Shown: in pieces, positions 1 to 64,000 of the stretch
Numbering within the stretch: position 1 is the stretch's first letter
How the letters are laid out: each line of letters opens with the position of its first letter
The notes under the pieces: generated by a model
What the model saw: the letters and a program-made list of their open reading frames with translations, nothing else
What the model was told of the DNA's origin: nothing
Databases searched by the model: none
Translations under genes and position numbers: made by a program
IMG/VR virus record: IMGVR_UViG_3300028886_000035
Location: 64,001-128,000 of that record
Length of the DNA: 64,000 nucleotides
DNA from: a virus
Lineage: Duplodnaviria; Caudoviricetes
Direction: 5' to 3' (one strand)

Positions 1-341
1 AAATTTTTATCTACTTCAGAATCATATTTAGGTGTTTCTCCATATAAATCCAAATGTTCTCTTACTTCTCTTATTTCATCTTCAATACAAACTAAATATT
101 GGTCTATCCATTTATCAATTTCTTGTTTTGTTAAACCTTCCATTTTTCTCATTCTACTAGCAAATGATTTTTGCATAGAATAAATTAATTCAAAATCAGG
201 TAAATTAACATCAAAATGATTATCTAACATTACCTGTTGAAAAATTTCAGGATTTTTAGCATCTACATATGCTTTATACTTTGCACAATCACATTTTAAA
301 TTGGCACATTGTATTTCTAAATAAGGACATTTGTTATTCAT
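1..341 (-). CDS. All-alpha NTP pyrophosphatase / dimeric dUTPase-like protein (runs off window start)
   Basis: Manual translation MNNKCPYLEIQC...IYSMQKSFASR...WIDQYLVCIEDEIREVREHL; the ExxE helix and MQxxF motif are typical of the dUTPase_2/MazG superfamily; not in the ORF track because it is truncated. Confidence 0.5.
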   Translation of the reverse strand, partial: MNNKCPYLEIQCANLKCDCAKYKAYVDAKNPEIFQQVMLDNHFDVNLPDFELIYSMQKSFASRMRKMEGLTKQEIDKWIDQYLVCIEDEIREVREHLDLYGETPKYDSEVDKN

Positions 342-403
342 CAATAAACCTTCTTCTTATAAAAAAATTAAAGGGAATATAAAAATTCCCTTAGAATTCA
401 ATT

Positions 404-739
404 TTACTTTTTTTCTTCTCTGTTCATAGGAGCGGGTGATTGAGCGTTTCTTAACATTTGACCCAATTTATTATTTCCACCTACTACACTATTAACTGCA
501 TTAATACCTGCTACTGCAAAAATTAATGTTTCAACTATATCTGCCCATACTTGACTTAAAGCACCTGTGGATAAATACATATATCCACCAAATATCAATG
601 ATACTACAAATCCTATCATTAATACTGATACTCTAGTTTCATCAACGGACATTATATTATGAAAGAAATTTGATACCTTTGAACGTTGTTGCGGTTGTTG
701 TTCAATAGTTTGTATATCTTGTTCCATTTTTTCTGTCAC
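404..739 (-). CDS. Two-TM membrane protein, possible holin
   Basis: Two hydrophobic segments (VSVLMIGFVVSLIFGGYMYL; IVETLIFAVAGINAVNSVV) and a charged C-terminus. Confidence 0.4.
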   Translation of the reverse strand: MTEKMEQDIQTIEQQPQQRSKVSNFFHNIMSVDETRVSVLMIGFVVSLIFGGYMYLSTGALSQVWADIVETLIFAVAGINAVNSVVGGNNKLGQMLRNAQSPAPMNREEKK

Positions 740-786
740 CTCTTACAAGAATGACATATTATAAAAAACAAGATTTTATCTTTGTC

Positions 787-1680
787 TTACGATGGTAAAT
801 CTTTTCCATCTGTAATATATGCCTGACAAGAAATATTTTCACAATCTTGACAAGTTTGACAACTACATTGTGATTGACACGTTACTTGTTGGCAACAATT
901 ATTATACATATTGTGGTTTTGACAAATTTGACATGATTGACATTTACATTGAGTTTCACAGGTTTGGCACACTTGACATGGTAACACAGATTGACAGGTT
1001 TGGCAAGCGGTATTTCTTTGACATAAAACTAATTGACAAGTTGTTACCTGACAAGATACTTTTTCGCAGGTTAAAATTGAATAATCACCATTTATTTTTT
1101 GACACGCTTTCCAACTTTTAGTAGAAACACTTATTTTATAATCCCTATCCTTAATATATTGATACACATACGCTTGTATACCATCAGATGGCTTACCTGT
1201 AAATGGGTCATAAGGATATTTAAGCAATTCATAATTCACTTCATATTCATAATTATTGTATTTCGGAGGAAAATTCGTTGGAAGTCTTGCATTACTTGGT
1301 ATTTTTTTAAAATTTTTAAATGCTTTTTTCTTATCTGGGGGGTCATACATATCACGTTTTATATTTAATCCATAATAATTGTTTTCCCATTTGTCATAAT
1401 GAGTTTTGTCATAATATAATTTGTTATCATCATATTCGTCTACGAATTTTTGTTGGCAACGTATTGTTTGACATTCTACTATAGGTGTACAATTACAATT
1501 TTGTACATGTTTTTTATATTCCTCTAATCTTGTTAAAGCATTTGATATATCTATCAAATCTTGACGTTTCATTGTCTTATTTTCTTTTGTTTCTCCACTT
1601 ATATCTCTAAATTTTGTTGGAGTAATAATACCATTAGGAGTATTTGTTATTTCACATTTAAATTTTAAATCATCACTCAT
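787..1680 (-). CDS. Cys-Gln repeat protein, candidate radical-SAM substrate
   Basis: 22 Cys in the last ~107 aa (16 CQ, 3 CE) plus NCNC..CQ..CQ near the N-terminus; ATG at 1680 with a GGTGGTG RBS overlaps the stop of the upstream rSAM gene. Confidence 0.75.
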   Translation of the reverse strand: MSDDLKFKCEITNTPNGIITPTKFRDISGETKENKTMKRQDLIDISNALTRLEEYKKHVQNCNCTPIVECQTIRCQQKFVDEYDDNKLYYDKTHYDKWENNYYGLNIKRDMYDPPDKKKAFKNFKKIPSNARLPTNFPPKYNNYEYEVNYELLKYPYDPFTGKPSDGIQAYVYQYIKDRDYKISVSTKSWKACQKINGDYSILTCEKVSCQVTTCQLVLCQRNTACQTCQSVLPCQVCQTCETQCKCQSCQICQNHNMYNNCCQQVTCQSQCSCQTCQDCENISCQAYITDGKDLPS

Positions 1681-2761
1681 ATACTGCACCACCCAATATT
1701 TTAATTAACTGCATAATCGGATAGTTCATCTGATATGACATTTTACAATAATATTCTCCCCTAGCTTTATCATTTACTAACGGACAACCATTTCTACAAA
1801 TAATCTGTACAAGACATTCGTTACATTTTTTTGATGTATCTTTTGTTTTATCTAAATCAAATACGTTTTTCATTATATCAAAATAGTTATCTCTAATATA
1901 TCCAATTTTTGTATCTGTATTGTGACATTTATATAAATTACCTTGTAAATCCATATTTAATACTTCGCAACCATTCCCACATCTATCTCTATTTGGTACA
2001 AATGATTTCTGATTAATGGCATTACGAATATAACCAATTTTTTCTTCAATAAATTTTTTACGAATAACACTAATCGGTTTATTTTCTTGAAAATGTAATC
2101 TATATTCTTCACATAATTGCGTCATTTGTTCTTGTACTTTATCATAATCAAATTGTTTTAAATCCTGATTTTGCATATTAACATCTAATAGTTCATCAAC
2201 ATTAAAATACAATGTATGACCATGATAATTTTCTACATAATCTCGATTAACTTCTTCACAATCTTCTAAATAATCAAGAATATAATTATATGTACTTAAT
2301 ACACCCGAAAATGAAAAATTATTTAATTTAAAAATATTTTCTTTATTTTCTTTTACCACATCATATCCACGAGTAATTTCACTATTTCTCCCATCCCAAC
2401 TAATTGTTACATGAGAAAAATTTTTATTTAAATATTCAACTTTTTCCTCGTCTAACAATTTACCATTTGTTATCATGGTGAAATATACATTATTTGGCAT
2501 ATTATGTTCTTTTAATCCATTAATAAATTCTTTTATTTTTTCAAAAAATACAAGTGGTTCTCCACCATAAAATTGCAATCCCAAATTTTCATTCTGATTG
2601 CGTGCTATATCATTGATAAAATTATATATATCAGGATTAATATCTTTCCCTAATGCAACATTTACCACGTCATGTTGTAAACAATACTTACAATTCATAT
2701 TACATTCATGACCTAACATAATAAAAATTGTAGATATATTTGTTTGTAAATAATTACGCAT
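1673..2761 (-). CDS. Radical SAM/SPASM domain protein
   Basis: CNMNCKYC, GGEPL and TNG motifs; SPASM cysteines CGNG...KCH...CNECLVQIICRNGCP...YYC. Confidence 0.92.
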   Translation of the reverse strand: MRNYLQTNISTIFIMLGHECNMNCKYCLQHDVVNVALGKDINPDIYNFINDIARNQNENLGLQFYGGEPLVFFEKIKEFINGLKEHNMPNNVYFTMITNGKLLDEEKVEYLNKNFSHVTISWDGRNSEITRGYDVVKENKENIFKLNNFSFSGVLSTYNYILDYLEDCEEVNRDYVENYHGHTLYFNVDELLDVNMQNQDLKQFDYDKVQEQMTQLCEEYRLHFQENKPISVIRKKFIEEKIGYIRNAINQKSFVPNRDRCGNGCEVLNMDLQGNLYKCHNTDTKIGYIRDNYFDIMKNVFDLDKTKDTSKKCNECLVQIICRNGCPLVNDKARGEYYCKMSYQMNYPIMQLIKILGGAVYE

Positions 2762-2803
2762 ACATTACTATCCTTTCATAATTGTATATTATATATATTA
2801 TAT

Positions 2804-2841
2804 AAAAAAAGAGAAGTGTTTTTTAACTTCTCTTTTTTTTT
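2804..2841. terminator. Intrinsic terminator (bidirectional-type hairpin)
   Basis: aaaaaaagagaagt-loop-acttctcttttttt. Confidence 0.75.
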
Positions 2842-2845
2842 AACA

Positions 2846-3427
2846 TTATTTAAATAAATCTTTTGATACTTCATACATAGTGTCTCGTGAATGTAAGGCA
2901 TCTTGATAATCTTCTTCAACTAGCTTATCCCATTCTTCATCTGTATACTTTACAGAACCATCGTCATGTTGAGAATCATATTCGCTAACAGATTGATATA
3001 AATCATCCATAATTTTATCCACTTTTTCAATCATATAATCTATATCATCTTCTAAATAACTCAAACATTTATCATCATGTTTAATACCATTAATCAAATA
3101 TTTAATTACTTCTTCAGAAGCATTAATATCATCACCCGTTCCTAATACTTCAGGTAAGCCAACTTGTTCAATAGCATCTTTTACATAACCATAATTTTCA
3201 CTATTAGAAAGAAGAAAATCAACAAATCCATTAGCAGTTGCTTCATCATGAAAATTATCTAATCCATCAAATGTCATAAACCAATCCTGTAAAGCACTAT
3301 TTGCACGCCATGTATCATCAATGTAATCCATCAATTCATCTTCTGTCCAATCTTTATCAGACAAAACTTGTTTTAACTGTTCAACAGTATTAATTGATTT
3401 AAATTCTTCTGCTACTTTTTTAAGCAT
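2846..3427 (-). CDS. Acidic hypothetical protein with basic N-terminal tag (MLKKVA)
   Basis: ORF track; ATG at 3427 follows an AAGGTGA RBS; D/E-rich body. Confidence 0.7.
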   Translation of the reverse strand: MLKKVAEEFKSINTVEQLKQVLSDKDWTEDELMDYIDDTWRANSALQDWFMTFDGLDNFHDEATANGFVDFLLSNSENYGYVKDAIEQVGLPEVLGTGDDINASEEVIKYLINGIKHDDKCLSYLEDDIDYMIEKVDKIMDDLYQSVSEYDSQHDDGSVKYTDEEWDKLVEEDYQDALHSRDTMYEVSKDLFK

Positions 3428-3441
3428 TATATATATCACCT

Positions 3442-4554
3442 TTATCCTTTAAAATTCAACATAAATTCATATTCTTCTTTTTGTTTTTCATTTTTTATTA
3501 TATCTAATTCGTATTTTAATTTTAAAATCGGATAATATCTTAATGTAGCCATTCTACAATAAAATTCATCACGAGAAGTTTGTGGTATCTTTGGACAAGC
3601 ATTTCTACAAAGAGACTGTACAGGACAATCATTACAACCATTTAAACCGTGTTCAATCGTTTTATCATGGTCATTAATATTTTTCAATACATCAAAATAA
3701 TTATCATGTATTGTTCCCATCACTTCGGAATCGCCGTGACAACAGTAAAGATTCCCTTGTAAATCTAAATTGATATTTTCTCCACCGTTTCCACAAAATA
3801 ATCTAGTCGGTGTTTTATCACAACCACAATTACAATCTTCTATAAATTTAATATACATTGGATTACTTATAATTTTATCATTTTTGATACAATATAAATA
3901 TTCTTCACAAATTTCTTCCATTTGCTGATAAAATTTATTTTCATCAAACTTCTTTAATTGTGGATTTGGCAATTCTGTATCGTACTGCATTAAATTTTCT
4001 ATATGTACAGATATTTCATGACCAAATTCTTTTTGTACTTCATAACAATCATCTAAATAGTCTTTTGGGTAACAATAAGAAGAAAATACTCCGTCAAAAC
4101 CCCAAAACCCTTCTTTATCTAATTTAAATAAATTTTCTTTATTTTGCGCTATAACATCATAACTACGAGTTATTTTACTGTTTCTCCCATCCCACGATAA
4201 ACCAAATCCTTTTAAATTTTCTTTTATCCACGGAATCGTTTTATCGTTTAATAGCTTACCATTTGTTACCATACTAAAAGTAATATTTTCATTTCCTTCT
4301 TTAGATTTTACCATATCTACTACTTTTTGCATAGTATCAAAATATACTAAAGGTTCTCCACCCCAAAATAATATATTAATCGGATGAATATTATTAGCTA
4401 TATCCAATAACCAATCTATTATCATAGGGTCAATTTCTTTCGCCATAGCATGATTTACTACATCATGTTCAATACAATATCTACAACTTAAATTGCATTT
4501 AAAGCCCATCATTAAATACACTTGATGTATTGGCAAATTTAATACATTTAGCAT
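3442..4554 (-). CDS. Radical SAM/SPASM domain protein, paralog of 1673..2761
   Basis: CNLSCRYC, GGEPLV, TNGKLL and SWDGRNS.ITR.YDV shared with 1673..2761; SPASM cysteines present. Confidence 0.92.
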   Translation of the reverse strand: MLNVLNLPIHQVYLMMGFKCNLSCRYCIEHDVVNHAMAKEIDPMIIDWLLDIANNIHPINILFWGGEPLVYFDTMQKVVDMVKSKEGNENITFSMVTNGKLLNDKTIPWIKENLKGFGLSWDGRNSKITRSYDVIAQNKENLFKLDKEGFWGFDGVFSSYCYPKDYLDDCYEVQKEFGHEISVHIENLMQYDTELPNPQLKKFDENKFYQQMEEICEEYLYCIKNDKIISNPMYIKFIEDCNCGCDKTPTRLFCGNGGENINLDLQGNLYCCHGDSEVMGTIHDNYFDVLKNINDHDKTIEHGLNGCNDCPVQSLCRNACPKIPQTSRDEFYCRMATLRYYPILKLKYELDIIKNEKQKEEYEFMLNFKG

Positions 4555-4558
4555 AACC

Positions 4559-5788
4559 TCAATCCTTTATTCCTTGTAATATCATACCTGTATTTGTCCA
4601 ATCTGCTTTATCAATTGCTTCTTTTACAGTCATAACATGAAGATGTATTCTTTCCGTATCTTCAATAACACCATGTACTTGATTATCATTTTTAACTTTA
4701 TTTATTTCTTCTTCTGATAATTCAACTGTGAACAAAGCTATCTTATGAGAACATAATGTAGCAGCAGACTGTTTCATATCTAATTGTTTAAATCTATTTT
4801 TATTTAATTTTAATCCAGTTTCTTCTTCTAATTCTTTTGAAGCGGTTAACAACATATCATCTAATGGATTTAGTGAACTTCCACCAGGCAACTCATATAC
4901 CATTTCCGTTTCATTATTAATTGGTGTTCTAAATTCTTCACATAAAACAATTTCCGTATCGAGCAAATTATCTTTTTTACAATAAGCTAAGATATAACTC
5001 ATATCTGTTCGTGCAACAACAAATTCATTATCTTTAACCCTATCTTCTTTTGCAATATATACAGAAGGATGAAAAATCTCTAAAAACATTTGTTTTGCTT
5101 TTGGCATAACAAATTCATATTCCATATTAAAATCAGTTAAATAATTTCCAACATTTAACTGTTGTTTATACCAATTTTGAAACTGCTTTGTTTTATATAT
5201 ATGCATTGGTATTTTAACTTCCGTATCTTCACGATAAACACCTTGCCCTAAATATTCTACTGTAGCTTTTAATGTATCCTTTAATGTATTATGCCACTCA
5301 TACTTATCTCTTGAAATTAATTTCAAATATTCCATTCTTGGTGCTTCATCAGGACAACCACAAAACAGTTTGTTTGAATTTAAAAATCGACCAAATTCTA
5401 CATTTGTTGTTAAGCCAATCATTTCAAAATCCGAACGCATTTCTCTAGGAATCCAAAATACAATAGCATCACAAGCGCACATACAACTATATTCCCAATC
5501 TAATTGAGCTTTTAACGTAAATGTACGCTTCATTTCTTCACCTTTGATATTGTTATCATCATAAGGTACTTTTGCTCTATCTTCAGGAATATATACAACA
5601 CCATTATATCCCATTTCTTCTAAAATTTGTAATGCTTCTTTTTTCCACGATAATTCATATTCCTTTCGTGGAACTGGTCCAGCTAAGAACATGGACTTTG
5701 TTTCATCTTTTGGCATATCTTCTCGTGAATATACAACTGTCATTTTATTCATTCCTAAACGTTTCATTAAATCTTTCCTTTCATACAC
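4559..5788 (-). CDS. Nucleoside 2-deoxyribosyltransferase-like + NUDIX hydrolase fusion
   Basis: N-terminal FLAGP..SW..IPE..WE...DAIVFWIPR..TTNVEFG; C-terminal Nudix box ELPGG...ASKELEEETGL. Confidence 0.8.
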   Translation of the reverse strand: MYERKDLMKRLGMNKMTVVYSREDMPKDETKSMFLAGPVPRKEYELSWKKEALQILEEMGYNGVVYIPEDRAKVPYDDNNIKGEEMKRTFTLKAQLDWEYSCMCACDAIVFWIPREMRSDFEMIGLTTNVEFGRFLNSNKLFCGCPDEAPRMEYLKLISRDKYEWHNTLKDTLKATVEYLGQGVYREDTEVKIPMHIYKTKQFQNWYKQQLNVGNYLTDFNMEYEFVMPKAKQMFLEIFHPSVYIAKEDRVKDNEFVVARTDMSYILAYCKKDNLLDTEIVLCEEFRTPINNETEMVYELPGGSSLNPLDDMLLTASKELEEETGLKLNKNRFKQLDMKQSAATLCSHKIALFTVELSEEEINKVKNDNQVHGVIEDTERIHLHVMTVKEAIDKADWTNTGMILQGIKD

Positions 5789-6572
5789 TTTTTAATTTAG
5801 CAAGTCGCGTAACTTGTTTATCATGGCAATCATAATAATATACTTTATTTACATTTGTCTGTGATTTTATTGCATCTGCTACTTCTTCTCGTGTACAATT
5901 TGATAAATTATCATCTATAAATGCCATATTCATAGCTATATGTCCAAAAGCAAATACATCAGAACCTACATCTTTTTCCATTGTATCATTATCTATACGT
6001 TGTATATCTTTATCATTATCATATCCTTGTTTTAAAAATACACGTTTGATTAATTGCGTATGTGTTTCAAAATTTTTTCCTATATATATTTTACCATCTA
6101 CATATACAAATGGATTTTCACGATTATTATAATCCAATTTATACGTTAAAAATGTACTATCTCCTACATTGTCTTTCTTATTTTTTAAGTCCTCCATATA
6201 TTCTATTGTATCAGGATAATATTTGTCTTTATATTTTAAATAATTTTGATAATATCCTTTTCTATCTGATAATTCCGTTAATATATCTTCAGGTAAATTT
6301 TCAGATACTTCAAAATCCTCTATATATACTCCTATATTTTCTTCACAAGTAAATAAAAAATCTGTATCTTCTATCAAATTATACACATATAAATCTATAT
6401 CTGCATCTTCATTATTTTCATCTTTTTTACTAAAATAATTTTTCAAATATTCTTCACTAAAATATTTTGATATATCTGAATCTTTGTCTATTCCTTCTAA
6501 ACATTTATCAAAATTATTCCCTAACAAATCTTTTAATTCATATATATCATCTATATATATTTCTTCATCCAT
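5781..6572 (-). CDS. Acidic protein with conserved TH/FGH C-terminal domain (paralog family member 1)
   Basis: Likely start MDEEIY at 6572 (the ORF-track extension crosses a terminator and the upstream gene); RENPFVYVDG..THTQL..FGHI..AF..KVY..RLAK. Confidence 0.75.
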   Translation of the reverse strand: MDEEIYIDDIYELKDLLGNNFDKCLEGIDKDSDISKYFSEEYLKNYFSKKDENNEDADIDLYVYNLIEDTDFLFTCEENIGVYIEDFEVSENLPEDILTELSDRKGYYQNYLKYKDKYYPDTIEYMEDLKNKKDNVGDSTFLTYKLDYNNRENPFVYVDGKIYIGKNFETHTQLIKRVFLKQGYDNDKDIQRIDNDTMEKDVGSDVFAFGHIAMNMAFIDDNLSNCTREEVADAIKSQTNVNKVYYYDCHDKQVTRLAKLKSV

Positions 6573-6645
6573 ATTTTCACAACCCTGTATATTATCTATA
6601 AAAAAAATAAATAAAGACAAGTTTTTTACAACTTGTCTTTTCATT

Positions 6646-7575
6646 TTATTTTGTATAGCATCTGAATTTAGCAAGGCGTTGAACCAAATAATTATTCGTA
6701 TCATAAAAATATGCTTTGTCTACGCCCAATTGTTTAATACAAGCCTTTGCTACATCATCTTCACTTGCACCTGATTCAAGTACTTCAATAAATGCCATAT
6801 TATCAACAATATGTCCAAATGCAATATCTTTTGTACCTGTTAAACGTTCCATTCTTGCTTGGCTAGGTCTACTTCCTCCAATATCACCATCACCTTCAAA
6901 ATCTTTTGGAATCCTATCTCCTTTTCCTACATCTTCCAAATATTTTTCTAAAATTTGTGCATGGGTTTCTCCCTTATCACCTTTGATACAATCACCTGCT
7001 ATATAAATGAACGCTGCGTCTCTTGTATCATAATCTAAATTTTCTGTAGATTCTACTTCTATTGTATCACCAATATTGTCATCTAATTCATTTAAATCAG
7101 ACCACTCATCTACACTTGCAGATTTTTCATCATAATCTAATTCTAGTGTTTCGTCTTGATTTTCTTCCCCAAATCCATACGAACGTTCATTATCTTCCAT
7201 ATACATATCTTTTGCTCTATCAAATTCTTCTTCAAAATCTGTATCACTAGGAATATCATCTGCTATTTCCGATACACAATTATCCGTTATGGATAATTCA
7301 TCTTCTGAATTATAATCACCTAACCATGAATTGTATTCGCTTACTAATACATCAGAATTAATGATACCATCTAAATATTCTTCTGAATTAATGTTTTTTA
7401 CTCCCTCATATGCCGTTTGATTCATATCACAATCGAAATCAGCCGTTGGGAATAATTCTGCAAGTGTATCATATATTCCATCTTCTGTAATACTATAAGC
7501 AGAATTAATAAAATCTTTATAATCAGAATCTAAATAATCTTTTAAATCATTTGCATTATCAAAAACTATTTCCAT
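6646..7575 (-). CDS. Acidic protein, TH/FGH paralog family member 2
   Basis: RDAAFIYIAG..THAQIL..FGHIVDNMAF..RLAKF; similar along its full length to 7715..8647. Confidence 0.8.
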   Translation of the reverse strand: MEIVFDNANDLKDYLDSDYKDFINSAYSITEDGIYDTLAELFPTADFDCDMNQTAYEGVKNINSEEYLDGIINSDVLVSEYNSWLGDYNSEDELSITDNCVSEIADDIPSDTDFEEEFDRAKDMYMEDNERSYGFGEENQDETLELDYDEKSASVDEWSDLNELDDNIGDTIEVESTENLDYDTRDAAFIYIAGDCIKGDKGETHAQILEKYLEDVGKGDRIPKDFEGDGDIGGSRPSQARMERLTGTKDIAFGHIVDNMAFIEVLESGASEDDVAKACIKQLGVDKAYFYDTNNYLVQRLAKFRCYTK

Positions 7576-7682
7576 TATACATCCATCCTTATTATCTTTG
7601 CTAATCTTTTTACTACATCTGTTTTAGAATTTCTACTTACCATATATACTTTGTCTACTTTTAATTGCTTCTTACAAACATT
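7575..7682 (-). pseudogene. Orphan C-terminal stub of the TH/FGH family
   Basis: Manual translation NVCKKQLKVDKVYMVSRNSKTDVVKRLAKIIRMDV*, preceded by an in-frame TAG; its stop overlaps the next ATG (TAATG). Confidence 0.75.
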
Positions 7683-7714
7683 CTACTATTCCTTTTCTTA
7701 AAATATTATCTTTT

Positions 7715-8647
7715 TTATTTCGTATAAACTTTCCATTTAGCCAAACGTTTAACTACACCGCTGTAATTATCTAAGAAATAAACCTTATCTACTTTTAATT
7801 GTTTCTTACAAGCCTTGGCTACATCATCTTCATTTGCTCCTGTTTCCAAAACTTCAACAAACGCCATATTATCTACAATATGCCCAAACGCTACATTATC
7901 TGTATCTACCAAACGTCTCATACGTGACTGCGTTGGTCTACTTCTTGCTATATCATCACCTTTTAAATCCTCTGGTATCATATCTTCATTTCCAAGTTCT
8001 TCCATGTAATCCGCTAAAATCTGCCCATGTGTTTTTCCTTCTTCGCCATAGGCTACATCACCATCTATATATACAAACGCACCATCGCGATTATCATAAT
8101 CTAATGACCTTCCATCTTCAATGTTTGTTTGTTCCCCTATTTTATCATCTACTTCTGCTAAATCTGACCAATCATCAACAGAATTATCTTCTTCATTATA
8201 CTCTAAATCTAGGGTTATATCATCATCTTCTTCACCAAAACCTGAACAATTACGCTCACAATAAGATACATAACTATTCAATGCTTTATCAAAATTTTCC
8301 TCAATATCCGTTTTGCTTGTTAGTTCCCCTGCCATTTCAGAAACACAGTCGCTAGAAACATCTAATTCATCTTCTGTATTATAATCAGATAGCCAATTTT
8401 CGTATTCATCTAATAACAAGTCATTATTTGTAATATCATCAATATAATCATTGACATCTAAATTACTTAACCCTTCATAAGCAGTTTCGTTCATTTCATC
8501 GTCACCGTTACGTGTTGGATAAAATGCTTCTAATTCATCACGAATACCTCCTTCTGTAATGCAATAAGGTGAATTTAAAAATTCATTAAAATCTGAATCT
8601 AAATAATCTTTCGCTTCGCTTATTGTATTAAAAACAATCTTTGCCAT
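7715..8647 (-). CDS. Acidic protein, TH/FGH paralog family member 3
   Basis: RDGAFVYIDG..THGQIL..FGHIVDNMAF..CKKQLKVDKVY..VVKRLAKW. Confidence 0.8.
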   Translation of the reverse strand: MAKIVFNTISEAKDYLDSDFNEFLNSPYCITEGGIRDELEAFYPTRNGDDEMNETAYEGLSNLDVNDYIDDITNNDLLLDEYENWLSDYNTEDELDVSSDCVSEMAGELTSKTDIEENFDKALNSYVSYCERNCSGFGEEDDDITLDLEYNEEDNSVDDWSDLAEVDDKIGEQTNIEDGRSLDYDNRDGAFVYIDGDVAYGEEGKTHGQILADYMEELGNEDMIPEDLKGDDIARSRPTQSRMRRLVDTDNVAFGHIVDNMAFVEVLETGANEDDVAKACKKQLKVDKVYFLDNYSGVVKRLAKWKVYTK

Positions 8648-8770
8648 TTAAACATCCTCCTTTGTATATAAAACCACTTTTGCCAATCTCTTGACTACAT
8701 TATTATTATGATTTACATAATATACTTTATCTATTATATATCTATCCTTTATTTTATTTCGTGTATTATA
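8648..8770 (-). pseudogene. Second orphan C-terminal stub of the TH/FGH family
   Basis: Manual translation YNTRNKIKDRYIIDKVYYVNHNNNVVKRLAKVVLYTKEDV*; no start codon; in frame after the TAA of 8771..8950. Confidence 0.7.
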
Positions 8771-8950
8771 TTATCCTCTTTTGGCTTTCATATATTCATA
8801 CCAATAATATATGTTTTTATCTCCATTTACCGAACTAATAAAAAACCACACTATCAATACTGTAACTATAATCGAACCTATTGTATTAACAACTACCTGT
8901 AATATATAAGAAAAAATTAGTACCATTAAAAACGCCGTCAAACTATTCAT
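8771..8950 (-). CDS. Small two-TM membrane protein (59 aa)
   Basis: Manual translation MNSLTAFLMVLIFSYILQVVVNTIGSIIVTVLIVWFFISSVNGDKNIYYWYEYMKAKRG; start overlaps the upstream stop. Confidence 0.6.
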   Translation of the reverse strand: MNSLTAFLMVLIFSYILQVVVNTIGSIIVTVLIVWFFISSVNGDKNIYYWYEYMKAKRG

Positions 8951-9398
8951 TACTATCTTCCCTTTCTATACGATTATTATATTTCTCTATTAAATAGTTT
9001 TTAATTGATGTCCTCATATTAGATAAAAATTCGTGATATTCTGTATATTGACAATTTAATTTTATCTGCAATATTTCTACATCATTGAAATTCGTCTTTA
9101 CAAAATTGTTTAGACTACCATATTCACACGTTATATCATTTATCCCTTTATCATTCAAAAGTAATGTGAACATAATTAATCTCGTATTCTTACGATATGT
9201 TTTTAACCTGATTACATGACGTGTATTTATCTTTGCATACTCATTCATATATTCCGTTATTTCATCTACTATCGTCTTTAAATAAGGAAAATCCATAGAT
9301 TTATATATATAAAATGATAGATTGTTAATATGGATAAAATCTATCGCTTTATCCATTACTCTCTTGACTCTATCATTTAATCTTACATTGTCTACCAA
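8943..9398 (-). CDS. Hypothetical protein
   Basis: ORF track, operon context. Confidence 0.55.
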   Translation of the reverse strand: MVDNVRLNDRVKRVMDKAIDFIHINNLSFYIYKSMDFPYLKTIVDEITEYMNEYAKINTRHVIRLKTYRKNTRLIMFTLLLNDKGINDITCEYGSLNNFVKTNFNDVEILQIKLNCQYTEYHEFLSNMRTSIKNYLIEKYNNRIEREDSNE

Positions 9399-9405
9399 TT
9401 ATATC

Positions 9406-10560
9406 TCACCTACTTTTTATACTATCATTTAATATATCTTTTAATAATACATCATTATCTTTCATGCCTAATATATCAAATAATCTTTTTTCATTTATAT
9501 GTATCTCTTGACTTATATTATCATCTATATCAAATAGTTTTAGATAGTATGTTAATCCATCATTATGCGTTTTGTTTTCATTACTATAATAGACTTTTTT
9601 ATCTAATGCAGAAAATTCAAATATCATTTTCCCTATATTCTCTGCATATACATTATCTATTACTTTTCTCCAACGTTGATAATATAATTCTGTAGCTTTT
9701 AAATATTTAAAGTCTATATTACCTGTCCTTTCTCTTTTATCTTCTGTTACTATTCCATTTATACGATTTAATCGTTTTAAATGATTGAATCTTTCATGAC
9801 TAAACTTGTGATAATATATCTTATATCTTTTATCTAGTTCTTTTTGTATAAAAAGATTATTTTGTATATGGTTATTTGTATTCTTAAATAGATTTTGTTG
9901 AAATAAATTTTGTTGAAATAGATTTTGTTGTATATTATATCGATTATCTATATTAATGTTTTTACTATCTATCACAAATTTTTCTTTATGATTATTTGTG
10001 GTATTTTTTATAAAAAGGTTTTGTTGCATAATATATTGATTTGTTATTTCATTTTGATATTGTATCTGATTGGTTTTAACAAGATAACTGTTAAGTGAAT
10101 ATTTTTGTAATAAATATTGTGAGCGATATAGTATAAGATATTGTTGCATAATATATTGATTGGCAGGATTACCATATATAGTACAATTATTTAAATTCCA
10201 AATATAACCAATATATTTACAATTATCTATAAAATAATCATATATGATTCTTCCTGCATCTAACAAATACAATTTATTATAATTTGGTATTTTATCTAAA
10301 AATCTAAATACACCGAATGACATAATAAGCTGGTCAAATTTATAATCATATAGTTTATTTAATGGAATAATATTGTATTCAAAATTATCAGGAACACTTT
10401 TTTTTAGTTGCATAAAATATTTTACATTTTGTTTTATGTTTTTTGTATCTACAACTATATTACATTTTACATTAATATAATGATTTAAATTAAACCATAA
10501 ATCAACCAAAGAAGTGGTTGTTCCATCCAAATAAGGATAATAAATTACTATATCTATCAT
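9406..10560 (-). CDS. Putative glycosyltransferase-like protein with Q/N low-complexity insert
   Basis: N-terminal beta-loop-helix IVIYYPYLDGTTTSL and C-terminal ENIGKMIFEF..KKV resemble GT-B motifs; internal NQYIMQQ x2 and QQNLF repeats. Confidence 0.4.
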   Translation of the reverse strand: MIDIVIYYPYLDGTTTSLVDLWFNLNHYINVKCNIVVDTKNIKQNVKYFMQLKKSVPDNFEYNIIPLNKLYDYKFDQLIMSFGVFRFLDKIPNYNKLYLLDAGRIIYDYFIDNCKYIGYIWNLNNCTIYGNPANQYIMQQYLILYRSQYLLQKYSLNSYLVKTNQIQYQNEITNQYIMQQNLFIKNTTNNHKEKFVIDSKNINIDNRYNIQQNLFQQNLFQQNLFKNTNNHIQNNLFIQKELDKRYKIYYHKFSHERFNHLKRLNRINGIVTEDKRERTGNIDFKYLKATELYYQRWRKVIDNVYAENIGKMIFEFSALDKKVYYSNENKTHNDGLTYYLKLFDIDDNISQEIHINEKRLFDILGMKDNDVLLKDILNDSIKSR

Positions 10561-10626
10561 ATCAAAATCTCCTATTAAAAAAATATAAAAAAAAAGACTA
10601 AATATAGCTTTAGTCTTTAAATATAG

Positions 10627-11166
10627 TCAACGATAAATCCACATCCGCTGAGCATAGCTACGAATCCGAACTGGTGCAGGATTACTCTTGATACCTCTAG
10701 CAGAAGGACGCATAGCTTTTTTAATATTCGTTTTTTGTTGTTGATATGCACCTTGCATAGCTTGTGCAATAGATTGATACCCTGCTGCTTGATTTATATT
10801 TAACGAAATACCATTATCAGAATAACTAAATGCTTCACCGTTTTGTACAATTGCTTCCCCAAGGAGGGACATGATGAATGCTCCTGCTAAAACACAACCT
10901 TCCCAACTAACAGGAACATCATATAATGTGTATACTGTAAATGGTGGTTCTGCATTAATATCTGCCATAGCTATTTGTAAATAAATCAAAAGTAATTCAT
11001 CTGACCACCTTTGACCTCTTTGTTTTTCTACTAATGTATTTAAACTACGAAACTGTTCATCAGGAATATCTTTTAACATAGCACGTAATTTATGTACTAA
11101 ATCTCTTTCTCTATCTGTTAAAGGAGAAATTGAATTATCATCTGATGATTGTAAAATAATGGGCAT
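10627..11166 (-). CDS. Head-tail adaptor / head completion protein
   Basis: LRAMLKD..WSDELL..ADIN..SYSDNGISL pattern; lies downstream of the capsid gene. Confidence 0.55.
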   Translation of the reverse strand: MPIILQSSDDNSISPLTDRERDLVHKLRAMLKDIPDEQFRSLNTLVEKQRGQRWSDELLLIYLQIAMADINAEPPFTVYTLYDVPVSWEGCVLAGAFIMSLLGEAIVQNGEAFSYSDNGISLNINQAAGYQSIAQAMQGAYQQQKTNIKKAMRPSARGIKSNPAPVRIRSYAQRMWIYR

Positions 11167-11247
11167 AAGTTATTCACCACCTTAATTTATTCTCTCTAAT
11201 TAAAATATAGTGAAAACTCATGCCTATTATAGTCAAGATATTCAATT

Positions 11248-12546
11248 TTATAAAGTAATAATCCTATCAAATGGAATTTTATTTTTATCTATTAAATTGT
11301 TATTTGCTATATCATCTAAATAATCTTTAAATAATCCCTTATAATCAAAAATAAATCCATCGTCATATAATTTACTTTCTATATCATGTGGAATTAAATC
11401 AGGTTCATTTAAAGCGACAAAAATACAATCATTTCCGATAAGTATTTCATCTAACAAATCTATATCATATTGTTCTTTAACTAATTTTTTATTACATTTG
11501 TTATCAACAATATAAACTTCCGCACCTGCATCAGTTAAACATTTATACAAATCATAAATTTTAGTATTACGAATATCGTTACAATTTTCTTTAAATGAAA
11601 AACCTAATATTGTAATACGTGGATGTTCTTTATTAATACGGTTTAAAATATTATTTGCTAAAAAGAACGGAACGACTTCATTAACAGTTCTAGCAGAATC
11701 TATTAATCCATACCATTCTTTATTATATTCATTTTCATAATTGATAAAGTAATAAGGGTCTACACCTATACAATGTCCTCCAACCATACCAGGACGATAA
11801 GTGGCACTATTAAAATTAAATTTTGTTTCTGCTGATTCAAGTACATCATGAAAATTAATTCCTGTGTCAGAACAAATCATTTGAAATTCATTTAATAGAG
11901 CAATATTCACATCACGTTTAATATTTTCAAGTAATTTAGACGTTTCTGCTACTTCAAGTGAAGAACATTTATGGAGTCTGTTCTTGGGTAAAATTAAATG
12001 ATATATATCATATACTTTTTCTAATGCATTATCACTTGAACCGGAAATTAACTTAGTTATTTGTTTTATTTTTTTACCATTTTTACCTGGTTGTAATCTT
12101 TCAGGAGAAAAACCAACATAAAAATCTTCATTACATTTTAACAAAGAAATTTTTTCTAATGTGGGAATGCAAATTTCTCTAGTTGTTTTTGGGGCTACAG
12201 TAGATTCAATAATTACTGTGTCTCCTTTTTTTAGATAAAAAGCTACATTAGTAATTGCTTTCGTTAACATTGTAATATCAGGTTTTTTATTTTTATCAAT
12301 TGGAGTTGGAACACAAATAATCCACACATTAGGATTATATATATCTATATCACTTAATTCATTTATATATATAATATCATCTAATAATGTTGTATCAATT
12401 GATTGTGTATTGTCTATACCATTTTTATATTGCTGAATTTTTTCTTTATTCGTATCATATCCATATACAGGAACTTTTTTAACAAATTCACAAGCCAATT
12501 GTATACCAACATATCCTAGACCAACTATACAAATTTTATAATCCAT
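11248..12546 (-). CDS. UDP-N-acetylhexosamine 6-dehydrogenase (TviB/WbpO/WecC family)
   Basis: GLGYVG, CVPTP, ESTV.P, SPER..PG, AE.SKL.EN..RDVNIA, GGHCIGVDPYY, FKENCNDIRNT. Confidence 0.93.
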   Translation of the reverse strand: MDYKICIVGLGYVGIQLACEFVKKVPVYGYDTNKEKIQQYKNGIDNTQSIDTTLLDDIIYINELSDIDIYNPNVWIICVPTPIDKNKKPDITMLTKAITNVAFYLKKGDTVIIESTVAPKTTREICIPTLEKISLLKCNEDFYVGFSPERLQPGKNGKKIKQITKLISGSSDNALEKVYDIYHLILPKNRLHKCSSLEVAETSKLLENIKRDVNIALLNEFQMICSDTGINFHDVLESAETKFNFNSATYRPGMVGGHCIGVDPYYFINYENEYNKEWYGLIDSARTVNEVVPFFLANNILNRINKEHPRITILGFSFKENCNDIRNTKIYDLYKCLTDAGAEVYIVDNKCNKKLVKEQYDIDLLDEILIGNDCIFVALNEPDLIPHDIESKLYDDGFIFDYKGLFKDYLDDIANNNLIDKNKIPFDRIITL

Positions 12547-12559
12547 ATTTTATACTCCT

Positions 12560-13249
12560 TCATATAAATTTGTTGGATAAATAATCATCAATTTTCTTAC
12601 CTAATCTATGATTATTATATTTTATAAAATATTGATTAATATAGTATATTATTAAATGTCTTTTTTTCATTTTCGCGCAACAATCTATGTCAATAATTGT
12701 AAATTTTTTATTTTTATATATGATATTTAAATCATCTAAATCAATAATATTAATATTTTTTATAAAAATCAAATATAAAACAAATATAAATTTTAAAATT
12801 TTATAATTATATTGTTTTTTATAAAAAATCCTTTCTTCTATTAACATGGTATTGCTAAAATAAAATATTTTTGGTAATAAATAGTCCAATCCTTTCTTAT
12901 TAAAATGTTTTAGATTAAAAGGTATAGTTTGTTTTTGATACCTTGTAATAAATCTGATTGCATATTTATTGGTTAATATTTTACTTCTTCCTCTAGTTCT
13001 ATTTGCTACTATAATTTGTTGTTTTTTATAATTAATTAAAACATATTCATTTGAAACTAAGAAACCTTGATTTGTAATTTGAACAACATTATATATTTTA
13101 ATTAATTCTTCATATTTATTTATATTAAATTTATTTCCCAAAATATAATAAAAATCATATTTACCTGTTTTATAATCATTTTTTGTAAAACAACAATTAT
13201 ATTTATTTTTTGCTTCTAATATATCTAAATTAAAATATTCACATATCAT
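12560..13249 (-). CDS. Degenerate protein-kinase-like fold protein
   Basis: PKIF..LIEERI..DLDDLNII..IIDID; paralog of 13250..13936; extremely AT-rich. Confidence 0.4.
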   Translation of the reverse strand: MICEYFNLDILEAKNKYNCCFTKNDYKTGKYDFYYILGNKFNINKYEELIKIYNVVQITNQGFLVSNEYVLINYKKQQIIVANRTRGRSKILTNKYAIRFITRYQKQTIPFNLKHFNKKGLDYLLPKIFYFSNTMLIEERIFYKKQYNYKILKFIFVLYLIFIKNINIIDLDDLNIIYKNKKFTIIDIDCCAKMKKRHLIIYYINQYFIKYNNHRLGKKIDDYLSNKFI

Positions 13250-13936
13250 TCAATCGTCTCTTTTCAATCTATCATAATATTTTTTGGATATTTTATCTGA
13301 AATATCAGAACAAAAAAAATCAATTATATATATATTAATATAAAATATCAACAGTTCAAATTTATTAAAAATATTTTTATCTTCTAAATCAACAATATAA
13401 AATTTAAAATCTTTACTAATTATAATATTATCTCCTGATAAATCAAATATCATTATGTTTTTTATAAATAGTAAGTATAATGAAAATATAAATTTAAATA
13501 TATCGAAATCATTAAATGATGATGATTCAATATATTCTTCTATTAATAAATTTTCATATATTTTATATATTTTTGGACAATTACAATTATTTAAAGCACT
13601 TATATTTTCCAATATATTATGCAAATATTTTTTATTATCAATATATCTAAATACATATTTATTATTAATAAGAATTTTGCTAGTTGTATTAATATCATTA
13701 AGTCTTTTACATTTATATATTTTATTATTATAAATTGCATATTTATTTGATAAAAGAAGTTTATTACCAATATAACATATAAAATTATATTTTTTATATA
13801 CATTATAATTTAATTTTTTATTTATTAAACAAAAATCATAATTTTTATTAAATTTTATTTCATCAAAACATATGGAATAATTAGATAAAATATATGGAAA
13901 CATGCTTTTTTGTATATAATATAATTTTTTAATCAT
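13250..13936 (-). CDS. Protein-kinase-like fold protein (possible sugar/LPS kinase)
   Basis: PKIY..LIEEYI..DLSGDNII..YIVDLE (catalytic-loop and Mg-binding-like motifs); ATG at 13936 follows a GGTGA RBS. Confidence 0.45.
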   Translation of the reverse strand: MIKKLYYIQKSMFPYILSNYSICFDEIKFNKNYDFCLINKKLNYNVYKKYNFICYIGNKLLLSNKYAIYNNKIYKCKRLNDINTTSKILINNKYVFRYIDNKKYLHNILENISALNNCNCPKIYKIYENLLIEEYIESSSFNDFDIFKFIFSLYLLFIKNIMIFDLSGDNIIISKDFKFYIVDLEDKNIFNKFELLIFYINIYIIDFFCSDISDKISKKYYDRLKRDD

Positions 13937-13953
13937 AATTTCACCATTTAAAC

Positions 13954-13990
13954 AAAAAGAAGGATGAATTTTTATCATCCTTCTTTTCTT
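13954..13990 (-). terminator. Intrinsic terminator after the capsid gene
   Basis: aaaaaagaaggatga-loop-tcatccttctttt. Confidence 0.75.
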
Positions 13991-14004
13991 TATCTATATT
14001 AAAA

Positions 14005-14850
14005 TTACTTAATTGTAATCTTAGCAACGGACATACCATTGACAACGGACATACCGATTTCTTCATAGACAACCCAACCAATACGGAGACGTTCAGGAAT
14101 ATCGGCTGGAATGACTTGGATATCCTGACGAATTGGCATAACACCAACAAACTCTGGGTCAGCAAGTACATAAACTGTATTGAGTGGAACTTTCTTAGAA
14201 ATGAGAATTTCAGCAGTCCACAGATGACCAAATGTACCTGTCTGAAGAACTTCGTGCTGTGTTACTGGGTCGAACTCATTCTGTCCCCACTTACGAATAT
14301 CAGCAAAAGCCTGTGCATTCATGACAATCTTTGTAACGGCGAGGTCATGCTTTTCAACTTCACGGAAAGCAGTAGCAAGAGCATCGCGTGTAAGTCCACC
14401 AGCGGAAATCGTTTCAGGATTTACAGATGTTGCAGCTGCATCGAGAAGTGAGAAGCAAGTTTCATCTTCGACTGCCATAATATCAGACTTAGCACGTTGC
14501 TGGGCACGGTCGATAATATTGAAACGACGTTCCTTAATCTGGGAGAAACGAACCTGTGGATAAGCAACAACTTCAAAAGTTGGAACCTGGATACGTTCAC
14601 CCTCAACGAGCTGGTCTGGAGCCTGTCCACGCTTAGAAACGACAAATGCCTTAGCATCAACATCACGGTCGTAAACAGGAAGTGCGCCCTGTGGAAGTGG
14701 GTCAACAACGAGTAACTTACGTCCAATACCCTGATAATCAAGGGAAGTACGAATTGGGTTAGCCATAGCGGAAGCAAGAGCGGCGCGTCCTTCACTTGTT
14801 TCAAGAGCATTGGAGATTAAATATTCTTTTTCTTCTTGTGTCATAGACAT
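14005..14850 (-). CDS. Major capsid protein (HK97 fold, Bacillus phage G-like)
   Basis: 281 aa; GRAALASAMANPIR.LDYQGIGRKLLVVDPLPQGALPVYDRD; higher GC than neighbours, as for a highly expressed gene; head-module context. Confidence 0.9.
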   Translation of the reverse strand: MSMTQEEKEYLISNALETSEGRAALASAMANPIRTSLDYQGIGRKLLVVDPLPQGALPVYDRDVDAKAFVVSKRGQAPDQLVEGERIQVPTFEVVAYPQVRFSQIKERRFNIIDRAQQRAKSDIMAVEDETCFSLLDAAATSVNPETISAGGLTRDALATAFREVEKHDLAVTKIVMNAQAFADIRKWGQNEFDPVTQHEVLQTGTFGHLWTAEILISKKVPLNTVYVLADPEFVGVMPIRQDIQVIPADIPERLRIGWVVYEEIGMSVVNGMSVAKITIK

Positions 14851-14867
14851 AACTAATCAACCTCCAA

Positions 14868-15386
14868 TTAAACGTGCATAATAAAGCCGAGGAACTTGCC
14901 ACCATTAGCAGCTTCGCCAGCCCATTCATACATATTGCCCTGACGGAACTCACCGATAGAAACAACTGTACCGAGAACCTTATCACCATCAGCAGCAGGA
15001 ACAATAGCACCATTAGCATCAGTTGTAATTGTCTTACCAACTGTGAAAGCACTAATTTCCTTACCAAGACGGCTTTCTGCAACGTGATATTCTCCACCCA
15101 TGCCAAGCATATAGAATGAAGCCTTACCACTAGCGTTAATCATATCCTTCAAATCTTCGCGGATAAGACCAACTGCACCTTCGCCCTTTGCACCTGCTGG
15201 AACAACCTTTCCATCAGCGGAGATAGCAGCAAAGTGACCTGCCAACTTTCCATCAAGAGCTTCTGCCTTTTCTGCATCAACGTCATAAAAACCGTTGATA
15301 GCACCTTCGATAGCTGCACGCACATACTGCGTAGAGTTAAATGTAGGACCAAAAACAAAATGTCCACCTGCATTATTCATAGCCAT
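14868..15386 (-). CDS. Capsid decoration protein
   Basis: Gly/Ala-rich beta protein directly upstream of the MCP with similarly raised GC. Confidence 0.7.
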   Translation of the reverse strand: MAMNNAGGHFVFGPTFNSTQYVRAAIEGAINGFYDVDAEKAEALDGKLAGHFAAISADGKVVPAGAKGEGAVGLIREDLKDMINASGKASFYMLGMGGEYHVAESRLGKEISAFTVGKTITTDANGAIVPAADGDKVLGTVVSIGEFRQGNMYEWAGEAANGGKFLGFIMHV

Positions 15387-15435
15387 CGAAACAACACCTC
15401 CAAATAATTATTACAAATTTATTAGTTATTATTAA

Positions 15436-15557
15436 GAGTGTGTTTGTTTATAAAACGTGATAATAGCGTGTTTGCAAACTATACATATTTGCGAATATGA
15501 TTTATTCTAAGATAAATCGAATTATAAAAATTTTGTTTTATCAAACAAACACATTCC
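15436..15557. ncRNA. Structured element upstream of the decoration/capsid operon
   Basis: About 21-bp closing stem gagtgtgtttgtttataaaac / gttttatcaaacaaacacattc enclosing two hairpins. Confidence 0.5.
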
Positions 15558-15702
15558 TTTTTTTACTTTTACATTAAAAAAATATACATTTTTTCAATAT
15601 TTATAACCCCATTTTTAAATTCATAAATTTTATTTATATAAAAATGGATAGCTATTACTATCCATTAAATATATTTTAAAAATATTATTATTCCTTAAAT
15701 AC

Positions 15703-16452
15703 TTATACTCTTTCAATTTCTTTGGTTGTATTGTATTTCGTTTTTAATCCGCAGGTATTAAAGAACACATCATTATCAAAAACATAATTTGAATCGTTTG
15801 GATTTGTCTTTGCTTCATCTGCGACCCAATTAGTAATTTTTTCAAACCAATTACTACTAAGTAAATTATCCGAACTTTGTTTATATTGTTCAATAGCATT
15901 TTTTACTTGGTCAATACCATTTGATTTATCGACTGTAAATTCTTTATGGAACTGATAAGGTGAATCCATATCAAATATACCTATTATGTTCATATTAATA
16001 TCTTTCAAATCTTCAAAACCAGACTCTGAATTAATATAAACTTCCACTTTTAATTTACCTGTTGTAGTTTCTTCATCTTTTTTATCCATATTATCATTAT
16101 CAAATGGATTTGCCCCTTGCGGGAAATCTGATGATAAATATGGTAAAACAATAGTGTCACTAGTGTTTGTATCTCCAACTCTATTTGTCAAACAAAAATG
16201 TTTTGGACTATAAACTGTATATGTATCACACACACTAATATGTTGTGTTGTCTGACCATCCGGAATATCAATTACTTTTTTCCAATTATTAGGTAGCTGA
16301 TTAATAAAATCTTTTATTGCTTGATTGGAATCTTTTTCTTCATCTTTGTTTTTATTAAAAAGATTTTTTACCTTATTCTTTAAATCACCAAAACCAAAAG
16401 CATATCTATTCTGATACTCATTTTGACGAATCTTATTAAGAACAATGTTCAT
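15703..16452 (-). CDS. Hypothetical protein
   Basis: ORF track; followed by a hairpin at 15643-15666. Confidence 0.65.
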   Translation of the reverse strand: MNIVLNKIRQNEYQNRYAFGFGDLKNKVKNLFNKNKDEEKDSNQAIKDFINQLPNNWKKVIDIPDGQTTQHISVCDTYTVYSPKHFCLTNRVGDTNTSDTIVLPYLSSDFPQGANPFDNDNMDKKDEETTTGKLKVEVYINSESGFEDLKDINMNIIGIFDMDSPYQFHKEFTVDKSNGIDQVKNAIEQYKQSSDNLLSSNWFEKITNWVADEAKTNPNDSNYVFDNDVFFNTCGLKTKYNTTKEIERV

Positions 16453-16498
16453 CTATATCATATCCTTTATAAAAATAATATCTATAAATTATATAATT

Positions 16499-17569
16499 TT
16501 AAACCAATGAATTATAATCATTGACTGCGTTCTGTAGTTCTTTAATATTCATATATGTATATATTGGGAAACTAATTGAATTATGTGTTATATATTCTGA
16601 ATTTGGTGTATTTTGACGATATTGTTTATACAATGTATTATCACAAACATCTTTATTATACAAATCATCTGTTTCAAACAATTGATTAATTATTTCTATA
16701 GATTTACTATCTGTAACAATACCTTGCATTCTTGCCCATGCACTTATGGCATCTGGTTCTTGTTTTTGCCATATAACATTTTTCATTTGTTTATATGTAT
16801 TAGCAATTTCATTACGTTTTTGCAATATATGACCAATATATTTCATTTTAGTATCTAAAAATACACCATGTAACATATCAAATCCACCATTTGTACCGAT
16901 TCTAATACAATTATCATTATCATCTGAACCGTGGTCTAATATTGATTTTGATAATTTATATACTTTTTCATTATTTGTAAATATAGCTCCACCTTCACCA
17001 AAACCTCCAAATGGTTTTGTCGGATAAAATGAAGTACAAGATACATCACAGATACTACCTAATTTTTTATTATCATATATGGATGTCATAGCTTGACACA
17101 TATCATCAATAACAGGTATATTATGTTTTTTAGCTATTTCACAAATCTTTTTATAATTGCATGGATTTCCAAAAATGTCAACAGACATAATAGCTTTAAC
17201 TGTATCATCTATTTTTTCTTCTATTTTATTTTCGTCTATATTCCATGTATCTTTTTTTACATCAACAAAAATTGGTTCTGCTCCTACCAAACGAATAGCA
17301 TTAATCGTAGCAATAAAAGTTAATGGTGTCGTAACAACTTTATCTCCTGTACCAATCCCATAGCATTTTAATGCAACTGCCAATGCTTGTGTACCTGATT
17401 TTGCTAAAACTACATATTTAACATTTAAAAAATCTTTTAATTTATTAGCAAAACTATCTAAAGATTTACCCCAAATAAAATCTCTCGTTTTACTTTGTTC
17501 ATCTATAGTTTTAACTGCATCTCTTTTTGTTATTAACCAATCTGCTTCATTTGAAAAATATTTTATCAT
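16499..17569 (-). CDS. DegT/DnrJ/EryC1/StrS PLP-dependent sugar aminotransferase
   Basis: SGTQAL, GDKVVTTPLTFIAT, DDMCQA, SFYPTKPFGGFGEGGA (PLP lysine). Confidence 0.93.
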   Translation of the reverse strand: MIKYFSNEADWLITKRDAVKTIDEQSKTRDFIWGKSLDSFANKLKDFLNVKYVVLAKSGTQALAVALKCYGIGTGDKVVTTPLTFIATINAIRLVGAEPIFVDVKKDTWNIDENKIEEKIDDTVKAIMSVDIFGNPCNYKKICEIAKKHNIPVIDDMCQAMTSIYDNKKLGSICDVSCTSFYPTKPFGGFGEGGAIFTNNEKVYKLSKSILDHGSDDNDNCIRIGTNGGFDMLHGVFLDTKMKYIGHILQKRNEIANTYKQMKNVIWQKQEPDAISAWARMQGIVTDSKSIEIINQLFETDDLYNKDVCDNTLYKQYRQNTPNSEYITHNSISFPIYTYMNIKELQNAVNDYNSLV

Positions 17570-18009
17570 GAATGTATCTCCTTAAAATATTGAATTGTTT
17601 TTCTAAGCCCATTTCTAACATCATATTTTGGTTTCCAATTTAATATTTTATTTGCTTTTGTTATATCAGGTTTACGTTGTAAAGGGTCATCTTCAGGTAA
17701 ATCACAATATACATATTTTTGATTTACTTTCATTTCATCACATATTATATTAGCCAATTGTAATATTGTATATTCTTCATTATTACCAATATTAACAGGA
17801 AAATGATAATCTGATTTCATTAATTTTAATAACCCATCAATCAAATCATCTATATAACAAATACTCCTCGTTTGACTACCATCACCATATATAGTAATTG
17901 GTTTATTATCCAAAATTTGATTAATAAAATTAGATACTACACGACCATTTGTATAATAATACAACTTTTGTATCTGTATTCTTATATATTTCAGAAGCAT
18001 AGTCAACAT
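17566..18009 (-). pseudogene. C-terminal half of a UDP-glucuronate decarboxylase / NAD-dependent epimerase
   Basis: GRVVSNFI..GDGSQTRS.CYIDDL..GN..E..DDPLQRKPDI; the Rossmann N-terminal half is missing. Confidence 0.8.
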
Positions 18010-18241
18010 ATTTCATTATATCTTTATTCAAAAGCGGTTCCCCACCCATAATTTCAAAATATTTAGTATGACATACTTCTTTAATTATTTTTATATTCTT
18101 TTTAAATTTATCAAAATTAGACATAAATGGATTTTTATAATTAGCAATAGGAGCACAATTATTACATGATTTACAATTAAGATTACATATATCATTCGTC
18201 ATATATGCAATAAATTCAAGTTGTTGCACATTATCTCCCAC
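17930..18241 (-). pseudogene. N-terminal fragment of a radical SAM protein
   Basis: CNLNCKSC and GGEPLL; ends just before the TNG motif, which lies in the neighbouring frame. Confidence 0.75.
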
Positions 18242-18950
18242 CCATTGTCCAATCTAAATTACTAAATATATCATTTAAACTCTTGTTAAATGGAGTACTT
18301 TCATGTACAATTGGCTTTGTCAAACCTTTTAAATTAGACATCGGTTTTTTATCTGCTACAATTTCTTTTTTCACATTATTTCTTGATTTTAATTTATTGC
18401 TTAAATCCATCATAGCATTATCCATAAATGTTTCTTCATTGTAGGAAGAAATATCTAAATCTCTATTAGCTTTTATATCACTTAATGACCTACTATCTCC
18501 ACCATCAAAACTAGTTGTTTTAGTTGTAGTAGGAATTTCTTTCGAAAAATCACCAATAATCGGTCCAGATTGCTTAATTTTTCTTAATGCTTTCTCTGCT
18601 TCTGTTAAGTTTTCATCTTCAGAATCATTTTCTTTTGCAATATTAGTAATTTCCATACTTACTTCAGAATGTACTTCATTAGCATAATCGTCAAATTCTT
18701 TATCTGATAAACTTTTTAATTCTAACAGTTTCGTTTCTCTATCAGATTCATCAATTAAATGTTTCTGTATAGCTTCATCAACGATTTTATCATATTTATC
18801 TGCAAATTGTGTCTTGCTAATAGTTTGTTTTGGTTCTTCAGAAATAACTTTATTTTCCTCTTTTATAAACAAATTATCTAACATAGCGTACTTAATACGA
18901 TAAAATTTTGGTCTTGGTTTAACTATTTTCAGTTTCAAAAAGTTTACCAC
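18231..18950 (-). CDS. Putative capsid scaffold-like protein
   Basis: Charged helical protein between protease and capsid genes; positional inference. Confidence 0.35.
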   Translation of the reverse strand: MVNFLKLKIVKPRPKFYRIKYAMLDNLFIKEENKVISEEPKQTISKTQFADKYDKIVDEAIQKHLIDESDRETKLLELKSLSDKEFDDYANEVHSEVSMEITNIAKENDSEDENLTEAEKALRKIKQSGPIIGDFSKEIPTTTKTTSFDGGDSRSLSDIKANRDLDISSYNEETFMDNAMMDLSNKLKSRNNVKKEIVADKKPMSNLKGLTKPIVHESTPFNKSLNDIFSNLDWTMGGR

Positions 18951-18957
18951 CTTTCAA

Positions 18958-19437
18958 TTATTCTTCAGGTTCAGGTTCTTCTGTTTTTTCTTCATTATTT
19001 TCACTATCTAAGTCGAAGTCTGTATCTTCATCAGAATCTTCTTCATTTTCTTCTTCTGATGTATCTTCTGTATTTTCATCTTTTTCAGGCATAGTATCAG
19101 CAGGAATTTCATCATTCAAGTTATAATCACTATTATCAGAATCTGGATTATCTTGATTACTCATATCAATTTGGTCTACATCATATTGTGGAACTAAATT
19201 AAAGTTTTCTAAATCATAACATACGCTAAATAGTCCATCCATAATTTTATCAACCATATCATATTGTTGATGGATTTTATCCCTTAATTCACTATTCGCA
19301 GAAACATTTGTACATTGTTCCATTTTAAATTTAAAATTTTCTAACTCTTTTAAAATTTTACGACCATCTCGTGCGACCCCTTTAACAACGCTTTCAATAG
19401 CTTCGGAATTATCTGCTTTAATTAATCTTTTATTCAT
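18958..19437 (-). CDS. Hypothetical protein with MNKRLIKA tag, coiled coil and acidic tail
   Basis: ORF track. Confidence 0.65.
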   Translation of the reverse strand: MNKRLIKADNSEAIESVVKGVARDGRKILKELENFKFKMEQCTNVSANSELRDKIHQQYDMVDKIMDGLFSVCYDLENFNLVPQYDVDQIDMSNQDNPDSDNSDYNLNDEIPADTMPEKDENTEDTSEEENEEDSDEDTDFDLDSENNEEKTEEPEPEE

Positions 19438-19571
19438 AATTTATATTTCAACTCACTTTTATATTAAAACGATTTCATCTTCTATTTTAAAAATAAAAGT
19501 TTAATCACGTTATATATTATTATATTTATTTTATCACCATAAAAAAGAAGTGGAGTATATTCCACTTCTTT

Positions 19572-20471
19572 TTATGACCAAGGAAGATTACTTAATTTAT
19601 CACTTAATGATTGTATTTTCCCATTAAACGTTCTTTGATTTTTCTCATTCCTATAAACATTATCTTCTTTATGATAATATTTTGGTACAAAAACATTAGA
19701 ACGGTTTTGTTTACTTGCAACTCTTTCTAATATTTTCGCATCTGGGTCTGCACCTTCAGTTACCAAACTATCTTCAAAAAATTCTACACCACGGTTATCT
19801 TCAAAAACAGGTAAACCATTATATGTTAAACCTTTATAATTTAAAATATGTTCACAAACATCATCGTTCGTTCTAGCTTCATGTCCACAAATTGAACAAA
19901 TTGCATATTCACAATGACAACCCATAGATGTATCTGTTACATATCTTTTTTCAATACCTGAAGCTAACTGTGGGAAAGCCTTTTTATCAATAGCTTCTAA
20001 TAATTCAACAAAATATCCATTTGTATTATAAATAGCATCTAATATAATACCACGAGCATCTTCTACATTTTCATCAACATGGTCAACAAATACTGATTTA
20101 CCAATAAATGTTTTATATGTTTTTAATAATTCTTCATGCGAGAAAAAATCTCCATTTAAATTAGCATTTCTGCAAACCTGTGAATATTTCGCAAAATCGT
20201 TATAATATTCTTCGATAGGAACTAATTCTACCGAACCACCTTTGTGTTCAATAACATTTCCTGCCGAAACTGCACGGTTTCTAATATATAAAAAATCTTT
20301 TTCTTTTGGAACAATCTTAACTACTTTGGCAGTCTTAGTTATATTATTCAAAGTTTTACTATCTTTTAATAAAGATAAATTTGCTTTATTGTTACCAAAT
20401 AATGTAACATTACCATTTTTTTCTAAAGTATAATCTTCTATACGACCTCTCGTATTATTAATAACAATCAT
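19572..20471 (-). CDS. Prohead (capsid maturation) protease with Zn-ribbon insertion
   Basis: NLNGDFF..YKTFIGK.VF.DH..GIILDA..TSMGC..CSICGH..CEH..FFEDS.V..GADP.A; between portal and MCP. Confidence 0.8.
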   Translation of the reverse strand: MIVINNTRGRIEDYTLEKNGNVTLFGNNKANLSLLKDSKTLNNITKTAKVVKIVPKEKDFLYIRNRAVSAGNVIEHKGGSVELVPIEEYYNDFAKYSQVCRNANLNGDFFSHEELLKTYKTFIGKSVFVDHVDENVEDARGIILDAIYNTNGYFVELLEAIDKKAFPQLASGIEKRYVTDTSMGCHCEYAICSICGHEARTNDDVCEHILNYKGLTYNGLPVFEDNRGVEFFEDSLVTEGADPDAKILERVASKQNRSNVFVPKYYHKEDNVYRNEKNQRTFNGKIQSLSDKLSNLPWS

Positions 20472-20488
20472 TTATTTCACCACACTTG

Positions 20489-20788
20489 TTAAAGAGTTTC
20501 CCATATTTTAATTTCATGTAAATATCTACTTGCTACATCTAAACATTCTTGCCAATGTTTATCAACTTCTTCAATTGGACAAACTTCATCTAACAAACCA
20601 AATTGAATGGATTGAGCTAAATTATATGTTAATCCACCTGTGGGAACAAGTGGTAAATCTGCAAGAATTTTTTTTGCAATTAAAAACGCATTATTCGCGT
20701 TCATTTTATCTGTAGCTTGCTTTTTAACAAGAGTTGTGACAACATCATGCGTATACGGAGATACATGATTACTTAATCTTTTAAACAT
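20489..20788 (-). CDS. Hypothetical protein (MFKRLS tag)
   Basis: ORF track; AGGAG RBS. Confidence 0.6.
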   Translation of the reverse strand: MFKRLSNHVSPYTHDVVTTLVKKQATDKMNANNAFLIAKKILADLPLVPTGGLTYNLAQSIQFGLLDEVCPIEEVDKHWQECLDVASRYLHEIKIWETL

Positions 20789-20827
20789 TTAATTTTCTCT
20801 CCTTTATATATATAAACGGAGATAATA

Positions 20828-21145
20828 TTAGTTTTCATCTAACGCTTGTTTAATTGTTTTATTTTCAATTTTCTTTACAGGTGAAAAATCATAATCTGAT
20901 AATTGCGATTTTAATACATCATAAAATCTTTCATCTTTTAATGTTATTTTTTCTTTCATCTGTACATAGGATGAACCAACCTTATCCCCTGTTCTTGTTG
21001 TTAAATAAGGAATATCGGTCAAAATATTCAATATATTGTTTAAATTAACATCTTCATTATTGACAAATCCTATATTTTCATTTTGTTCATCAATAACTAT
21101 TTTTGCTAACGCTTTTGTATTTTTATAAATATCAAATGTATACAT
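20828..21145 (-). CDS. Hypothetical protein
   Basis: ORF track; GGTGA RBS. Confidence 0.6.
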   Translation of the reverse strand: MYTFDIYKNTKALAKIVIDEQNENIGFVNNEDVNLNNILNILTDIPYLTTRTGDKVGSSYVQMKEKITLKDERFYDVLKSQLSDYDFSPVKKIENKTIKQALDEN

Positions 21146-21151
21146 ATTTTA

Positions 21152-22168
21152 TCACCTTTCAATTTCATTAGCCCAATAATCAAACATTTTCTTATCTAGT
21201 TGCTTCAGTTTATCAGGAGATAAAATATATGCTATAAAAGTTTCAACATAATAATATTCAGGACTCTGTCCTGCTAAATAATTAATAAATTTGTCCTTTG
21301 AAAAAATCACGTCTTTGTGTAGTTTATCATAATAATAATTTTTCACTTCATCAGGAACTTCTTGTAAATCATTTAACGCTTTTAATATATAGTATTGAAA
21401 CGATTTTATATCAAATTTTATATAATATGTGTTTTCATTATTATCATATAAATATTCAATTAAATCTGTTATATCTTTGTATTTTTCTTCCAAATCAAAT
21501 TCTTGTACAAATTTAATTTTAATTTTATCTTTTATATATCGTGAATATCTTAAAGATACCAATTTATAAAATGAAGATACTTGTCGCTTATATTTTTTCG
21601 GTACATTATAAAAATGTATTCCATTTGAAATAAGATTATCTGTTTCAATCGTATCTACTTTTTTCACGAAATAAGAATCGCAATCATCTTGTTCAATAAA
21701 ATCTTTTGTAATCAATCCATTTTCCGATACAAATTTACATACAGGGCAAGAAGATTCATGACAAACAAATTCAGTATCTAAATTATTTTCTTGAATAATG
21801 ATATATTGTAAATTTTTATACAAATATTGGATTTCTTTATTTACAATTTGTTCAAATGAATTTAAAAAATTTATATTAAATTCATGATAAACATTATTGA
21901 TTTTTTCTAATACTAAATATACTTCCATTTTCCAATCTTCTAATGATAAAGTATATTTTTCTATAAAATCTTTATACTGATTAGATGGTATATAATCTTC
22001 ATATACAGATTTTATTGCGCATTGACTAATTACATTAACATTATGTTGTAATTCTTGTTTAATCGATTCCGCTTTATCATATAATGGAGCGTTTAAATAA
22101 TCGTTATTTAGTATTTCATTTATTTGTAATATCAAATCTTTAGAAATGTTTCTAATAGTATGTTCCAT
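21152..22168 (-). CDS. Putative head morphogenesis (MuF-like) protein with degenerate zincin-like C-terminus
   Basis: Immediately after portal; CPVC motif; C-terminal PEYYYVETFIAYILSPDKLK..MFDYW; no HExxH. Confidence 0.35.
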   Translation of the reverse strand: MEHTIRNISKDLILQINEILNNDYLNAPLYDKAESIKQELQHNVNVISQCAIKSVYEDYIPSNQYKDFIEKYTLSLEDWKMEVYLVLEKINNVYHEFNINFLNSFEQIVNKEIQYLYKNLQYIIIQENNLDTEFVCHESSCPVCKFVSENGLITKDFIEQDDCDSYFVKKVDTIETDNLISNGIHFYNVPKKYKRQVSSFYKLVSLRYSRYIKDKIKIKFVQEFDLEEKYKDITDLIEYLYDNNENTYYIKFDIKSFQYYILKALNDLQEVPDEVKNYYYDKLHKDVIFSKDKFINYLAGQSPEYYYVETFIAYILSPDKLKQLDKKMFDYWANEIER

Positions 22169-22181
22169 TATATTTTACCTC

Positions 22182-23924
22182 TTATTCATCTTTTATTTTT
22201 TTATTTGTAAAAGTTTTTCCCCTTCTATTAAAGAATTTATCTAAATCTAACGAAGTTTTTACATCATGAGTTTGTAAACCAAAATCTTCAGGATTGTTAC
22301 CTATACTTGGCGTATTTGATGGAGAACTAGGTCTATTAAACGAATTTTCTTCTTCATTTTCTTCACGAGACGGCTTGTTTTCTCTAATTGTATCGCCTGT
22401 CTCATATTCATTAACAATAGGTTTACCTTCATTTGGAAGCGGACCAGTTTTTGGAGCATTCTCGTCGAAAACGCTACCCCTTTCTCTTTCAAGATTGCGT
22501 TTTTCTGTTTCAGGGTCAAGACTAAGTAAAGGCAATACGGTTGTCATTGAAACTAAACCTTTATCACGTAAACTTTGAATAAATGACATTACTGTTTGAT
22601 TTGACGTTAAATCCTGATGTTGCCATAATAATTTTGGTACAATCAATTCCATCTCTTTATTCGCAGCAGCACGTTTAATTTCTTTTGGAGACATATATCT
22701 ACGAGCAATAGAACCATTAATAGGTTTATAAAAACCTTGTGTTTCTGCAATAGGTTTATACACTTTATTTCTAATCCATGATTCCAAACGTAATCTATAA
22801 GCCATATATCTTCTTGCTAATGCTTCTGCGCCAACATTTGCAGCTGAATAAGCAGAACCATCACCATTTAACATAGCTTGTGTAATACCTAATCCTGTCA
22901 TTAATTCATTTTGAATAAAATCAAACTCTGTATTTAATGGAAGGATTTTACCTGTAGAACCAACATACTCAAATGATAATCCATAATGATATACTAAGAA
23001 GAAGTTTGGGTCATCCTCACCTTCCATTAATATATCACGAAAACTATCAATATCATCCTGTGTAGGCATTGGTTCACCAGGCGTACCTATTTTAGCTACA
23101 CGTAAAGGCATAATATGTCTATTAGCTATTGCATCCTGTGCTTGTCTTAATTTATCTTTATAAATTAAAGTTTTAAAACAACGCATCATTAAAGGTGTTC
23201 CCCATGTTTCATAAGGACTTGCTTTGTGTGCAATATGAGAAATCAAACGATTATCTAATGATATATTTTTACCCATTTTTACTTGTGTAATTATATCATC
23301 AGGGAATTGTCTATATAATTCTCCAAATTCTCCTGATGGACCACCTGAAATTATATTTGTAATTTGGTCATCAGGAATCAATTCAATTTGTTGTTCGCCT
23401 GCAAAAATAGAAGCGGTTACATTTACATAATCAGGATTTAATAATGTAAAGTTTTCCCAAATTCCTTCAGATTCATTAAATTGACCGAAAGGAAATACGT
23501 CTCCTATTTTCCAATATTCTAATCCAATTTCCAATAATAAATTAATTAAATCAAGTTTATCAAACGCCATATAATCAAAAAAACGTTTAATATATGGGTC
23601 ACTACAAACATTACTTAAATCAGAAATTGGAAATTCTGTATGTAAATCTAATGCCGTAGCAATTATCGGTTCAGTTCTATAAAAATGTCTGCACCACTCA
23701 TTACGTTCACGTCTATCACGAGGCAACAACATATTTGTTGTCTGAAATAATGGCTGATAGAATGTTGGATTACCCATTCTAACAACACCACTAGAAGCGT
23801 GTACAGTTTTCCCACGTTTCATTCTTGATTGTATTCTTTTTGGTAAATCTGATTTATTTACAATACTATTTTTTGCAAGATTACCATCATATCCTGCGGT
23901 AACAGTTTTATGATTTTTTCTCAA
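22182..23924 (-). CDS. Portal protein
   Basis: 580 aa; WCRHFYRTEPII..LHTEFP, GDVFPF, LLNPDYV, WGTPL, L.TGLGI..AMLNGDG.AY; TTG start with AGGTG RBS. Confidence 0.85.
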   Translation of the reverse strand: MRKNHKTVTAGYDGNLAKNSIVNKSDLPKRIQSRMKRGKTVHASSGVVRMGNPTFYQPLFQTTNMLLPRDRRERNEWCRHFYRTEPIIATALDLHTEFPISDLSNVCSDPYIKRFFDYMAFDKLDLINLLLEIGLEYWKIGDVFPFGQFNESEGIWENFTLLNPDYVNVTASIFAGEQQIELIPDDQITNIISGGPSGEFGELYRQFPDDIITQVKMGKNISLDNRLISHIAHKASPYETWGTPLMMRCFKTLIYKDKLRQAQDAIANRHIMPLRVAKIGTPGEPMPTQDDIDSFRDILMEGEDDPNFFLVYHYGLSFEYVGSTGKILPLNTEFDFIQNELMTGLGITQAMLNGDGSAYSAANVGAEALARRYMAYRLRLESWIRNKVYKPIAETQGFYKPINGSIARRYMSPKEIKRAAANKEMELIVPKLLWQHQDLTSNQTVMSFIQSLRDKGLVSMTTVLPLLSLDPETEKRNLERERGSVFDENAPKTGPLPNEGKPIVNEYETGDTIRENKPSREENEEENSFNRPSSPSNTPSIGNNPEDFGLQTHDVKTSLDLDKFFNRRGKTFTNKKIKDE

Positions 23925-24104
23925 ATTGTTTCACCTAACTTCCTATTAAAAGAAAGAATTATCTACAAAAAATATATATAGCACAATACATTTTATGTCT
24001 TATTTTATCTCTATCATTTATTATACAAAAACAAATAATAAAATTATAATTATTTGTATACATTTGTTAATAAATTTAATATAATAAATAAGAATTATTA
24101 TGTA

Positions 24105-24300
24105 TGGATAGCAATAAGATGTTCTTTAATTCTATTCGTGGTCGATATACATAATCAGTCTTAAAGAATGTGACTGTAATTACATTCTCGTACTAATAAA
24201 TATTAGTACATATATTTAATTTTATATTTTTAAAATACCATGTTTCATTTGACCTCTGGTGAGCATAGTAACGGTGCTCAGAGTTTAGAATTCTAAACAA
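24105..24300. ncRNA. Candidate structured RNA upstream of portal
   Basis: At least five stems including gtactaata/tattagtac, tgagca/tgctca, agaatgt/acattct and CTA-TTCG-TGG. Confidence 0.4.
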
Positions 24301-24346
24301 AAATATACATTCTTTTACCTATGAATATATATTTTTGACGTTATAC

Positions 24347-24379
24347 AAAAAAAGTCATTCATTTAAGAATGACTTTTTT
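24347..24379 (-). terminator. Intrinsic terminator after the fibre gene
   Basis: aaaaaaagtcattc-loop-gaatgactttttt. Confidence 0.75.
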
Positions 24380-24394
24380 CTTTATATTTAAAAT

Positions 24395-26779
24395 TTATTC
24401 AACTTTAGATGTAGAAATTGTACCATCATCGGCTACTACCAAACGATATTTTGTACCATTAGCAGAACTTAATACAACAGAAGTTGCATTATCAGTTTTC
24501 TTTGCATAATTAGCTAATTCTGTCTTTGTAGCAAATGAAGATTGAGCACTTTGTAAATCTGCAACATCTGTAGCTTTTGCATAATCAACAAGCGTATTTG
24601 TAAGAGTTGCTTTTGAAACCACGTCTGCCGTTTTTGCATAAGAAGCAAGTTTCATATCAACAGAACTTTTAAGAGCTACATTTGTATCAATAAAGTCTTT
24701 ATCATAAACATCTGCTACATTTGCTTTAGAATCAATTAATGTAGATTTAGCATATTTACTTAATTTTGTATCTAAATCTGTCTTAGTAACATAAGCATCT
24801 AAATCTGTATCATCTGCTTTTGTAGAAAGTAAATTAATTAATTCTGCTTTGTTACCTTTATCTGCTAATTTAGCATCAATATCATCTTTTGTATATACAT
24901 CGGCAACTTTAACTGCTTGTGTTTGAAGTACATTAAAATCTGCTTTTGTAACATAGTTACTTAATTTACTATCAATAACTGCGGAAGAATAATATTGTGC
25001 TTTATCTGCTTTTTCATTTAAAGCTGTATTAACTGCGGTTGTATCAGCTTTAGAACTTAACAATGTATCAACAGAAGTCTTTGTATATACATTATTAGAT
25101 TTTGCATAGTTGTTCAATGTAGCAACAACATCATCTGATTTTGCATAGGGTAATAACTGACTAGCTATTTCCACTTTAGTATATACTTTATTCAAATCAG
25201 CTTTATTTGTTAATTTAATATCAACATCATCTTTTGTATATACATCTGCTACATTTGCTTTCGTTGCAAATAATCCATCTGCACTAGTCTTATCATATAC
25301 ATCTGCTACATTTGCCTTATCGTTAAGAGCAGTATCTACTTCATCTTTCTTATACGTATTTAAAGCAAGAGCGAATTTACCATCTGCTTCTGTCTTTGTA
25401 TAAGTCGTAGCTACATCTGCTTTTAATGTTAAGAAACCATCAACATCTATTTTATTATATACATCTAATGTATTGGCTTTTAGTGCAAGAGCATTATCTA
25501 CTTCTGACTGTGTGTAAACAGTAGAAATATCTGCTTTATTCAATAAAAGACCATCTACTTCAGATTTTGTATAAGTAGTTGCCTTATCTGCTTTATCAGC
25601 TAATAAAGTATCTGCTTGTGTTTTATCATAAACGGAAGTAATATCTGCTTTATTATTTAATAAGGCATCAGCGTCAACTTTACTATATACATCTGCAACA
25701 TTGGCTTTTTTTAACATTGACATATCGGTTTCTGCTTTTGTATAAGCGTCGCCAACATTAGCTTTACCCATCAACTTAGCGTCAATCTGTGCTTCTGTAT
25801 ACAGTACATTAATGTCCATTTTTCCTGCAAGCATTTCATCAATTGACTTACGAGAATAAGTAAACTTATCATCAATCTTATTCTTTAACATATCGTCAAT
25901 ATCTGCTTTGTTGTATACATCATCAGAATTTGCTTTTAATGCAATTGCAGAAATACGTGGGTCATTATCACCAATAGCAATTGGGTCAAATGCATTAGCT
26001 GGTTCAACAGAAAGTTTTACAACACCTTTAGCAGAAGCCGTAGCATCTTTTAAAGTACCATCAATATTGACATAGGAAACAAATTCATTCCATGTAGAAC
26101 CATCATTAGTAAATTCCCAAGAACCTTTCTTTTCGTTATAACGTAATCCTACAGAATTTTCGTCACCACGGTTTACAGAAATTCCAACATTTGCAGTTGG
26201 TTCACCTGTTTGTGCTTGATTTAAAATAAATGTTGCCGTATTTGTACCTTTAATATTATCAAGTTTTAAATCAAGTTTATCCAAATCTGCATAAGTAGCT
26301 TTATCTGCTAATGTTTCTTTTAAATTAGTAATAGCAGAAATTGGATGGCAATTTGGTAAATCTGTATTCTCTAATAAACTATGGTCACCAGGATATGAGC
26401 CACTAGACATAAATGGACGAATATCAAAAATCATATCATTTGTGATTTTTGCAGTCGTAGCTTTTAAATAAATAGCAGCTAATGGTAAATAATCTTTTGG
26501 AACGACAGGTACTTCAGGTTTTGAATCTGGTTTACCTTCTACAACAGATAATGTACCTTGCTTATTTAAACAAATAACAACCCATTCATTATTTGTTGCA
26601 GGAGCTTTAATAACAGGAGAAGTACCACCTTCATATTCAACAATCTTCATACCTTCGGTATAAAAAGAACCTTCGTTAATAGCAACTGTCATATTTGGGT
26701 CTGCTTGTGCATAAACACGTAATTCTTCTGTAAAAGCACCTATTTTACGATAATTGCTACCTGAAACTGGTTTATTCAT
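24395..26779 (-). CDS. Fibrous virion protein with ~19-aa KA(D/N)xxxVYxKxxxD repeats
   Basis: About 20 or more imperfect repeats; C-terminal LSSANGTKYRLVVADDGT fibre motif. Confidence 0.7.
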   Translation of the reverse strand: MNKPVSGSNYRKIGAFTEELRVYAQADPNMTVAINEGSFYTEGMKIVEYEGGTSPVIKAPATNNEWVVICLNKQGTLSVVEGKPDSKPEVPVVPKDYLPLAAIYLKATTAKITNDMIFDIRPFMSSGSYPGDHSLLENTDLPNCHPISAITNLKETLADKATYADLDKLDLKLDNIKGTNTATFILNQAQTGEPTANVGISVNRGDENSVGLRYNEKKGSWEFTNDGSTWNEFVSYVNIDGTLKDATASAKGVVKLSVEPANAFDPIAIGDNDPRISAIALKANSDDVYNKADIDDMLKNKIDDKFTYSRKSIDEMLAGKMDINVLYTEAQIDAKLMGKANVGDAYTKAETDMSMLKKANVADVYSKVDADALLNNKADITSVYDKTQADTLLADKADKATTYTKSEVDGLLLNKADISTVYTQSEVDNALALKANTLDVYNKIDVDGFLTLKADVATTYTKTEADGKFALALNTYKKDEVDTALNDKANVADVYDKTSADGLFATKANVADVYTKDDVDIKLTNKADLNKVYTKVEIASQLLPYAKSDDVVATLNNYAKSNNVYTKTSVDTLLSSKADTTAVNTALNEKADKAQYYSSAVIDSKLSNYVTKADFNVLQTQAVKVADVYTKDDIDAKLADKGNKAELINLLSTKADDTDLDAYVTKTDLDTKLSKYAKSTLIDSKANVADVYDKDFIDTNVALKSSVDMKLASYAKTADVVSKATLTNTLVDYAKATDVADLQSAQSSFATKTELANYAKKTDNATSVVLSSANGTKYRLVVADDGTISTSKVE

Positions 26780-26817
26780 AGTATTGTTTCACCTCTACTT
26801 ATATATCTATAAATGAT

Positions 26818-26901
26818 TTCTTTGTCTATGAAAATATCATAGAAGATAATTCCTTACGAATAAAATGAACGGTATTCACCGTATTTTTCATTCCTACAAA
26901 G
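26818..26901 (-). promoter_or_regulatory. Structured 5' leader of the fibre gene
   Basis: ctttgt/acaaag outer stem enclosing three hairpins, one with a GUAA loop on the - strand. Confidence 0.35.
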
Positions 26902-27006
26902 TATATATATCTTTTTATTTTTATAATTTTTATATTTATACGCATAATAATTATCATTGAATATAAAAAACGATATTACATTTTTACGTAATATCGTTAA
27001 AAATAT

Positions 27007-27369
27007 TTATTGTTTTTTTATAGAATCTGAAATAGCACTTACAACACTACCATCTTCCATTTGTAATTCATAAACTTGTTTATAATTTTTTTCAAATGGT
27101 CCAAAAACAACAGTAGCTTGTTTTTTACGATAAATAACAATATCTCCAATATCAAATAATTTAATTGGCTTTTTTTTCTTCTTCATCGTTGTGGCTTTTG
27201 CTTTTATTTGTTTAGATGGCATTTGATTATTATCTAAATTATTTAAAATATCATCGTCATTGAAATTAAATGAATTGTTATTTTTTTCTTCTTCATCATA
27301 TTCATATGAATAATTTTCGTTATTTGAATATACATCTTCTTTATTATAATTGTCATTTTGTAGAAACAT
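27007..27369 (-). CDS. Hypothetical protein with C-terminal SH3/KOW-like barrel
   Basis: FDIGDIVIY..ATVV..YELQMEDG. Confidence 0.55.
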   Translation of the reverse strand: MFLQNDNYNKEDVYSNNENYSYEYDEEEKNNNSFNFNDDDILNNLDNNQMPSKQIKAKATTMKKKKKPIKLFDIGDIVIYRKKQATVVFGPFEKNYKQVYELQMEDGSVVSAISDSIKKQ

Positions 27370-27449
27370 TCTATTTCCTCCATATTATTATCATATATAT
27401 TGTATCACCACAAAAATATATTTTCATATAGTATTTTATAACAGATATA

Positions 27450-27633
27450 TAAAAATACCAACAAATAAATTTATTTGTTGGTATTTTAGAATATTATAAC
27501 AAAGAAAGAGGTACAAAACTCTTTATATGGAGTATAGAAAGCTCTTCTTTAAAATAGGAATGATGTTCTGTGTCAACATCATATGGATAACATCATGGAC
27601 AATATGAATTGTTACCTACTTCCCATTTGTTAT
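27450..27633 (-). ncRNA. Candidate ~180-nt small RNA
   Basis: Own promoter (27638-27666) and terminator (27453-27487); 5' and 3' ends pair over ~21 bp; no ORF. Confidence 0.6.
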
Positions 27634-27637
27634 CCAT

Positions 27638-27666
27638 ATTATACAATAAAAATAAAAACTCGTCAA
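27638..27666 (-). promoter_or_regulatory. SigmaA/sigma70-type promoter
   Basis: TTGACG-N17-TATAAT; the -35 box lies in an arm of the upstream terminator hairpin (27657-27689). Confidence 0.75.
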
Positions 27667-27693
27667 GCATTTTTTTGCTTGACGAGTTAATTA

Positions 27694-27936
27694 TCAACGA
27701 ACGTCTGCTACACTAGCAACCTTCTGATTATCTGTAAGAATATCTTTTTCTTTAAGGAAGTCATAAAGTGATTCCATTGTGATATTATCACCATTTAAAG
27801 CAAAATAATTAATAGCATCATTTACCATTTCATCTGTTGGGTCAACACCCATCATCTGTAGCATTTCCTTTACAGAAGTGTTATCATTTACCATAGCACA
27901 AATACTGCGACCATGAATTAAATTCATATCATTCAT
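27694..27936 (-). CDS. Hypothetical protein
   Basis: ORF track; GGTGA RBS. Confidence 0.6.
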   Translation of the reverse strand: MNDMNLIHGRSICAMVNDNTSVKEMLQMMGVDPTDEMVNDAINYFALNGDNITMESLYDFLKEKDILTDNQKVASVADVR

Positions 27937-27953
27937 TTATAATTCACCATTCC

Positions 27954-29969
27954 TTATTTCTTTAAATAAATATGGTCATTCCCGACTGCATATTCTTGAC
28001 CACAATGTTTACAAACAACACCAGTTAAACTAGCAACCTTTTGTATACCTTGTAATGATTTTTTAGCATTGCAAATTGGACATTGTTGATTTACAAATTT
28101 ATCTACATCATCAGGACTATCCAATGTAACAATTACAGGCATATCTGTTGGTTCTTCTTCAACCACTACTGCTTTTTCATCATCAGGAAGTTCTTCAACA
28201 ACTTCTTCAACAGGTGCATCAGTTTCAATTTCCACTTCATCTGTTGGAGTTTCGTCATCTACTTTAATGACTTCATCTTCTACTTCAGGAGTATCAATTT
28301 CTTCTTCTCCTGCTCCTTGTGGGTCTTGTTCAACCATATCCACAAGTTCATCATGCGAAGGAACATCGTTTAAAGCTTCATCAACAACGTCCATTTCCTT
28401 ATCAATATCATCTAAGAAATATTCATTTAATTTAGCTCTATCAGACATTTTAGAAAGGTCTAATTCATGTTCTCTATCAATTACTTTTTGAGTAGCTTTT
28501 TCAGATTCATTAAAATGTTTTACTTCTTCATCTTGACTATTTAAATCATAAGCATCATTTTCAGGAGAAGTATATGCGTGTTGTGCTTCTGTATATGCTT
28601 TTCTCTTTTTCTTACCAAAGATTCCACCAAACTGCTCTGCATTATTTAAATCACGGCTATCTGCATCATTTGACGGTGGTTCGGATGGCATTATACGCAT
28701 ATTAGACATATCATCACCTGCAACAGATTCATCATATCCAGGTAAATCTGTCATATTTATTCCACCTTCAGGAATATCTGCAATCAAACGATGTTTGCAT
28801 TTTACATCTTTCTTAGAATTCCTAGAATCAAATGTTCCATTTTCTCCCTGTGATTGTTGTTGCGCCCAATCAAAAGCATTGCCAATAGCATCTCCAACTG
28901 CTCCAACTCCATCAGAAATTGCATTACCAATATCTTGGAAACCTGTTGAACCAGTATCTCCTGACCAATCATCAGCTTTTTTATCCATAGCAGAAATTTT
29001 CTTTTCCAATTTCTTAACTTTTGCTAAGAGACGATTATAACTAGCTTTAGATACAAAATTATCTGTATCAAAAGGAACTTCTTCAGGAGCAACGTCTCCA
29101 TCATTAGCATTATGTTGATACTTATCCGTTCCTGCTTCCTCAATTGTTTCATGTGGTTCACCTGAAATATCATCAATTCCTTCATGTGGTTCGCCTGAAA
29201 CATCTTCTATACCTTCGTTAATAGAAGCAGTAGTAGATTGTTCTTGTTGATTTTCTCCACTATTTGTAGTATCTGTAGAGGTATTTTCTTGTCCTTCTTC
29301 AGTAGCTTGTGGCTGACCATCTTCTAAATCTGCTACTTTAGCTAACTCATTTTCAAATTCTACATCATTAGAACCTGCATTATTTTGATATTTATCTGTG
29401 CCTGCTTCTTCAATTCCTGTATGTGGTCTACCAACAATATCCTGTATACCTTCATGTGGTTCGCCTGAAATATCTTCTACACCTTTATTAATTGAATCAC
29501 TAACATCTTGTATCTGGTCAGTTGGAACACCAAATCCACCAATTTCGCTTTCCATACCGTCATTATCAGTAGGCATATCTTCATTTTCAGCAGTTTTATC
29601 CAAATCAAAATAATTTGATTTACTTGCTTCAACATCACCACTACCATCATCTTCTGTAATAGTTTGTGAATCTGTTGAATCGTTACCATCGTCTGCTAAT
29701 TTTGTTTTACTAGCCACAACGGAATCTTTATTTAATTCATCATTAACCTGCTCAATAGATTTAACGCCATCCATTGACATAACTTCATTAGCTTGGTCAT
29801 TATATAAAACTGCACCATCATCTGTAAGATTTACATAATATGTTTCATTCTTCCATGTAACTGTTGGAAGATTTTTAACATTTTTTGTGGCAACTTTTTT
29901 GTTTTGAATCTTATTAACAAAACTGTCCAACCAAGAAGGAAGTGTACCACTATTTTTTTCAATCCTCAA
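27954..29969 (-). CDS. Acidic low-complexity putative prohead core/scaffold protein with internal repeat and C-terminal Zn ribbon
   Basis: Duplicated GEPHEG..EEAGTDKYQ.NA block; CPIC..CKHC; many K/R-x-A motifs. Confidence 0.55.
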   Translation of the reverse strand: MRIEKNSGTLPSWLDSFVNKIQNKKVATKNVKNLPTVTWKNETYYVNLTDDGAVLYNDQANEVMSMDGVKSIEQVNDELNKDSVVASKTKLADDGNDSTDSQTITEDDGSGDVEASKSNYFDLDKTAENEDMPTDNDGMESEIGGFGVPTDQIQDVSDSINKGVEDISGEPHEGIQDIVGRPHTGIEEAGTDKYQNNAGSNDVEFENELAKVADLEDGQPQATEEGQENTSTDTTNSGENQQEQSTTASINEGIEDVSGEPHEGIDDISGEPHETIEEAGTDKYQHNANDGDVAPEEVPFDTDNFVSKASYNRLLAKVKKLEKKISAMDKKADDWSGDTGSTGFQDIGNAISDGVGAVGDAIGNAFDWAQQQSQGENGTFDSRNSKKDVKCKHRLIADIPEGGINMTDLPGYDESVAGDDMSNMRIMPSEPPSNDADSRDLNNAEQFGGIFGKKKRKAYTEAQHAYTSPENDAYDLNSQDEEVKHFNESEKATQKVIDREHELDLSKMSDRAKLNEYFLDDIDKEMDVVDEALNDVPSHDELVDMVEQDPQGAGEEEIDTPEVEDEVIKVDDETPTDEVEIETDAPVEEVVEELPDDEKAVVVEEEPTDMPVIVTLDSPDDVDKFVNQQCPICNAKKSLQGIQKVASLTGVVCKHCGQEYAVGNDHIYLKK

Positions 29970-30078
29970 TTTACATTCACAACCTTTTATTATAAAATTA
30001 TCAGTATATTTACAGTATTATTTTATTATTTTTTCTTAATTACCTAAAAAAGAAATAGATTAATTTTTTTAAATTATA

Positions 30079-30267
30079 TTATTTTTCGCTTAACAATCTC
30101 CATTCATTATTATCTATTGGTTCTTCAAATTTATATTCAGGAGTATATTTACTATTTTCTATTTCTTCATTATTAAGTATCATATCTTCATAAGTATTAT
30201 TTTCTAGCCCTATTTGCATAGGAATTTCTCTATGAGTAATTGGTTTTGATATTAGTCTTTTTTTCAT
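30079..30267 (-). CDS. Small protein (MKKRLIS tag)
   Basis: ORF track; GGTGA RBS. Confidence 0.55.
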   Translation of the reverse strand: MKKRLISKPITHREIPMQIGLENNTYEDMILNNEEIENSKYTPEYKFEEPIDNNEWRLLSEK

Positions 30268-30273
30268 TAAATA

Positions 30274-30636
30274 TCACCCATTTATAAATTCAGAATCTCC
30301 CAGTGATAATGGTTTCATTTTTAATGTCATATCTTGTGATTTTTCTTTTAATAAGTCTATTTTACTAAGTACCAATTGTTTTTCCCTTGCAAAGTCTTCT
30401 GCATAATTAACGCCTTTTAATGCAATCGCCAATTCACAAAAAAATTCAAATGATTCTTCAAATGATGTTCCATCATATAAAGAAGATGTATCATATGTAT
30501 CTATTGCAACAATAGAATACATTGGCTTATTATTTAAAAGACGAACGGAATACTGATAATATATTCCTCCTTCAGTCATAAAACCATTTAATTCCATTAT
30601 TGGTTTAGAATACATATTTTTTGCTAAACGTTTCAT
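30274..30636 (-). CDS. Hypothetical protein (MKRLAK tag)
   Basis: ORF track. Confidence 0.6.
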   Translation of the reverse strand: MKRLAKNMYSKPIMELNGFMTEGGIYYQYSVRLLNNKPMYSIVAIDTYDTSSLYDGTSFEESFEFFCELAIALKGVNYAEDFAREKQLVLSKIDLLKEKSQDMTLKMKPLSLGDSEFING

Positions 30637-31614
30637 TTATTTCCATTCATCCCCCATCTGAAATAGCCCATGCACATGATAACAAGTTCCATTGTTCGAT
30701 TGATGTTGTAAATTACATACTATGTTATGTTTTTGTTCTTTCTTTAAATCAAAATCTTTATCAAATATTGATTTTTTCGTAGTAATCGCTTGTTCACAAG
30801 AACATGATGTTAATCTACCGTCTAATTCAATATAACAATAATTTTGGAAAATTGGACATTTTTCACCACAATATTCATTGTGTTGTAAAAAACTTAATCT
30901 TTCCCCTTTTATATTATCTATCAAAAACTTAGATAGTTCTTTATCAAAATATAAACAGGAAGCTACATTTTTAACTGTTTCTTCTGCATTATAATCTCTA
31001 CGAACATAAGATATAACTAGATTATTGCCATACTTTTTATGTATTTTATAATATAAATGTTCTATTAACTGTTTATAATCTTTTGTTTTTTGTTTGTCTA
31101 ACAAAAGATTAAATTCCAATTCAACAAATTTATAAGAATTAGCCATTCTAACTAATCTATCAATATGTTCAATATACTTTCTTGGATTACGTAAAAATGT
31201 TTCATAATGTGCAGAACAACATATTAATATTGGCATATGTAATGTAGCAATTTCACAACATTCTTTAAAAAACTTTTCATCATTTCCATTTGTCATAATA
31301 TTAACTAAACATTTTGGTTTTAAATAATCTAATGCGAAAAACAAGTCTTTATAACATGAAGGTTCTCCACCTATAAATGTTAATTGTTGTAATCCATGAA
31401 TTTGGTTTTTTATAAAATCACAAACTTTTTTTGTTTCCTCATGTGTCATATTTCTATAATATTCTTTATAAGTATGACGATTCAAACAGTAAGAGCATCT
31501 TTCATTACACACATTGCCAAAATACCATTCTACTTGATATTTTTTATACCTAGAATGATAAACAACATTATAACTTTTAAAATGAATTTTTTTTATTTTT
31601 CTATAACGTTTCAT
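30637..31614 (-). CDS. Radical SAM protein with C-terminal Twitch-like Cys cluster
   Basis: CNERCSYC, GGEP, TNG; CP..YIELDG..SCSC..C. Confidence 0.85.
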   Translation of the reverse strand: MKRYRKIKKIHFKSYNVVYHSRYKKYQVEWYFGNVCNERCSYCLNRHTYKEYYRNMTHEETKKVCDFIKNQIHGLQQLTFIGGEPSCYKDLFFALDYLKPKCLVNIMTNGNDEKFFKECCEIATLHMPILICCSAHYETFLRNPRKYIEHIDRLVRMANSYKFVELEFNLLLDKQKTKDYKQLIEHLYYKIHKKYGNNLVISYVRRDYNAEETVKNVASCLYFDKELSKFLIDNIKGERLSFLQHNEYCGEKCPIFQNYCYIELDGRLTSCSCEQAITTKKSIFDKDFDLKKEQKHNIVCNLQHQSNNGTCYHVHGLFQMGDEWK

Positions 31615-31615
31615 T

Positions 31616-31879
31616 TTATCTTCCTATCCAACGCAAAGAAGAAGCCCACGGACCAGGAATACCAGGACGTGGGCTTGTATCTCTTTGGTCATTATCATAA
31701 TCAACCAAATTGGTAGGATTTATAAGAAACGTCTTAGCATCATTATTTGTATGTTCTTTTAACTCATAATTTTTATGTCCTTTGTCATAAAAATCTTTTT
31801 CATTATCTTCTATAATACGGCGATATTCTTTTTCAAGTTCGTCCATATCCAATTCAGATAATTTGACTAAACGTTTCAT
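31616..31879 (-). CDS. Hypothetical protein (MKRLVKLS tag)
   Basis: ORF track. Confidence 0.6.
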   Translation of the reverse strand: MKRLVKLSELDMDELEKEYRRIIEDNEKDFYDKGHKNYELKEHTNNDAKTFLINPTNLVDYDNDQRDTSPRPGIPGPWASSLRWIGR

Positions 31880-31901
31880 AACAAAACCCCTTATTTAATT
31901 T

Positions 31902-34900
31902 TTAATAACGATTTAATTTTTTATTAAATTCATCTAATTGTTCAAAATTATCCACTTGATTTAATTCCTTCTGTAACAAATCGACTCTAGTTTTGGAAAT
32001 TTTATTTTTTCCAATTAATGAACTTAAACGATATTGTGCTTTTGAATGAAGTTGTTTAAAATATTCTTTTGATTTACCATCAGAAATATTTTTAATATCT
32101 TTACTATCACTATCTTGTATATGATATTCTTTTGGTATTGCCAATCCATTTATTTGTGCTTTCTTAAATTGGTTATCAATTGCTTCTTTATCATAAGCAT
32201 TCAAATCACTTAATGAAAGTAATTCTTCAAAACTATATTGACTAGCATATTTATCACTATTTATTTTGCTAATCTTATTAGTTTTTTCCCATTTACTAAT
32301 TGTGTTTAAAATATCTTTTTCATTAGCAATTTTTTTCATCTTATTAAGCATTTCTCGCTTAGATAAAATAATATTGTGTTTTTCATGCTTATTAGAAGAA
32401 TATTCATTATATGTTTTGTTAATTGTAGAAAGTTCAAATAAACTATCTAAATCCTTTTCACTTTCTGTATTTACCAAACCATTTTCAATTCCCATATCAA
32501 ATTTAGCAGTTATACTCAAACCATTATTTTTATTGAAAATTTGTGCAGTACAACGCACATTATTTTCATCCATTTTAATAGAATCAAATTTAATACATTC
32601 TAAATGTTTTGGTAAAGCATTTGAAAATTGTGATTTAAATTCAGATACAGTTAATCTCTTTTCTACATTTCTCGTATCTGTATCATCTATATATTCTGCT
32701 TCTAATTCTTTATCTGCTACTTTATTTGCTTTACTTAAATTATCCTCTTTTAATCCTTCTGATACATTTAAATTACTACTACGCATTAAATCTTCAAAAG
32801 ATTGTTCAGAAGCATATAATGTACTTGAAATTTTAGTAATAACATTCTTTTTAACTAATTCATCAATCATTATATCTATATTTTCTTCAGGAAGAATGTT
32901 AAATAATTTTTCATGAAAATTTCTCTTAGAAATAATTACTTTGTTATGGCTATCAGAATTGTTTTCTTTTAAATAAGCACTTAGCATTTTGCTATTTTTA
33001 AAACGATTTGCTAAATCTTTAATTTCAATCATTTTATCATTAATTTTGCAATAAACATGTTCATTATCAATTTTAGCAACAATATTACGTTTCTTATTAT
33101 CTTTTGCTTTAAATGCAATTATCATATTCTGATTATCTAACATAGTTAAATCAAAATCATTTAAATATTTACCAATTAAATTATATGCTTTAACAAAATG
33201 TTGTTCTTTTTTATCTAATGCTTCTTGTGTTCTTGTATCATTATCAGAAATATAATGTCTTACTAATTCAGACAATGTAGTTCTATTTGCTTTTTCTAAA
33301 TTGTATGTTTTTAAATTTTTATCTATATCTTTTGTATAAGAATTTAAAAGATTATTAAATGATGTATTTGCAACATACGTATTAGAATTAATCTTTGCAA
33401 TTTTTTTACTATTGACTAAATCATTAATTAATTGATTCGTTTGTTCTTTTGTTAAATAATCTTTTAAATTATTTACAAATTGTTTATGACTAATAATGAT
33501 TTTTTTGTCTTTAGAAATATCTACATCTGTATCTTTTACATATGCACTAAGTAATTTACTGCGTGTAAACATAGTTTTTAATTCATCTAAATTTACATAC
33601 TTAGTTCCTGCTTTACAAAGAATATTGCCTTTTTTAATATATCCTGATACAATTCTCTTTTTATTATTGCTATTAATAAAAGATAACACGAACTTATCTT
33701 TACTAAGCATTTTTACGTCACAATTTTTAAATTTATGATTAACCTGTGCTACAACTGCTTCTTTATATGCTTCAATATTTTTAATTGCTTGTTGTGTTCG
33801 TGTATCATTATCTTTTGTTTCATAAGAATAGAACTTATCATCATTACCAAAACGAATTTTTGCTTGCTTAATGTTTTCTATCTCATTCTTACTTCTAAAT
33901 TTTGTTCCACGAACCAATTCAGACAATGATTTATTAGAAGCATATGTTGTTGAATTAAGTTTCGTAACTAAATTATTTTCTTCCCAATCTTGAATCATCT
34001 GATTGATATTTTCAGAAGAAATATAATTATGCAACTGCGCTTTTAATTCTTTAGCAGAATATACATATCCACCTGCAATCTGATTATCTTTACCGTTCAG
34101 ATATTCTTTAATTTCTTTATCATCGTTACCAAATTTTTGTAATAATTGTGCTACAGTAAATCGATTCATTTGTTCATCTTCAATATACTGCAATTTAGCT
34201 ACTTTTTCATTTTCAATATTAAAAACAAATCCATAACTATCTCTCATATTATTATGATTGATAACTGATGTTATATATAAATTATCATTATCTCTACTAG
34301 CATTAACCATTTTATATACATTAAATGTACGATTAATAATATTACTAGCTTCAATTGCCAAACGATTTGCAGATTTATTTTCGTAACTAGCTTTTGCTAC
34401 ACGATTATTTACAAATTCAGCAGTATGTGATACTTCACCTACAAATTGTTCTCTTGTATCAGGGAATAAATAATTTATATCATACGTGGAAGCATATTCA
34501 TTACTACCAATAGCAACAATATTTCCCTCTTTTACATTTTTTTCAATAAGTTCTTTGGCTAAACTTAAACGATTATTACAACGTTGTAAAATTTCATATC
34601 GTGTCATAACAGTATATTGGTATGACGCTTGTTTTACTTTTGTTGGTTTATTTAAATCTACTGTTTGACTATCTTCTATGGAATCTTCTAATCCCGCTTC
34701 ACTATATGGGTATTCATTAATGATACTAGCAATTTTAGTTGTAAATGTTTTATTTGCAACAATTTTACCATTATCATCATTGTACGTAAATGTATATTCC
34801 AATGGATTATTTAAAAGAGTTGCTTTAATAACAACTTTATCATTATCCACAGAAGCATTTGCAGTATATCTATACTTTTTTAAAAATTTAGATAATTCAT

Positions 34901-35129
34901 TCATTGCAAATACTTGCAACTGTTTTTCATTAAATGAAAATTTCATTTCACGTACATTACCTAAATCATTATTACGTTCTGCAATAATGTGTTTACGGTT
35001 AATGGTATTATTATCAAATTCAATATTCATTTTACGTTCAACAGGATTATTAAATTTAATGTTATCAATCCAATCAGGTACATTTACCTTTGGATTTGTA
35101 AGTAATTTTCCATCTACCTCATTGAGCAT
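31902..35129 (-). CDS. Large repetitive protein with five ~190-aa units
   Basis: Repeated helix-helix-IxKI(N/S)SxxYA motif, mostly followed by D.DTR. Confidence 0.75.
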   Translation of the reverse strand: MLNEVDGKLLTNPKVNVPDWIDNIKFNNPVERKMNIEFDNNTINRKHIIAERNNDLGNVREMKFSFNEKQLQVFAMNELSKFLKKYRYTANASVDNDKVVIKATLLNNPLEYTFTYNDDNGKIVANKTFTTKIASIINEYPYSEAGLEDSIEDSQTVDLNKPTKVKQASYQYTVMTRYEILQRCNNRLSLAKELIEKNVKEGNIVAIGSNEYASTYDINYLFPDTREQFVGEVSHTAEFVNNRVAKASYENKSANRLAIEASNIINRTFNVYKMVNASRDNDNLYITSVINHNNMRDSYGFVFNIENEKVAKLQYIEDEQMNRFTVAQLLQKFGNDDKEIKEYLNGKDNQIAGGYVYSAKELKAQLHNYISSENINQMIQDWEENNLVTKLNSTTYASNKSLSELVRGTKFRSKNEIENIKQAKIRFGNDDKFYSYETKDNDTRTQQAIKNIEAYKEAVVAQVNHKFKNCDVKMLSKDKFVLSFINSNNKKRIVSGYIKKGNILCKAGTKYVNLDELKTMFTRSKLLSAYVKDTDVDISKDKKIIISHKQFVNNLKDYLTKEQTNQLINDLVNSKKIAKINSNTYVANTSFNNLLNSYTKDIDKNLKTYNLEKANRTTLSELVRHYISDNDTRTQEALDKKEQHFVKAYNLIGKYLNDFDLTMLDNQNMIIAFKAKDNKKRNIVAKIDNEHVYCKINDKMIEIKDLANRFKNSKMLSAYLKENNSDSHNKVIISKRNFHEKLFNILPEENIDIMIDELVKKNVITKISSTLYASEQSFEDLMRSSNLNVSEGLKEDNLSKANKVADKELEAEYIDDTDTRNVEKRLTVSEFKSQFSNALPKHLECIKFDSIKMDENNVRCTAQIFNKNNGLSITAKFDMGIENGLVNTESEKDLDSLFELSTINKTYNEYSSNKHEKHNIILSKREMLNKMKKIANEKDILNTISKWEKTNKISKINSDKYASQYSFEELLSLSDLNAYDKEAIDNQFKKAQINGLAIPKEYHIQDSDSKDIKNISDGKSKEYFKQLHSKAQYRLSSLIGKNKISKTRVDLLQKELNQVDNFEQLDEFNKKLNRY

Positions 35130-35150
35130 AATTTACATACACTCTCCTTT

Positions 35151-35492
35151 TTATGCTAATCTACCATAAATTTTATCTATTGCTTCATCGACTGTACTAT
35201 AAAATCCACGATACTGTACATCCGACCATTTTGATTTTTTATATCCTGCCAATGTACAAATAGCAGAAATAACTACAAATACTTCTTTATATTCCTTATC
35301 ATTTAATGTAAATTTCCAAACTTCAAATACATCTAACACATCAGGAACATTAACAACTGTATAAAAATCATCTATATTACTACGTGATTTATTTGTTTGT
35401 TTTCTAATGCTTCTAATTGGAGCAGGTGGATTAGCAAAATTTTGTTTTAGTAATGTACTAATATTGTCACTAGCTTCATTAATAGCATCCAT
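35151..35492 (-). CDS. Hypothetical protein ending in GRLA
   Basis: ORF track. Confidence 0.6.
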   Translation of the reverse strand: MDAINEASDNISTLLKQNFANPPAPIRSIRKQTNKSRSNIDDFYTVVNVPDVLDVFEVWKFTLNDKEYKEVFVVISAICTLAGYKKSKWSDVQYRGFYSTVDEAIDKIYGRLA

Positions 35493-35530
35493 AACTTGAC
35501 TTAATGGTATATTACCAATTTCATCAGCTA

Positions 35531-36412
35531 TTAGTCTTTTTTTTTTGCATGAACAGAAGGTGTTTCATACATTTCAGGCTTTACCCCATCAAATCCACGC
35601 ATATCTGTAATATAATCATATCCCATATCTGTACTACTTGTATTACCACCATTATAAGGCGCATCATATGGGTCTTGATTACCATCCATCATACGTTCAA
35701 TATTTTTTAAACTTTCGTCTGAAATATTAAAATCTTGATAATGTTCGTAACCCTTATCATTTATTTTTTCATCAACTAAATCTTTAGTTAAACAAATTGC
35801 ATAATCTTCAGGGAAAATTACACTATAATAATCTAACAAATCAGAAACACGTTTAGCGGAAACATTTACTCCCATTTCTTGTATATCGTCTATCTCACCT
35901 AAACAAAGTTTTAATGCTTCGCTATTTTCAAATAAATGTTTCGATATATTTAATTTTATTTGAATATTTTTATTTTTAGCCATTTTAACAATTTTACTAA
36001 ATTGTTTTTTTGCATAAAAAGCTCTATCGTCAACTAAAACAGGATAAACTTTATATCCTAATTTTTCTATTTCATCTGCTACTGCTTTTTTTAATTTATT
36101 ATCATAACGCAAAGTGAATGCTTCATAAAAATTTTGTAATTCACCATCTGTTCCATTCCACAATGTAAGAATATAATCTGCTAAAAATTCAGGATAGAAA
36201 TGCATATTAATCATTTCTTGACCTGCAACCTTTGTATTTATTCCTTTATTCTTTGCCCATTGTTGAAAAGCATAAGGTTCATTCTTATACCCTTTTAAAT
36301 AATCATTCATAGAAGCATCACCTAAAATGTCTCCATCATCACGCCAATTTAAATCTAAGTCATAATCATATGGCTTATTGACTTCAGGGTTTTTTCTCAA
36401 ATCTTGTGTCAT
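35531..36412 (-). CDS. Hypothetical, probable virion protein
   Basis: ORF track; AGGAG RBS; head-module context. Confidence 0.6.
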   Translation of the reverse strand: MTQDLRKNPEVNKPYDYDLDLNWRDDGDILGDASMNDYLKGYKNEPYAFQQWAKNKGINTKVAGQEMINMHFYPEFLADYILTLWNGTDGELQNFYEAFTLRYDNKLKKAVADEIEKLGYKVYPVLVDDRAFYAKKQFSKIVKMAKNKNIQIKLNISKHLFENSEALKLCLGEIDDIQEMGVNVSAKRVSDLLDYYSVIFPEDYAICLTKDLVDEKINDKGYEHYQDFNISDESLKNIERMMDGNQDPYDAPYNGGNTSSTDMGYDYITDMRGFDGVKPEMYETPSVHAKKKD

Positions 36413-36993
36413 TATTTGTTCTCCTTTAAAGCATAATTTATAATTAATTGCTTAATATCTGATAACAATTTAGATGATACAACAATTTTTTGTTTACGTA
36501 AAAACTTAGATAAACTTTCGTCAAATTCATCTTTGTTTATTATATTATTTTTCTTGGCAACTTTCTTACGGATTACTTCATTTTCATTATCATCCTGTAC
36601 TTCTTTTATAAGATATTGCTGACCATCTTCATACGTTTTTAAAGTCCAAATAGAACCATCATCAAAATCATAATCATATAACCCCGCTACCGTATTTTTA
36701 CCAAAAGCACGGTATTTATTATCTCCGATATTCGTAAATGATTTTAATACATTTTCATCTACCTTAAATTTTGGAGCACTAGGAGAATAATATACATTAT
36801 AATATTTTCCTACTTTTTCATACATTGACTGATAACCATTCACATTTAAATCATGCTGAACCTGTTTTGCTTCTGTTTCAGAATTTACAACAGAAAATAA
36901 TTTCTTACTCTGTTTATGCATTGATTCCGCAATTCGTGTAAACGTATCATTATCAAAGATTTCATCTGAAACTCTTTTAATCACGTTTTTCAC
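36412..36993 (-). CDS. Hypothetical protein (MKNVIKRVS start)
   Basis: ORF track. Confidence 0.6.
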   Translation of the reverse strand: MKNVIKRVSDEIFDNDTFTRIAESMHKQSKKLFSVVNSETEAKQVQHDLNVNGYQSMYEKVGKYYNVYYSPSAPKFKVDENVLKSFTNIGDNKYRAFGKNTVAGLYDYDFDDGSIWTLKTYEDGQQYLIKEVQDDNENEVIRKKVAKKNNIINKDEFDESLSKFLRKQKIVVSSKLLSDIKQLIINYALKENK

Positions 36994-37172
36994 ACTCCCT
37001 AATTCGTAAATTCTGAAACCAAAAGTTATAGTGGTATCAGAACGTTTATATCTATTAAAAAAATAATATAAACGTTTTATATTATTACTTTTTCTTATAT
37101 ATACAAAGCTATAATACTTGTTTTATAACATAAAAATAAAAGGTAAGATTAATCTTACCTTTTATAAAATTA

Positions 37173-37844
37173 TTATTTATCATTAATCAAATCGCAACCA
37201 ATAAAATTGCGATTTGTATCTTTACAACAAGTTAAAACAGAATAGCCACCTGCACATGGGTCTAATACAAAGTCTTGTTCATCTGTTGTGGCTAAAATTA
37301 ATCGTTTCTGTAATTCAATTGGTTTACTATGTGGATGTACTTTTACTACCTTTTCTTGCCAAACATCAGGTATACCGTGGTCATTCCAACAGCCCTTTGC
37401 ACGAATAGGCTTCTTCTGTAATACTACCATATATTCTGCCTTATGTCTTGAACGGTATCCCATTCCTATTTTCATCTTATCCCACGTAATCATATCAACT
37501 ACTTCAAGTGGAAGTCCTTTCCTCCATTTATGAGCACTACCTTCACAAAGATGAAACCTATCTACCCACAAAAATATATGTCCACTTGGTTTTAATACTC
37601 TTGAAATTTCAGTTAAAAATTCAACAATTTTTTCTTCAGTCATTTGTGGTAATGCACAACGGTCTACATTACGATTTTTACCTTCATCACCGTAATGCAA
37701 TTGGTCTAAAATACCTCTATACTGTGGGTCAAACACACAAAGTTTAATTGTTTCATCTTTTAAACTTTTCATTAACTCCATGCCATCAGACTTATTCTTA
37801 TCGTTAATCACATAATTAGTTTGGCTAGAAAAAATATCCTGCAT
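37173..37844 (-). CDS. N6-adenine/N4-cytosine DNA methyltransferase (beta class)
   Basis: Catalytic DPQY precedes HPHSKP and the VLDPCAGG SAM-binding motif. Confidence 0.85.
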   Translation of the reverse strand: MQDIFSSQTNYVINDKNKSDGMELMKSLKDETIKLCVFDPQYRGILDQLHYGDEGKNRNVDRCALPQMTEEKIVEFLTEISRVLKPSGHIFLWVDRFHLCEGSAHKWRKGLPLEVVDMITWDKMKIGMGYRSRHKAEYMVVLQKKPIRAKGCWNDHGIPDVWQEKVVKVHPHSKPIELQKRLILATTDEQDFVLDPCAGGYSVLTCCKDTNRNFIGCDLINDK

Positions 37845-37846
37845 TA

Positions 37847-38506
37847 TTAATCCTCTTTCTTCAACAATTTTTCATACAAATAACTTTTTAATTCCTCTAC
37901 GTGCATTTCACGTTTTTCCTCATCTGTATGTTTTTCATCTAAAATCATATATAATTCTTTTAATGCTTTTTTCTTGATAACTGAAACTCTACTTTGACTG
38001 ATTTTAAGTTTCTTACCAATTTCTTGTTGTTTATATCCTTCTAAAGTAAGTCCAATAACTTCTTTTTGACGTTTATTAAGCAAACTAAATATATACTCTA
38101 CATACATATCTGATTCACTATCACCAATGTCATCAACAGTTTTATTTTGTAATAAATAATCACAATCAGAAGGTTTTTCTCTATTTCCTTTAAAATAATA
38201 CCTTTGAATGTAAGCTCTTAATTTAATAATTAAATTCTTAAATAAATATCTATCAAATTTAAAGAACTTCCCATCATAATATGGGTCATATGCTTCACAT
38301 AAAACTGTAAAATAAATATATGCTTGTTGTAATAATTCATTTTTATCAAATGATTTCATCCAACCTAGCCAACCTACTAATCTTTGTATTTTTTCCTCAT
38401 ACATAAACCATATTTTATTTCTATCTGTTTTAACATCCTCATATAATGGTTCAAAAGGAGGAACTAAATCAAAGTTTTCTTTGGTTTCATCAGACGTATT
38501 TATCAA
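37847..38506 (-). CDS. Sigma70-family RNA polymerase sigma factor (probably late)
   Basis: Region 2-like ELLQQAY..YDP..F..Y; region 4 HTH LNKRQKEVI..YKQQEIGKKLKISQSRVS. Confidence 0.85.
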   Translation of the reverse strand: MINTSDETKENFDLVPPFEPLYEDVKTDRNKIWFMYEEKIQRLVGWLGWMKSFDKNELLQQAYIYFTVLCEAYDPYYDGKFFKFDRYLFKNLIIKLRAYIQRYYFKGNREKPSDCDYLLQNKTVDDIGDSESDMYVEYIFSLLNKRQKEVIGLTLEGYKQQEIGKKLKISQSRVSVIKKKALKELYMILDEKHTDEEKREMHVEELKSYLYEKLLKKED

Positions 38507-38518
38507 ATTAATCCTTCC

Positions 38519-39739
38519 TTATTCACTTTGTTCAACAACAATAAATCCTATTTTCATATCACGACACATATCTTTAATAAACTCATTTACATCATTTAAA
38601 TCAATTGAATTTAATGTATCAATAATAACATCTTTATCTATTGTATCGTGTGCTGCATATTGGTCTAATTTAAAACTATTTGCATCTTCACAACAACGAA
38701 AAGCCTTTTTAAAATCACTTGTTAAAAATGCTTTTGCATGATTAAATTCTTTTTGTGTAATGCCTTTATCTAAATCATTTAATTTTTCGACAATTAATTC
38801 TTTCGTTTTTTCAATATTATTTTTATTTAATGCAGTATAACAAAACATTAATGATGGTTCATTTAAATCAAATGTCATAGTATCTGCACGAACAGTATAC
38901 GCATATCCATACTTTTCACGAATATCCATAAACCTAGAGCCAAATCCTCCACCCAATACATGAGCAATAATTTCATTTATTAATGTTTCTTTCGTGTTGG
39001 ATGATTTTGTTTCCCATATAGCAACCATTGTTGATTGAATTCCTTCAATTGTATCTACATTATCTTCAATAGTTATAATTGGATTGACAACACGATTATT
39101 AATGGAAGTTTTTGCAAATTCATATCCTTCTAAATAGTCAGATACAAATTCACAAATTTGTTCATGTTTTACATTACCTGTTACCATTAATGTAATATTT
39201 GATGGAATATAATTAGAATTAATAAAATTAATTAATTGTTCTCTAGTAATATTCCTTACGGTTTCAGGTGTTCCACCATTTGTCCAACGATTAGCATATT
39301 TTCTAAAAATTGTTTTAGTAATATTTTCCATTACTCTATGTGTAGCATCGTCATGATACATATTCAATTCTTCAATAACTACGCTTTTTTCTAATTCAAA
39401 TTCTTCTTCAGGAATAGTATTATTAAATACAATATCAGATATTACATCTAATGCAGTTTTCCAATATTCTTTTAAAATGGTACAATGAAATGCAGTACTA
39501 TTTTCTGCGGTATATGCATTCATGTCGCCGCCATATTGTTGTACATCTAACCAAATTTCATCTTTATCTCTATTTGCAGTACCTTTAAAAACTTGATGTT
39601 CTGCTAAATGTGCAATACCCAAACAATCATTCGGTTCATCAAAACTACCTTTATTTACAATATATCCCATAGAAACAAAATCTTCATCTGTTTGTTCTGT
39701 TATAACAGTCAAACCATTATCTAAAATTGTTTTTTTCAT
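38519..39739 (-). CDS. M16B family zinc peptidase (pitrilysin/MPP-like)
   Basis: LDNGLTV, GIAHLAEH (HxxEH), FKGT, NAYT, EKSVVIEEL, RF..IREKYGYAY. Confidence 0.92.
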   Translation of the reverse strand: MKKTILDNGLTVITEQTDEDFVSMGYIVNKGSFDEPNDCLGIAHLAEHQVFKGTANRDKDEIWLDVQQYGGDMNAYTAENSTAFHCTILKEYWKTALDVISDIVFNNTIPEEEFELEKSVVIEELNMYHDDATHRVMENITKTIFRKYANRWTNGGTPETVRNITREQLINFINSNYIPSNITLMVTGNVKHEQICEFVSDYLEGYEFAKTSINNRVVNPIITIEDNVDTIEGIQSTMVAIWETKSSNTKETLINEIIAHVLGGGFGSRFMDIREKYGYAYTVRADTMTFDLNEPSLMFCYTALNKNNIEKTKELIVEKLNDLDKGITQKEFNHAKAFLTSDFKKAFRCCEDANSFKLDQYAAHDTIDKDVIIDTLNSIDLNDVNEFIKDMCRDMKIGFIVVEQSE

Positions 39740-39845
39740 ATATATTTATCTCCATTTCATAATCATAATTTATTATATATATTTATTCATAAAAAAAATA
39801 ATATTTGATTGATAAAAAATAGCCTAGAAAACTAGGCTATTAAAA

Positions 39846-42800
39846 TCATCTAAATTTATATCTACCTGCCGTTGCTTTTGGCATATGTCCTCTACGACCT
39901 TCTACTGTTGCAAAGTTGGCAAGAACATCACTATCAGGTACATCATCATGATAACCTAATGGTGCTTCAATTTTCTTATTAACAGAATAACCTGTAACTG
40001 TTTGTTCCAAATCTGCCCATTCGCTTACCATACGATGATAGTATCCAATATTATTTTCTCCTGCACCTTCCGCAGTTGATTTTAAAAATCTTTCTTTAGT
40101 CATATATTTAAATTTACCATTATCTAATTCCTGTCTCCACTTTGCATACATGATATTTTTCATATTCATTCCTGAACCTGTAAATCTATCACGAGCATTA
40201 AAAATAATTCCCTCTAAATTTTTAATACCAAATTCTTCCTGCAAAGTTTGAACAACCGCAGCTCCACAACCTGTATAATCTGCAAAAATCTTTTTACATT
40301 CAAATCGTGGATGATAACCACCAAATAAATTAGATATATAGTACATTTGTTGTGGATAACTTGTATCCTGAAATTCTTTGGAGAAAACTTTTTGTTTTGT
40401 TCCATCACGAGCTACACGCAATACGGTAATTTGCGTACTATCTCCATCAGGATTACTACCTGCAAAGTCAATACCTGCTACATAATTTTCTCCAATAATT
40501 CCGTGGTCTATCCAATCAAATTGTCCATCTGTCATTTTCTTTATTTGGTCACTATCCAAATATTTGCCTGCGCCATCAATAAATTCAAGCATATATTGTG
40601 TTTTAAAATCTTCGATAGACAAGTTTCCTTCTGTCCATAATTCAGGATTATTAGGGAACATTTCTTCTTTTAAAACTTTAGGCATAGCTTGTTCTAATAC
40701 GAATCGTGAATATGGACGTACAATACCTGTTTTTGGGTCAGGTAAATATATTGCATCTAATGCCCATAACTGTTGACATTGTGTCCAATCTCTACGTACT
40801 ACAGTCCATTTATCATGTGCTTTACCTTCTACTGCATCATAAAAATGATTGCGAGTCTTTGGTGTACCAATTTGCACTATTTTAGCATTTGTGTTATGAA
40901 CAAAGATGCCATTTGCAATAAATGAATGGTGTTTGTCTACTGTCAAATCATAAACGTGTTGTAATCCTGAGAATTCAACTTTTACAACTCTTGAAAATCT
41001 CAAATCAGTATCAAGTAGTTCCTTTGGAATTTTATGTTTATGTTGTTTTAAAATTTCTACACCTTTGTTCAAAGTTTCTTGTTTATAAGAAACCAAAAGT
41101 TTGAAATTCTTATGGAAATTTTCAACTGATTCTTTATCCTTTACATGCAACACATAATATTTTTTGTAGCTAACTGTTTTGCCATTAATTTGATGTTGTT
41201 TTTTTCCATTTCTCTCTTGTATATAACTCTGTACGCCAAATTTACAAAGAATATCTTGAACATTTTTAACAATATTCAAACATATCGAAACAAATTCAAT
41301 TCTGCAACGTCTATTTTCTTCAAGACGTACAGAACCATCAGTATCATACAGCCCGCCAATTAATTCCTGTAAAGACTCTTTATCCCATTTTTCAAAATCT
41401 TTTGGTAATATTTTACTCATAGACGTTTTACCATCCAATCCAGAGTCTTTCATATGTTGCACAAAACCAATAATCGTACCGCTTTTATAATTACGATTAT
41501 CTTTTGTCACAAAACACTTTGAAGAAATTTCGCTAAATTTAAAACCCATAGAGTTAATATAATCAATCAATTCTTGGTCTTGGGTAAAATATTGTGCAGA
41601 GTTTATACAACATCCGTCACCTATCATCATTCCAAACAAACGGGCATACTGATTATGAATTGTACCAAAGAATGGCAATTCTTTCGGAATTCCCACCTGA
41701 TAGCCAACTTTAATTTTATCCAAACGTTCCCATCTTGGAATTCTTGCTTTTTTTGTTTCTCTGCTTTTTACAATAATGGGGTGGTCATCTGTACCACAAA
41801 TAGTTTTGCCATTAGCCAAAGTAATTGTTATGGTATCATATACACCTGTATCATGAAATTCTGTAATATTGCCTTTAACAATCTTTTTTGTGTCAAAATC
41901 AACACATGGAATTTCATTTATATTTTTATTATTCACCAATTCTTCTATAGTTTGCGTTGTTCCATCAAGCAATTGAATTTGGGAATTGCCTATCAAACAG
42001 CCGCCTCCCATAGGCACAATTCGTTCGCTGAATGTATAATCTGATACTTTCTGTGCCTCGTCCAATACAATAACGTCAAACGTTAAACCTTCAATATTGG
42101 ATTGGTCACTTGCTGATACCGCAGTTACATAAGATTTATTGCTTAATTCAATTCTATCTTTTGTTAGTTTTACTATTTTATTATTCAATCTATCTTCATT
42201 CATTTGAAAGAATGTAGATAAACGTCCAATAGATACTTCTGCCTGTTGTAAACGTGGGGTAAAGACACCTACTCGCATTTGTGGATAATTATCTATTAAA
42301 AATCCACAAAAAGAGCTAATAGATTCTGTATTATGTGTTACTGTATAATCCCCCAATAAAAACAAATGGTCAGGAGAATCTATTGTAAAACCGAAATATT
42401 CTCCTATTCCTTTTGGTTTAACTTTAAATTTAAAAATCAAACTGAAATTATTATCTGATAAATTTTTAGTTTTAACAGAAGATAATAACGAAAATCTACC
42501 AAAGAAATAAATGGAATTAGTTTTCTTATTCTTTTTTAAATTAGCTTTCATACCAACAGAACGAATTAAATCTAGCATTTCACAAGCAAAATTAAAATCA
42601 TCAATCTTTAATTTTATTTTATCTTTTCCTATTGTTGAACTTTTTCCATCAACAAATCCAGATAAAAATAGCAACCTTGTTTCTAATGAATTTATTTTTA
42701 TATCATGCAAAATATCATTGTTTGTATGATGATTAATATAGTCTTGGATGTTTTTATCAAAAACATTTTTCTCTTTGTTTGACAAAATTTTTCCTAAATT

Positions 42801-44555
42801 ATATACATTAAAATCAAAAGCAATATATTGATAATTTATATTTGCTCTATATCCAAATAAAGTTTTTCGTTCTTGTAAAGGTAATTTTAAATAATCTTTA
42901 ATCTCTATATTAAAGATATTGTTTTTTGTATCAATCAAAGATATTATATGGGAAGCATTAACAGTAAACGGTTCATATCCAATATCATTCGGTATTATTT
43001 CAAACATATCTTCATATCCATGACCTAAATTTGTAACTAATCTAGGTTCGCTTGTAGGAGACATTACATAATCTCCGATTTTTATATCTTCTACGTTTTT
43101 CCTTGAGCCATCTGCCATCAAAATTTTTGTTCCCTTTGCGAAACACTTGCCCGAATTATGAACTACCATACCTCCTGCAATAAACCATCCTTTATTTGGA
43201 AATTCTACATCCCAAACTTCTCCTATACCGATTTCTTTCCTTGATACAAACGGAGAATAATATAAATTTTCCCCATCTAAGCCTTTTTCTGTTTTTAATG
43301 GATTGCATCCTTTTGCATATTTAACATTAGGCATTGGCTTATCCAATATATCTCCAATAGTATTTATAAAATTTTTTCTATTTCTTTGACCACCTATAGA
43401 GATTCTATAAAACCATTGTGTACTCTTTTTAAACCATTCTTTTTTTATTGACCCACGAATCCCTAATTTATTTAAATTTTCTCTTAAAAATTGTGCGTAT
43501 TCCCATGATGTTTTTCCTGATAATCCCATTTCATAATTTAATTTATTTCGTTTTATCTTTTTAGAAATCCATCCATCACCACACCACATACCTCTGAAAA
43601 AAGCACATAATTGTGATTTTGTAAAATAATTTAATGCACGAGGTATTCTGTTTTCATCATAATTTAAAATTCTAATAAAGTCTTTAAATGAGTTTTTATT
43701 ATCTTTTTTACCAGTTGTAAATAATAATTGTGAGCCTTTTCCATTTGTATATTCTTTTATATGAATATCATGGAAATATTTTTCAACAATATATTTCACT
43801 CTATTCAAATAATTTTTATTGATATTTGTAAATTTACATGATTGTCGTGGATTTTTAAAATATCCATCCGATGTTATAAAACCTACTAATTCTGCCAATT
43901 CATCATTCATTTCAAAAATACCTTCATGTACTTGATTTGGCGAATGTATATTTATAAAAGTTTCATAACGATATGGTATTTTACCATCACCAAATTTATC
44001 CCATGAATCCAAACATAAAACCCAATCTTGTTTTGCTAGTTCATCTGCACGTTTCCAACCATTTTGTGTTTTGATAGGGTGATTACCTGTACATTTAATA
44101 ATATGTCCACCTTTTACATGAATTTCAAAAATAGGAGCATTATCATTTGTTTTCCATGCATCTTTATATTCTTCAATAGGAATTAATTTTCCATCACGAG
44201 TATGAATAATTGTTCCTTTTAATAAACATTGTCGGCTCATCATTCCTGCTACCTGTTTCAATTTTGGATTACATACTGCACGAATTAAAGCAGTTTGATT
44301 TTCATGTAATTTCTGTCTGCTTTCAGGCAAATGGTGGCGTAACACATTTTCACAATATTCTACAGGGTCTAATCTATTTAAAAAATGATGATAAATAAAA
44401 TCATCTAATTCTTCACCGTTAATAACATTTTCTTTACTTGACGCTACTATATCATCTTTTATAACAGATAAATTGTTTTGAATGTCTTTTGTCAACGCTT
44501 GTGTAGGCGTTTCTTCTTTATGCTTTATAGGCAATTTATATATCATTCCTTTCAT
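39846..44555 (-). CDS. terL: Terminase large subunit with three inteins (about 570 aa after splicing)
   Basis: Spliced Walker A SRQSGKTE, Walker B VIVLDEAQ, GTP coupling motif, nuclease GIDFA..D and HDDVPDS. Confidence 0.93.
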   Translation of the reverse strand: MKGMIYKLPIKHKEETPTQALTKDIQNNLSVIKDDIVASSKENVINGEELDDFIYHHFLNRLDPVEYCENVLRHHLPESRQKLHENQTALIRAVCNPKLKQVAGMMSRQCLLKGTIIHTRDGKLIPIEEYKDAWKTNDNAPIFEIHVKGGHIIKCTGNHPIKTQNGWKRADELAKQDWVLCLDSWDKFGDGKIPYRYETFINIHSPNQVHEGIFEMNDELAELVGFITSDGYFKNPRQSCKFTNINKNYLNRVKYIVEKYFHDIHIKEYTNGKGSQLLFTTGKKDNKNSFKDFIRILNYDENRIPRALNYFTKSQLCAFFRGMWCGDGWISKKIKRNKLNYEMGLSGKTSWEYAQFLRENLNKLGIRGSIKKEWFKKSTQWFYRISIGGQRNRKNFINTIGDILDKPMPNVKYAKGCNPLKTEKGLDGENLYYSPFVSRKEIGIGEVWDVEFPNKGWFIAGGMVVHNSGKCFAKGTKILMADGSRKNVEDIKIGDYVMSPTSEPRLVTNLGHGYEDMFEIIPNDIGYEPFTVNASHIISLIDTKNNIFNIEIKDYLKLPLQERKTLFGYRANINYQYIAFDFNVYNLGKILSNKEKNVFDKNIQDYINHHTNNDILHDIKINSLETRLLFLSGFVDGKSSTIGKDKIKLKIDDFNFACEMLDLIRSVGMKANLKKNKKTNSIYFFGRFSLLSSVKTKNLSDNNFSLIFKFKVKPKGIGEYFGFTIDSPDHLFLLGDYTVTHNTESISSFCGFLIDNYPQMRVGVFTPRLQQAEVSIGRLSTFFQMNEDRLNNKIVKLTKDRIELSNKSYVTAVSASDQSNIEGLTFDVIVLDEAQKVSDYTFSERIVPMGGGCLIGNSQIQLLDGTTQTIEELVNNKNINEIPCVDFDTKKIVKGNITEFHDTGVYDTITITLANGKTICGTDDHPIIVKSRETKKARIPRWERLDKIKVGYQVGIPKELPFFGTIHNQYARLFGMMIGDGCCINSAQYFTQDQELIDYINSMGFKFSEISSKCFVTKDNRNYKSGTIIGFVQHMKDSGLDGKTSMSKILPKDFEKWDKESLQELIGGLYDTDGSVRLEENRRCRIEFVSICLNIVKNVQDILCKFGVQSYIQERNGKKQHQINGKTVSYKKYYVLHVKDKESVENFHKNFKLLVSYKQETLNKGVEILKQHKHKIPKELLDTDLRFSRVVKVEFSGLQHVYDLTVDKHHSFIANGIFVHNTNAKIVQIGTPKTRNHFYDAVEGKAHDKWTVVRRDWTQCQQLWALDAIYLPDPKTGIVRPYSRFVLEQAMPKVLKEEMFPNNPELWTEGNLSIEDFKTQYMLEFIDGAGKYLDSDQIKKMTDGQFDWIDHGIIGENYVAGIDFAGSNPDGDSTQITVLRVARDGTKQKVFSKEFQDTSYPQQMYYISNLFGGYHPRFECKKIFADYTGCGAAVVQTLQEEFGIKNLEGIIFNARDRFTGSGMNMKNIMYAKWRQELDNGKFKYMTKERFLKSTAEGAGENNIGYYHRMVSEWADLEQTVTGYSVNKKIEAPLGYHDDVPDSDVLANFATVEGRRGHMPKATAGRYKFR
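40893..41999 (-). mobile_element. Intein 3 (369 aa) with LAGLIDADG endonuclease
   Basis: G|CLIGNS ... FVHN|T; LFGMMIGDG and IGGLYDTDG motifs. Confidence 0.9.
42330..43145 (-). mobile_element. Intein 2 (272 aa) with degenerate endonuclease
   Basis: K|CFAKGTKILMADG ... VTHN|T; only an FLSGFVDG remnant. Confidence 0.9.
43155..44228 (-). mobile_element. Intein 1 (358 aa) with LAGLIDADG endonuclease
   Basis: Q|CLLKGT ... VVHN|S; LVGFITSDG and FRGMWCGDG motifs. Confidence 0.9.
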
Positions 44556-44610
44556 ACTCTGTTATATTGGTCTTTTTAAATATTATATAAAATTTTTATG
44601 TAAATATAAC

Positions 44611-44644
44611 AAAACAGGTATCTGAAATCAGATACCTGTTTTTT
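44611..44644 (-). terminator. Intrinsic terminator upstream of terL
   Basis: aaaacaggtatctga-aa-tcagatacctgtttt. Confidence 0.75.
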
Positions 44645-44864
44645 GTAATTATATAATTTTAAGTGGATAATTTCTTTTTAATTGATAAAAAACGCTTAAA
44701 AATTTATCATAACCTATATCACTTACATTTGTTTGCCATTCCAATTCACGGAGCTTGTCATCTGAAGGATAGGCAATTAATTTTTTAATTTTAAATCACT
44801 TTCATAATTTTCAGGATTATCATATTATTCATCATATGAAAAATCTGCTTCATTAAGTGCTTTT

Positions 44865-45287
44865 TTAGTAACTTTTTTTACCATCAATTATAGTATCAAT
44901 ATAATTTTTATATTTATCTGATAAATCGCCTATAAGCATATCATATGCGTTCCAAAAATCTTCTTCTCCAACTCTTGCAGTATCATTCCTACTAAACAAA
45001 TGCAACACATGATTATTATCCTTTAAATTTACAAGTGTATCATCAACAAATGAAATATCAATCATATCTGAAATTGCATCTGAAACGATAGTTTGTATAT
45101 CTTCATCATTTAATGTTTTTTTATCACTATAAAAATTATTAACAACGTTATTAATATTTTTTTTAATTTCTGCATCGGATTTATTACAAAAATCCATCAT
45201 AATTTCAAAAAAATCATGTTCTGTTTTCGGAGTTCCATCACTATTGATATTTTTAATTTTAATATTATTTGCAAACAATCTTTTCAT
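44865..45287 (-). CDS. Hypothetical protein (MKRLFA tag)
   Basis: ORF track; GAGG RBS. Confidence 0.6.
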   Translation of the reverse strand: MKRLFANNIKIKNINSDGTPKTEHDFFEIMMDFCNKSDAEIKKNINNVVNNFYSDKKTLNDEDIQTIVSDAISDMIDISFVDDTLVNLKDNNHVLHLFSRNDTARVGEEDFWNAYDMLIGDLSDKYKNYIDTIIDGKKSY

Positions 45288-45306
45288 TTCAACACAACCT
45301 CAATCT

Positions 45307-46338
45307 TTATTCTATATTATTATTTTTAAATTCTACATCATAACCAATTTTAGCTTTATCTAAAAGTTGTTTTGTATTATTATCATACAATGCAAGGTTC
45401 ATTGTATGATTCCCATTATTATGGAATTTAAATGCAAACATTTCATAAAAACCGCTTTTATTTAATTCTAAATTGGTTATCTTAAATTCATTTTCTTGAT
45501 AATGTGGTGTATAATTGCTACTGAATATCGTTGTATCATCACAACGCACATATAAAGTACAATTTAAATTATTATTTAAGCTATCAAATGATTTGATTTT
45601 TATTGCTACTTTAACAAAGTCATCACAGGATTCCGTTACAATATTAACTGTATCTGCATTATAAACAAATTTATAATCTGTATGAGTGTTTTTGTTATCT
45701 TCTGATGGATTATCATTATAAGCATCTGCTCTAGTAAAATAAGGTGTTCCATCATCTTTAAAACGTATAATATACTCTATTCCACCATCAGATAACACAT
45801 GATATTCTTGTTTTGGGTTAAACATTAATTTTAATTTATCTATTTCTGCGGACAATGCTTCATATTTATCATAAAATTCTTTTAATTGTTTTCTATCTTC
45901 AGAAGTAAAAGAATAGTCCGATTCTAATCCACATTTATATGTGCAACGCATTTCCTGTGTAGAACTAAAATTAAATACATTACGTAAATCATAAATCATG
46001 TCTTGTGTAATCATTATTGTACTAGCATTTAATTCAATAATACACAAATGAAAACAATCTTCAGGTAATTTAGGAATACGTTTTTCTTCAGTAGATTGTA
46101 CACCATACGTATATACGATTTCGCCTTTTGAATTAATAGATAAAACAACTAACCATGTACCAATGCGAGGTGCTTGTAATATTTCACTATCTTGTTCACT
46201 AAAATTAATCACTTGATTATTATAAATAATTGTACCACTATTAATATGTACGGACATATCTGCTACATCTAATTGTGTTACTTTGAACATATCCATAATC
46301 TTTTTTGATTTAAAATATTTTTCAGAATTTAATATCAA
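45307..46338 (-). CDS. Virion protein paralogous to the N- and C-terminal domains of 24395..26779, with possible Ig-like tail
   Basis: MSVHINSG..APRIG.W.V..IN.KG..ITQDMIYDLR and LSDGG.EY.I.F.DDGT motifs shared. Confidence 0.6.
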   Translation of the reverse strand: MILNSEKYFKSKKIMDMFKVTQLDVADMSVHINSGTIIYNNQVINFSEQDSEILQAPRIGTWLVVLSINSKGEIVYTYGVQSTEEKRIPKLPEDCFHLCIIELNASTIMITQDMIYDLRNVFNFSSTQEMRCTYKCGLESDYSFTSEDRKQLKEFYDKYEALSAEIDKLKLMFNPKQEYHVLSDGGIEYIIRFKDDGTPYFTRADAYNDNPSEDNKNTHTDYKFVYNADTVNIVTESCDDFVKVAIKIKSFDSLNNNLNCTLYVRCDDTTIFSSNYTPHYQENEFKITNLELNKSGFYEMFAFKFHNNGNHTMNLALYDNNTKQLLDKAKIGYDVEFKNNNIE

Positions 46339-46344
46339 TTATTC

Positions 46345-47802
46345 TCACCTCACATCTATGATATTCTTTCTCATATCTATGATATTGTTTTTAACGATAT
46401 TTTTAACTTTATTACGCAAATCTATACATACTTTTCTTAAATCTTTTACTAAATGAAATTTGTTTGCTAAACGAACAAAATAGTTTTCTCCATAATAAGG
46501 ATTTGTATAAACCTTATTTATATTTGATTCGTTTTTTAATGCTTTTGCTACTTCTTCTTGTGAACAATTAAATGTATCGTCATCAACAAAAGCAATATCT
46601 CCAACTACATGACCAAATCCTACTTTTTCATCATTGATTTGATTTTGCACAGACCTTCTACTACGATTTTTATTACTATCATCACCTGTTATCATATTAA
46701 CCAAATCTCTATGTGTCGCATTTGAATCTTTTCCAAAATAAATTTTTCCTTCATAATAAATAAAAGGTTTATCACGATTAAAATCATTAATGTGGTCAAT
46801 ATTTTTAGTTGGTATTCTCCTACCAATCGCATCATCATTATTATCTAATTCTGTTACCAAATCATTTGCTTGCGCATTTTTTATTTTAGAAAAAGCACTT
46901 CTATATTTATAAGCAGAAGAATCTGTATTTAAATAATTAAACCATTGTTTTTCTTCATCATCTGTGGAAATTTTATTTTGTTTTCTCAAAAAATTTATTA
47001 CATCACTGGGATATTCAACACCTAATTGGTCTAATGGCATATTAGCAAAATGTTTTTTTATATCATCGGAATCGAGTAATTCAGTATATTGCTTATCAAA
47101 ATCTATATCTGCCGTTCTACGTAAATCTAAAACTTTTTTACTACCATACGCATAAACTAACGGGAAATTTTCGTCTCGTGGTTCATCACGCATGTCTAAC
47201 ATGGGATATTCTTCTTTATATTTCTTTAATTCACGTAACCAATGAGCCAATTGTAAGTGTTCTTCTCCACAAGCATCACAACCAGTCAAGCTATATAAAT
47301 TATTATATGCTACTTCATCTGCATGTTCAATTGCTTCATCTAAAGACATTAAAGCAGTTTTTTTATTGTTATTACGTAAATCAACAATATTCAATCTTAA
47401 ATCTTTAATAATTGGACTCACCTTCTTGGCTTGCAATTCTATCTGTTGAAAAGAATTATTAATTTTTGTAATACGATGAATAAGACGATTTGCATTATAA
47501 TTTACACAATGATAAGCATCGCTTTTACGTTTAAGATTAAATTTACTTAAACGACCAAAATACTTATCTTTTACATTATCTCCACGCAAATATACTTTGC
47601 CATTACAACAATCAATAATTACAGAATCATATTTATTCATATATTTACCATTTAAAGCTACTTTTACATAGCTATTATTTCTTTTGCTATTCAAATTATT
47701 ATTTTTAAATTCTTGATTAAAATAATCAACTAATGCAAGCGTGAAGTCATCATTTTTACTATCATTTGGTTTAACTGTAATCTTAGCCACAAGTCTTTTC
47801 AT
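46345..47802 (-). CDS. Multidomain protein (MKRLVA tag) containing the TH/FGH domain (family member 4)
   Basis: RDKPFIYYEG..THRDL..FGHVVGDIAF..EEVAKALK..KVY..RLAN. Confidence 0.75.
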   Translation of the reverse strand: MKRLVAKITVKPNDSKNDDFTLALVDYFNQEFKNNNLNSKRNNSYVKVALNGKYMNKYDSVIIDCCNGKVYLRGDNVKDKYFGRLSKFNLKRKSDAYHCVNYNANRLIHRITKINNSFQQIELQAKKVSPIIKDLRLNIVDLRNNNKKTALMSLDEAIEHADEVAYNNLYSLTGCDACGEEHLQLAHWLRELKKYKEEYPMLDMRDEPRDENFPLVYAYGSKKVLDLRRTADIDFDKQYTELLDSDDIKKHFANMPLDQLGVEYPSDVINFLRKQNKISTDDEEKQWFNYLNTDSSAYKYRSAFSKIKNAQANDLVTELDNNDDAIGRRIPTKNIDHINDFNRDKPFIYYEGKIYFGKDSNATHRDLVNMITGDDSNKNRSRRSVQNQINDEKVGFGHVVGDIAFVDDDTFNCSQEEVAKALKNESNINKVYTNPYYGENYFVRLANKFHLVKDLRKVCIDLRNKVKNIVKNNIIDMRKNIIDVR

Positions 47803-47920
47803 TGAAAAATATCCCCTTTAAAAAATTTCCGTTCTATTTTACTCTATATAAAAAATAGTATTTATCATAAAAAAAATAATCTATCTATATAATGATATAG
47901 ATAGATTAAATTTAATTTTA

Positions 47921-50101
47921 TTAAGATACAATTGTATATTGACCTTCTGAAAGTCCTGCTTTTGAAGCATCAAAATCAGACAGAACATTTTTCAGTTTAA
48001 CTCCTGTTAATTTAGTACTTCCTCTAAACATATCTTGATAATTTGTACAAGATTTCATATCTATTACACCAATAATAGTAGTTAAATTATAAGCACCCCC
48101 AAACATATAGCTCATATTCGTTACATTACTAGTATCCCATTTAGATACATCTAATGTAGTTAAAGATTTACAACTATTAAACATTTGACTCATATCTTTT
48201 ACATTACTGGTATCCCAATTTGATAAATCTAATGAAATTAAAGAATTACAAGATGCAAATAAGTTTTTCATATTTGTTACATTACTAGTATTCCATTTAG
48301 ATACATCCAATGAAATTAAAGAATTACAATTATTAAACATATAACTCATATCTGTAACTTTACTAGTATCCCATTTAGATACATCTAATGAAATTAAAGA
48401 ATTACAACCATAAAACATTCCACTCATATCTGTAACTTTACTAGTATCCCATTTAGATACATCTAATGTAGTAAGAGATTTACAACTATAAAACATTCCA
48501 CTCATATCTGTAACTTTACTAGTATCCCAATTAGATACATCTAATGAAATGAGCGAATTACATCCATTACCGTAATAAGCACCCCCAAACATATAGCTCA
48601 TATTCGTTACATTACTAGTATTCCATTTAGATACATCTAATGTAGTAAGAGAATTACAACTATAAAACATATAACTCATATCTGTAACTTTACTAGTATC
48701 CCATTTAGATACATCTAATGAAATTAAAGAATGACAAGATGCAAATAAGTTTGTCATATCTGTAACTTTACTAGTATCCCATTTAGATACATCTAATGAA
48801 ATGAGCGAAATGCATCCTCTATCGTCGTAATAAGAACTCCCAAACATATAGCTCATATTCGTTACATTACTAGTATTCCATTTAGATACATCTAATGTAG
48901 TTAAAGATTTTAACTTATTAAATAATCCACTCATATCTGTAACTTTACTAGTATCCCAATGAGATACGTCTAACAAAGTTAATTTAGTATTCATATTATA
49001 ATTATATTTCCCACCATAGCCAAACATTTCACTCATATCTGTAACTTTACTAGTATCCCATTTAGATACATCTAATGAAGTTAAAGATAAGCAATCATTA
49101 AACATTTGACTCATATCTGTAACTTTACTAGTATCCCAATTTGATACACCTAATGAAATTAAAGAATGACATCCACGAAACATATAACCCATATCTGTAA
49201 CTTTACTAGTATCCCAATTAGATAAATCTAATGAAGTTAAAGATAAGCAATTATTAAACATTCCACTCATATCTGTAACTTTACTAGTATCCCATTTAGA
49301 TAAATCTAATGTAGTAAGAGATTCACAACTTATAAACATTCCACTCATATTCGTTACATTACTAGTATTCCATTTAGATACATCTAATGTAGTAAGAGAT
49401 TCACAACCAAAATACATTTTATATTTTTTTTCATCATAATTAGAAGCATAACTATTTGCTCCAAACATATAACTCATATCTGTAACATTACTGGTATTCC
49501 ATTTAGATACATCTAATGATATAAGAGAACCACATCCACAAAACATTCCACTCATATCTGTAACTTTACTAGTATCCCAATTAGATAAATCTAATGACGT
49601 AATAGAACCACAATTATAAAACATATACCTCATATTAGTTACATTACCGGTATCTAATTTTGGGATTGATAATAATGAATGGCATTTAAAAAACATAAAA
49701 TTATTATTTGTCGATTTATTAGTATTAATTATTTTAGGTATTTTAGTAATAGCATAGCAACTAGAAAACGAATTTGCTAGACTATCTGTAATTAAATCAA
49801 TGCTTCCATCATCATTTAATAATTCTCCTGGTATTTCAGCCATCGTTCGATATGTATCAGGATATAATTCAGACATAGTATATTTTGGATAACCTATACC
49901 TTTATGTTTTATTTCGCCCAATACCAAGTAAAAATTTTTATCTTTATCTAACCCAACAAAATTACATTTATTACCATTGAAATATATTTCTTTTATTTGA
50001 TTTGAATTATAATATAAATCATTAACTGATACATTTTCCTTTATTTCATTACCACTAGAATCTACAATTTTACCATCAATAATTTCATATTTTAATGACA
50101 T
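47921..50101 (-). CDS. DUF285/BspA-type leucine-rich repeat protein (candidate adhesin or receptor-binding protein)
   Basis: About 19 repeats of W(D/N)TS(K/N)VT(D/N)MSxMFxxCxSLxxLDVSx. Confidence 0.9.
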   Translation of the reverse strand: MSLKYEIIDGKIVDSSGNEIKENVSVNDLYYNSNQIKEIYFNGNKCNFVGLDKDKNFYLVLGEIKHKGIGYPKYTMSELYPDTYRTMAEIPGELLNDDGSIDLITDSLANSFSSCYAITKIPKIINTNKSTNNNFMFFKCHSLLSIPKLDTGNVTNMRYMFYNCGSITSLDLSNWDTSKVTDMSGMFCGCGSLISLDVSKWNTSNVTDMSYMFGANSYASNYDEKKYKMYFGCESLTTLDVSKWNTSNVTNMSGMFISCESLTTLDLSKWDTSKVTDMSGMFNNCLSLTSLDLSNWDTSKVTDMGYMFRGCHSLISLGVSNWDTSKVTDMSQMFNDCLSLTSLDVSKWDTSKVTDMSEMFGYGGKYNYNMNTKLTLLDVSHWDTSKVTDMSGLFNKLKSLTTLDVSKWNTSNVTNMSYMFGSSYYDDRGCISLISLDVSKWDTSKVTDMTNLFASCHSLISLDVSKWDTSKVTDMSYMFYSCNSLTTLDVSKWNTSNVTNMSYMFGGAYYGNGCNSLISLDVSNWDTSKVTDMSGMFYSCKSLTTLDVSKWDTSKVTDMSGMFYGCNSLISLDVSKWDTSKVTDMSYMFNNCNSLISLDVSKWNTSNVTNMKNLFASCNSLISLDLSNWDTSNVKDMSQMFNSCKSLTTLDVSKWDTSNVTNMSYMFGGAYNLTTIIGVIDMKSCTNYQDMFRGSTKLTGVKLKNVLSDFDASKAGLSEGQYTIVS
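48085..49660 (-). repeat. 78-bp-period coding tandem repeat with variable insertions
   Basis: Recurrent catatctgtaactttactagtatcccatttagatacatctaatg framework. Confidence 0.9.
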
Positions 50102-50115
50102 ATAAAATCACCTCT

Positions 50116-50550
50116 TTAAGAAACCGAATCTGATTTTATATATAAAATACCATTTGTTTTATCAAAAGAAACAAATTTTATTGCTTCTGTATTTTTTACA
50201 TATGTAGTCGTAATATCTGAACCATTTTTATCATTCGTTGCGTTAACTGCATTTCTTACAGTTAACTCTTTATATCCGTTATTATTTGATAAATTATTAT
50301 TATCACATATCACATATGTTGCTTTTGTATCAATTACACGAACAATATCTCCATTTGACACAGAAGAAGATGTTAAACTAAATCTGCTTGTATCATTTTG
50401 CACTTCTATAATTTTATTACTAGATGACAATGTTTTTGGTAAATTTTTATTATTAATAATTCCTTTTAATCTACTAACATTAATATCATCTGTTTCTAAG
50501 TGATATACTCTATTTAATAAATCCTTTATTGTTTTTGATAAAGAAAGCAT
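50116..50550 (-). CDS. Tail-fibre-related protein
   Basis: RFSLT..V.NGD.VRV.DT..Y and ATNDKNGSDITTTYVK fibre motifs. Confidence 0.55.
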   Translation of the reverse strand: MLSLSKTIKDLLNRVYHLETDDINVSRLKGIINNKNLPKTLSSSNKIIEVQNDTSRFSLTSSSVSNGDIVRVIDTKATYVICDNNNLSNNNGYKELTVRNAVNATNDKNGSDITTTYVKNTEAIKFVSFDKTNGILYIKSDSVS

Positions 50551-50606
50551 ATTATAATCACCACACTTTTATACAAAATATGTTATATCTACTTATAACA
50601 TAGCTA

Positions 50607-51563
50607 TTAAAACCAATCAAACCATGTATTTTTCAATTTATTAATATAATCTTGTTTATCAGTAAATTGTGTATTAGAATCAGGTGTTGGATTCAATAAT
50701 ACCAAAAAATTGTCAATATCTTTAATATTATAACAATTATTCGTATTATGATTAAATTCATACGTTGATATAGATGTTAATTCTCTATCTGTGCAAACAC
50801 AATCTCCAAATCCATTTGTTTTTGATAATTCAAATGATTTTTTTATTTTATCTTCATCTGAACAATAATCAATAACAAGTGACCTAACTCCAACATTTTG
50901 TGATATCCCCATTAATCTATAAAATTCATCACGATATTCTTTTGGTGTTTCTTGATTATCTGCCATATTCCAATCAATATCTGTACCATAATTAATATCT
51001 TCTACTGTTACTGCATCAACAATACTTCCGAATCGTTTAGTATCTTCTAATGTCCAATCATGTTCTGCATTCGGTTCAAATATACCAACACCACCATTAT
51101 TAATTATAGCAAATGATGGATAATTTCTTTTGGTAGCATAATTACGTATATCTTCAATTAATTGAAGCATAGCTCTACGATAATTCGTTGGTGTAGGAGT
51201 TGTTGTGGTTTTTTGTACTTCTACAAAAGACGGAACAAATAACGTACCTTTTGGTTTTGCATTTAAATTCCATTCAACAACACAATCAGAAGGAGCACCC
51301 CACGGAGCATCTTTAATAGAATCTTTTTTCTTTGCTACTACAATCTTTTTAAATTTGGACAATCCTTAAATGTATGTTTATCAATAGTTTCTGTAATAGA
51401 TGGAAAATATACTTCTTTTAAATTTGGAAAATTTACAATAGAATATTCTCCTGTGCCACTATGTTCTTCATTTAAAGGCAATTGTAAATATATGACATTA
51501 CCAGATAAAACAGATTCATCTAGTAATTCAGGAAAAATCTTTATATGTTGTATTTACAAACAT
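50607..51563 (-). pseudogene. Frameshifted BspA-LRR + truncated GH114-like glycoside hydrolase gene
   Basis: Reconstructed MFVNTTYKDFPELL..FKDCPNLKKIVVAKKKDSIKDAPWGA needs two 1-nt homopolymer shifts; downstream YRRAM..DAVTVED..IDYC..RELT..NFL.L.NP matches TM1410/GH114-type proteins and stops early. Confidence 0.6.
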
Positions 51564-51995
51564 TATGCTACACCATCCCATATCGCTTGTGGATTTTCTG
51601 TACGACCTCCATACCAAGCAGGGTTATGCCATTCATCAAAAGCATCTGTCCAACCATAAGAGCCATCAGGTATAGCGTCTTTTTTCTATGAATAGTTAAT
51701 GATTTAACCGCGCAGTCAAATGCACTTTGTCCTATTTTTTGTATTCCACTACCAATTTCTATTGTAACACCTTCTAGAACATCCATACCGCTAAATGCTT
51801 CATCTTCAATTATTTTAACAGAATTTGGTAATACAAGTTTTGATATAACAGGTCCATCCATAAATGCAACTTTTCCTAACCACCGCCTGACGAACTAATA
51901 TTTGATATTTTTGTAGAAAGATTATTTATACGTGTTTCTAAAGTAGGTATTTTTGATAATACATCTTTAATTATTTCTGATAAAGCAACACTCAT
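51563..51995 (-). pseudogene. Frameshifted BspA (LRR_5) gene
   Basis: MSVALSEIIKD..GGG / LGKVAF..LPNSVKIIEDEAF..IGQSAF..HRKK / DAIPDG..IWDGVA* in three frames. Confidence 0.65.
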
Positions 51996-52085
51996 ATTTC
52001 TATCTCCTTTTTTATTTTTATTTTCTATAAAATTAATATAATCAATAAACAAAAAAACCACCCATAAAATTATGGGCGGTTTGAA

Positions 52086-52658
52086 TTAAAATTCAATCAA
52101 ATCAGATTCACTACTAAGTTCATCATATTTTGATTCTGCTCCATCTGTACCTGCTTTAACCACTTGATTAAAAACATCCTTTAGAGCATTTGTAATTTTG
52201 CTATTAACCTGATTTTTTGTAACAAGATTTGTTCCTTTAATTGTGTGAGCAACCAATTGATTTACTTTGTCTTGTTGTTCTTCTGTTAAGTCTTTTGTCT
52301 CTTTATAAATATATTTTGTTGATTCTTTACCAATTAATGTATCAAAATAAGAATTAATACCTTCAACAAATTCTGTAACAATTTCATTTACAGGAATATC
52401 TGCAAAATTAGGTTTATCTCCATTAGAAATACTATTTAAAACTTCCGTAAATGCGTCATCTACCAATGCATAATAGCCACCTAAACAATCATCTGCTTCA
52501 GGTTCAACACTATCTTTTAAACCAAATGCAAAAGATTTATATTCATTTGAATTTTCAACTTTAGTTTTAGCTTGCATAAAAATTCTTGTAGTAATTCTAG
52601 CTACATCCATATTTAGTTTTTCTGTTGCTTCAATTAAACGTTTTTTAATAATATTCAT
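52086..52658 (-). CDS. Hypothetical protein (MNIIKKRLIEA tag)
   Basis: ORF track. Confidence 0.65.
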   Translation of the reverse strand: MNIIKKRLIEATEKLNMDVARITTRIFMQAKTKVENSNEYKSFAFGLKDSVEPEADDCLGGYYALVDDAFTEVLNSISNGDKPNFADIPVNEIVTEFVEGINSYFDTLIGKESTKYIYKETKDLTEEQQDKVNQLVAHTIKGTNLVTKNQVNSKITNALKDVFNQVVKAGTDGAESKYDELSSESDLIEF

Positions 52659-52675
52659 TCATAAAACCAACTTTC

Positions 52676-53257
52676 TTAATAATTTTCAATTATTCTTTGT
52701 ACATCTTTTGCACATTCAACAATACTATTATTTTCTACTCGAATATCATGTATCCCTAAACGATTAAAATTCTGTACACTAAAATCTTTACTATCTGCAA
52801 TAAATCTACGGCACATTTCTGTGTAATCTTCATTACCATTCATTTCACGAGAAAGATTTCTTAGCAACCTCTCTCTGTCTGCTACTACTAAATGTATAAC
52901 AACAACATCTTTCCCATAGATTTTTTGTAATTTGTTAACTCCATCAAGTGTATTAATCATAATATACTTATTATTTGATTTCATATCAAATTGTCCATCA
53001 TTTACTGTAAAATACGTCCAATCTCCATGAACAGTTTTATAAGTACGATATTCAATTACCTTACCTTGATGTTTTAATTTAGAAAAACTTCTTCTGTTAA
53101 CAAAATAATATTCTTTCCCATTATTTTCATTCGCACGAATAGGTCTAGTTGTATATGTAATAATTGGCGTTAAACCAATATGCATATCTAATAAGTTATT
53201 AAATATTGTATCTTTACCACTACAACTAGCACCAACAATACAAAATATTTTTGCCAT
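52676..53257 (-). CDS. gmk: Guanylate kinase
   Basis: GASCSGKDT P-loop; TTRPIR..E.NGKEYYFV. Confidence 0.9.
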   Translation of the reverse strand: MAKIFCIVGASCSGKDTIFNNLLDMHIGLTPIITYTTRPIRANENNGKEYYFVNRRSFSKLKHQGKVIEYRTYKTVHGDWTYFTVNDGQFDMKSNNKYIMINTLDGVNKLQKIYGKDVVVIHLVVADRERLLRNLSREMNGNEDYTEMCRRFIADSKDFSVQNFNRLGIHDIRVENNSIVECAKDVQRIIENY

Positions 53258-53273
53258 ATGTTACTATCCACCT

Positions 53274-54068
53274 TTATTCATAATTTAAATATAACGATTC
53301 ATACACTTCTTCTGTATTTCCTCTTAAACGATTAAAAGAACTTAATCCTGATTTTATATATTCATGTCTTACATATATATCTTTAGGTAGTTCAACAGTT
53401 CTATCTGTATTACCACGAATACCATCATATGATAATGCAAACTTAACTTTTTTATTATTTAATTCTTTCAGAAAGTTAATAAATTCTTCATAATTTATTG
53501 TACCATAATACATACCTTTTGTATTAAAATATGGAGGGTCTAAATATACAAAATCATTACTTTTAACCATATGTAATATTTGTTCATAACTTTGATGAAC
53601 AAATATTACATCTTGTATTTTATTACTCCAATCCATCATAATCTTATGTAATTTATCAGGTTTGATACCTTTTCTACCATGATGATAAGAATTATTAAAT
53701 TCACCTTTTTTATTAAATCGAATCAATCCATTTGTACAAGTTCTCGAAAGAAACAGAAAATATGCAGGGTTTTTTGTTTGATTAAATTTATCTCTTATAG
53801 AATAATAAAATTCTTGTCCTTGTTCTTGCAATTCATTCCATAATGTTTCATATTCTTTTATTAAATATAATGGATTATTCTGTATAATTTGCCATAAATC
53901 AATTAACGGTTTACATATATCACTACATACTCGTTTTCCTTTTATATGATACATAATACTCCCACCACCTATAAATGGTTCATAATATGTATCATAATCA
54001 GGAAAATACGATATAATTTTTTCTGCTTGCGACCGTTTACTTCCACTCCATTTAATTACTGGTTGCAT
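53274..54068 (-). CDS. Dam-family (D12 class) DNA adenine methyltransferase
   Basis: IKWSGSK, YEPFIGGGS, RFNKKGEFN, YLDPPY. Confidence 0.92.
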   Translation of the reverse strand: MQPVIKWSGSKRSQAEKIISYFPDYDTYYEPFIGGGSIMYHIKGKRVCSDICKPLIDLWQIIQNNPLYLIKEYETLWNELQEQGQEFYYSIRDKFNQTKNPAYFLFLSRTCTNGLIRFNKKGEFNNSYHHGRKGIKPDKLHKIMMDWSNKIQDVIFVHQSYEQILHMVKSNDFVYLDPPYFNTKGMYYGTINYEEFINFLKELNNKKVKFALSYDGIRGNTDRTVELPKDIYVRHEYIKSGLSSFNRLRGNTEEVYESLYLNYE

Positions 54069-54307
54069 TATTTATCTCCATTACTCCCAATTCCCAATAG
54101 AACTTTTGTAATATATATTGCAAGTGCGACAATGAAGGATTGCCCCCATGTTAATTGAGTTAATCCAAAACCACAATTGAGTAAATATCCTATAAAATAT
54201 ACTAATACTGTACATACACCTAAATGGGTTAAAATTAGTCCAATTGTAATAACAGCAAACATACATAATAATATAAGTTTTTCCATTATCTCTTTTTTCC
54301 TTTCCAT
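54068..54307 (-). CDS. Small membrane protein
   Basis: Hydrophobic segments. Confidence 0.55.
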   Translation of the reverse strand: MERKKEIMEKLILLCMFAVITIGLILTHLGVCTVLVYFIGYLLNCGFGLTQLTWGQSFIVALAIYITKVLLGIGSNGDK

Positions 54308-54780
54308 TTTAAAAAATCTACGTAATTATTTATTTTCATAAATTTATAAATCAAATCGTTTGTAATGCTACGACACGAATTTTTTAGTGTGGTATCAAAT
54401 CTTGTTTTTAATTTCGCGTTCCGAATCGGTTTTTGTACTATTTCTATTTTATTATTTTCATCTACGTATAATAAACCAAATTCTTTTAAAACTAATTCTT
54501 TTGGTATTACATCTTTTGGACACATAATATAAAAGTAGTTACAATGTGGATAATATGATTTTTCTAAATTAAATAATTTTTTGTCTCTTTTATAGTCCTT
54601 TAAAGAAGCCTTTACTTCTACTACACGCACTTCTTTCCGTTTTAAATTCATCCCACAAGCATCTGCCACACTACGTAAATTTCTGAATTTAGTTTCTACC
54701 GATACTATATCTGTACAATATTTTTTTAAAAATCCACAAGCTACTATTTTTAATCTCTTATGTACTTCACTCTCTGCCAT
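54286..54780 (-). CDS. MmcB-like PD-(D/E)xK nuclease
   Basis: H..LK, ADACG, VEVKAS..D...DKK, CNYFYIMCP. Confidence 0.7.
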   Translation of the reverse strand: MAESEVHKRLKIVACGFLKKYCTDIVSVETKFRNLRSVADACGMNLKRKEVRVVEVKASLKDYKRDKKLFNLEKSYYPHCNYFYIMCPKDVIPKELVLKEFGLLYVDENNKIEIVQKPIRNAKLKTRFDTTLKNSCRSITNDLIYKFMKINNYVDFLKWKGKKR

Positions 54781-54822
54781 TTATACCACCTCAATAAAAA
54801 AAAGGATATATAACATATCCCT

Positions 54823-55230
54823 TCATTTTTCTTTATTATATTTATTATTGAGAAATTCAATCTTTTTCTGCATTTCTCGTATATCTTTTGCTAAATTTTG
54901 AATAATCATTTGATAACGTTTCCGTTCCTCATTACTTCCACCATTATTATATAAGTAATGAGCTAAATCCAAATCTATTTCTTTTGTTATTAATTGTTCA
55001 TTATAACGATTAATTAATTCAACCAAAATCTCTAATCTACTTTTCGGCTGAATGATATTTTTTTCTTCAACTACTTTTGGTACTTTTCTTTTCTTTATTT
55101 GTTTTTTAGGTTTTTTTTCAACTATAGTTTTTTCATCTATAGTTTCTTCTAAACCTAAATCTATTTCTTCCTCTATAGGAGTATCAGATTCTTTTTTAAT
55201 TATATTTTCTTCATCTAAAAATTTATTCAT
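54823..55230 (-). CDS. Hypothetical coiled-coil protein
   Basis: ORF track. Confidence 0.55.
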   Translation of the reverse strand: MNKFLDEENIIKKESDTPIEEEIDLGLEETIDEKTIVEKKPKKQIKKRKVPKVVEEKNIIQPKSRLEILVELINRYNEQLITKEIDLDLAHYLYNNGGSNEERKRYQMIIQNLAKDIREMQKKIEFLNNKYNKEK

Positions 55231-55249
55231 AATTCAATACTCCAAAAAC

Positions 55250-55453
55250 TTAACAATTAACCAAAAGCACATCAGAAACTTCTAATACGTCATAACCATA
55301 ATTAAAACAATTTTCTAATACGTTTAATATATCTTTTTTCTTACCGATTAAAGATACTTTACGTCCATTTTGTATACATAGCACATTATTATCTATACCG
55401 TCTTTTTTAATTCTCTCTGTATCACAATATTCAAAAAAGTTTGTTCTGTACAT
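55250..55453 (-). CDS. Hypothetical protein
   Basis: ORF track. Confidence 0.45.
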   Translation of the reverse strand: MYRTNFFEYCDTERIKKDGIDNNVLCIQNGRKVSLIGKKKDILNVLENCFNYGYDVLEVSDVLLVNC

Positions 55454-55474
55454 TTCACATCGCCATTATTATTA

Positions 55475-56266
55475 TTATTCACTAATTGTATATTCCCATA
55501 CAATCGTTAATGGTGCTATATAAGTTGTATATGTCACATCAAAATTATCTTTGTCTAATGTTATTTTATTTAAATTTAACATTTGACCAACAGTAGAGCT
55601 ACTAGACGAACTACTACTTGAACCACTTCCACTAGAAGAACTACTCGTGAGACTACTTATATTAGTGCTTAGTACTTTCTCATATTGTTCTTCTAATTTA
55701 CTCGCATTATTAGCATTATTATTAGATAGACGATGAATTGTTAATTTTCCATTAACATAATTCACATTCCCCCATACACTTATTCCATTATCATTCCCTA
55801 AAAAAGAACCTTTTTCTTCATCATCTGCGGAATCAGTATAACTATTTTTACTATCTTTTAACGTAACACTTTTTTCTTTGATGGCATATTTCCAACTAAT
55901 ATATCCACCCATCGGGTCTTTTAACAGTTTTTTAGAAAATAATTCTTTCTCTGCTAAAAATTTCACGTCATTAATTGTGACATGATTTTGACCCTCACTT
56001 ATTTTATACAAATATACCTTATTTTTATTTACTGTATCTATTCCAAGTACATTGATTCCCATCATACTTTGATTTTTATCAAACATACTAACAAATCGTT
56101 GTTTGACAGTAGCGTCAAATAAAACTCCACCTTCATCATCTAAATGTTTTTTAAATTGTGCTTGCGCATTACTACCTAGCTTCCATCCATATCTACCATT
56201 ATCTTTGATTTCATTACTACTTTTCCAATTATCAAACTCCATAACAAACGAACTATATGCACTCAC
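55475..56266 (-). CDS. Hypothetical protein with Ser-rich linker
   Basis: ORF track. Confidence 0.6.
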   Translation of the reverse strand: MSAYSSFVMEFDNWKSSNEIKDNGRYGWKLGSNAQAQFKKHLDDEGGVLFDATVKQRFVSMFDKNQSMMGINVLGIDTVNKNKVYLYKISEGQNHVTINDVKFLAEKELFSKKLLKDPMGGYISWKYAIKEKSVTLKDSKNSYTDSADDEEKGSFLGNDNGISVWGNVNYVNGKLTIHRLSNNNANNASKLEEQYEKVLSTNISSLTSSSSSGSGSSSSSSSSSTVGQMLNLNKITLDKDNFDVTYTTYIAPLTIVWEYTISE

Positions 56267-56779
56267 TTATTTTTTCTTCCTTTCAGTTATATCTCTTATA
56301 ACAAAATCTCCATTAAAAGGCGATAAAGAAATATAATTAATATTTTTTAATAATTTGATTAAATCTTTATCTACTTTTCTAGCTATCTTTTCGTCTCCAA
56401 CTCTACCATCTGTCTGCCAAAAACCATCTATTCTATCTAACAAATAATTCATATTATCATACTTGTTAAATTCATGCCATACTAATTCCTCAAATATTTT
56501 TCCTTCATTTCCATAAATCAAATTTAATGGTAACGGACTGTCTGATACTGCTATATCTACTCCACTTTTTTCTAGCCCACGTAATCTATGTACTTGTGTA
56601 GCAAATAAATATAATTGGTCTTTTAACATTTCAAAATTTTGTTGTAAAATGCATTCTTTCGCATATTCTCCTACTAATTCCGTTTTATATCCTAATTTTT
56701 TTAATTTACTAAATACTTCAGCAGAAATTGTAGATTTACCTGCTCCTGCACCAGCAAAAAAATTAACCACTAGCATCAA
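56267..56779 (-). CDS. NadR/Ttd14-like P-loop kinase (AAA_28)
   Basis: AGAGAGKST, EYAK, SDSPL. Confidence 0.75.
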   Translation of the reverse strand: MMLVVNFFAGAGAGKSTISAEVFSKLKKLGYKTELVGEYAKECILQQNFEMLKDQLYLFATQVHRLRGLEKSGVDIAVSDSPLPLNLIYGNEGKIFEELVWHEFNKYDNMNYLLDRIDGFWQTDGRVGDEKIARKVDKDLIKLLKNINYISLSPFNGDFVIRDITERKKK

Positions 56780-57100
56780 AAAATCACATCCTATATAAAT
56801 AGTATACAGAATATCATTAAAATGATAGCGGTTAATAAAATAAATATATTTATCTATCCATGTATACTTGCAATATCTCTTGCAAGTATTTTTTTTATAT
56901 TTTTTATTTTTCCCACCCCTAGAACGCTCTCTAAGCGTTCATTTTTGGTCATAGGTAAATTATACCTAAAGTGGGTTAGACACCTGTCATCTGGCGTTCT
57001 ACGGCGCGTACAGGGGCGTTATTAAAACAGTTTACGCTCGGAAATGACAAACAGGACACAACGACTGCAAATAAAAAATAGACTACTTTCAAAAAAAAGG

Positions 57101-57129
57101 TTGACAATCTATTGTGTTTGGTATACAAT
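57101..57129 (+). promoter_or_regulatory. Strong sigmaA-type (early) promoter
   Basis: TTGACA-N17-TACAAT with an A-tract upstream; heads the only + strand gene block. Confidence 0.85.
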
Positions 57130-57183
57130 GTGAACAGAAAGTCAAAGGAAAAATAATTATGAGTTGGAAAGGAGAAAATATTC

Positions 57184-57339
57184 ATGTGGTATTATGTTAA
57201 AATTGACGGCTTGACATTTTCCAGTAAAGATTATTTAATCATGGAACAATTTGTTGAAGAATCCTGTGGTAACTACATTATACAAGAAACAACAGAAAAT
57301 TTAAGCAACTATGAAATTGATGAGCAGTATTTTATATAA
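57184..57339 (+). CDS. Small acidic protein (51 aa)
   Basis: AAAGGAG RBS; MWYYVKIDGLTFSSKDY...EQYFI. Confidence 0.6.
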   Translation: MWYYVKIDGLTFSSKDYLIMEQFVEESCGNYIIQETTENLSNYEIDEQYFI

Positions 57340-57464
57340 TAGAAAAAAGGAAAGATAAAAATAACACTTGATGATATTCTTATTAGTATTATTGTGTCTG
57401 CTATTGTATCTACTACTGTAAGCATTACTATCAATGTATTGTATAGTATTTTAAGAAGGAGAAA

Positions 57465-57719
57465 TTGATATTGAACAGGTTAGAAAAAATTAAATGGTTA
57501 GTAAATAACCCAAATCCATGTTTTAAATGTAGTGATAGTGATTATTGTTGTGGTTGTCATCTCCATTATGAGTGGAAAGCGAGGTTTGACAAACTTAATA
57601 TTGATAATATTACTAATGAAGAAGCATATAGTGTTAGTGCGGTAATTTCTCTTAAAAAAGAAATAGAAAAACATATGCTAAATATATCAGAAGAAGTTAA
57701 AAAAGAATTTAGGTTGTAA
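57465..57719 (+). CDS. Small Cys-rich hypothetical protein
   Basis: AAGGAG RBS; PCFKC..CCGC. Confidence 0.55.
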   Translation: MILNRLEKIKWLVNNPNPCFKCSDSDYCCGCHLHYEWKARFDKLNIDNITNEEAYSVSAVISLKKEIEKHMLNISEEVKKEFRL

Positions 57720-57767
57720 TTACTTTAATAGATAGACATGTGAACAAAAACATAGGAGGACTAAGAA

Positions 57768-58082
57768 ATGACTAAAAAGGAAATCATAGAGACTATTAAG
57801 AAGATGGACAACGCAAAAGTTATTAATCTTTGGAATAAATGTGTTGAAGAAAAAAGCTATCCATATAACACAGTTTATACTAATAATTGTGCTGTTTTCA
57901 ATTCATTCTTTACTCCGTATGATGCAGTGATGTCTGTCCTATATGGTCATTACAACGAAAATGATGACTATGTAATAATTGATGAGCATGAAAATGTTCA
58001 GTCTTTTACAGACTGGGACGATACGAAAAGCCCAGTTAACATTGATATTCTTGTAGATTGGTTGTTTGAGAAGGAGAATTAA
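57768..58082 (+). CDS. Hypothetical phage early protein
   Basis: AGGAGG RBS. Confidence 0.7.
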   Translation: MTKKEIIETIKKMDNAKVINLWNKCVEEKSYPYNTVYTNNCAVFNSFFTPYDAVMSVLYGHYNENDDYVIIDEHENVQSFTDWDDTKSPVNIDILVDWLFEKEN

Positions 58083-58085
58083 AGA

Positions 58086-58409
58086 ATGATAAAATTTGTA
58101 AACTTAACTCCCCAAAAAGTTAATATCTATGGTAAAGATAAAAAACTCATTTTGAGTGTTGAACCTGAAAATGTTTCAGCTAACTGCACTCAAAAGAAAG
58201 TAATTTGTGGATACATTGGGGAAGTTCCTGTGTATCGTGTGGTATTCGGACAGGTTTTCAGCGTACCTATGCCAAAAGAGAATACGATTTATATTGTGTC
58301 TCAGGATGTAGCAAATGCCGTGAAACGTCCTGATGTATATTGCCTAGGTGAAGAAATTAGAGATAAGCAGGGATATGTGATTGGCTATGAGGGACTTTCA
58401 ACCTGCTAA
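58086..58409 (+). CDS. Hypothetical phage protein (NLTP motif)
   Basis: AAGGAG RBS. Confidence 0.7.
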   Translation: MIKFVNLTPQKVNIYGKDKKLILSVEPENVSANCTQKKVICGYIGEVPVYRVVFGQVFSVPMPKENTIYIVSQDVANAVKRPDVYCLGEEIRDKQGYVIGYEGLSTC

Positions 58410-58504
58410 AAAGGAGAAATAAAAGATGAGACTGATTGATATGTAAAGTCAATGAAAACTATTTGTTATTTTTCTAACATAAGTATAGGGAAGGAGAGAA
58501 TAAA

Positions 58505-58669
58505 ATGATACATGATAAAGACGAGATATACGATGAGCCAATAGGTAGCTCAGAAGATTATGATAATAATTGGAGTCCAATGATGATATCATGTAGACTT
58601 TCTGAAGAACAAGTAGAAGAGTGGCTTAAGATTAAAAAAGAAATTAAAGAAGAATGTGGGGAGGTATAA
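58505..58669 (+). CDS. Small acidic protein (54 aa)
   Basis: AAGGAG RBS; manual translation MIHDKDEIYDEP...ECGEV. Confidence 0.5.
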   Translation: MIHDKDEIYDEPIGSSEDYDNNWSPMMISCRLSEEQVEEWLKIKKEIKEECGEV

Positions 58670-58739
58670 AAATAATGAGAACATATAGATGTAAGGTAAA
58701 AACTATTAAATATGCGGAAGTAGTTGTTTTTGCCAAAAA

Positions 58740-58785
58740 TAAATTTAAGGAACCCACGAATTTATTCGTGGGTTCCTTAAATTTA
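58740..58785. terminator. Long perfect hairpin at a convergent junction
   Basis: taaatttaaggaacccacgaat / attcgtgggttccttaaattta. Confidence 0.85.
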
Positions 58786-58800
58786 TTATCCTTTATTCAT

Positions 58801-59127
58801 TTAACTAGCATATTTATACGGACTACCTTTTACAATTACTCCACTATATGTATGTGGGCATTTTTTACATCCAAATTGGCAAGTCCCTGTTACTTTATCT
58901 GTTACTCTTGCTATTTTTAAATCTTCTGCATAACTATATGGACTACCTGTGATAATCTGTCCTTTCCCTCCACAAGTACAACATACTACGGTATCTGTTA
59001 TTCTTGCTATCTTTAAATCATCACTATAACTATGTGTACTTCCACTCGTAATAATTCCTACTTGCGTTCCATGTGGACAAGTTATTTTTACTGTATCTCC
59101 CAATCTTGCTACAGGTTGATTACTCAT
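58801..59127 (-). CDS. PAAR-repeat baseplate spike tip protein
   Basis: PVARLGD, KIARITD, KIARVTD repeats with ITSGS/ITGS and CPH metal ligands. Confidence 0.88.
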   Translation of the reverse strand: MSNQPVARLGDTVKITCPHGTQVGIITSGSTHSYSDDLKIARITDTVVCCTCGGKGQIITGSPYSYAEDLKIARVTDKVTGTCQFGCKKCPHTYSGVIVKGSPYKYAS

Positions 59128-59423
59128 AATTTTTCTACTGCTTCACTTACTAATTTAGCATATTCATTGCAAATATCATTTCCGATTTGTGTATCTTCTG
59201 TATCCATCATTTCAGAAATCTTATCTACTACATCATCCAATGTACCATCAATCGTTAAAATTCCTTCAATTGTTCCTAAATCTGCCGTTTCATCTTCAGA
59301 CATATCTTCTTTAATTTGTTTGCATAATGTATCAAATTCATCTTTATTTTCAGAAATATATTCTTTTACATATTTCACTACATCTGCTTCATTTACTTCT
59401 GCAATTAATCTTTTCTTCATCAT
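59124..59423 (-). CDS. Small acidic protein (MMKKRLIA tag)
   Basis: ORF track. Confidence 0.65.
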   Translation of the reverse strand: MMKKRLIAEVNEADVVKYVKEYISENKDEFDTLCKQIKEDMSEDETADLGTIEGILTIDGTLDDVVDKISEMMDTEDTQIGNDICNEYAKLVSEAVEKL

Positions 59424-59540
59424 TTTCCATCTTCCTTAAAAATATATTTGTACATTTTATATAGGATAATTCCTAATATACATCCAAAAATAAATCCTAT
59501 TATATTCATTATTTTTGACTCCTATCTAAAAAATACTATA

Positions 59541-60137
59541 TCAAATAAAATTAATTACTATTTTACTTTTATTTTTTTCTGCCTTTTCTATTGCCCCTAT
59601 CAATACATCTATTACGGTATTAATTTTTATATTTTCCATATGATACGATTTTATATCTTCTTGTATCACACACGTTATACTATTTGTTTCTCTTTTTGCT
59701 TTTTCTTCTTTTTTGTTTTTCCGTTTATCTATATAAAATACTTTACTGCTTTTATCTTCAAATAATTTTTCTGCACCACTTAATTGTACTAAGTAACATA
59801 TGCTATCATTTAATTTTTTCTTTATATCTATTAGATTGTTTTTTAATCCATTGATTTCTTCATATGGTATTTCATTTCCATTATCGCATAAATACATAAA
59901 ACTAGGATATAATCTACCAATATCTGTAATATTTCTTTTTTCTTTTCTTTCTAAATTATACCATACTATATCTTGTAATAAATTAAAATATTGTTCTTCT
60001 ATATCTATCTTTACTTCAAAATGTTCCGCTATATCTCTTTGTATATTATTCATTACTTCTAAGATTTCTTCTTCTTGTATTCCTTCTCCTATTAATAAAT
60101 TATATACTTTAGTACTGATAGGCATCAAATTTTTCAT
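59541..60137 (-). CDS. Hypothetical protein
   Basis: ORF track. Confidence 0.6.
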   Translation of the reverse strand: MKNLMPISTKVYNLLIGEGIQEEEILEVMNNIQRDIAEHFEVKIDIEEQYFNLLQDIVWYNLERKEKRNITDIGRLYPSFMYLCDNGNEIPYEEINGLKNNLIDIKKKLNDSICYLVQLSGAEKLFEDKSSKVFYIDKRKNKKEEKAKRETNSITCVIQEDIKSYHMENIKINTVIDVLIGAIEKAEKNKSKIVINFI

Positions 60138-60504
60138 TCGTACTCATTTCCTCTATACTTGGCATTTTTATTCCATTTAATAACATTGTCCTAAACCCAT
60201 ATATCAAACAAGGCTTACATATATAATGTTCATTATCTATGGTAAATAATGGTTTATTTTCTGTTCCTGTATGTCCACAAAATATACACCTATTTATATT
60301 TAAATCTACTTCCATTGGTATTCCATTTAATTCAATTTCTCTATTCTTCGTTTTTATAGTAGTTGTATTACCTTTTATTTCTATATCTTCTGCCCCTGAT
60401 TCCAATTCTTTATCCAATTCATTTATCTCTTTTTCTTCATTCTTTTTGTTTTCTTCTTCTGCTTTTATTTTTTTCTTTTGTATATCTAAAATATTTAATC
60501 CCAT
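60109..60504 (-). CDS. ClpX-type C4 zinc-finger protein
   Basis: CIFCG..L....YICKPC. Confidence 0.6.
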   Translation of the reverse strand: MGLNILDIQKKKIKAEEENKKNEEKEINELDKELESGAEDIEIKGNTTTIKTKNREIELNGIPMEVDLNINRCIFCGHTGTENKPLFTIDNEHYICKPCLIYGFRTMLLNGIKMPSIEEMSTNEKFDAYQY

Positions 60505-60648
60505 ATATTTACCTTCCTTCTTTTTATTCTCATTACTTGTATTATATTAAAATTGTCTATTCTTTTTAAAAACGATATTGTTATATAATGATGTATATAA
60601 TTAAATATAAATAGATACTTTCATATAAATGACTAATCCAATATCATG

Positions 60649-61078
60649 AAATTAGATTTATTAGTATAACAGTTTTAACCATTTTTTTACCACATAAACT
60701 AATCTATTTTATGGGTTATTAATTTAAATTAGATTTATTAGTATAATTAAACAAGAAAAAGGTATCAATTAAATATATCCACTATCTTATCCATCTATAT
60801 TATTTTTTATATAGAGATAAGATAGTGGATAAAATATTAATAAAAAGATAATGTTGTATAAGTAAACAGATAAAATAGATAAAACAGATAAAATATGAAT
60901 AAATAGATAAATAGAACAGATAGAATAGTATAATTAAATTGATAAGTAAAAAGGTATCAACTAAATATACGCATCTTTTTATCCTTTATTTTATCTCTAT
61001 ATAAAATTCTATAAAAAGATAAATGGATAAGATATGGATAAAAAGATAATGTTGTATAAATAAATTGATACCATTTTT
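60649..61078. repeat. Non-coding region of direct and inverted repeats
   Basis: 21-bp direct repeats at 60649/60726 and 60841/61039; 15-bp inverted repeat 60776-60790/60817-60831; aaaaaggtatcaa x2 with a near-inverted copy. Confidence 0.75.
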
Positions 61079-61080
61079 AT

Positions 61081-62244
61081 TTATTTTTTCTCTGTATATT
61101 TTAAGTGAACTAAATCATAATAATTGTATAATTTTCTCGAATGGTTATAATTAAGCCATTGATTTCTCATATCCTGCATATCAGAATAATAAGGATTTTC
61201 TACATCATTAGCATTAATAACAAATCCTGTACTTTCATCACACGTACAATAACTTTGTGTATCTATTAATGTCTGATATGAATCACTTTTTTCTTTCATA
61301 TTTTCTACATCTTTACCAAATATGAAACATCCACGAACAGCTTCTTCATCTGTATATGAAACCCCATTATGATTATCGTAGAATTGAATTTTATATTTTT
61401 TCCTTGGTTCAAATTTTACTAACATAGCATCTGCTTTATGTTTATTATCTCCTTTATACGATGTATCATTTAAACCATCATTAAAAGTAGTTAATGTAAT
61501 ACTATTAGTAAAATCATCAGAATCATTATCATTCCATGATATACGTAAATCCAAACCAATCATAAACATTTTTGTAATACCACACGTATATTGTGGTGTT
61601 TTTAAAATAATTCCATCATCTATTAATCTAACTCTACCACCAAAAATTGCTTTAAATGCTTTATATAAATAACTGTAATCTGTAGCATTAATAAAATAAT
61701 TATCTTGTACAAAATATTCTTTTATTAAGTTATAAATAACATTTGTACAAATTTGCCAAACTGTACCATCATTTTCTGTGTATCTCATTCCACTATCATA
61801 CTCTGAACCAACAGGAGCTAATGGTAAATAACCAAATTCTCCATTATCATCTAATTGTACTTTTACATATTTATTTGGATAAGGAAAATAAACTGTATTA
61901 TGAAAAATAACACATTCTATTGGTTTTCCTGTTTTAGAATGTACATAAAATGAATGGTCATATACAGGAACATTAGAATGAACCTCTCTATATGTATCAT
62001 TATGTATTATTTCCTGACGATTAATTTTTCTAGTAGTATCAAAGCAGATATTATTCATATTATGAACGTGTCGTACTGTATCATTTTTAAATACGTCTGT
62101 ACGATATATTTCCCTACACGTATCATTTCTATCTGTTCTACTATTTCCTATATTGCGAAACGTATCTAACTTTTGTGTTACTCGTTTACCTTCTACAATA
62201 CCTTTAACAATAAAGATTTTTGGAGTGGAAATTTTTTGTATCAT
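61081..62244 (-). CDS. Putative tail/baseplate-associated protein with DT.R repeats
   Basis: Repeated DT(F/C/V/T/Y)R motif; tail-gene context. Confidence 0.45.
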   Translation of the reverse strand: MIQKISTPKIFIVKGIVEGKRVTQKLDTFRNIGNSRTDRNDTCREIYRTDVFKNDTVRHVHNMNNICFDTTRKINRQEIIHNDTYREVHSNVPVYDHSFYVHSKTGKPIECVIFHNTVYFPYPNKYVKVQLDDNGEFGYLPLAPVGSEYDSGMRYTENDGTVWQICTNVIYNLIKEYFVQDNYFINATDYSYLYKAFKAIFGGRVRLIDDGIILKTPQYTCGITKMFMIGLDLRISWNDNDSDDFTNSITLTTFNDGLNDTSYKGDNKHKADAMLVKFEPRKKYKIQFYDNHNGVSYTDEEAVRGCFIFGKDVENMKEKSDSYQTLIDTQSYCTCDESTGFVINANDVENPYYSDMQDMRNQWLNYNHSRKLYNYYDLVHLKYTEKK

Positions 62245-63203
62245 TCAGAACACCCACTTTCCATTTTATAATCTCTTTGTAAAGTATTATAATCCCAAAA
62301 AATACCTTCTATTGGTTCTATTTCCATTACTTCTGATTGTATTCCTGCTTTTGGTTCATTATAAGGTACAGTTTTTATAGAATCGGTAAAATTATTCACA
62401 TTAAATTTCATAAAATTACCTAAGTTCGTATCACAACTTGCTTTTAATGCAGAAATGGATAATCCATATACAGAATATTTATCCACCTTTATATCTTCTA
62501 TTTGTTTTAAATCTTTTAAATTTTGTTGGATAAATTTGCCTTCCTTATTTGTTTTAAAACCATCACCATCTGCTTGCCAATTTGAAGTGATATTAGTATC
62601 TAATATTTCACAAGTAAGATTTCCCAATTTAGAATCGCCTATAATAAAATTAGATAATGCAGTTCCAAATTGAGTATAATAATTCACATCATCTGTTAAT
62701 ATAGGAATAATATTTTTGATTTGTACTCTATATGGTTGCTCATTATCAAAGAATTTAATTAATCTATCTTTAAACGTATATAATAGTTCATTTTCTTCCC
62801 ATAAATCTATCTGTTCTACTGTTCCATTACTGTGTAAATGTAATTCATAAGAATGAATTTTATCAAATTCCATATAACCTTCATATAATTGACTATTATC
62901 ACAAGTAAGAACAATATTATTGTGAGAACCAATATTAAAAGTTAAATCATGGTGTTCACTAGTAATTCTAAGTAAACCTTTCTTATCGTTTGTATTCTCA
63001 TTAGACAAATTGGTATATACATCGAAACGTACATACCAATCAAACATTTTTTTATTGCTATATACATTATACCAATATACATTACTAAATGGAATAATGT
63101 ATTGTTTACAATGTGTATATTTTTTGTCCTGACCTTCTTGATAAGAAAAATTACTTTCTTGAAATAAAGACCCAAAACCAGGGTTTATATATACAATACT
63201 CAT
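62241..63203 (-). CDS. Putative tail protein (beta-sandwich/lectin-like)
   Basis: YINPG start, beta-rich. Confidence 0.4.
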   Translation of the reverse strand: MSIVYINPGFGSLFQESNFSYQEGQDKKYTHCKQYIIPFSNVYWYNVYSNKKMFDWYVRFDVYTNLSNENTNDKKGLLRITSEHHDLTFNIGSHNNIVLTCDNSQLYEGYMEFDKIHSYELHLHSNGTVEQIDLWEENELLYTFKDRLIKFFDNEQPYRVQIKNIIPILTDDVNYYTQFGTALSNFIIGDSKLGNLTCEILDTNITSNWQADGDGFKTNKEGKFIQQNLKDLKQIEDIKVDKYSVYGLSISALKASCDTNLGNFMKFNVNNFTDSIKTVPYNEPKAGIQSEVMEIEPIEGIFWDYNTLQRDYKMESGCSE

Positions 63204-63217
63204 AATTTTCCTCCCCC

Positions 63218-63646
63218 TTAAACCGTTACAATATATGTATCTAAACGAATTGATACAGATATATCTTTACGTGGCTTTTCATCAGAAGAAGAAGAAATTT
63301 TTAACCAAAAAATTGTATTCGTTGATGTAATTGTATCTGTTATAACTAAACTATTTTTGAATAACCCTTTTGTTTTAGCTTCTGTTTCATTCTTAAAATC
63401 TTCATCTTTTGCAATTTGCCATTTTTCTCTCGTCAACCCAATAAATGAAATGGCTGTTTTATTTGATTTGTACCCTGGTTGTGTTCTAATTGCACATTTC
63501 AAATACTTTACTTCACTTTTTGTAGCATCTAATGATACTGAAACTGGGTCAGTCTGTAAATCATTTTGTGATACTAATGTACCGTCCGTCTTTCCTTTTG
63601 TTACAGTACCTTTATATATGTTTATATATTCATTAGGCGTTGCCAA
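63218..63646 (-). CDS. Putative tail-associated structural protein
   Basis: YINIYK..T.G.TDGTLVS..LDA..CAIRT..GY; resembles Negativicutes prophage proteins as I recall them (unverified). Confidence 0.45.
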   Translation of the reverse strand: MATPNEYINIYKGTVTKGKTDGTLVSQNDLQTDPVSVSLDATKSEVKYLKCAIRTQPGYKSNKTAISFIGLTREKWQIAKDEDFKNETEAKTKGLFKNSLVITDTITSTNTIFWLKISSSSDEKPRKDISVSIRLDTYIVTV

Positions 63647-63665
63647 TTATATCACACCTTTTATA

Positions 63666-63998
63666 TTAATTATTAATTACGGCAGTTGATGTTCCATTGA
63701 ACATAAAAGTATTACCTTCCATATATCCCAATTCTTTAATTATTTCACCTGTAGTAGATGGCATTGTATATGTAGTCTTACCGTTTTTACCCAAATATAC
63801 AACATAACCGTTATGAGTAGAATCTGTTGTTGGTAATGCATAAGATTGTGATACTAATGTAGTTCTTGTAGCATCGCTATCAGATAATGCAATAACAATT
63901 TTTGTGGCAGTTAATGTATTACCATTATCTGCCAATTTATACCCACCTGAAGAATAATATAATATGTCTCCTTTTTTACAACTACTACCTATAGCCAT
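63666..63998 (-). CDS. Small beta-rich structural protein (may extend beyond the window)
   Basis: KGDILY..YKLAD..G.VVYLG..G..T.T.PS..GE.I..LG motif. Confidence 0.45.
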   Translation of the reverse strand: MAIGSSCKKGDILYYSSGGYKLADNGNTLTATKIVIALSDSDATRTTLVSQSYALPTTDSTHNGYVVYLGKNGKTTYTMPSTTGEIIKELGYMEGNTFMFNGTSTAVINN

Positions 63999-64000
63999 TC

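What the first reader, a model, noticed from the sequence alone, without database searches (positions are those of the whole stretch)
787..4554. Phage-encoded RiPP-like module: two paralogous rSAM/SPASM enzymes and a Cys-Gln-repeat substrate
Seen: two closely related radical SAM enzymes with complete SPASM cysteine sets and no obvious N-terminal RRE. The first is translationally coupled (ATGAGTGA overlap) to a 297-aa protein with a helical N-terminus ending in NCNC..CQ..CQ, a Cys-free insert of about 115 aa, then 22 Cys in about 107 aa, 19 of them followed by Q or E. Known: SPASM maturases of SCIFF/ranthipeptide and CXXX-repeat systems form Cys-to-carbon thioether crosslinks on Cys-rich precursors. 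Inference: the phage crosslinks a large protein, possibly a virion fibre or host-interacting effector, and the two paralogs may act as a pair or on different Cys spacings (CxxC versus CxxxxC). The CQ pattern with a passenger domain is not a precursor class I recognise.
Basis: partly seen in the sequence, partly recalled or inferred. Interest (0 to 1): 0.85.

Follow-up and report, generated by a model that had tools for sequence, protein, structure and literature searches.

The report
Phage radical-SAM enzyme with Cys-Gln-repeat protein
A giant cattle-gut phage carries a conserved operon in which an iron-sulfur "radical SAM" enzyme sits directly before a protein made largely of Cys-Gln repeats. 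The enzyme most likely staples that protein with non-reducible sulfur-carbon bridges, a chemistry known from small bacterial peptides but not described for this enzyme-substrate family or for phages.

Summary
On the minus strand lie rSAM1 (4554-3442), a 193-aa acidic protein, rSAM2 (2761-1673) and a 297-aa protein (1680-787). That protein has 27 Cys, 22 of them followed by Gln or Glu. rSAM2 and the Cys-Gln (CQ) gene overlap by ATGAGTGA.

- **Enzymes.** Both have CX3CX2C plus the seven-Cys SPASM motif and no RiPP recognition element (RRE).
- **Linkage.** In every contig with flanking sequence that carries a CQ gene, an rSAM2 homologue lies directly upstream.
- **Leader.** The N-terminus (NGxIxxTxF box, helix, NC(G)NC) also heads 98-146-aa CQ-repeat precursors next to 33-39%-identical enzymes. 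These lie behind tail-fibre genes in Negativicutes prophages.
- **Insert.** The "passenger domain" is a lineage-specific insertion. Most relatives are 170-203 aa.
- **rSAM1.** It is only 42% identical to rSAM2 and is separated from it by a terminator-like hairpin. It occurs only in lineages whose CQ protein carries an insert.

Best reading, confidence 0.55: rSAM2 recognises the leader without an RRE and installs Cys-to-Gln/Glu thioether bridges. This would resemble PapB, CteB, QhpD and the archaeal CrpC/CrpA pair, but no curated family threshold is met. The chemistry and the protein's role are inferred, not shown.

The scan has noted similar Cys-Gln ladders next to radical SAM genes in other phage genomes. 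I rate this a new variant of a known kind.

The parts
3442..4554 (-). rSAM1: RRE-less radical SAM/SPASM enzyme (370 aa), a diverged paralogue of rSAM2
   Evidence: Radical_SAM and Fer4_12 pass the Pfam cut-offs. The best NCBIfam match is PapB at 103.8 bits, below its cut-off. It is 42% identical to rSAM2. It forms a long-branched sister clade to the jumbo-phage rSAM2 clade. Strain variants are 11 synonymous to 3 non-synonymous.
2846..3427 (-). Acidic, all-helical 193-aa protein of unknown role, following rSAM1 after a 14-nt spacer
   Evidence: No family hit in Pfam, NCBIfam or PHROGs. A 72%-identical homologue occupies the same position in L006/L026 and is absent from L012. The AF2 model is helical with low confidence (pLDDT 51), so the fold, including whether it is RRE-like, is undetermined. 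It has one Cys.
2804..2839 (-). Terminator-like hairpin (A-tract, 7-bp GC-containing core, U-tract) followed by TATAAT-like boxes and an AAAGGA ribosome-binding site before rSAM2
   Evidence: The fold has dG -14.7 kcal/mol and z -4.86, and 0 of 200 shuffles fold as well. RNA-library contigs from two studies break at about 2768-2780 and resume at 2864-2918, while DNA contigs run through. This is only a weak hint.
1673..2761 (-). rSAM2: RRE-less radical SAM/SPASM enzyme (362 aa), the conserved partner of the CQ protein
   Evidence: Pfam and the SPASM domain model are passed. It is 68% identical to the single enzyme of short-form relatives. The best PDB match is CteB 5WGG, aligned from CteB residue 96 onward. 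Strain variants are 5 synonymous to 1 non-synonymous.
1498..1680 (-). CQ protein residues 1-61: leader-like N-terminus (NGIITPTKF box, then helix ..L..I..AL..LE.Y)
   Evidence: It is conserved across the jumbo-phage and prophage clades. A leader HMM finds the neighbours of distant enzymes at E 1e-9 to 1e-17. It contains the highest-confidence element in the AF2 model, helix 39-56, in blocks of mean pLDDT about 56-65.
1453..1500 (-). CQ protein residues 61-76: first Cys cluster, NCNC..CQ..CQ
   Evidence: These columns are invariant.
1114..1452 (-). CQ protein residues 77-189: Tyr/Lys/Asn-rich, Cys-free insertion
   Evidence: It is present only in the window protein and P0001-P0003. P0015 has a different insertion at another position, and 11 short forms have none. 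Of the six listed non-synonymous strain variants (five amino-acid positions), two fall in this insert (P114L, V185A); the rest fall in the leader (T31) and at S201, just inside the next annotated part and outside the conserved Cys/Gln columns.
811..1113 (-). CQ protein residues 190-290: array of 22 Cys, 19 followed by Q or E, with Cys-Cys spacings mainly 3 and 5
   Evidence: Columns are nearly invariant. The strain variants that fall within residues 205-285 of the array are all synonymous. AF2 pLDDT is about 25-30.
787..810 (-). CQ protein C-terminal tail (..DGKDLPS) and stop codon
   Evidence: The motif CENISCQAY..DGKDL is conserved across the jumbo-phage clade.
404..739 (-). Conserved small two-transmembrane protein (111 aa), the last gene of the rSAM2-CQ unit. 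It is followed by a terminator-like site at 371-392.
   Evidence: An ORF of 100-126 aa directly follows the CQ gene in all jumbo-phage relatives. It has no family hit.

Best explanation
rSAM2 and the Cys-Gln-repeat protein are an enzyme-substrate pair of RiPP-like design, carried by a 281-kb phage of the bovine gut.

1. The roughly 60-residue N-terminus of the CQ protein (NGxIxxTxF box plus an amphipathic helix ending at NC(G)NC) serves as a leader. The enzyme recognises it directly, because it has no RRE domain.
2. The enzyme then works along the Cys array. Reductive cleavage of SAM gives a 5'-deoxyadenosyl radical. This abstracts a side-chain hydrogen from a Gln or Glu (or from Asn or Asp in the prophage versions).
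3. The carbon radical is captured by a Cys thiolate held at an auxiliary SPASM cluster. The result is a non-reducible thioether (ranthionine-type) bridge.
4. Repeating this about 20-30 times would turn an otherwise unfoldable Cys-Gln tract into a covalently laddered, redox-insensitive module.

rSAM1 is a later duplicate of the enzyme. It occurs only where the substrate has acquired a large insertion. It may process a part of the split substrate that rSAM2 no longer reaches, or it may have another target.

**Shown:** gene order, translational coupling, conservation of linkage, leader and Cys-Q/E columns, enzyme class, purifying selection, and presence in RNA libraries.

**Inferred:** that the CQ protein is the substrate, the thioether chemistry, the acceptor residue, and any virion role.
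For: 1. **Linkage.** An rSAM2 homologue lies directly upstream of, and usually overlaps, every CQ gene found with flanking sequence. Jumbo-phage contigs: L001-L003, L006/L026, L012, L014-L016, L181 and the P0006 contig. L007 shows only an unidentified, cut-off 323-residue ORF overlapping the CQ gene start. More distant loci: L019, L021-L024 and L101-L113.
2. **Shared leader.** Substrates whose enzymes are only 33-39% identical share the same leader (leader HMM E 1e-9 to 1e-17; alignment). Their cores range from 5 to about 30 Cys.
3. **Conserved Cys-Q/E pairs.** 82% of 402 Cys are followed by Q or E, and 74% of all Gln follow a Cys. Q/E exchange occurs at fixed columns. This fits a donor-acceptor pair better than metal binding alone.
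4. **Enzyme type.** The best NCBIfam hits are PapB, SCIFF/CteB, CcpM and QhpD, ahead of sactisynthase and sulfatase maturase. The best solved relative is the ranthisynthase CteB (profile E 2.6e-31). The six CteB catalytic-proximity positions (PMC10288494) map to L28, Y65, I97, S121, H280 and N281 in rSAM2: 2 identical, 3 conservative, 1 different. This is my own mapping.
5. **No fold.** AF2 with the family alignment gives pLDDT of about 25-30 in the Cys array, and the ESM Atlas model of short-form homologue P0004 has a mean pLDDT of 0.45, as expected for a core awaiting modification.
6. **Precedent.** The SPASM enzyme CrpC installs ranthionine bridges on a large Cys-repeat protein with a C-x-x-Q/D motif (PMC13692751). 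QhpD does so on QhpC (cited there).
7. **Selection.** Strain variants that fall among the conserved Cys/Gln columns are synonymous only, and both enzymes show mostly synonymous change.
8. **Operon structure.** rSAM2, CQ and the 2-TM gene lie between two terminator-like hairpins.
Against: - There is no biochemical or proteomic evidence for any modification.
- No curated maturase family threshold is met: PapB 104-112 bits against 340, SCIFF 81-96 against 425, TIGR04463 33-39 against 525.
- Every characterised thioether maturase cited here has an RRE. These enzymes have none, and no separate RRE gene is nearby.
- Gln has not been reported as a thioether acceptor in the papers I read. PapB needs a carboxylate (PMC12373016).
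- Three enzymes nested inside the CQ-linked prophage clade (L114, L116, L117) have no CQ gene within 4 kb. The enzyme can therefore persist without this substrate, or it has a further one.
- The core contains C-x2-C-x2-C-x3-C stretches that could bind iron-sulfur clusters or metals.
Confidence: 0.55

Rival explanations
1. The CQ protein is a metal-binding or iron-sulfur-binding protein, metallothionein-like or polyferredoxin-like. It might act as a cluster donor, an electron partner or a metal store for the phage's many radical SAM enzymes. On this view it is not their substrate.
For: The protein is 9-14% Cys with spacings of 2-5 residues. A conserved C-x2-C-x2-C-x3-C stretch resembles a [4Fe-4S] motif. 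The phage encodes at least five radical-SAM-like genes that need clusters and electrons. Disorder in AF2 models also fits an apo metal-binding protein. CrpA-type proteins are induced on pyrite (PMC13692751).
Against: No Fer4, metallothionein or other model matches, even at E up to 10. Near-invariant Gln or Glu after each Cys is not a known feature of metal sites. The conserved roughly 60-residue leader, shared with 98-146-aa precursors of very different core length, is typical of modified precursors. Enzyme and CQ genes co-occur one to one, rather than one CQ gene serving a genome's whole set of enzymes.
Confidence: 0.15
2. The CQ protein is the substrate, but the chemistry is not a side-chain thioether. 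Alternatives are Cys-to-alpha-carbon (sactionine) bridges, oxidation of Cys to formylglycine as in the RRE-less anaerobic sulfatase maturase, or thio-oxazole or carbon-carbon formation.
For: The enzymes are the size of the anaerobic sulfatase maturase (about 365 aa) and, like it, lack an RRE. That enzyme is the third-best solved relative (64.9 bits) and a consistent NCBIfam hit (54-58 bits). Sactisynthases are polyphyletic and hard to tell from ranthisynthases by sequence (PMC10288494). Catalytic-proximity position 3 is Ile, as in the sactisynthase StsB, not Thr as in CteB.
Against: Ranthisynthase-type models score about twice as high as sulfatase-maturase or RumMC models, and CteB 112 bits against 65 bits. 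The C-H-(N/Q) signature after the auxiliary-cluster Cys matches CteB. The sulfatase motif C-x-[AP]-x-R is absent. The conserved Q/E partner suggests a side-chain acceptor.
Confidence: 0.15
3. The main target of this enzyme family is another phage protein, such as a tail-fibre-module protein. The CQ proteins would then be an optional accessory substrate or a decoy.
For: L114, L116 and L117 keep the enzyme, plus the conserved proteins of about 125 aa and about 275 aa and a second radical SAM gene. They lack CQ genes. The prophage cassettes always follow tail-fibre genes. Sister lineages L025 and L115 have the enzyme next to other genes.
Against: In the jumbo phages the proteins of about 125 aa and about 275 aa have no homologue in the window or in L017, while the enzyme-CQ overlap is strictly kept. 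CQ-less cases are a minority nested within CQ-linked clades, which suggests loss. Only 4 kb either side of each enzyme was examined.
Confidence: 0.1

Closest known systems
CrpC/CrpA of Methanococcus voltae (TIGR04463 radical SAM/SPASM enzyme installing ranthionine bridges on a Cys-repeat protein; PMC13692751, 2026)
   Same: A SPASM radical SAM enzyme is encoded next to a large, repetitive, Cys-rich protein that has a conserved N-terminal recognition region. The motif pairs Cys with Q or D. The Cys-rich region has a low-confidence predicted fold.
   Different: CrpC has an N-terminal RRE and the phage enzymes have none. The TIGR04463 model scores only 33-39 bits against a cut-off of 525. CrpA has a 17-residue repeat, not C-Q-x or C-Q-x-x-x. 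CrpA/CrpC is archaeal and chromosomal, not phage-borne.
SCIFF/ranthipeptide maturase CteB (PDB 5WGG/5WHY) and PapB/PapA (freyrasin)
   Same: CteB is the best solved relative and PapB the best NCBIfam model. All share the seven-Cys SPASM motif and the C-H-(Q/N) signature after an auxiliary-cluster Cys. All act on repeated Cys-x(n)-acceptor motifs downstream of a leader.
   Different: Scores are far below the equivalog cut-offs. There is no RRE, since alignment starts at CteB residue 96. The substrates are 98-300 aa, not about 45 aa. The presumed acceptor is Gln or Glu immediately after each Cys, whereas PapB needs a carboxylate placed C-terminal to the Cys (PMC12373016).
QhpD/QhpC (quinohemoprotein amine dehydrogenase gamma-subunit maturation)
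   Same: Thioether bridges from Cys to Asp or Glu are installed on a protein subunit that carries a leader. The enzyme is a consistent NCBIfam hit at 68-83 bits.
   Different: QhpD uses an RRE and makes three bridges in an enzyme subunit. The curated cut-off is 453 bits. The genomic context is unrelated.
CXXX-repeat radical SAM target system (TIGR04114/PF27846 target, TIGR04115 maturase), including the phage tail-module versions noted earlier in this scan
   Same: These are phage-borne radical SAM/SPASM enzymes next to hyper-Cys-rich repeat proteins, often behind tail-fibre genes.
   Different: PF27846 does not match the CQ proteins even at E up to 10. TIGR04115 is not among the 25 best models for either enzyme. 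The repeat is C-(Q/E)-x with spacings of 3 and 5, not Cys at every fourth residue. No helper protein is present.
Anaerobic sulfatase-maturing enzyme (anSME, PDB 4K36-4K39)
   Same: It is an RRE-less SPASM enzyme of about 370 aa that acts directly on a protein's Cys.
   Different: The score is lower (54-65 bits). No sulfatase gene and no C-x-[AP]-x-R motif is present. It acts on a single site, not an array.

Membership tests
Radical SAM superfamily (PF04055) with SPASM domain (TIGR04085) | A CX3CX2C cluster motif and a Pfam score above the gathering threshold | tested here: met
   Both enzymes score 42.4 bits against a cut-off of 29.5. Cys20, Cys24 and Cys27 are present in both.
Radical SAM superfamily (PF04055) with SPASM domain (TIGR04085) | The seven-Cys SPASM motif CX9-15GX4C ... 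CX2CX5CX3C ... C | tested here: met
   In rSAM2 these are C261, G274, C279, C313, C316, C322, C326 and C339. They are invariant across 14 family members, including rSAM1. TIGR04085 scores 34.1 bits against 27 for rSAM2. For rSAM1 the motif is seen by alignment only.
PapB-family ranthipeptide maturase (NF047865) | A score above the curated equivalog cut-off of 340 bits | tested here: not met
   The scores are 103.8 bits (rSAM1) and 111.5 bits (rSAM2).
SCIFF maturase (TIGR03974) with SCIFF precursor | An enzyme score of at least 425 bits and a six-Cys-in-forty-five precursor | tested here: not met
   The enzymes score 95.6 and 80.9 bits. No Pfam or NCBIfam precursor model matches the CQ protein.
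Characterised ranthisynthases cited here (CteB, PapB, QhpD, CrpC) | An N-terminal RiPP recognition element that binds the leader | tested here: not met
   The enzyme core starts at about residue 10. Alignment to CteB begins at chain residue 96. No PqqD-like or RRE hit appears in the enzymes or in neighbouring ORFs.
Characterised ranthisynthases cited here (CteB, PapB, QhpD, CrpC) | A thioether from Cys sulfur to a beta or gamma carbon, shown by mass spectrometry or NMR | not testable with these tools
   This needs co-expression or in vitro assay followed by tandem mass spectrometry.
TIGR04463 (CrpC-type maturase of large Cys-rich proteins) | A score of at least 525 bits | tested here: not met
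   The scores are 39.4 and 33.0 bits.
CXXX-repeat system (TIGR04115 maturase, PF27846/TIGR04114 target) | The target matches the CXXX-repeat model and the maturase matches TIGR04115 at 350 bits or more | tested here: not met
   The CQ proteins have no Pfam hit at E up to 10. TIGR04115 is absent from the best 25 models of both enzymes. The dominant Cys spacings are 3 and 5, with 4 rare.
Anaerobic sulfatase maturase (TIGR03942) | A score of at least 349 bits and a sulfatase substrate with C/S-x-[AP]-x-R | tested here: not met
   The scores are 53.9 and 58.2 bits. The motif is not seen in the CQ sequence, and no sulfatase family was found among the neighbouring ORFs scanned.
RiPP-like precursor (leader plus core) | A conserved N-terminal leader, a variable Cys-rich core, and a gene adjacent to the modifying enzyme | tested here: met
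   The leader is conserved across clades while the core ranges from 5 to about 30 Cys. Adjacency holds in all CQ loci with flanking sequence.
RiPP-like precursor (leader plus core) | Leader removal and export (protease and transporter genes in the cluster) | tested here: not met
   No protease or ABC transporter gene lies in the operon. The only other gene is a small two-transmembrane protein.

The most novel reading that the evidence does not exclude
Phages of gut anaerobes may use an RRE-independent radical SAM enzyme to turn a Cys-Gln-repeat protein into a ladder of Cys-to-Gln thioether bridges. Gln was not among the acceptors reported in the papers read here. The product would be a redox-proof structural or adsorption-related virion part rather than a secreted antibiotic. 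In the lineage of this window, a duplicated enzyme (rSAM1) would have co-evolved with an inserted Tyr/Lys-rich domain in the substrate.
Probability: 0.3. Interest if true: 0.8.

Novelty: new variant of a known kind. Interest (0 to 1): 0.62.

Why it matters
If the inference holds, enzymatic thioether stapling extends from small bacterial peptides, and one recently described archaeal protein, to phage proteins of up to 300 residues. It would also add a new donor-acceptor motif (Cys-Gln/Glu) and an enzyme that reads its leader without the usual recognition domain.

The family offers compact test substrates of 98-120 aa. These could be used to study RRE-independent leader recognition and to engineer multiply stapled proteins.

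For phage biology, it would show that abundant rumen and gut phages invest several iron-sulfur enzymes in covalent modification of their own proteins. This one encodes at least five radical-SAM-like genes.

The rSAM1/insert pattern is a small natural experiment in enzyme-substrate co-evolution.

Tried and rejected
- **Complex prediction.** rSAM2 with CQ residues 1-80 scored 0.02, which is no verdict. It counts neither for nor against binding.
- **CQ protein structure.** AF2 with a 15-row alignment gave mean pLDDT 37.6 and no fold to search with. The ESM Atlas holds the short form P0004 at pLDDT 0.45 and returned only meaningless structural neighbours. I ran no fold searches because both models were of too low confidence.
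- **The 193-aa acidic protein.** AF2 gave pLDDT 51, all helical, which is uninformative beyond a helical tendency. BLASTP against the CQ protein found no similarity, so it is not a decayed CQ copy.
- **Phage GenBank collection.** There was no DNA match for 1-9000 and no protein match for the CQ protein. rSAM2 found only relatives of at most 38% identity, in jumbo phages of Erwinia and Ralstonia, in Campylobacter and Achromobacter phages and in faecal contigs.
- **Exhaustive profile search of 1.84 billion representatives.** Only four strong clusters and two weak short relatives appeared, so the CQ family is narrow.
- **Prohead-protease idea.** I considered whether the invariant L-E in the leader helix is a T4-type (L/I-x-E) cleavage site marking a capsid-targeting sequence. 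I rejected it as a general feature because the Glu is not conserved in the prophage leaders.
- **RNA libraries.** Contigs cover all four genes, but such libraries can hold DNA and contigs give no expression level. I take this as presence only. The break at the hairpin is a weak hint.
- **Literature.** Searches for phage ranthipeptide or radical SAM Cys-rich systems found no description of this module.

Full report
**What is there.** The window is part of a 281,186-bp virus record judged 98% complete. The region is AT-rich (26-29% GC) and almost all genes are on the minus strand. Read in the direction of transcription, the genes are:
- a deoxyribosyltransferase-like/NUDIX protein (5788-4559);
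- rSAM1 (4554-3442, 370 aa);
- an acidic protein (3427-2846, 193 aa from the ATG its homologue uses);
- a 76-nt spacer;
- rSAM2 (2761-1673, 362 aa);
- the Cys-Gln protein (1680-787, 297 aa);
- a small two-transmembrane protein (739-404).

rSAM2 and the CQ gene overlap as ATGAGTGA. The CQ protein has 27 Cys. Twenty-two of them lie in residues 193-285, and 19 of those are followed by Q or E. Four more sit at residues 62-75, and a Cys-free stretch of 117 residues lies between the two groups.

**The enzymes.** Both pass the Pfam Radical_SAM and Fer4_12 models. Both carry CX3CX2C at residues 20-27. Both keep the seven SPASM cysteines that are invariant in a 14-sequence family alignment.
- Their best NCBIfam matches are thioether-forming maturases: PapB at 104-112 bits, then SCIFF/CteB, CcpM, QhpD and Nif11-type. 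Every one of these is far below its curated cut-off.
- The best solved relative is the ranthisynthase CteB (5WGG; profile E 2.6e-31). The alignment starts at CteB chain residue 96, after its RiPP recognition element. These enzymes therefore lack an RRE.
- No PqqD-like gene lies nearby.
- I mapped the six CteB catalytic-site proximity residues (F112, F152, T186, S210, H363, Q364; PMC10288494) through the alignment. In rSAM2 they correspond to L28, Y65, I97, S121, H280 and N281. Two are identical, three conservative and one different. This suggests a CteB-like active site but is not a formal classification.
- The two enzymes are 42% identical to each other, so they are paralogues but not close ones.

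**The CQ protein is a conserved family with a leader.**
- A word-indexed search found 15 clusters. An exhaustive profile search of 1.84 billion representatives found only four strong clusters plus two weak short relatives. The family is narrow.
- Most members are 170-203 aa and lack the middle segment. The roughly 115-residue Tyr/Lys/Asn-rich segment of the window protein occurs only in its closest relatives (P0001-P0003). P0015 has an unrelated 55-residue insertion at a different loop. The 'passenger domain' is therefore a lineage-specific insertion into a single Cys-rich module.
- Cys and the following Q/E are invariant or nearly so. Across 15 members, 82% of 402 Cys are followed by Q or E, and 74% of all Gln follow a Cys. 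Cys-Cys spacings are mostly 3 and 5.
- AF2 with the family alignment gives pLDDT of about 25-30 over the array. Its highest-confidence stretch (block means of about 56-65) covers residues 21-60 and includes the leader helix 39-56. The ESM Atlas model of a short form is also poor.

**Linkage.**
- *Jumbo-phage relatives.* In every contig that carries a CQ gene with flanking sequence, an rSAM2 homologue lies directly upstream and usually overlaps it. This holds for L001-L003, L006/L026, L012, L014-L016, L181 and the P0006 contig. L007 is cut off within the upstream ORF. These contigs are up to 395 kb long.
- *Shared gene order.* Several of these contigs show the same neighbourhood: capsid gene, UDP-glucose dehydrogenase, deoxyribosyltransferase/NUDIX, rSAM, CQ, a small membrane protein, a dUTPase_2-like protein, then a helicase.
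- *Viral contigs.* A scan with an enzyme alignment found 38%-identical enzymes in L021-L024. Each is followed by two tandem ORFs of 120-146 aa that start MAKNGTINKTTFTD, continue with a helix ending NVDNCGNC, and then run through CQxCQ repeats.
- *Bacterial genomes.* The same scan found 13 loci in Acidaminococcus, Megasphaera, Succiniclasticum, Selenomonadaceae and relatives with the same arrangement.
- *Leader model.* An HMM built only from the jumbo-phage leaders plus the two weak relatives finds these precursors at E 1e-9 to 1e-17. The alignment shows a shared NGxIxxTxF box, a helix and NC(G)NC.
- *Prophage context.* The cassette sits directly behind tail-fibre genes (PHROG tail-fibre hits). 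It also includes conserved proteins of about 125 and about 275 aa and a second, shorter radical SAM gene.
- *L019.* The enzyme is followed by a 67-aa version with five Cys, then by cysteine/methionine-metabolism and transporter genes.

**Exceptions.** Three enzymes nested inside the CQ-linked prophage clade (L114, L116, L117) have no CQ gene within 4 kb. The same is true of sister lineages L025/L115 and the Elusimicrobiota loci. Every CQ gene has an enzyme, but not every enzyme has a CQ gene. This keeps open a second substrate, or loss of the CQ gene.

**The second enzyme.**
- rSAM2 is the orthologue (68%) of the single enzyme in short-form phages. rSAM1 is about 41% identical to both.
- In a quick maximum-likelihood tree, rSAM1-like sequences (window, L026, L012) form a long-branched clade sister to all jumbo-phage rSAM2 sequences (SH-aLRT 98). 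This points to a duplication within this phage lineage followed by divergence (the careful search did not finish).
- rSAM1 occurs in three sequences: the window, its relative G002/L026 (85% identity in the rSAM2 match), and L012. These are exactly the ones whose CQ protein carries an insert, and the inserts are of two independent kinds.
- rSAM1 is absent at the locus in L001, L014, L181 and the P0006 contig. It is also absent from the whole 86%-complete record G001. The sample is small and not phylogenetically independent, so this is a lead, not a result.
- rSAM1 follows the upstream NUDIX gene by 4 nt and is followed by the acidic protein. After that comes a hairpin (2804-2839; dG -14.7 kcal/mol, z -4.86) with A- and U-tracts, then TATAAT-like boxes and a ribosome-binding site before rSAM2.
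- A second terminator-like site follows the membrane-protein gene. rSAM2, CQ and the membrane protein therefore look like their own unit.

**Population and expression data.**
- The stretch occurs nearly unchanged in bovine and pig gut metagenomes from 13 studies, and in six runs recorded as metatranscriptomic.
- Contigs from two RNA libraries cover all four genes. They break at the hairpin region, where DNA contigs continue. DNA carry-over cannot be excluded, so I take this as presence only.
- Strain variants among the conserved Cys/Gln columns are synonymous only. Amino-acid changes fall in the variable part of the leader, in the insert and at S201 between the first two Cys of the array. The enzymes show 5:1 and 11:3 synonymous to non-synonymous changes. 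All three genes appear to be under purifying selection.

**Interpretation.** The design matches a RiPP-like pair: a conserved leader, a variable Cys-rich core, an adjacent SPASM enzyme of the thioether-forming kind, and a core that does not fold on its own.
- The closest published analogue is CrpC/CrpA, where a SPASM enzyme installs ranthionine bridges on a large Cys-repeat protein with a C-x-x-Q/D motif (PMC13692751). QhpD/QhpC is another protein-level case cited there.
- The present system differs in several ways. It lacks an RRE, whereas CteB, PapB, QhpD and CrpC all use one (PMC13692751, PMC12373016). Its repeat is C-(Q/E)-x. It is phage-borne. It meets no curated family threshold.
- I therefore file it as working like a ranthisynthase/precursor pair, not as a member of any named family.
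- Where the product goes is unknown. The prophage cassettes' position behind tail-fibre genes hints at a virion-associated role. The absence of protease and exporter genes argues against a secreted bacteriocin.

**Relation to earlier notes of this scan.** Other agents have reported Cys-(Q/E) ladders next to radical SAM genes in other gut-phage genomes (e1-2300415, e1-1941012, e1-3084362, e1-1941027). They have also reported CXXX-repeat cassettes behind tail-fibre genes (for example e1-3425189). Sequence look-ups with the L104 prophage precursor and its enzyme found no overlap with those windows; the window's own proteins were not looked up, so this appears to be a different family with the same theme. 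Those notes are unchecked and I do not count them as evidence.

**Verdict.** The finding is a new variant of a known kind, with a clear and cheap biochemical test.

Noticed in passing
L017:5754-9316 (G000:C1 about 49.7-53.3 kb, roughly 10.7 kb before the window): This is a second module in the same phage. Two overlapping radical SAM/SPASM genes (347 and 358 aa; best NCBIfam match PapB, 121 and 69 bits) precede a 461-aa protein. The last 40 or so residues of that protein hold 9 Cys, none followed by Gln. A 910-aa protein lies upstream and glycosyltransferase-like genes downstream.
   Followed up: partly
window 30637-31614 (-): A fifth, very divergent radical-SAM-like ORF (325 aa, CNERCSYC motif). 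It lies downstream of a 1075-aa repetitive protein, after a short 87-aa ORF (31616-31879). It has weak BLAST matches to the short second enzyme of the prophage cassettes and no NCBIfam hit at E 1e-8.
   Followed up: partly
L019:1022-4472 and L020: In another phage-like contig the enzyme is followed by a 67-aa leader-plus-five-Cys ORF. Then come a Cys/Met-metabolism PLP enzyme (PF01053) and a dicarboxylate/amino-acid symporter (PF00375). These might be auxiliary genes for cysteine supply, or an insertion that truncated the CQ gene.
   Followed up: no
L021-L024, L101-L117 (Negativicutes prophages and viral contigs): There is a conserved tail-end cassette: tail fibre, enzyme A (about 370 aa), two CQ precursors with different leaders, a protein of about 125 aa (IKGNVxTxxGPV), a protein of about 275 aa (MLKIYYNE...), enzyme B (about 320 aa) and a protein of about 230 aa. 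L114, L116 and L117 have the cassette without the CQ genes.
   Followed up: partly
window 1114-1452 (-): The insert in the CQ protein is unusually rich in Tyr (19 of 113 residues), Lys, Asn and Pro. I noted a loose resemblance in composition to adhesive or low-complexity proteins. It has no homologue outside the three closest relatives.
   Followed up: no
window 404-739 (-): A small protein with two predicted transmembrane helices is conserved directly after the CQ gene in all jumbo-phage relatives. It lies inside the same terminator-bounded unit. Its role is unknown. Holin-like, immunity or export functions are possible.
   Followed up: partly
L014:18144-19439 and L016:10699-11767: Closely related jumbo-phage contigs differ by insertions of IS605 OrfB/TnpB-like genes (PF07282, PF01385) at different places near the helicase and HD-domain genes.
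   Followed up: no
window 400-4600: Near-identical copies (over 99%) of this stretch occur in bovine and pig gut metagenomes from 13 studies dated 2016 to 2025, so this phage lineage is widespread in livestock guts.
   Followed up: partly

Follow-up and report, generated by a model that had tools for sequence, protein, structure and literature searches.

A rumen phage with a 281-kb genome opens about twenty of its proteins, mostly unrelated to one another and unusually acidic, with the same short motif: Met-Lys-Arg-Leu followed by a small residue. This is a real, portable, peptide-level N-terminal tag that resembles an address label. It is also unpublished: we found no paper describing such a tag, the phage G papers and a jumbo-phage review are silent on a tag or on N-terminal processing, the strings MKRLIKK, MKRLIK and MKRLVK occur in no paper, and MKRLIA occurs only in an unrelated paper on a tumour neoantigen. 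We favour, as quite possible if still short of probable, the explanation that the tag is a capsid-targeting-like signal that is later clipped. It would form a flexible extension of 5-10 residues ahead of unrelated, mostly acidic proteins, among them a scaffold-like protein; most likely it would bring its bearers into the assembling prohead, and after assembly it would probably be removed by a cut at the conserved small residue or close to it, made either by the serine protease of the prohead or by an M16B peptidase of the same module. Head incorporation, the receptor and cleavage are steps that we only infer.

Across the whole genome, KRL lies within residues 2-12 of 18 of the 361 proteins, against 1.33 ± 1.04 expected from column shuffling (maximum 6 in 300 shuffles), and within residues 31-41, used as a control window, of none. 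The internal rate of 18 KRL per 73,257 positions predicts 0.7 at N-termini; the enrichment is 13-25-fold. An unbiased scan of tripeptides places KRL first among those enriched at the N-termini of this genome (p = 3e-18) and likewise of phage G (p = 7e-20). The sequence-only reading had proposed comparing the motif with shuffled controls, and here its expectation was borne out; since the column shuffles preserve the Lys-rich composition, they rule out chance or Lys-rich, AT-biased starts as the source of the motif.

The same shuffles bear on a translation-initiation feature, residing in the mRNA or the nascent peptide and selected for expression level, for which the A-rich, Lys-rich second and third codons common at starts in an AT-rich genome could speak. 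This explanation is already disfavoured and we consider it very improbable: shuffling that keeps this composition yields 1.3 tags and not 18, and Arg, rare at 3.1%, is nevertheless invariant. The tag also begins anywhere from 1 to 8 residues after Met (95 tags, five genomes), and neither the acidity of the tagged class nor its enrichment in the head module would be explained. Arg is encoded by AGA in 9 tags, CGT in 6, CGC in 3 and CGA in 1, and Leu by four kinds of codon, variation that argues for selection at the level of the peptide; phage G tags can also follow TTG or GTG start codons.

Among these 95 tags, Arg is residue 3 in 61 and residue 4 in 18, and an Ala or Ser follows within 7 residues of Leu in 86, compared with about 52% by chance. 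The position of the small residue has a sharp maximum, which is +2 for the rumen lineage (R-L-[I/V/F]-A) and +4 for the phage G lineage (R-L-I-K-K-[A/S]), giving the consensus M-K-R-L-[I/V]-(K-K)-[A/S]. A small residue at a fixed position would be in keeping with a cleavage site. The conserved part spans 5-9 residues and passes directly into acidic or folded sequence. No hydrophobic h-region follows it, the highest 12-residue Kyte-Doolittle mean in residues 1-40 being at most 1.5 and in most proteins below 1, which rules out a Sec, Tat or lipoprotein signal peptide.

In the window, that is, the whole 64,000-nucleotide stretch of this genome analysed here, all nine ORFs that had been listed with KRL near the start begin as quoted, and all lie on the minus strand, so that their tags stand at the high-coordinate ends. 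The scaffold-like protein (18958..19437, minus strand; 159 aa, MNKRLIKA), encoded directly downstream of the prohead protease gene, consists of the tag, a helical hairpin (residues 11-77) and an acidic disordered tail; 11 of 11 orthologues start with the tag, with R4 and L5 invariant at a mean column identity of 33%, and the one from L035, a relative, is extended at its N-terminus by a segment that itself opens with a second tag. The small head-module protein resembling phage G gp17 (20489..20788, minus strand; 99 aa, MFKRLS) likewise keeps R4 and L5 invariant in eight orthologues whose remainder is 27-83% identical (52% mean column identity). In AF2 models, the tag is predicted to lie outside the fold of both proteins: residues 1-10 have a pLDDT of 57 in the scaffold-like protein, ahead of helices 11-45 and 49-77 (pLDDT about 90), and are disordered in the gp17-like protein (pLDDT 48), ahead of a helical fold for which Foldseek returned no match in the PDB.

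The other seven, all on the minus strand, are a 62-aa gp10-like protein (30079..30267, MKKRLIS; orthologues start MKRLVAR, MKSRLRK and MKKSRLKK), a 120-aa gp9-like protein (30274..30636, MKRLAK; orthologues start MKRLTV, MKSRLKR, MPSRLRK and, from TTG, TRLKK), an 87-aa protein with no family match (31616..31879, MKRLVK; MKRLIR in relative G002), a 140-aa protein just beyond TerL with no trustworthy family match (44865..45287, MKRLFA), a 485-aa protein matching phrog_33451, of unknown function (46345..47802, MKRLVA), a 190-aa protein with the tag set back by 4 residues (52086..52658, MNIIKKRLIEA) and a 98-aa protein starting M(M)KKRLIA (59124..59420). The 485-aa protein belongs to a family with a common C-terminal domain; G002 has five adjoining tagged genes, of which four match it, three through that domain. 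A tenth tagged ORF, beyond the nine listed, encodes a 402-aa enzyme-like protein (4559..5767, minus strand, MKRLG) with a Nuc_deoxyri_tr2 domain (PF15891, E = 1e-9) and a Nudix-like region (PHROG nudix matches); three relatives have orthologues of it, which begin MKRLGK, MQRLIKK and MKRLVKA. Recognisable enzymes had been said to lack the tag, which is only partly true, because this protein and a GNAT (genome positions 202260-202634) both bear it. Two variant starts had also been proposed. The ORF at 2846 (MLKKVA) has neither Arg-Leu nor an orthologue, leaving that proposal unsupported, while the 190-aa protein at 36412..36984 (minus strand, M(KNV)IKRVS, with Arg-Val for Arg-Leu) shows a conserved [KR]R[VIT][SD]D in four relatives (MVIKRIS, MIRRVSD and MIRRTDD among the orthologue starts) and is a possible, divergent member of the tag family. 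We rejected 54286-54780 (MAESEVHKRL) as a tag, its orthologues reading KNL or KHL.

That the tag is real follows also from its use by phage G, a Bacillus phage, and other relatives. Phage G has 22 KRL proteins against 1.3-4.2 expected, and about 34 tag-like proteins; three uncultured IMG/VR relatives carry tags on 16 of 149, 13 of 137 and 12 of 156 proteins (8-11%), where about 1 is expected. Arg-Leu does not vary between orthologues whose remaining sequence is 23-50% identical, which points to purifying selection on the tag, and for seven further tagged proteins a tag-like start is retained by most or all orthologues. Two distant portal relatives, neither among the M16 matches, show no excess of ATG-Lys-Arg-Leu (3 vs 3; 7 vs 6).

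With the tag removed, BLAST sorts the 55 tag-like proteins from two genomes into 41 families. Tagged proteins range from 58 to 740 aa, and their recognisable folds include GNAT, Nudix/deoxyribosyltransferase-like, zinc ribbon, LysM, ART-like and helical hairpin, the start of the LysM protein being only tag-like (SRIKK). This diversity of family, size and fold makes it scarcely credible that the tag is a relic of common ancestry, the N-terminus being all that one exploded gene family still has in common, even though some tagged proteins are indeed paralogues (seven ART-like proteins of phage G, the family of the 485-aa protein and one family of three further proteins). The seven phage G paralogues have weak PARP/ADP-ribosyltransferase-like matches, and two GNATs are tagged, one in this genome and one in G002. 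T4 Alt is packaged in the head, and by analogy with it the ART-like paralogues suggest cargo that looks effector-like.

Tagged proteins are also acidic in all five genomes, with D+E at 19-21% against 13-15% (p from 2e-3 to 4e-8); acidity is also a property of scaffold and core proteins. We therefore weighed whether the tag, strongly basic on strongly acidic bearers, might be a 'sticker' for a site other than the head interior, such as DNA or the nucleoid, a chaperone, or the acidic tails of one another. Two tandem tags occur on some proteins, an arrangement that fits multivalent binding better than it fits a single cleavage, but an invariant Arg-Leu with a small residue at fixed spacing points to a specific binding pocket over charge alone, and head-module enrichment would be left without a cause; we regard this explanation as improbable.

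That enrichment is seen in the stretch that runs from the scaffold gene to just past TerL, where 7 of 25 genes are tagged compared with 13 of 336 elsewhere (odds ratio 9.7, p = 1e-4), and in gp1-gp20 of phage G (odds ratio 6.2, p = 0.004); coming from one clade with common synteny, it amounts to one evolutionary observation. Roughly half of the tagged genes map well away from the head module. The genome has a sigma-A-like promoter class (TTGACA) and a second motif (TATAACCATAGAGA); the sigma-A-like promoter was found upstream of none of the 8 tagged genes that have an upstream intergenic region, against 51 of 188 overall, which is weak evidence for the head-loading explanation. Taken together, a tag that is conserved across the clade, enriched in the head module and present on a scaffold-like protein makes the analogy with T4 capsid targeting reasonable, and to this extent supports the proposal of a T4-like address label.

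Its extensions fared less well. C-terminal RLA had been read as the same tag; we count five (0.32 expected), yet three are tandem paralogues with one common C-terminal domain and phage G has none (1.1 expected), so that use at either terminus is unsupported. Internal cleavage sites had been suggested from [KR]xA[DE] in the protein at 27954-29969, where we count 4 against 0.8 expected by composition; this is weak (p = 0.008 before correcting for about 57 tests), and the phage G orthologue has no such site. Head proteins show no internal enrichment of tag-like motifs, so that any other sites of the prohead protease would look different, should this enzyme cut the tag.

Two enzymes of the head module are candidates for removing the tag. 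The prohead protease (19572..20471, minus strand; phrog_18299 head maturation protease, E = 1.4e-17) shares 55-95% identity with its counterparts in relatives; H131, S182 and H208, in the order His...Ser...His, do not vary, and the C-terminus ...NLPWS is conserved. Profile searches gave no Pfam match and no PDB sequence match, and no sequence match to T4 gp21 was detectable. The second candidate, an M16B (MPP-beta-like) zinc peptidase (38519..39739, minus strand; Pfam Peptidase_M16 and M16_C), is encoded between TerL and a sigma factor gene. It has an intact HLAEH at residues 44-48 (HxxEH also in phage G gp2), its nearest solved structures are 3HDI and beta-MPP, and it is present in 5 of 5 relatives tested. 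Among the phage records listed, its head-module homologue occurs only in phage G (39% identity), the other matches being mostly short unannotated fragments and weaker ones, e.g. in Microcystis phage MaAM05; a literature search on phage M16 peptidases returned nothing relevant. The possible receptor, the untagged major capsid protein (14005..14850, minus strand; 281 aa, no delta domain, weak Pfam Phage_capsid match), has its orthologue in gp27 of phage G and is conserved at 78-95% identity among relatives. Co-folding it with the prohead protease and residues 1-32 of the scaffold-like protein scored 0.01, which is evidence neither way. The portal protein (22182..23924, minus strand; phrog_16240, E = 1e-128), 67.5% identical to phage G gp14, is also untagged.

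The M16B peptidase raises the possibility that the tag serves recognition by a protease and has nothing to do with packaging. It would then be a presequence-like handle that M16B takes off, or an N-degron for host ClpXP or a similar protease, and would time the activity or lifetime of its bearers. MPP removes Arg-containing presequences, and its 'R-3' pattern is R-x-hydrophobic with the cut before A/S. The rumen-lineage R-L-[I/V/F]-A fits this pattern, the peptidase is intact and conserved in the clade, the matches listed for the phage collection include no further head-module homologue of it, the distant portal relatives outside the M16 matches show no tag excess, and half of the tagged genes are not part of the head module. 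However, the co-occurrence of M16 and tag is one clade-level event, the phage G-lineage spacing fits neither R-2 nor R-3, a presequence is very much longer than the tag, M16B peptidases also act in radical-SAM peptide pathways, and pure turnover would not explain a tagged scaffold-like protein or the head module. We judge this explanation unlikely, though worth keeping in view. The genome encodes no ClpP, which rules out a phage-encoded ClpP as reader of the tag.

It is also conceivable, if distinctly improbable, that packaging and M16B combine in an organelle-like presequence system, in which the tag would send varied acidic cargo (5-11% of the proteome) and the scaffold to the prohead and the MPP-like M16B, not or not only the prohead protease, would clip it. 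The cargo would include ADP-ribosyltransferase-like, GNAT and Nudix enzymes. If true, this would amount to a second, metalloprotease-based maturation step, of which we know no example in phage assembly.

Should the tag prove to direct head loading, one could read from sequence which proteins are packaged, and probably injected, by phage G and by many uncultured gut and rumen relatives, at about 20-35 proteins per genome, many of them enzyme-like, and a peptide of 6-9 residues could conveniently serve to load foreign proteins into very large capsids. On the question of how giant capsids organise their internal proteins, the conserved head-module M16B and the acidic character of the tagged proteins offer new clues. 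The main texts of the phage G papers do not mention these tagged proteins; as phage G is cultured and its virion proteomics published, the idea is quickly testable.

Several known systems offer comparison. Encapsulin cargo-loading peptides and P22-type scaffold-to-coat motifs are also short terminal peptides, and ours might similarly dock cargo or scaffold inside an HK97-fold shell, here built from a small, very conserved capsid protein; encapsulin peptides are, however, mostly C-terminal and of other sequence, and docking to the capsid here is hypothetical. With mitochondrial presequences and MPP (1HR6-1HR9) the phage shares a basic, Arg-containing N-terminal signal, an MPP-beta-like M16B with intact HxxEH in the same genome and, in the rumen lineage, an R-L-[IV]-A resembling the R-3 pattern, whereas the tag has 5-9 residues and is not a basic amphipathic helix of 15-50, the phage G-lineage spacing does not conform, and peptidase and tag are linked only by co-occurrence in one clade. 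In T4, the capsid-targeting sequence is found on the internal proteins IPI, IPII, IPIII and Alt and is removed by the prohead protease gp21 (cited in PMC10052503; reviews PMC3012670, PMC9026906). Our tag differs in being shorter, basic and ending in Ala/Ser (KRL...; MKTYQEFIAE, ending in Glu, in T4), in marking 5-11% of all proteins and not a handful, in its presence on a scaffold-like protein, in its acidic bearers (the T4 IPs are basic), in a protease that does not match gp21 in sequence, and in that packaging and cleavage are only inferred. In both systems, nevertheless, a short N-terminal peptide stands on otherwise unrelated, fast-evolving proteins whose genes partly cluster with head genes, ends in a conserved residue that is a candidate cleavage site, and has among its bearers enzyme-like candidates for injection. 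The source work for the T4 sequence is reportedly that of Mullaney and Black in 1996.

Nearly every gene of the window lies on the minus strand of the virus record (281,186 bp, 28% GC; the window being bases 64001-128000), and gene calling on the whole genome, with a minimum length of 50 aa, yielded 361 proteins. The sequence-only reading had proposed that unrelated ORFs share a short basic N-terminal tag (K-R-L-x-A/S), quoting nine N-termini with a KRL core, all nine of which are present in the window. The enrichment it suspected was borne out: KRL occurs at 17-18 of the 361 N-termini, compared with 1.33 ± 1.04 (maximum 6 in 300) in column shuffles, which preserve the Lys-rich composition at each N-terminal position. 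From the internal KRL rate, 0.7 occurrences were predicted at these N-termini, and a control window at residues 31-41 of the same whole-genome proteins contained none. An unbiased scan of all tripeptides returned KRL as the top N-terminal enrichment both here (p = 3e-18) and in Bacillus (Lysinibacillus) phage G (p = 7e-20). The Arg of the tag is encoded by AGA, CGT, CGC or CGA and its Leu by four codons, and in phage G tags are also preceded by TTG and GTG starts; the peptide is therefore under selection, rather than an RNA or DNA motif, and we consider a translation effect very improbable. At the margins of the family, MLKKVA at 2846, put forward as a variant, found no support, while a second proposed variant at 36412-36984 proved to be conserved (IKRVS / IRRVS / IRRTD), its membership of the tag family being uncertain. 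The KRL of 54286-54780 is due to chance, its orthologues having KNL or KHL. No description of the tag motif was found in the searchable literature.

In the GenBank annotation of phage G, gp9, gp10, gp12, gp13, gp17, gp20, gp38, gp53, gp56 and gp57 have tagged N-termini and gp5 begins with the variant SRIKK; the whole genome contains 22 KRL where 1.3-4.2 are expected, and its tag-like N-termini, about 34 in all, have the consensus MKRL[IVLM]KK[AS]. In the IMG/VR contigs (100-152 kb) of three uncultured relatives, 16 of 149, 13 of 137 and 12 of 156 proteins are tagged, where about one is expected, and two distant portal relatives (Rctr197k and LR745208) show no excess of ATG-Lys-Arg-Leu. The scaffold-like protein (18958-19437) carries the tag at the start of 11 of 11 orthologues, with Arg and Leu invariant in an alignment of 33% mean column identity. 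Its orthologue in one relative (L035:10852-11658, plus strand) is extended N-terminally by about 70 residues that open with a second tag, MKRLIA, and it retains the ancestral tag, TRLKKIA, internally. Two tags in tandem, as in this orthologue, were also observed at 70929-71849 of phage G. Arg and Leu are likewise invariant in the gp17-like family, and in seven further orthologue groups most or all members retain the tag or a close variant. Five genomes contributed 95 tags: 61 place Arg at residue 3 and 18 at residue 4, and 86 have an A or S within 7 residues after Leu. The position of this small residue relative to Leu has a sharp peak in each lineage, +2 in the rumen lineage, to which this genome belongs, and +4 in that of phage G. 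Taken together, we hold it nearly certain that the tag is a real peptide signal of these N-termini, both conserved and portable.

Once stripped of the tag, the 55 tag-like proteins of this genome and phage G fell into 41 BLAST families, and we give very little credence to relic paralogy as the origin of the tag. Most tagged proteins have no family match; those recognisable are a Nuc_deoxyribosyltransferase-like/Nudix protein, GNAT acetyltransferases, a zinc ribbon and a LysM protein (phage G gp5). The first of these, a 402-aa product of 4559-5767 (minus strand), joins a Nudix-like region to a nucleoside 2-deoxyribosyltransferase-like domain (PF15891); it is conserved, with its tag, in four clade genomes and is a candidate for a nucleotide-directed enzyme of counter-defence. 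Seven tagged phage G paralogues (phage G loci L001:35181-36311, L003:929-1846, L003:11748-12584, L007:13175-13849, L008:8674-9204, L011:15994-16464 and L021:16709-17353) have an H-G-T-S ... Y ... E layout, sharing tag-x(4-6)-[LF][FY]HGTS ... VYL ... PVxLE; they may form an ADP-ribosyltransferase-like family, a tentative label because their weak PARP, Diphtheria_C (diphtheria-toxin-type) and DUF3990 matches all fall under Pfam thresholds. Capsid, portal and decoration proteins, the major structural proteins, are untagged, as are both peptidases. With the first 12 residues left out, D+E make up 19-21% of tagged proteins and 13-15% of the rest in each of five genomes, and net charge per residue is -0.065 versus 0.000 here (p = 4e-5) and -0.104 versus -0.019 in phage G (p = 4e-10). 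Tagged proteins are thus a physico-chemical class rather than a random set, and the acidity of this class is new in this analysis. Two AlphaFold models show the tag as a low-confidence stretch preceding the fold; the scaffold-like protein is modelled as a two-helix hairpin followed by an acidic disordered tail.

The window contains a head-morphogenesis module syntenic with phage G gp1-gp27, comprising, besides the scaffold-like gene, the major capsid protein (14005-14850), prohead protease (19572-20471, minus strand), portal (22182-23924; 67.5% identity to phage G gp14), a sigma factor (37847-38506), an M16 peptidase (38519-39739) and an intein-laden TerL (39846-44534). Adjoining the portal, 24395-26779 (minus strand) encodes a 794-aa repeat protein with four phrog_5004 repeats, a tail-fibre-like match and 19 [KR]A[DEN] tripeptides, where composition predicts 2.5; its length is kept at 794-810 aa among relatives. 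From the scaffold gene to the genes just past TerL, 7 of 25 genes are tagged versus 13 of 336 (odds ratio 9.7, p = 1e-4), and phage G gp1-gp20 are similarly enriched (odds ratio 6.2, p = 0.004). Other parts of the genome hold about half of the tagged genes, in scattered positions. We think it unlikely that the tag is a processing or degradation handle with no tie to packaging, and its use as a basic sticker that docks proteins to another assembly seems less probable again. A sigma-A-like promoter precedes none of the eight tagged genes with an upstream intergenic region, compared with 51 of 188, which is weak evidence; the TTGACAAA (sigma-A -35-like) class comprises 45 intergenic regions. Outside the window, at 177-206 kb of the genome (window-relative 113225-141752), each of at least 13 small genes has a TATGGTAATATATAACCATAGAGA-like element about 40 nt upstream, then an RBS, which looks like a dedicated promoter/leader class of this small-gene array.

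Position, analogy and class properties tentatively point to head loading as the likeliest role: the tag would bring the scaffold and varied acidic cargo to the prohead, and would then be clipped. Since phage G is in culture, this role is directly open to experiment. The sequence-only reading had extended the signal to C-termini and internal sites, and neither extension held. C-terminal RLA occurs five times against 0.32 expected, yet three of the five are tandem paralogues with one common C-terminal domain, and phage G has none. Internal [KR]xA[DE] in 27954-29969 (minus strand) numbers four where composition predicts 0.8 (p = 0.008, uncorrected for about 57 tests). None is present in the phage G orthologue, and head proteins in general show no internal enrichment of tag-like motifs. 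A single site in this protein, L-[DQK]-K-x-A at residues ~120-127, is conserved in nine orthologues with Lys invariant; it lies at the junction of a conserved N-terminal domain with a long acidic low-complexity region and could be a processing site.

Two enzymes of the head module are candidates for clipping the tag: the prohead protease (gp19 in phage G) and the M16B peptidase (gp2 in phage G). The genome has no ClpP, so a phage ClpXP is excluded as the tag reader. The prohead protease is 55-95% identical among relatives, with His, Ser and His invariant; it has no sequence match to any Pfam family or solved structure, and its specificity therefore cannot be borrowed from a relative. Its C-terminus, ...L-x-N-L-P-W-S, is nearly invariant over 11 relatives and may serve to anchor the protease itself to the prohead. 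The M16B peptidase of the module has an intact HxxEH motif, adjoins head genes in 5 of 5 relatives tested, and has Bacillus halodurans 3HDI and mitochondrial beta-MPP as its nearest solved structures. Searching a phage collection with it gave phage G as the sole substantial head-module match, the others being short unannotated fragments or weaker, and its co-occurrence with the tag is one clade-level event. M16B enzymes are also used in radical-SAM peptide pathways. The phage tag is far shorter than an MPP presequence, and its spacing in the phage G lineage departs from the R-2/R-3 rules of MPP. MPP itself cleaves off Arg-containing N-terminal presequences, which makes the coincidence of an M16B peptidase with the tag a notable one.
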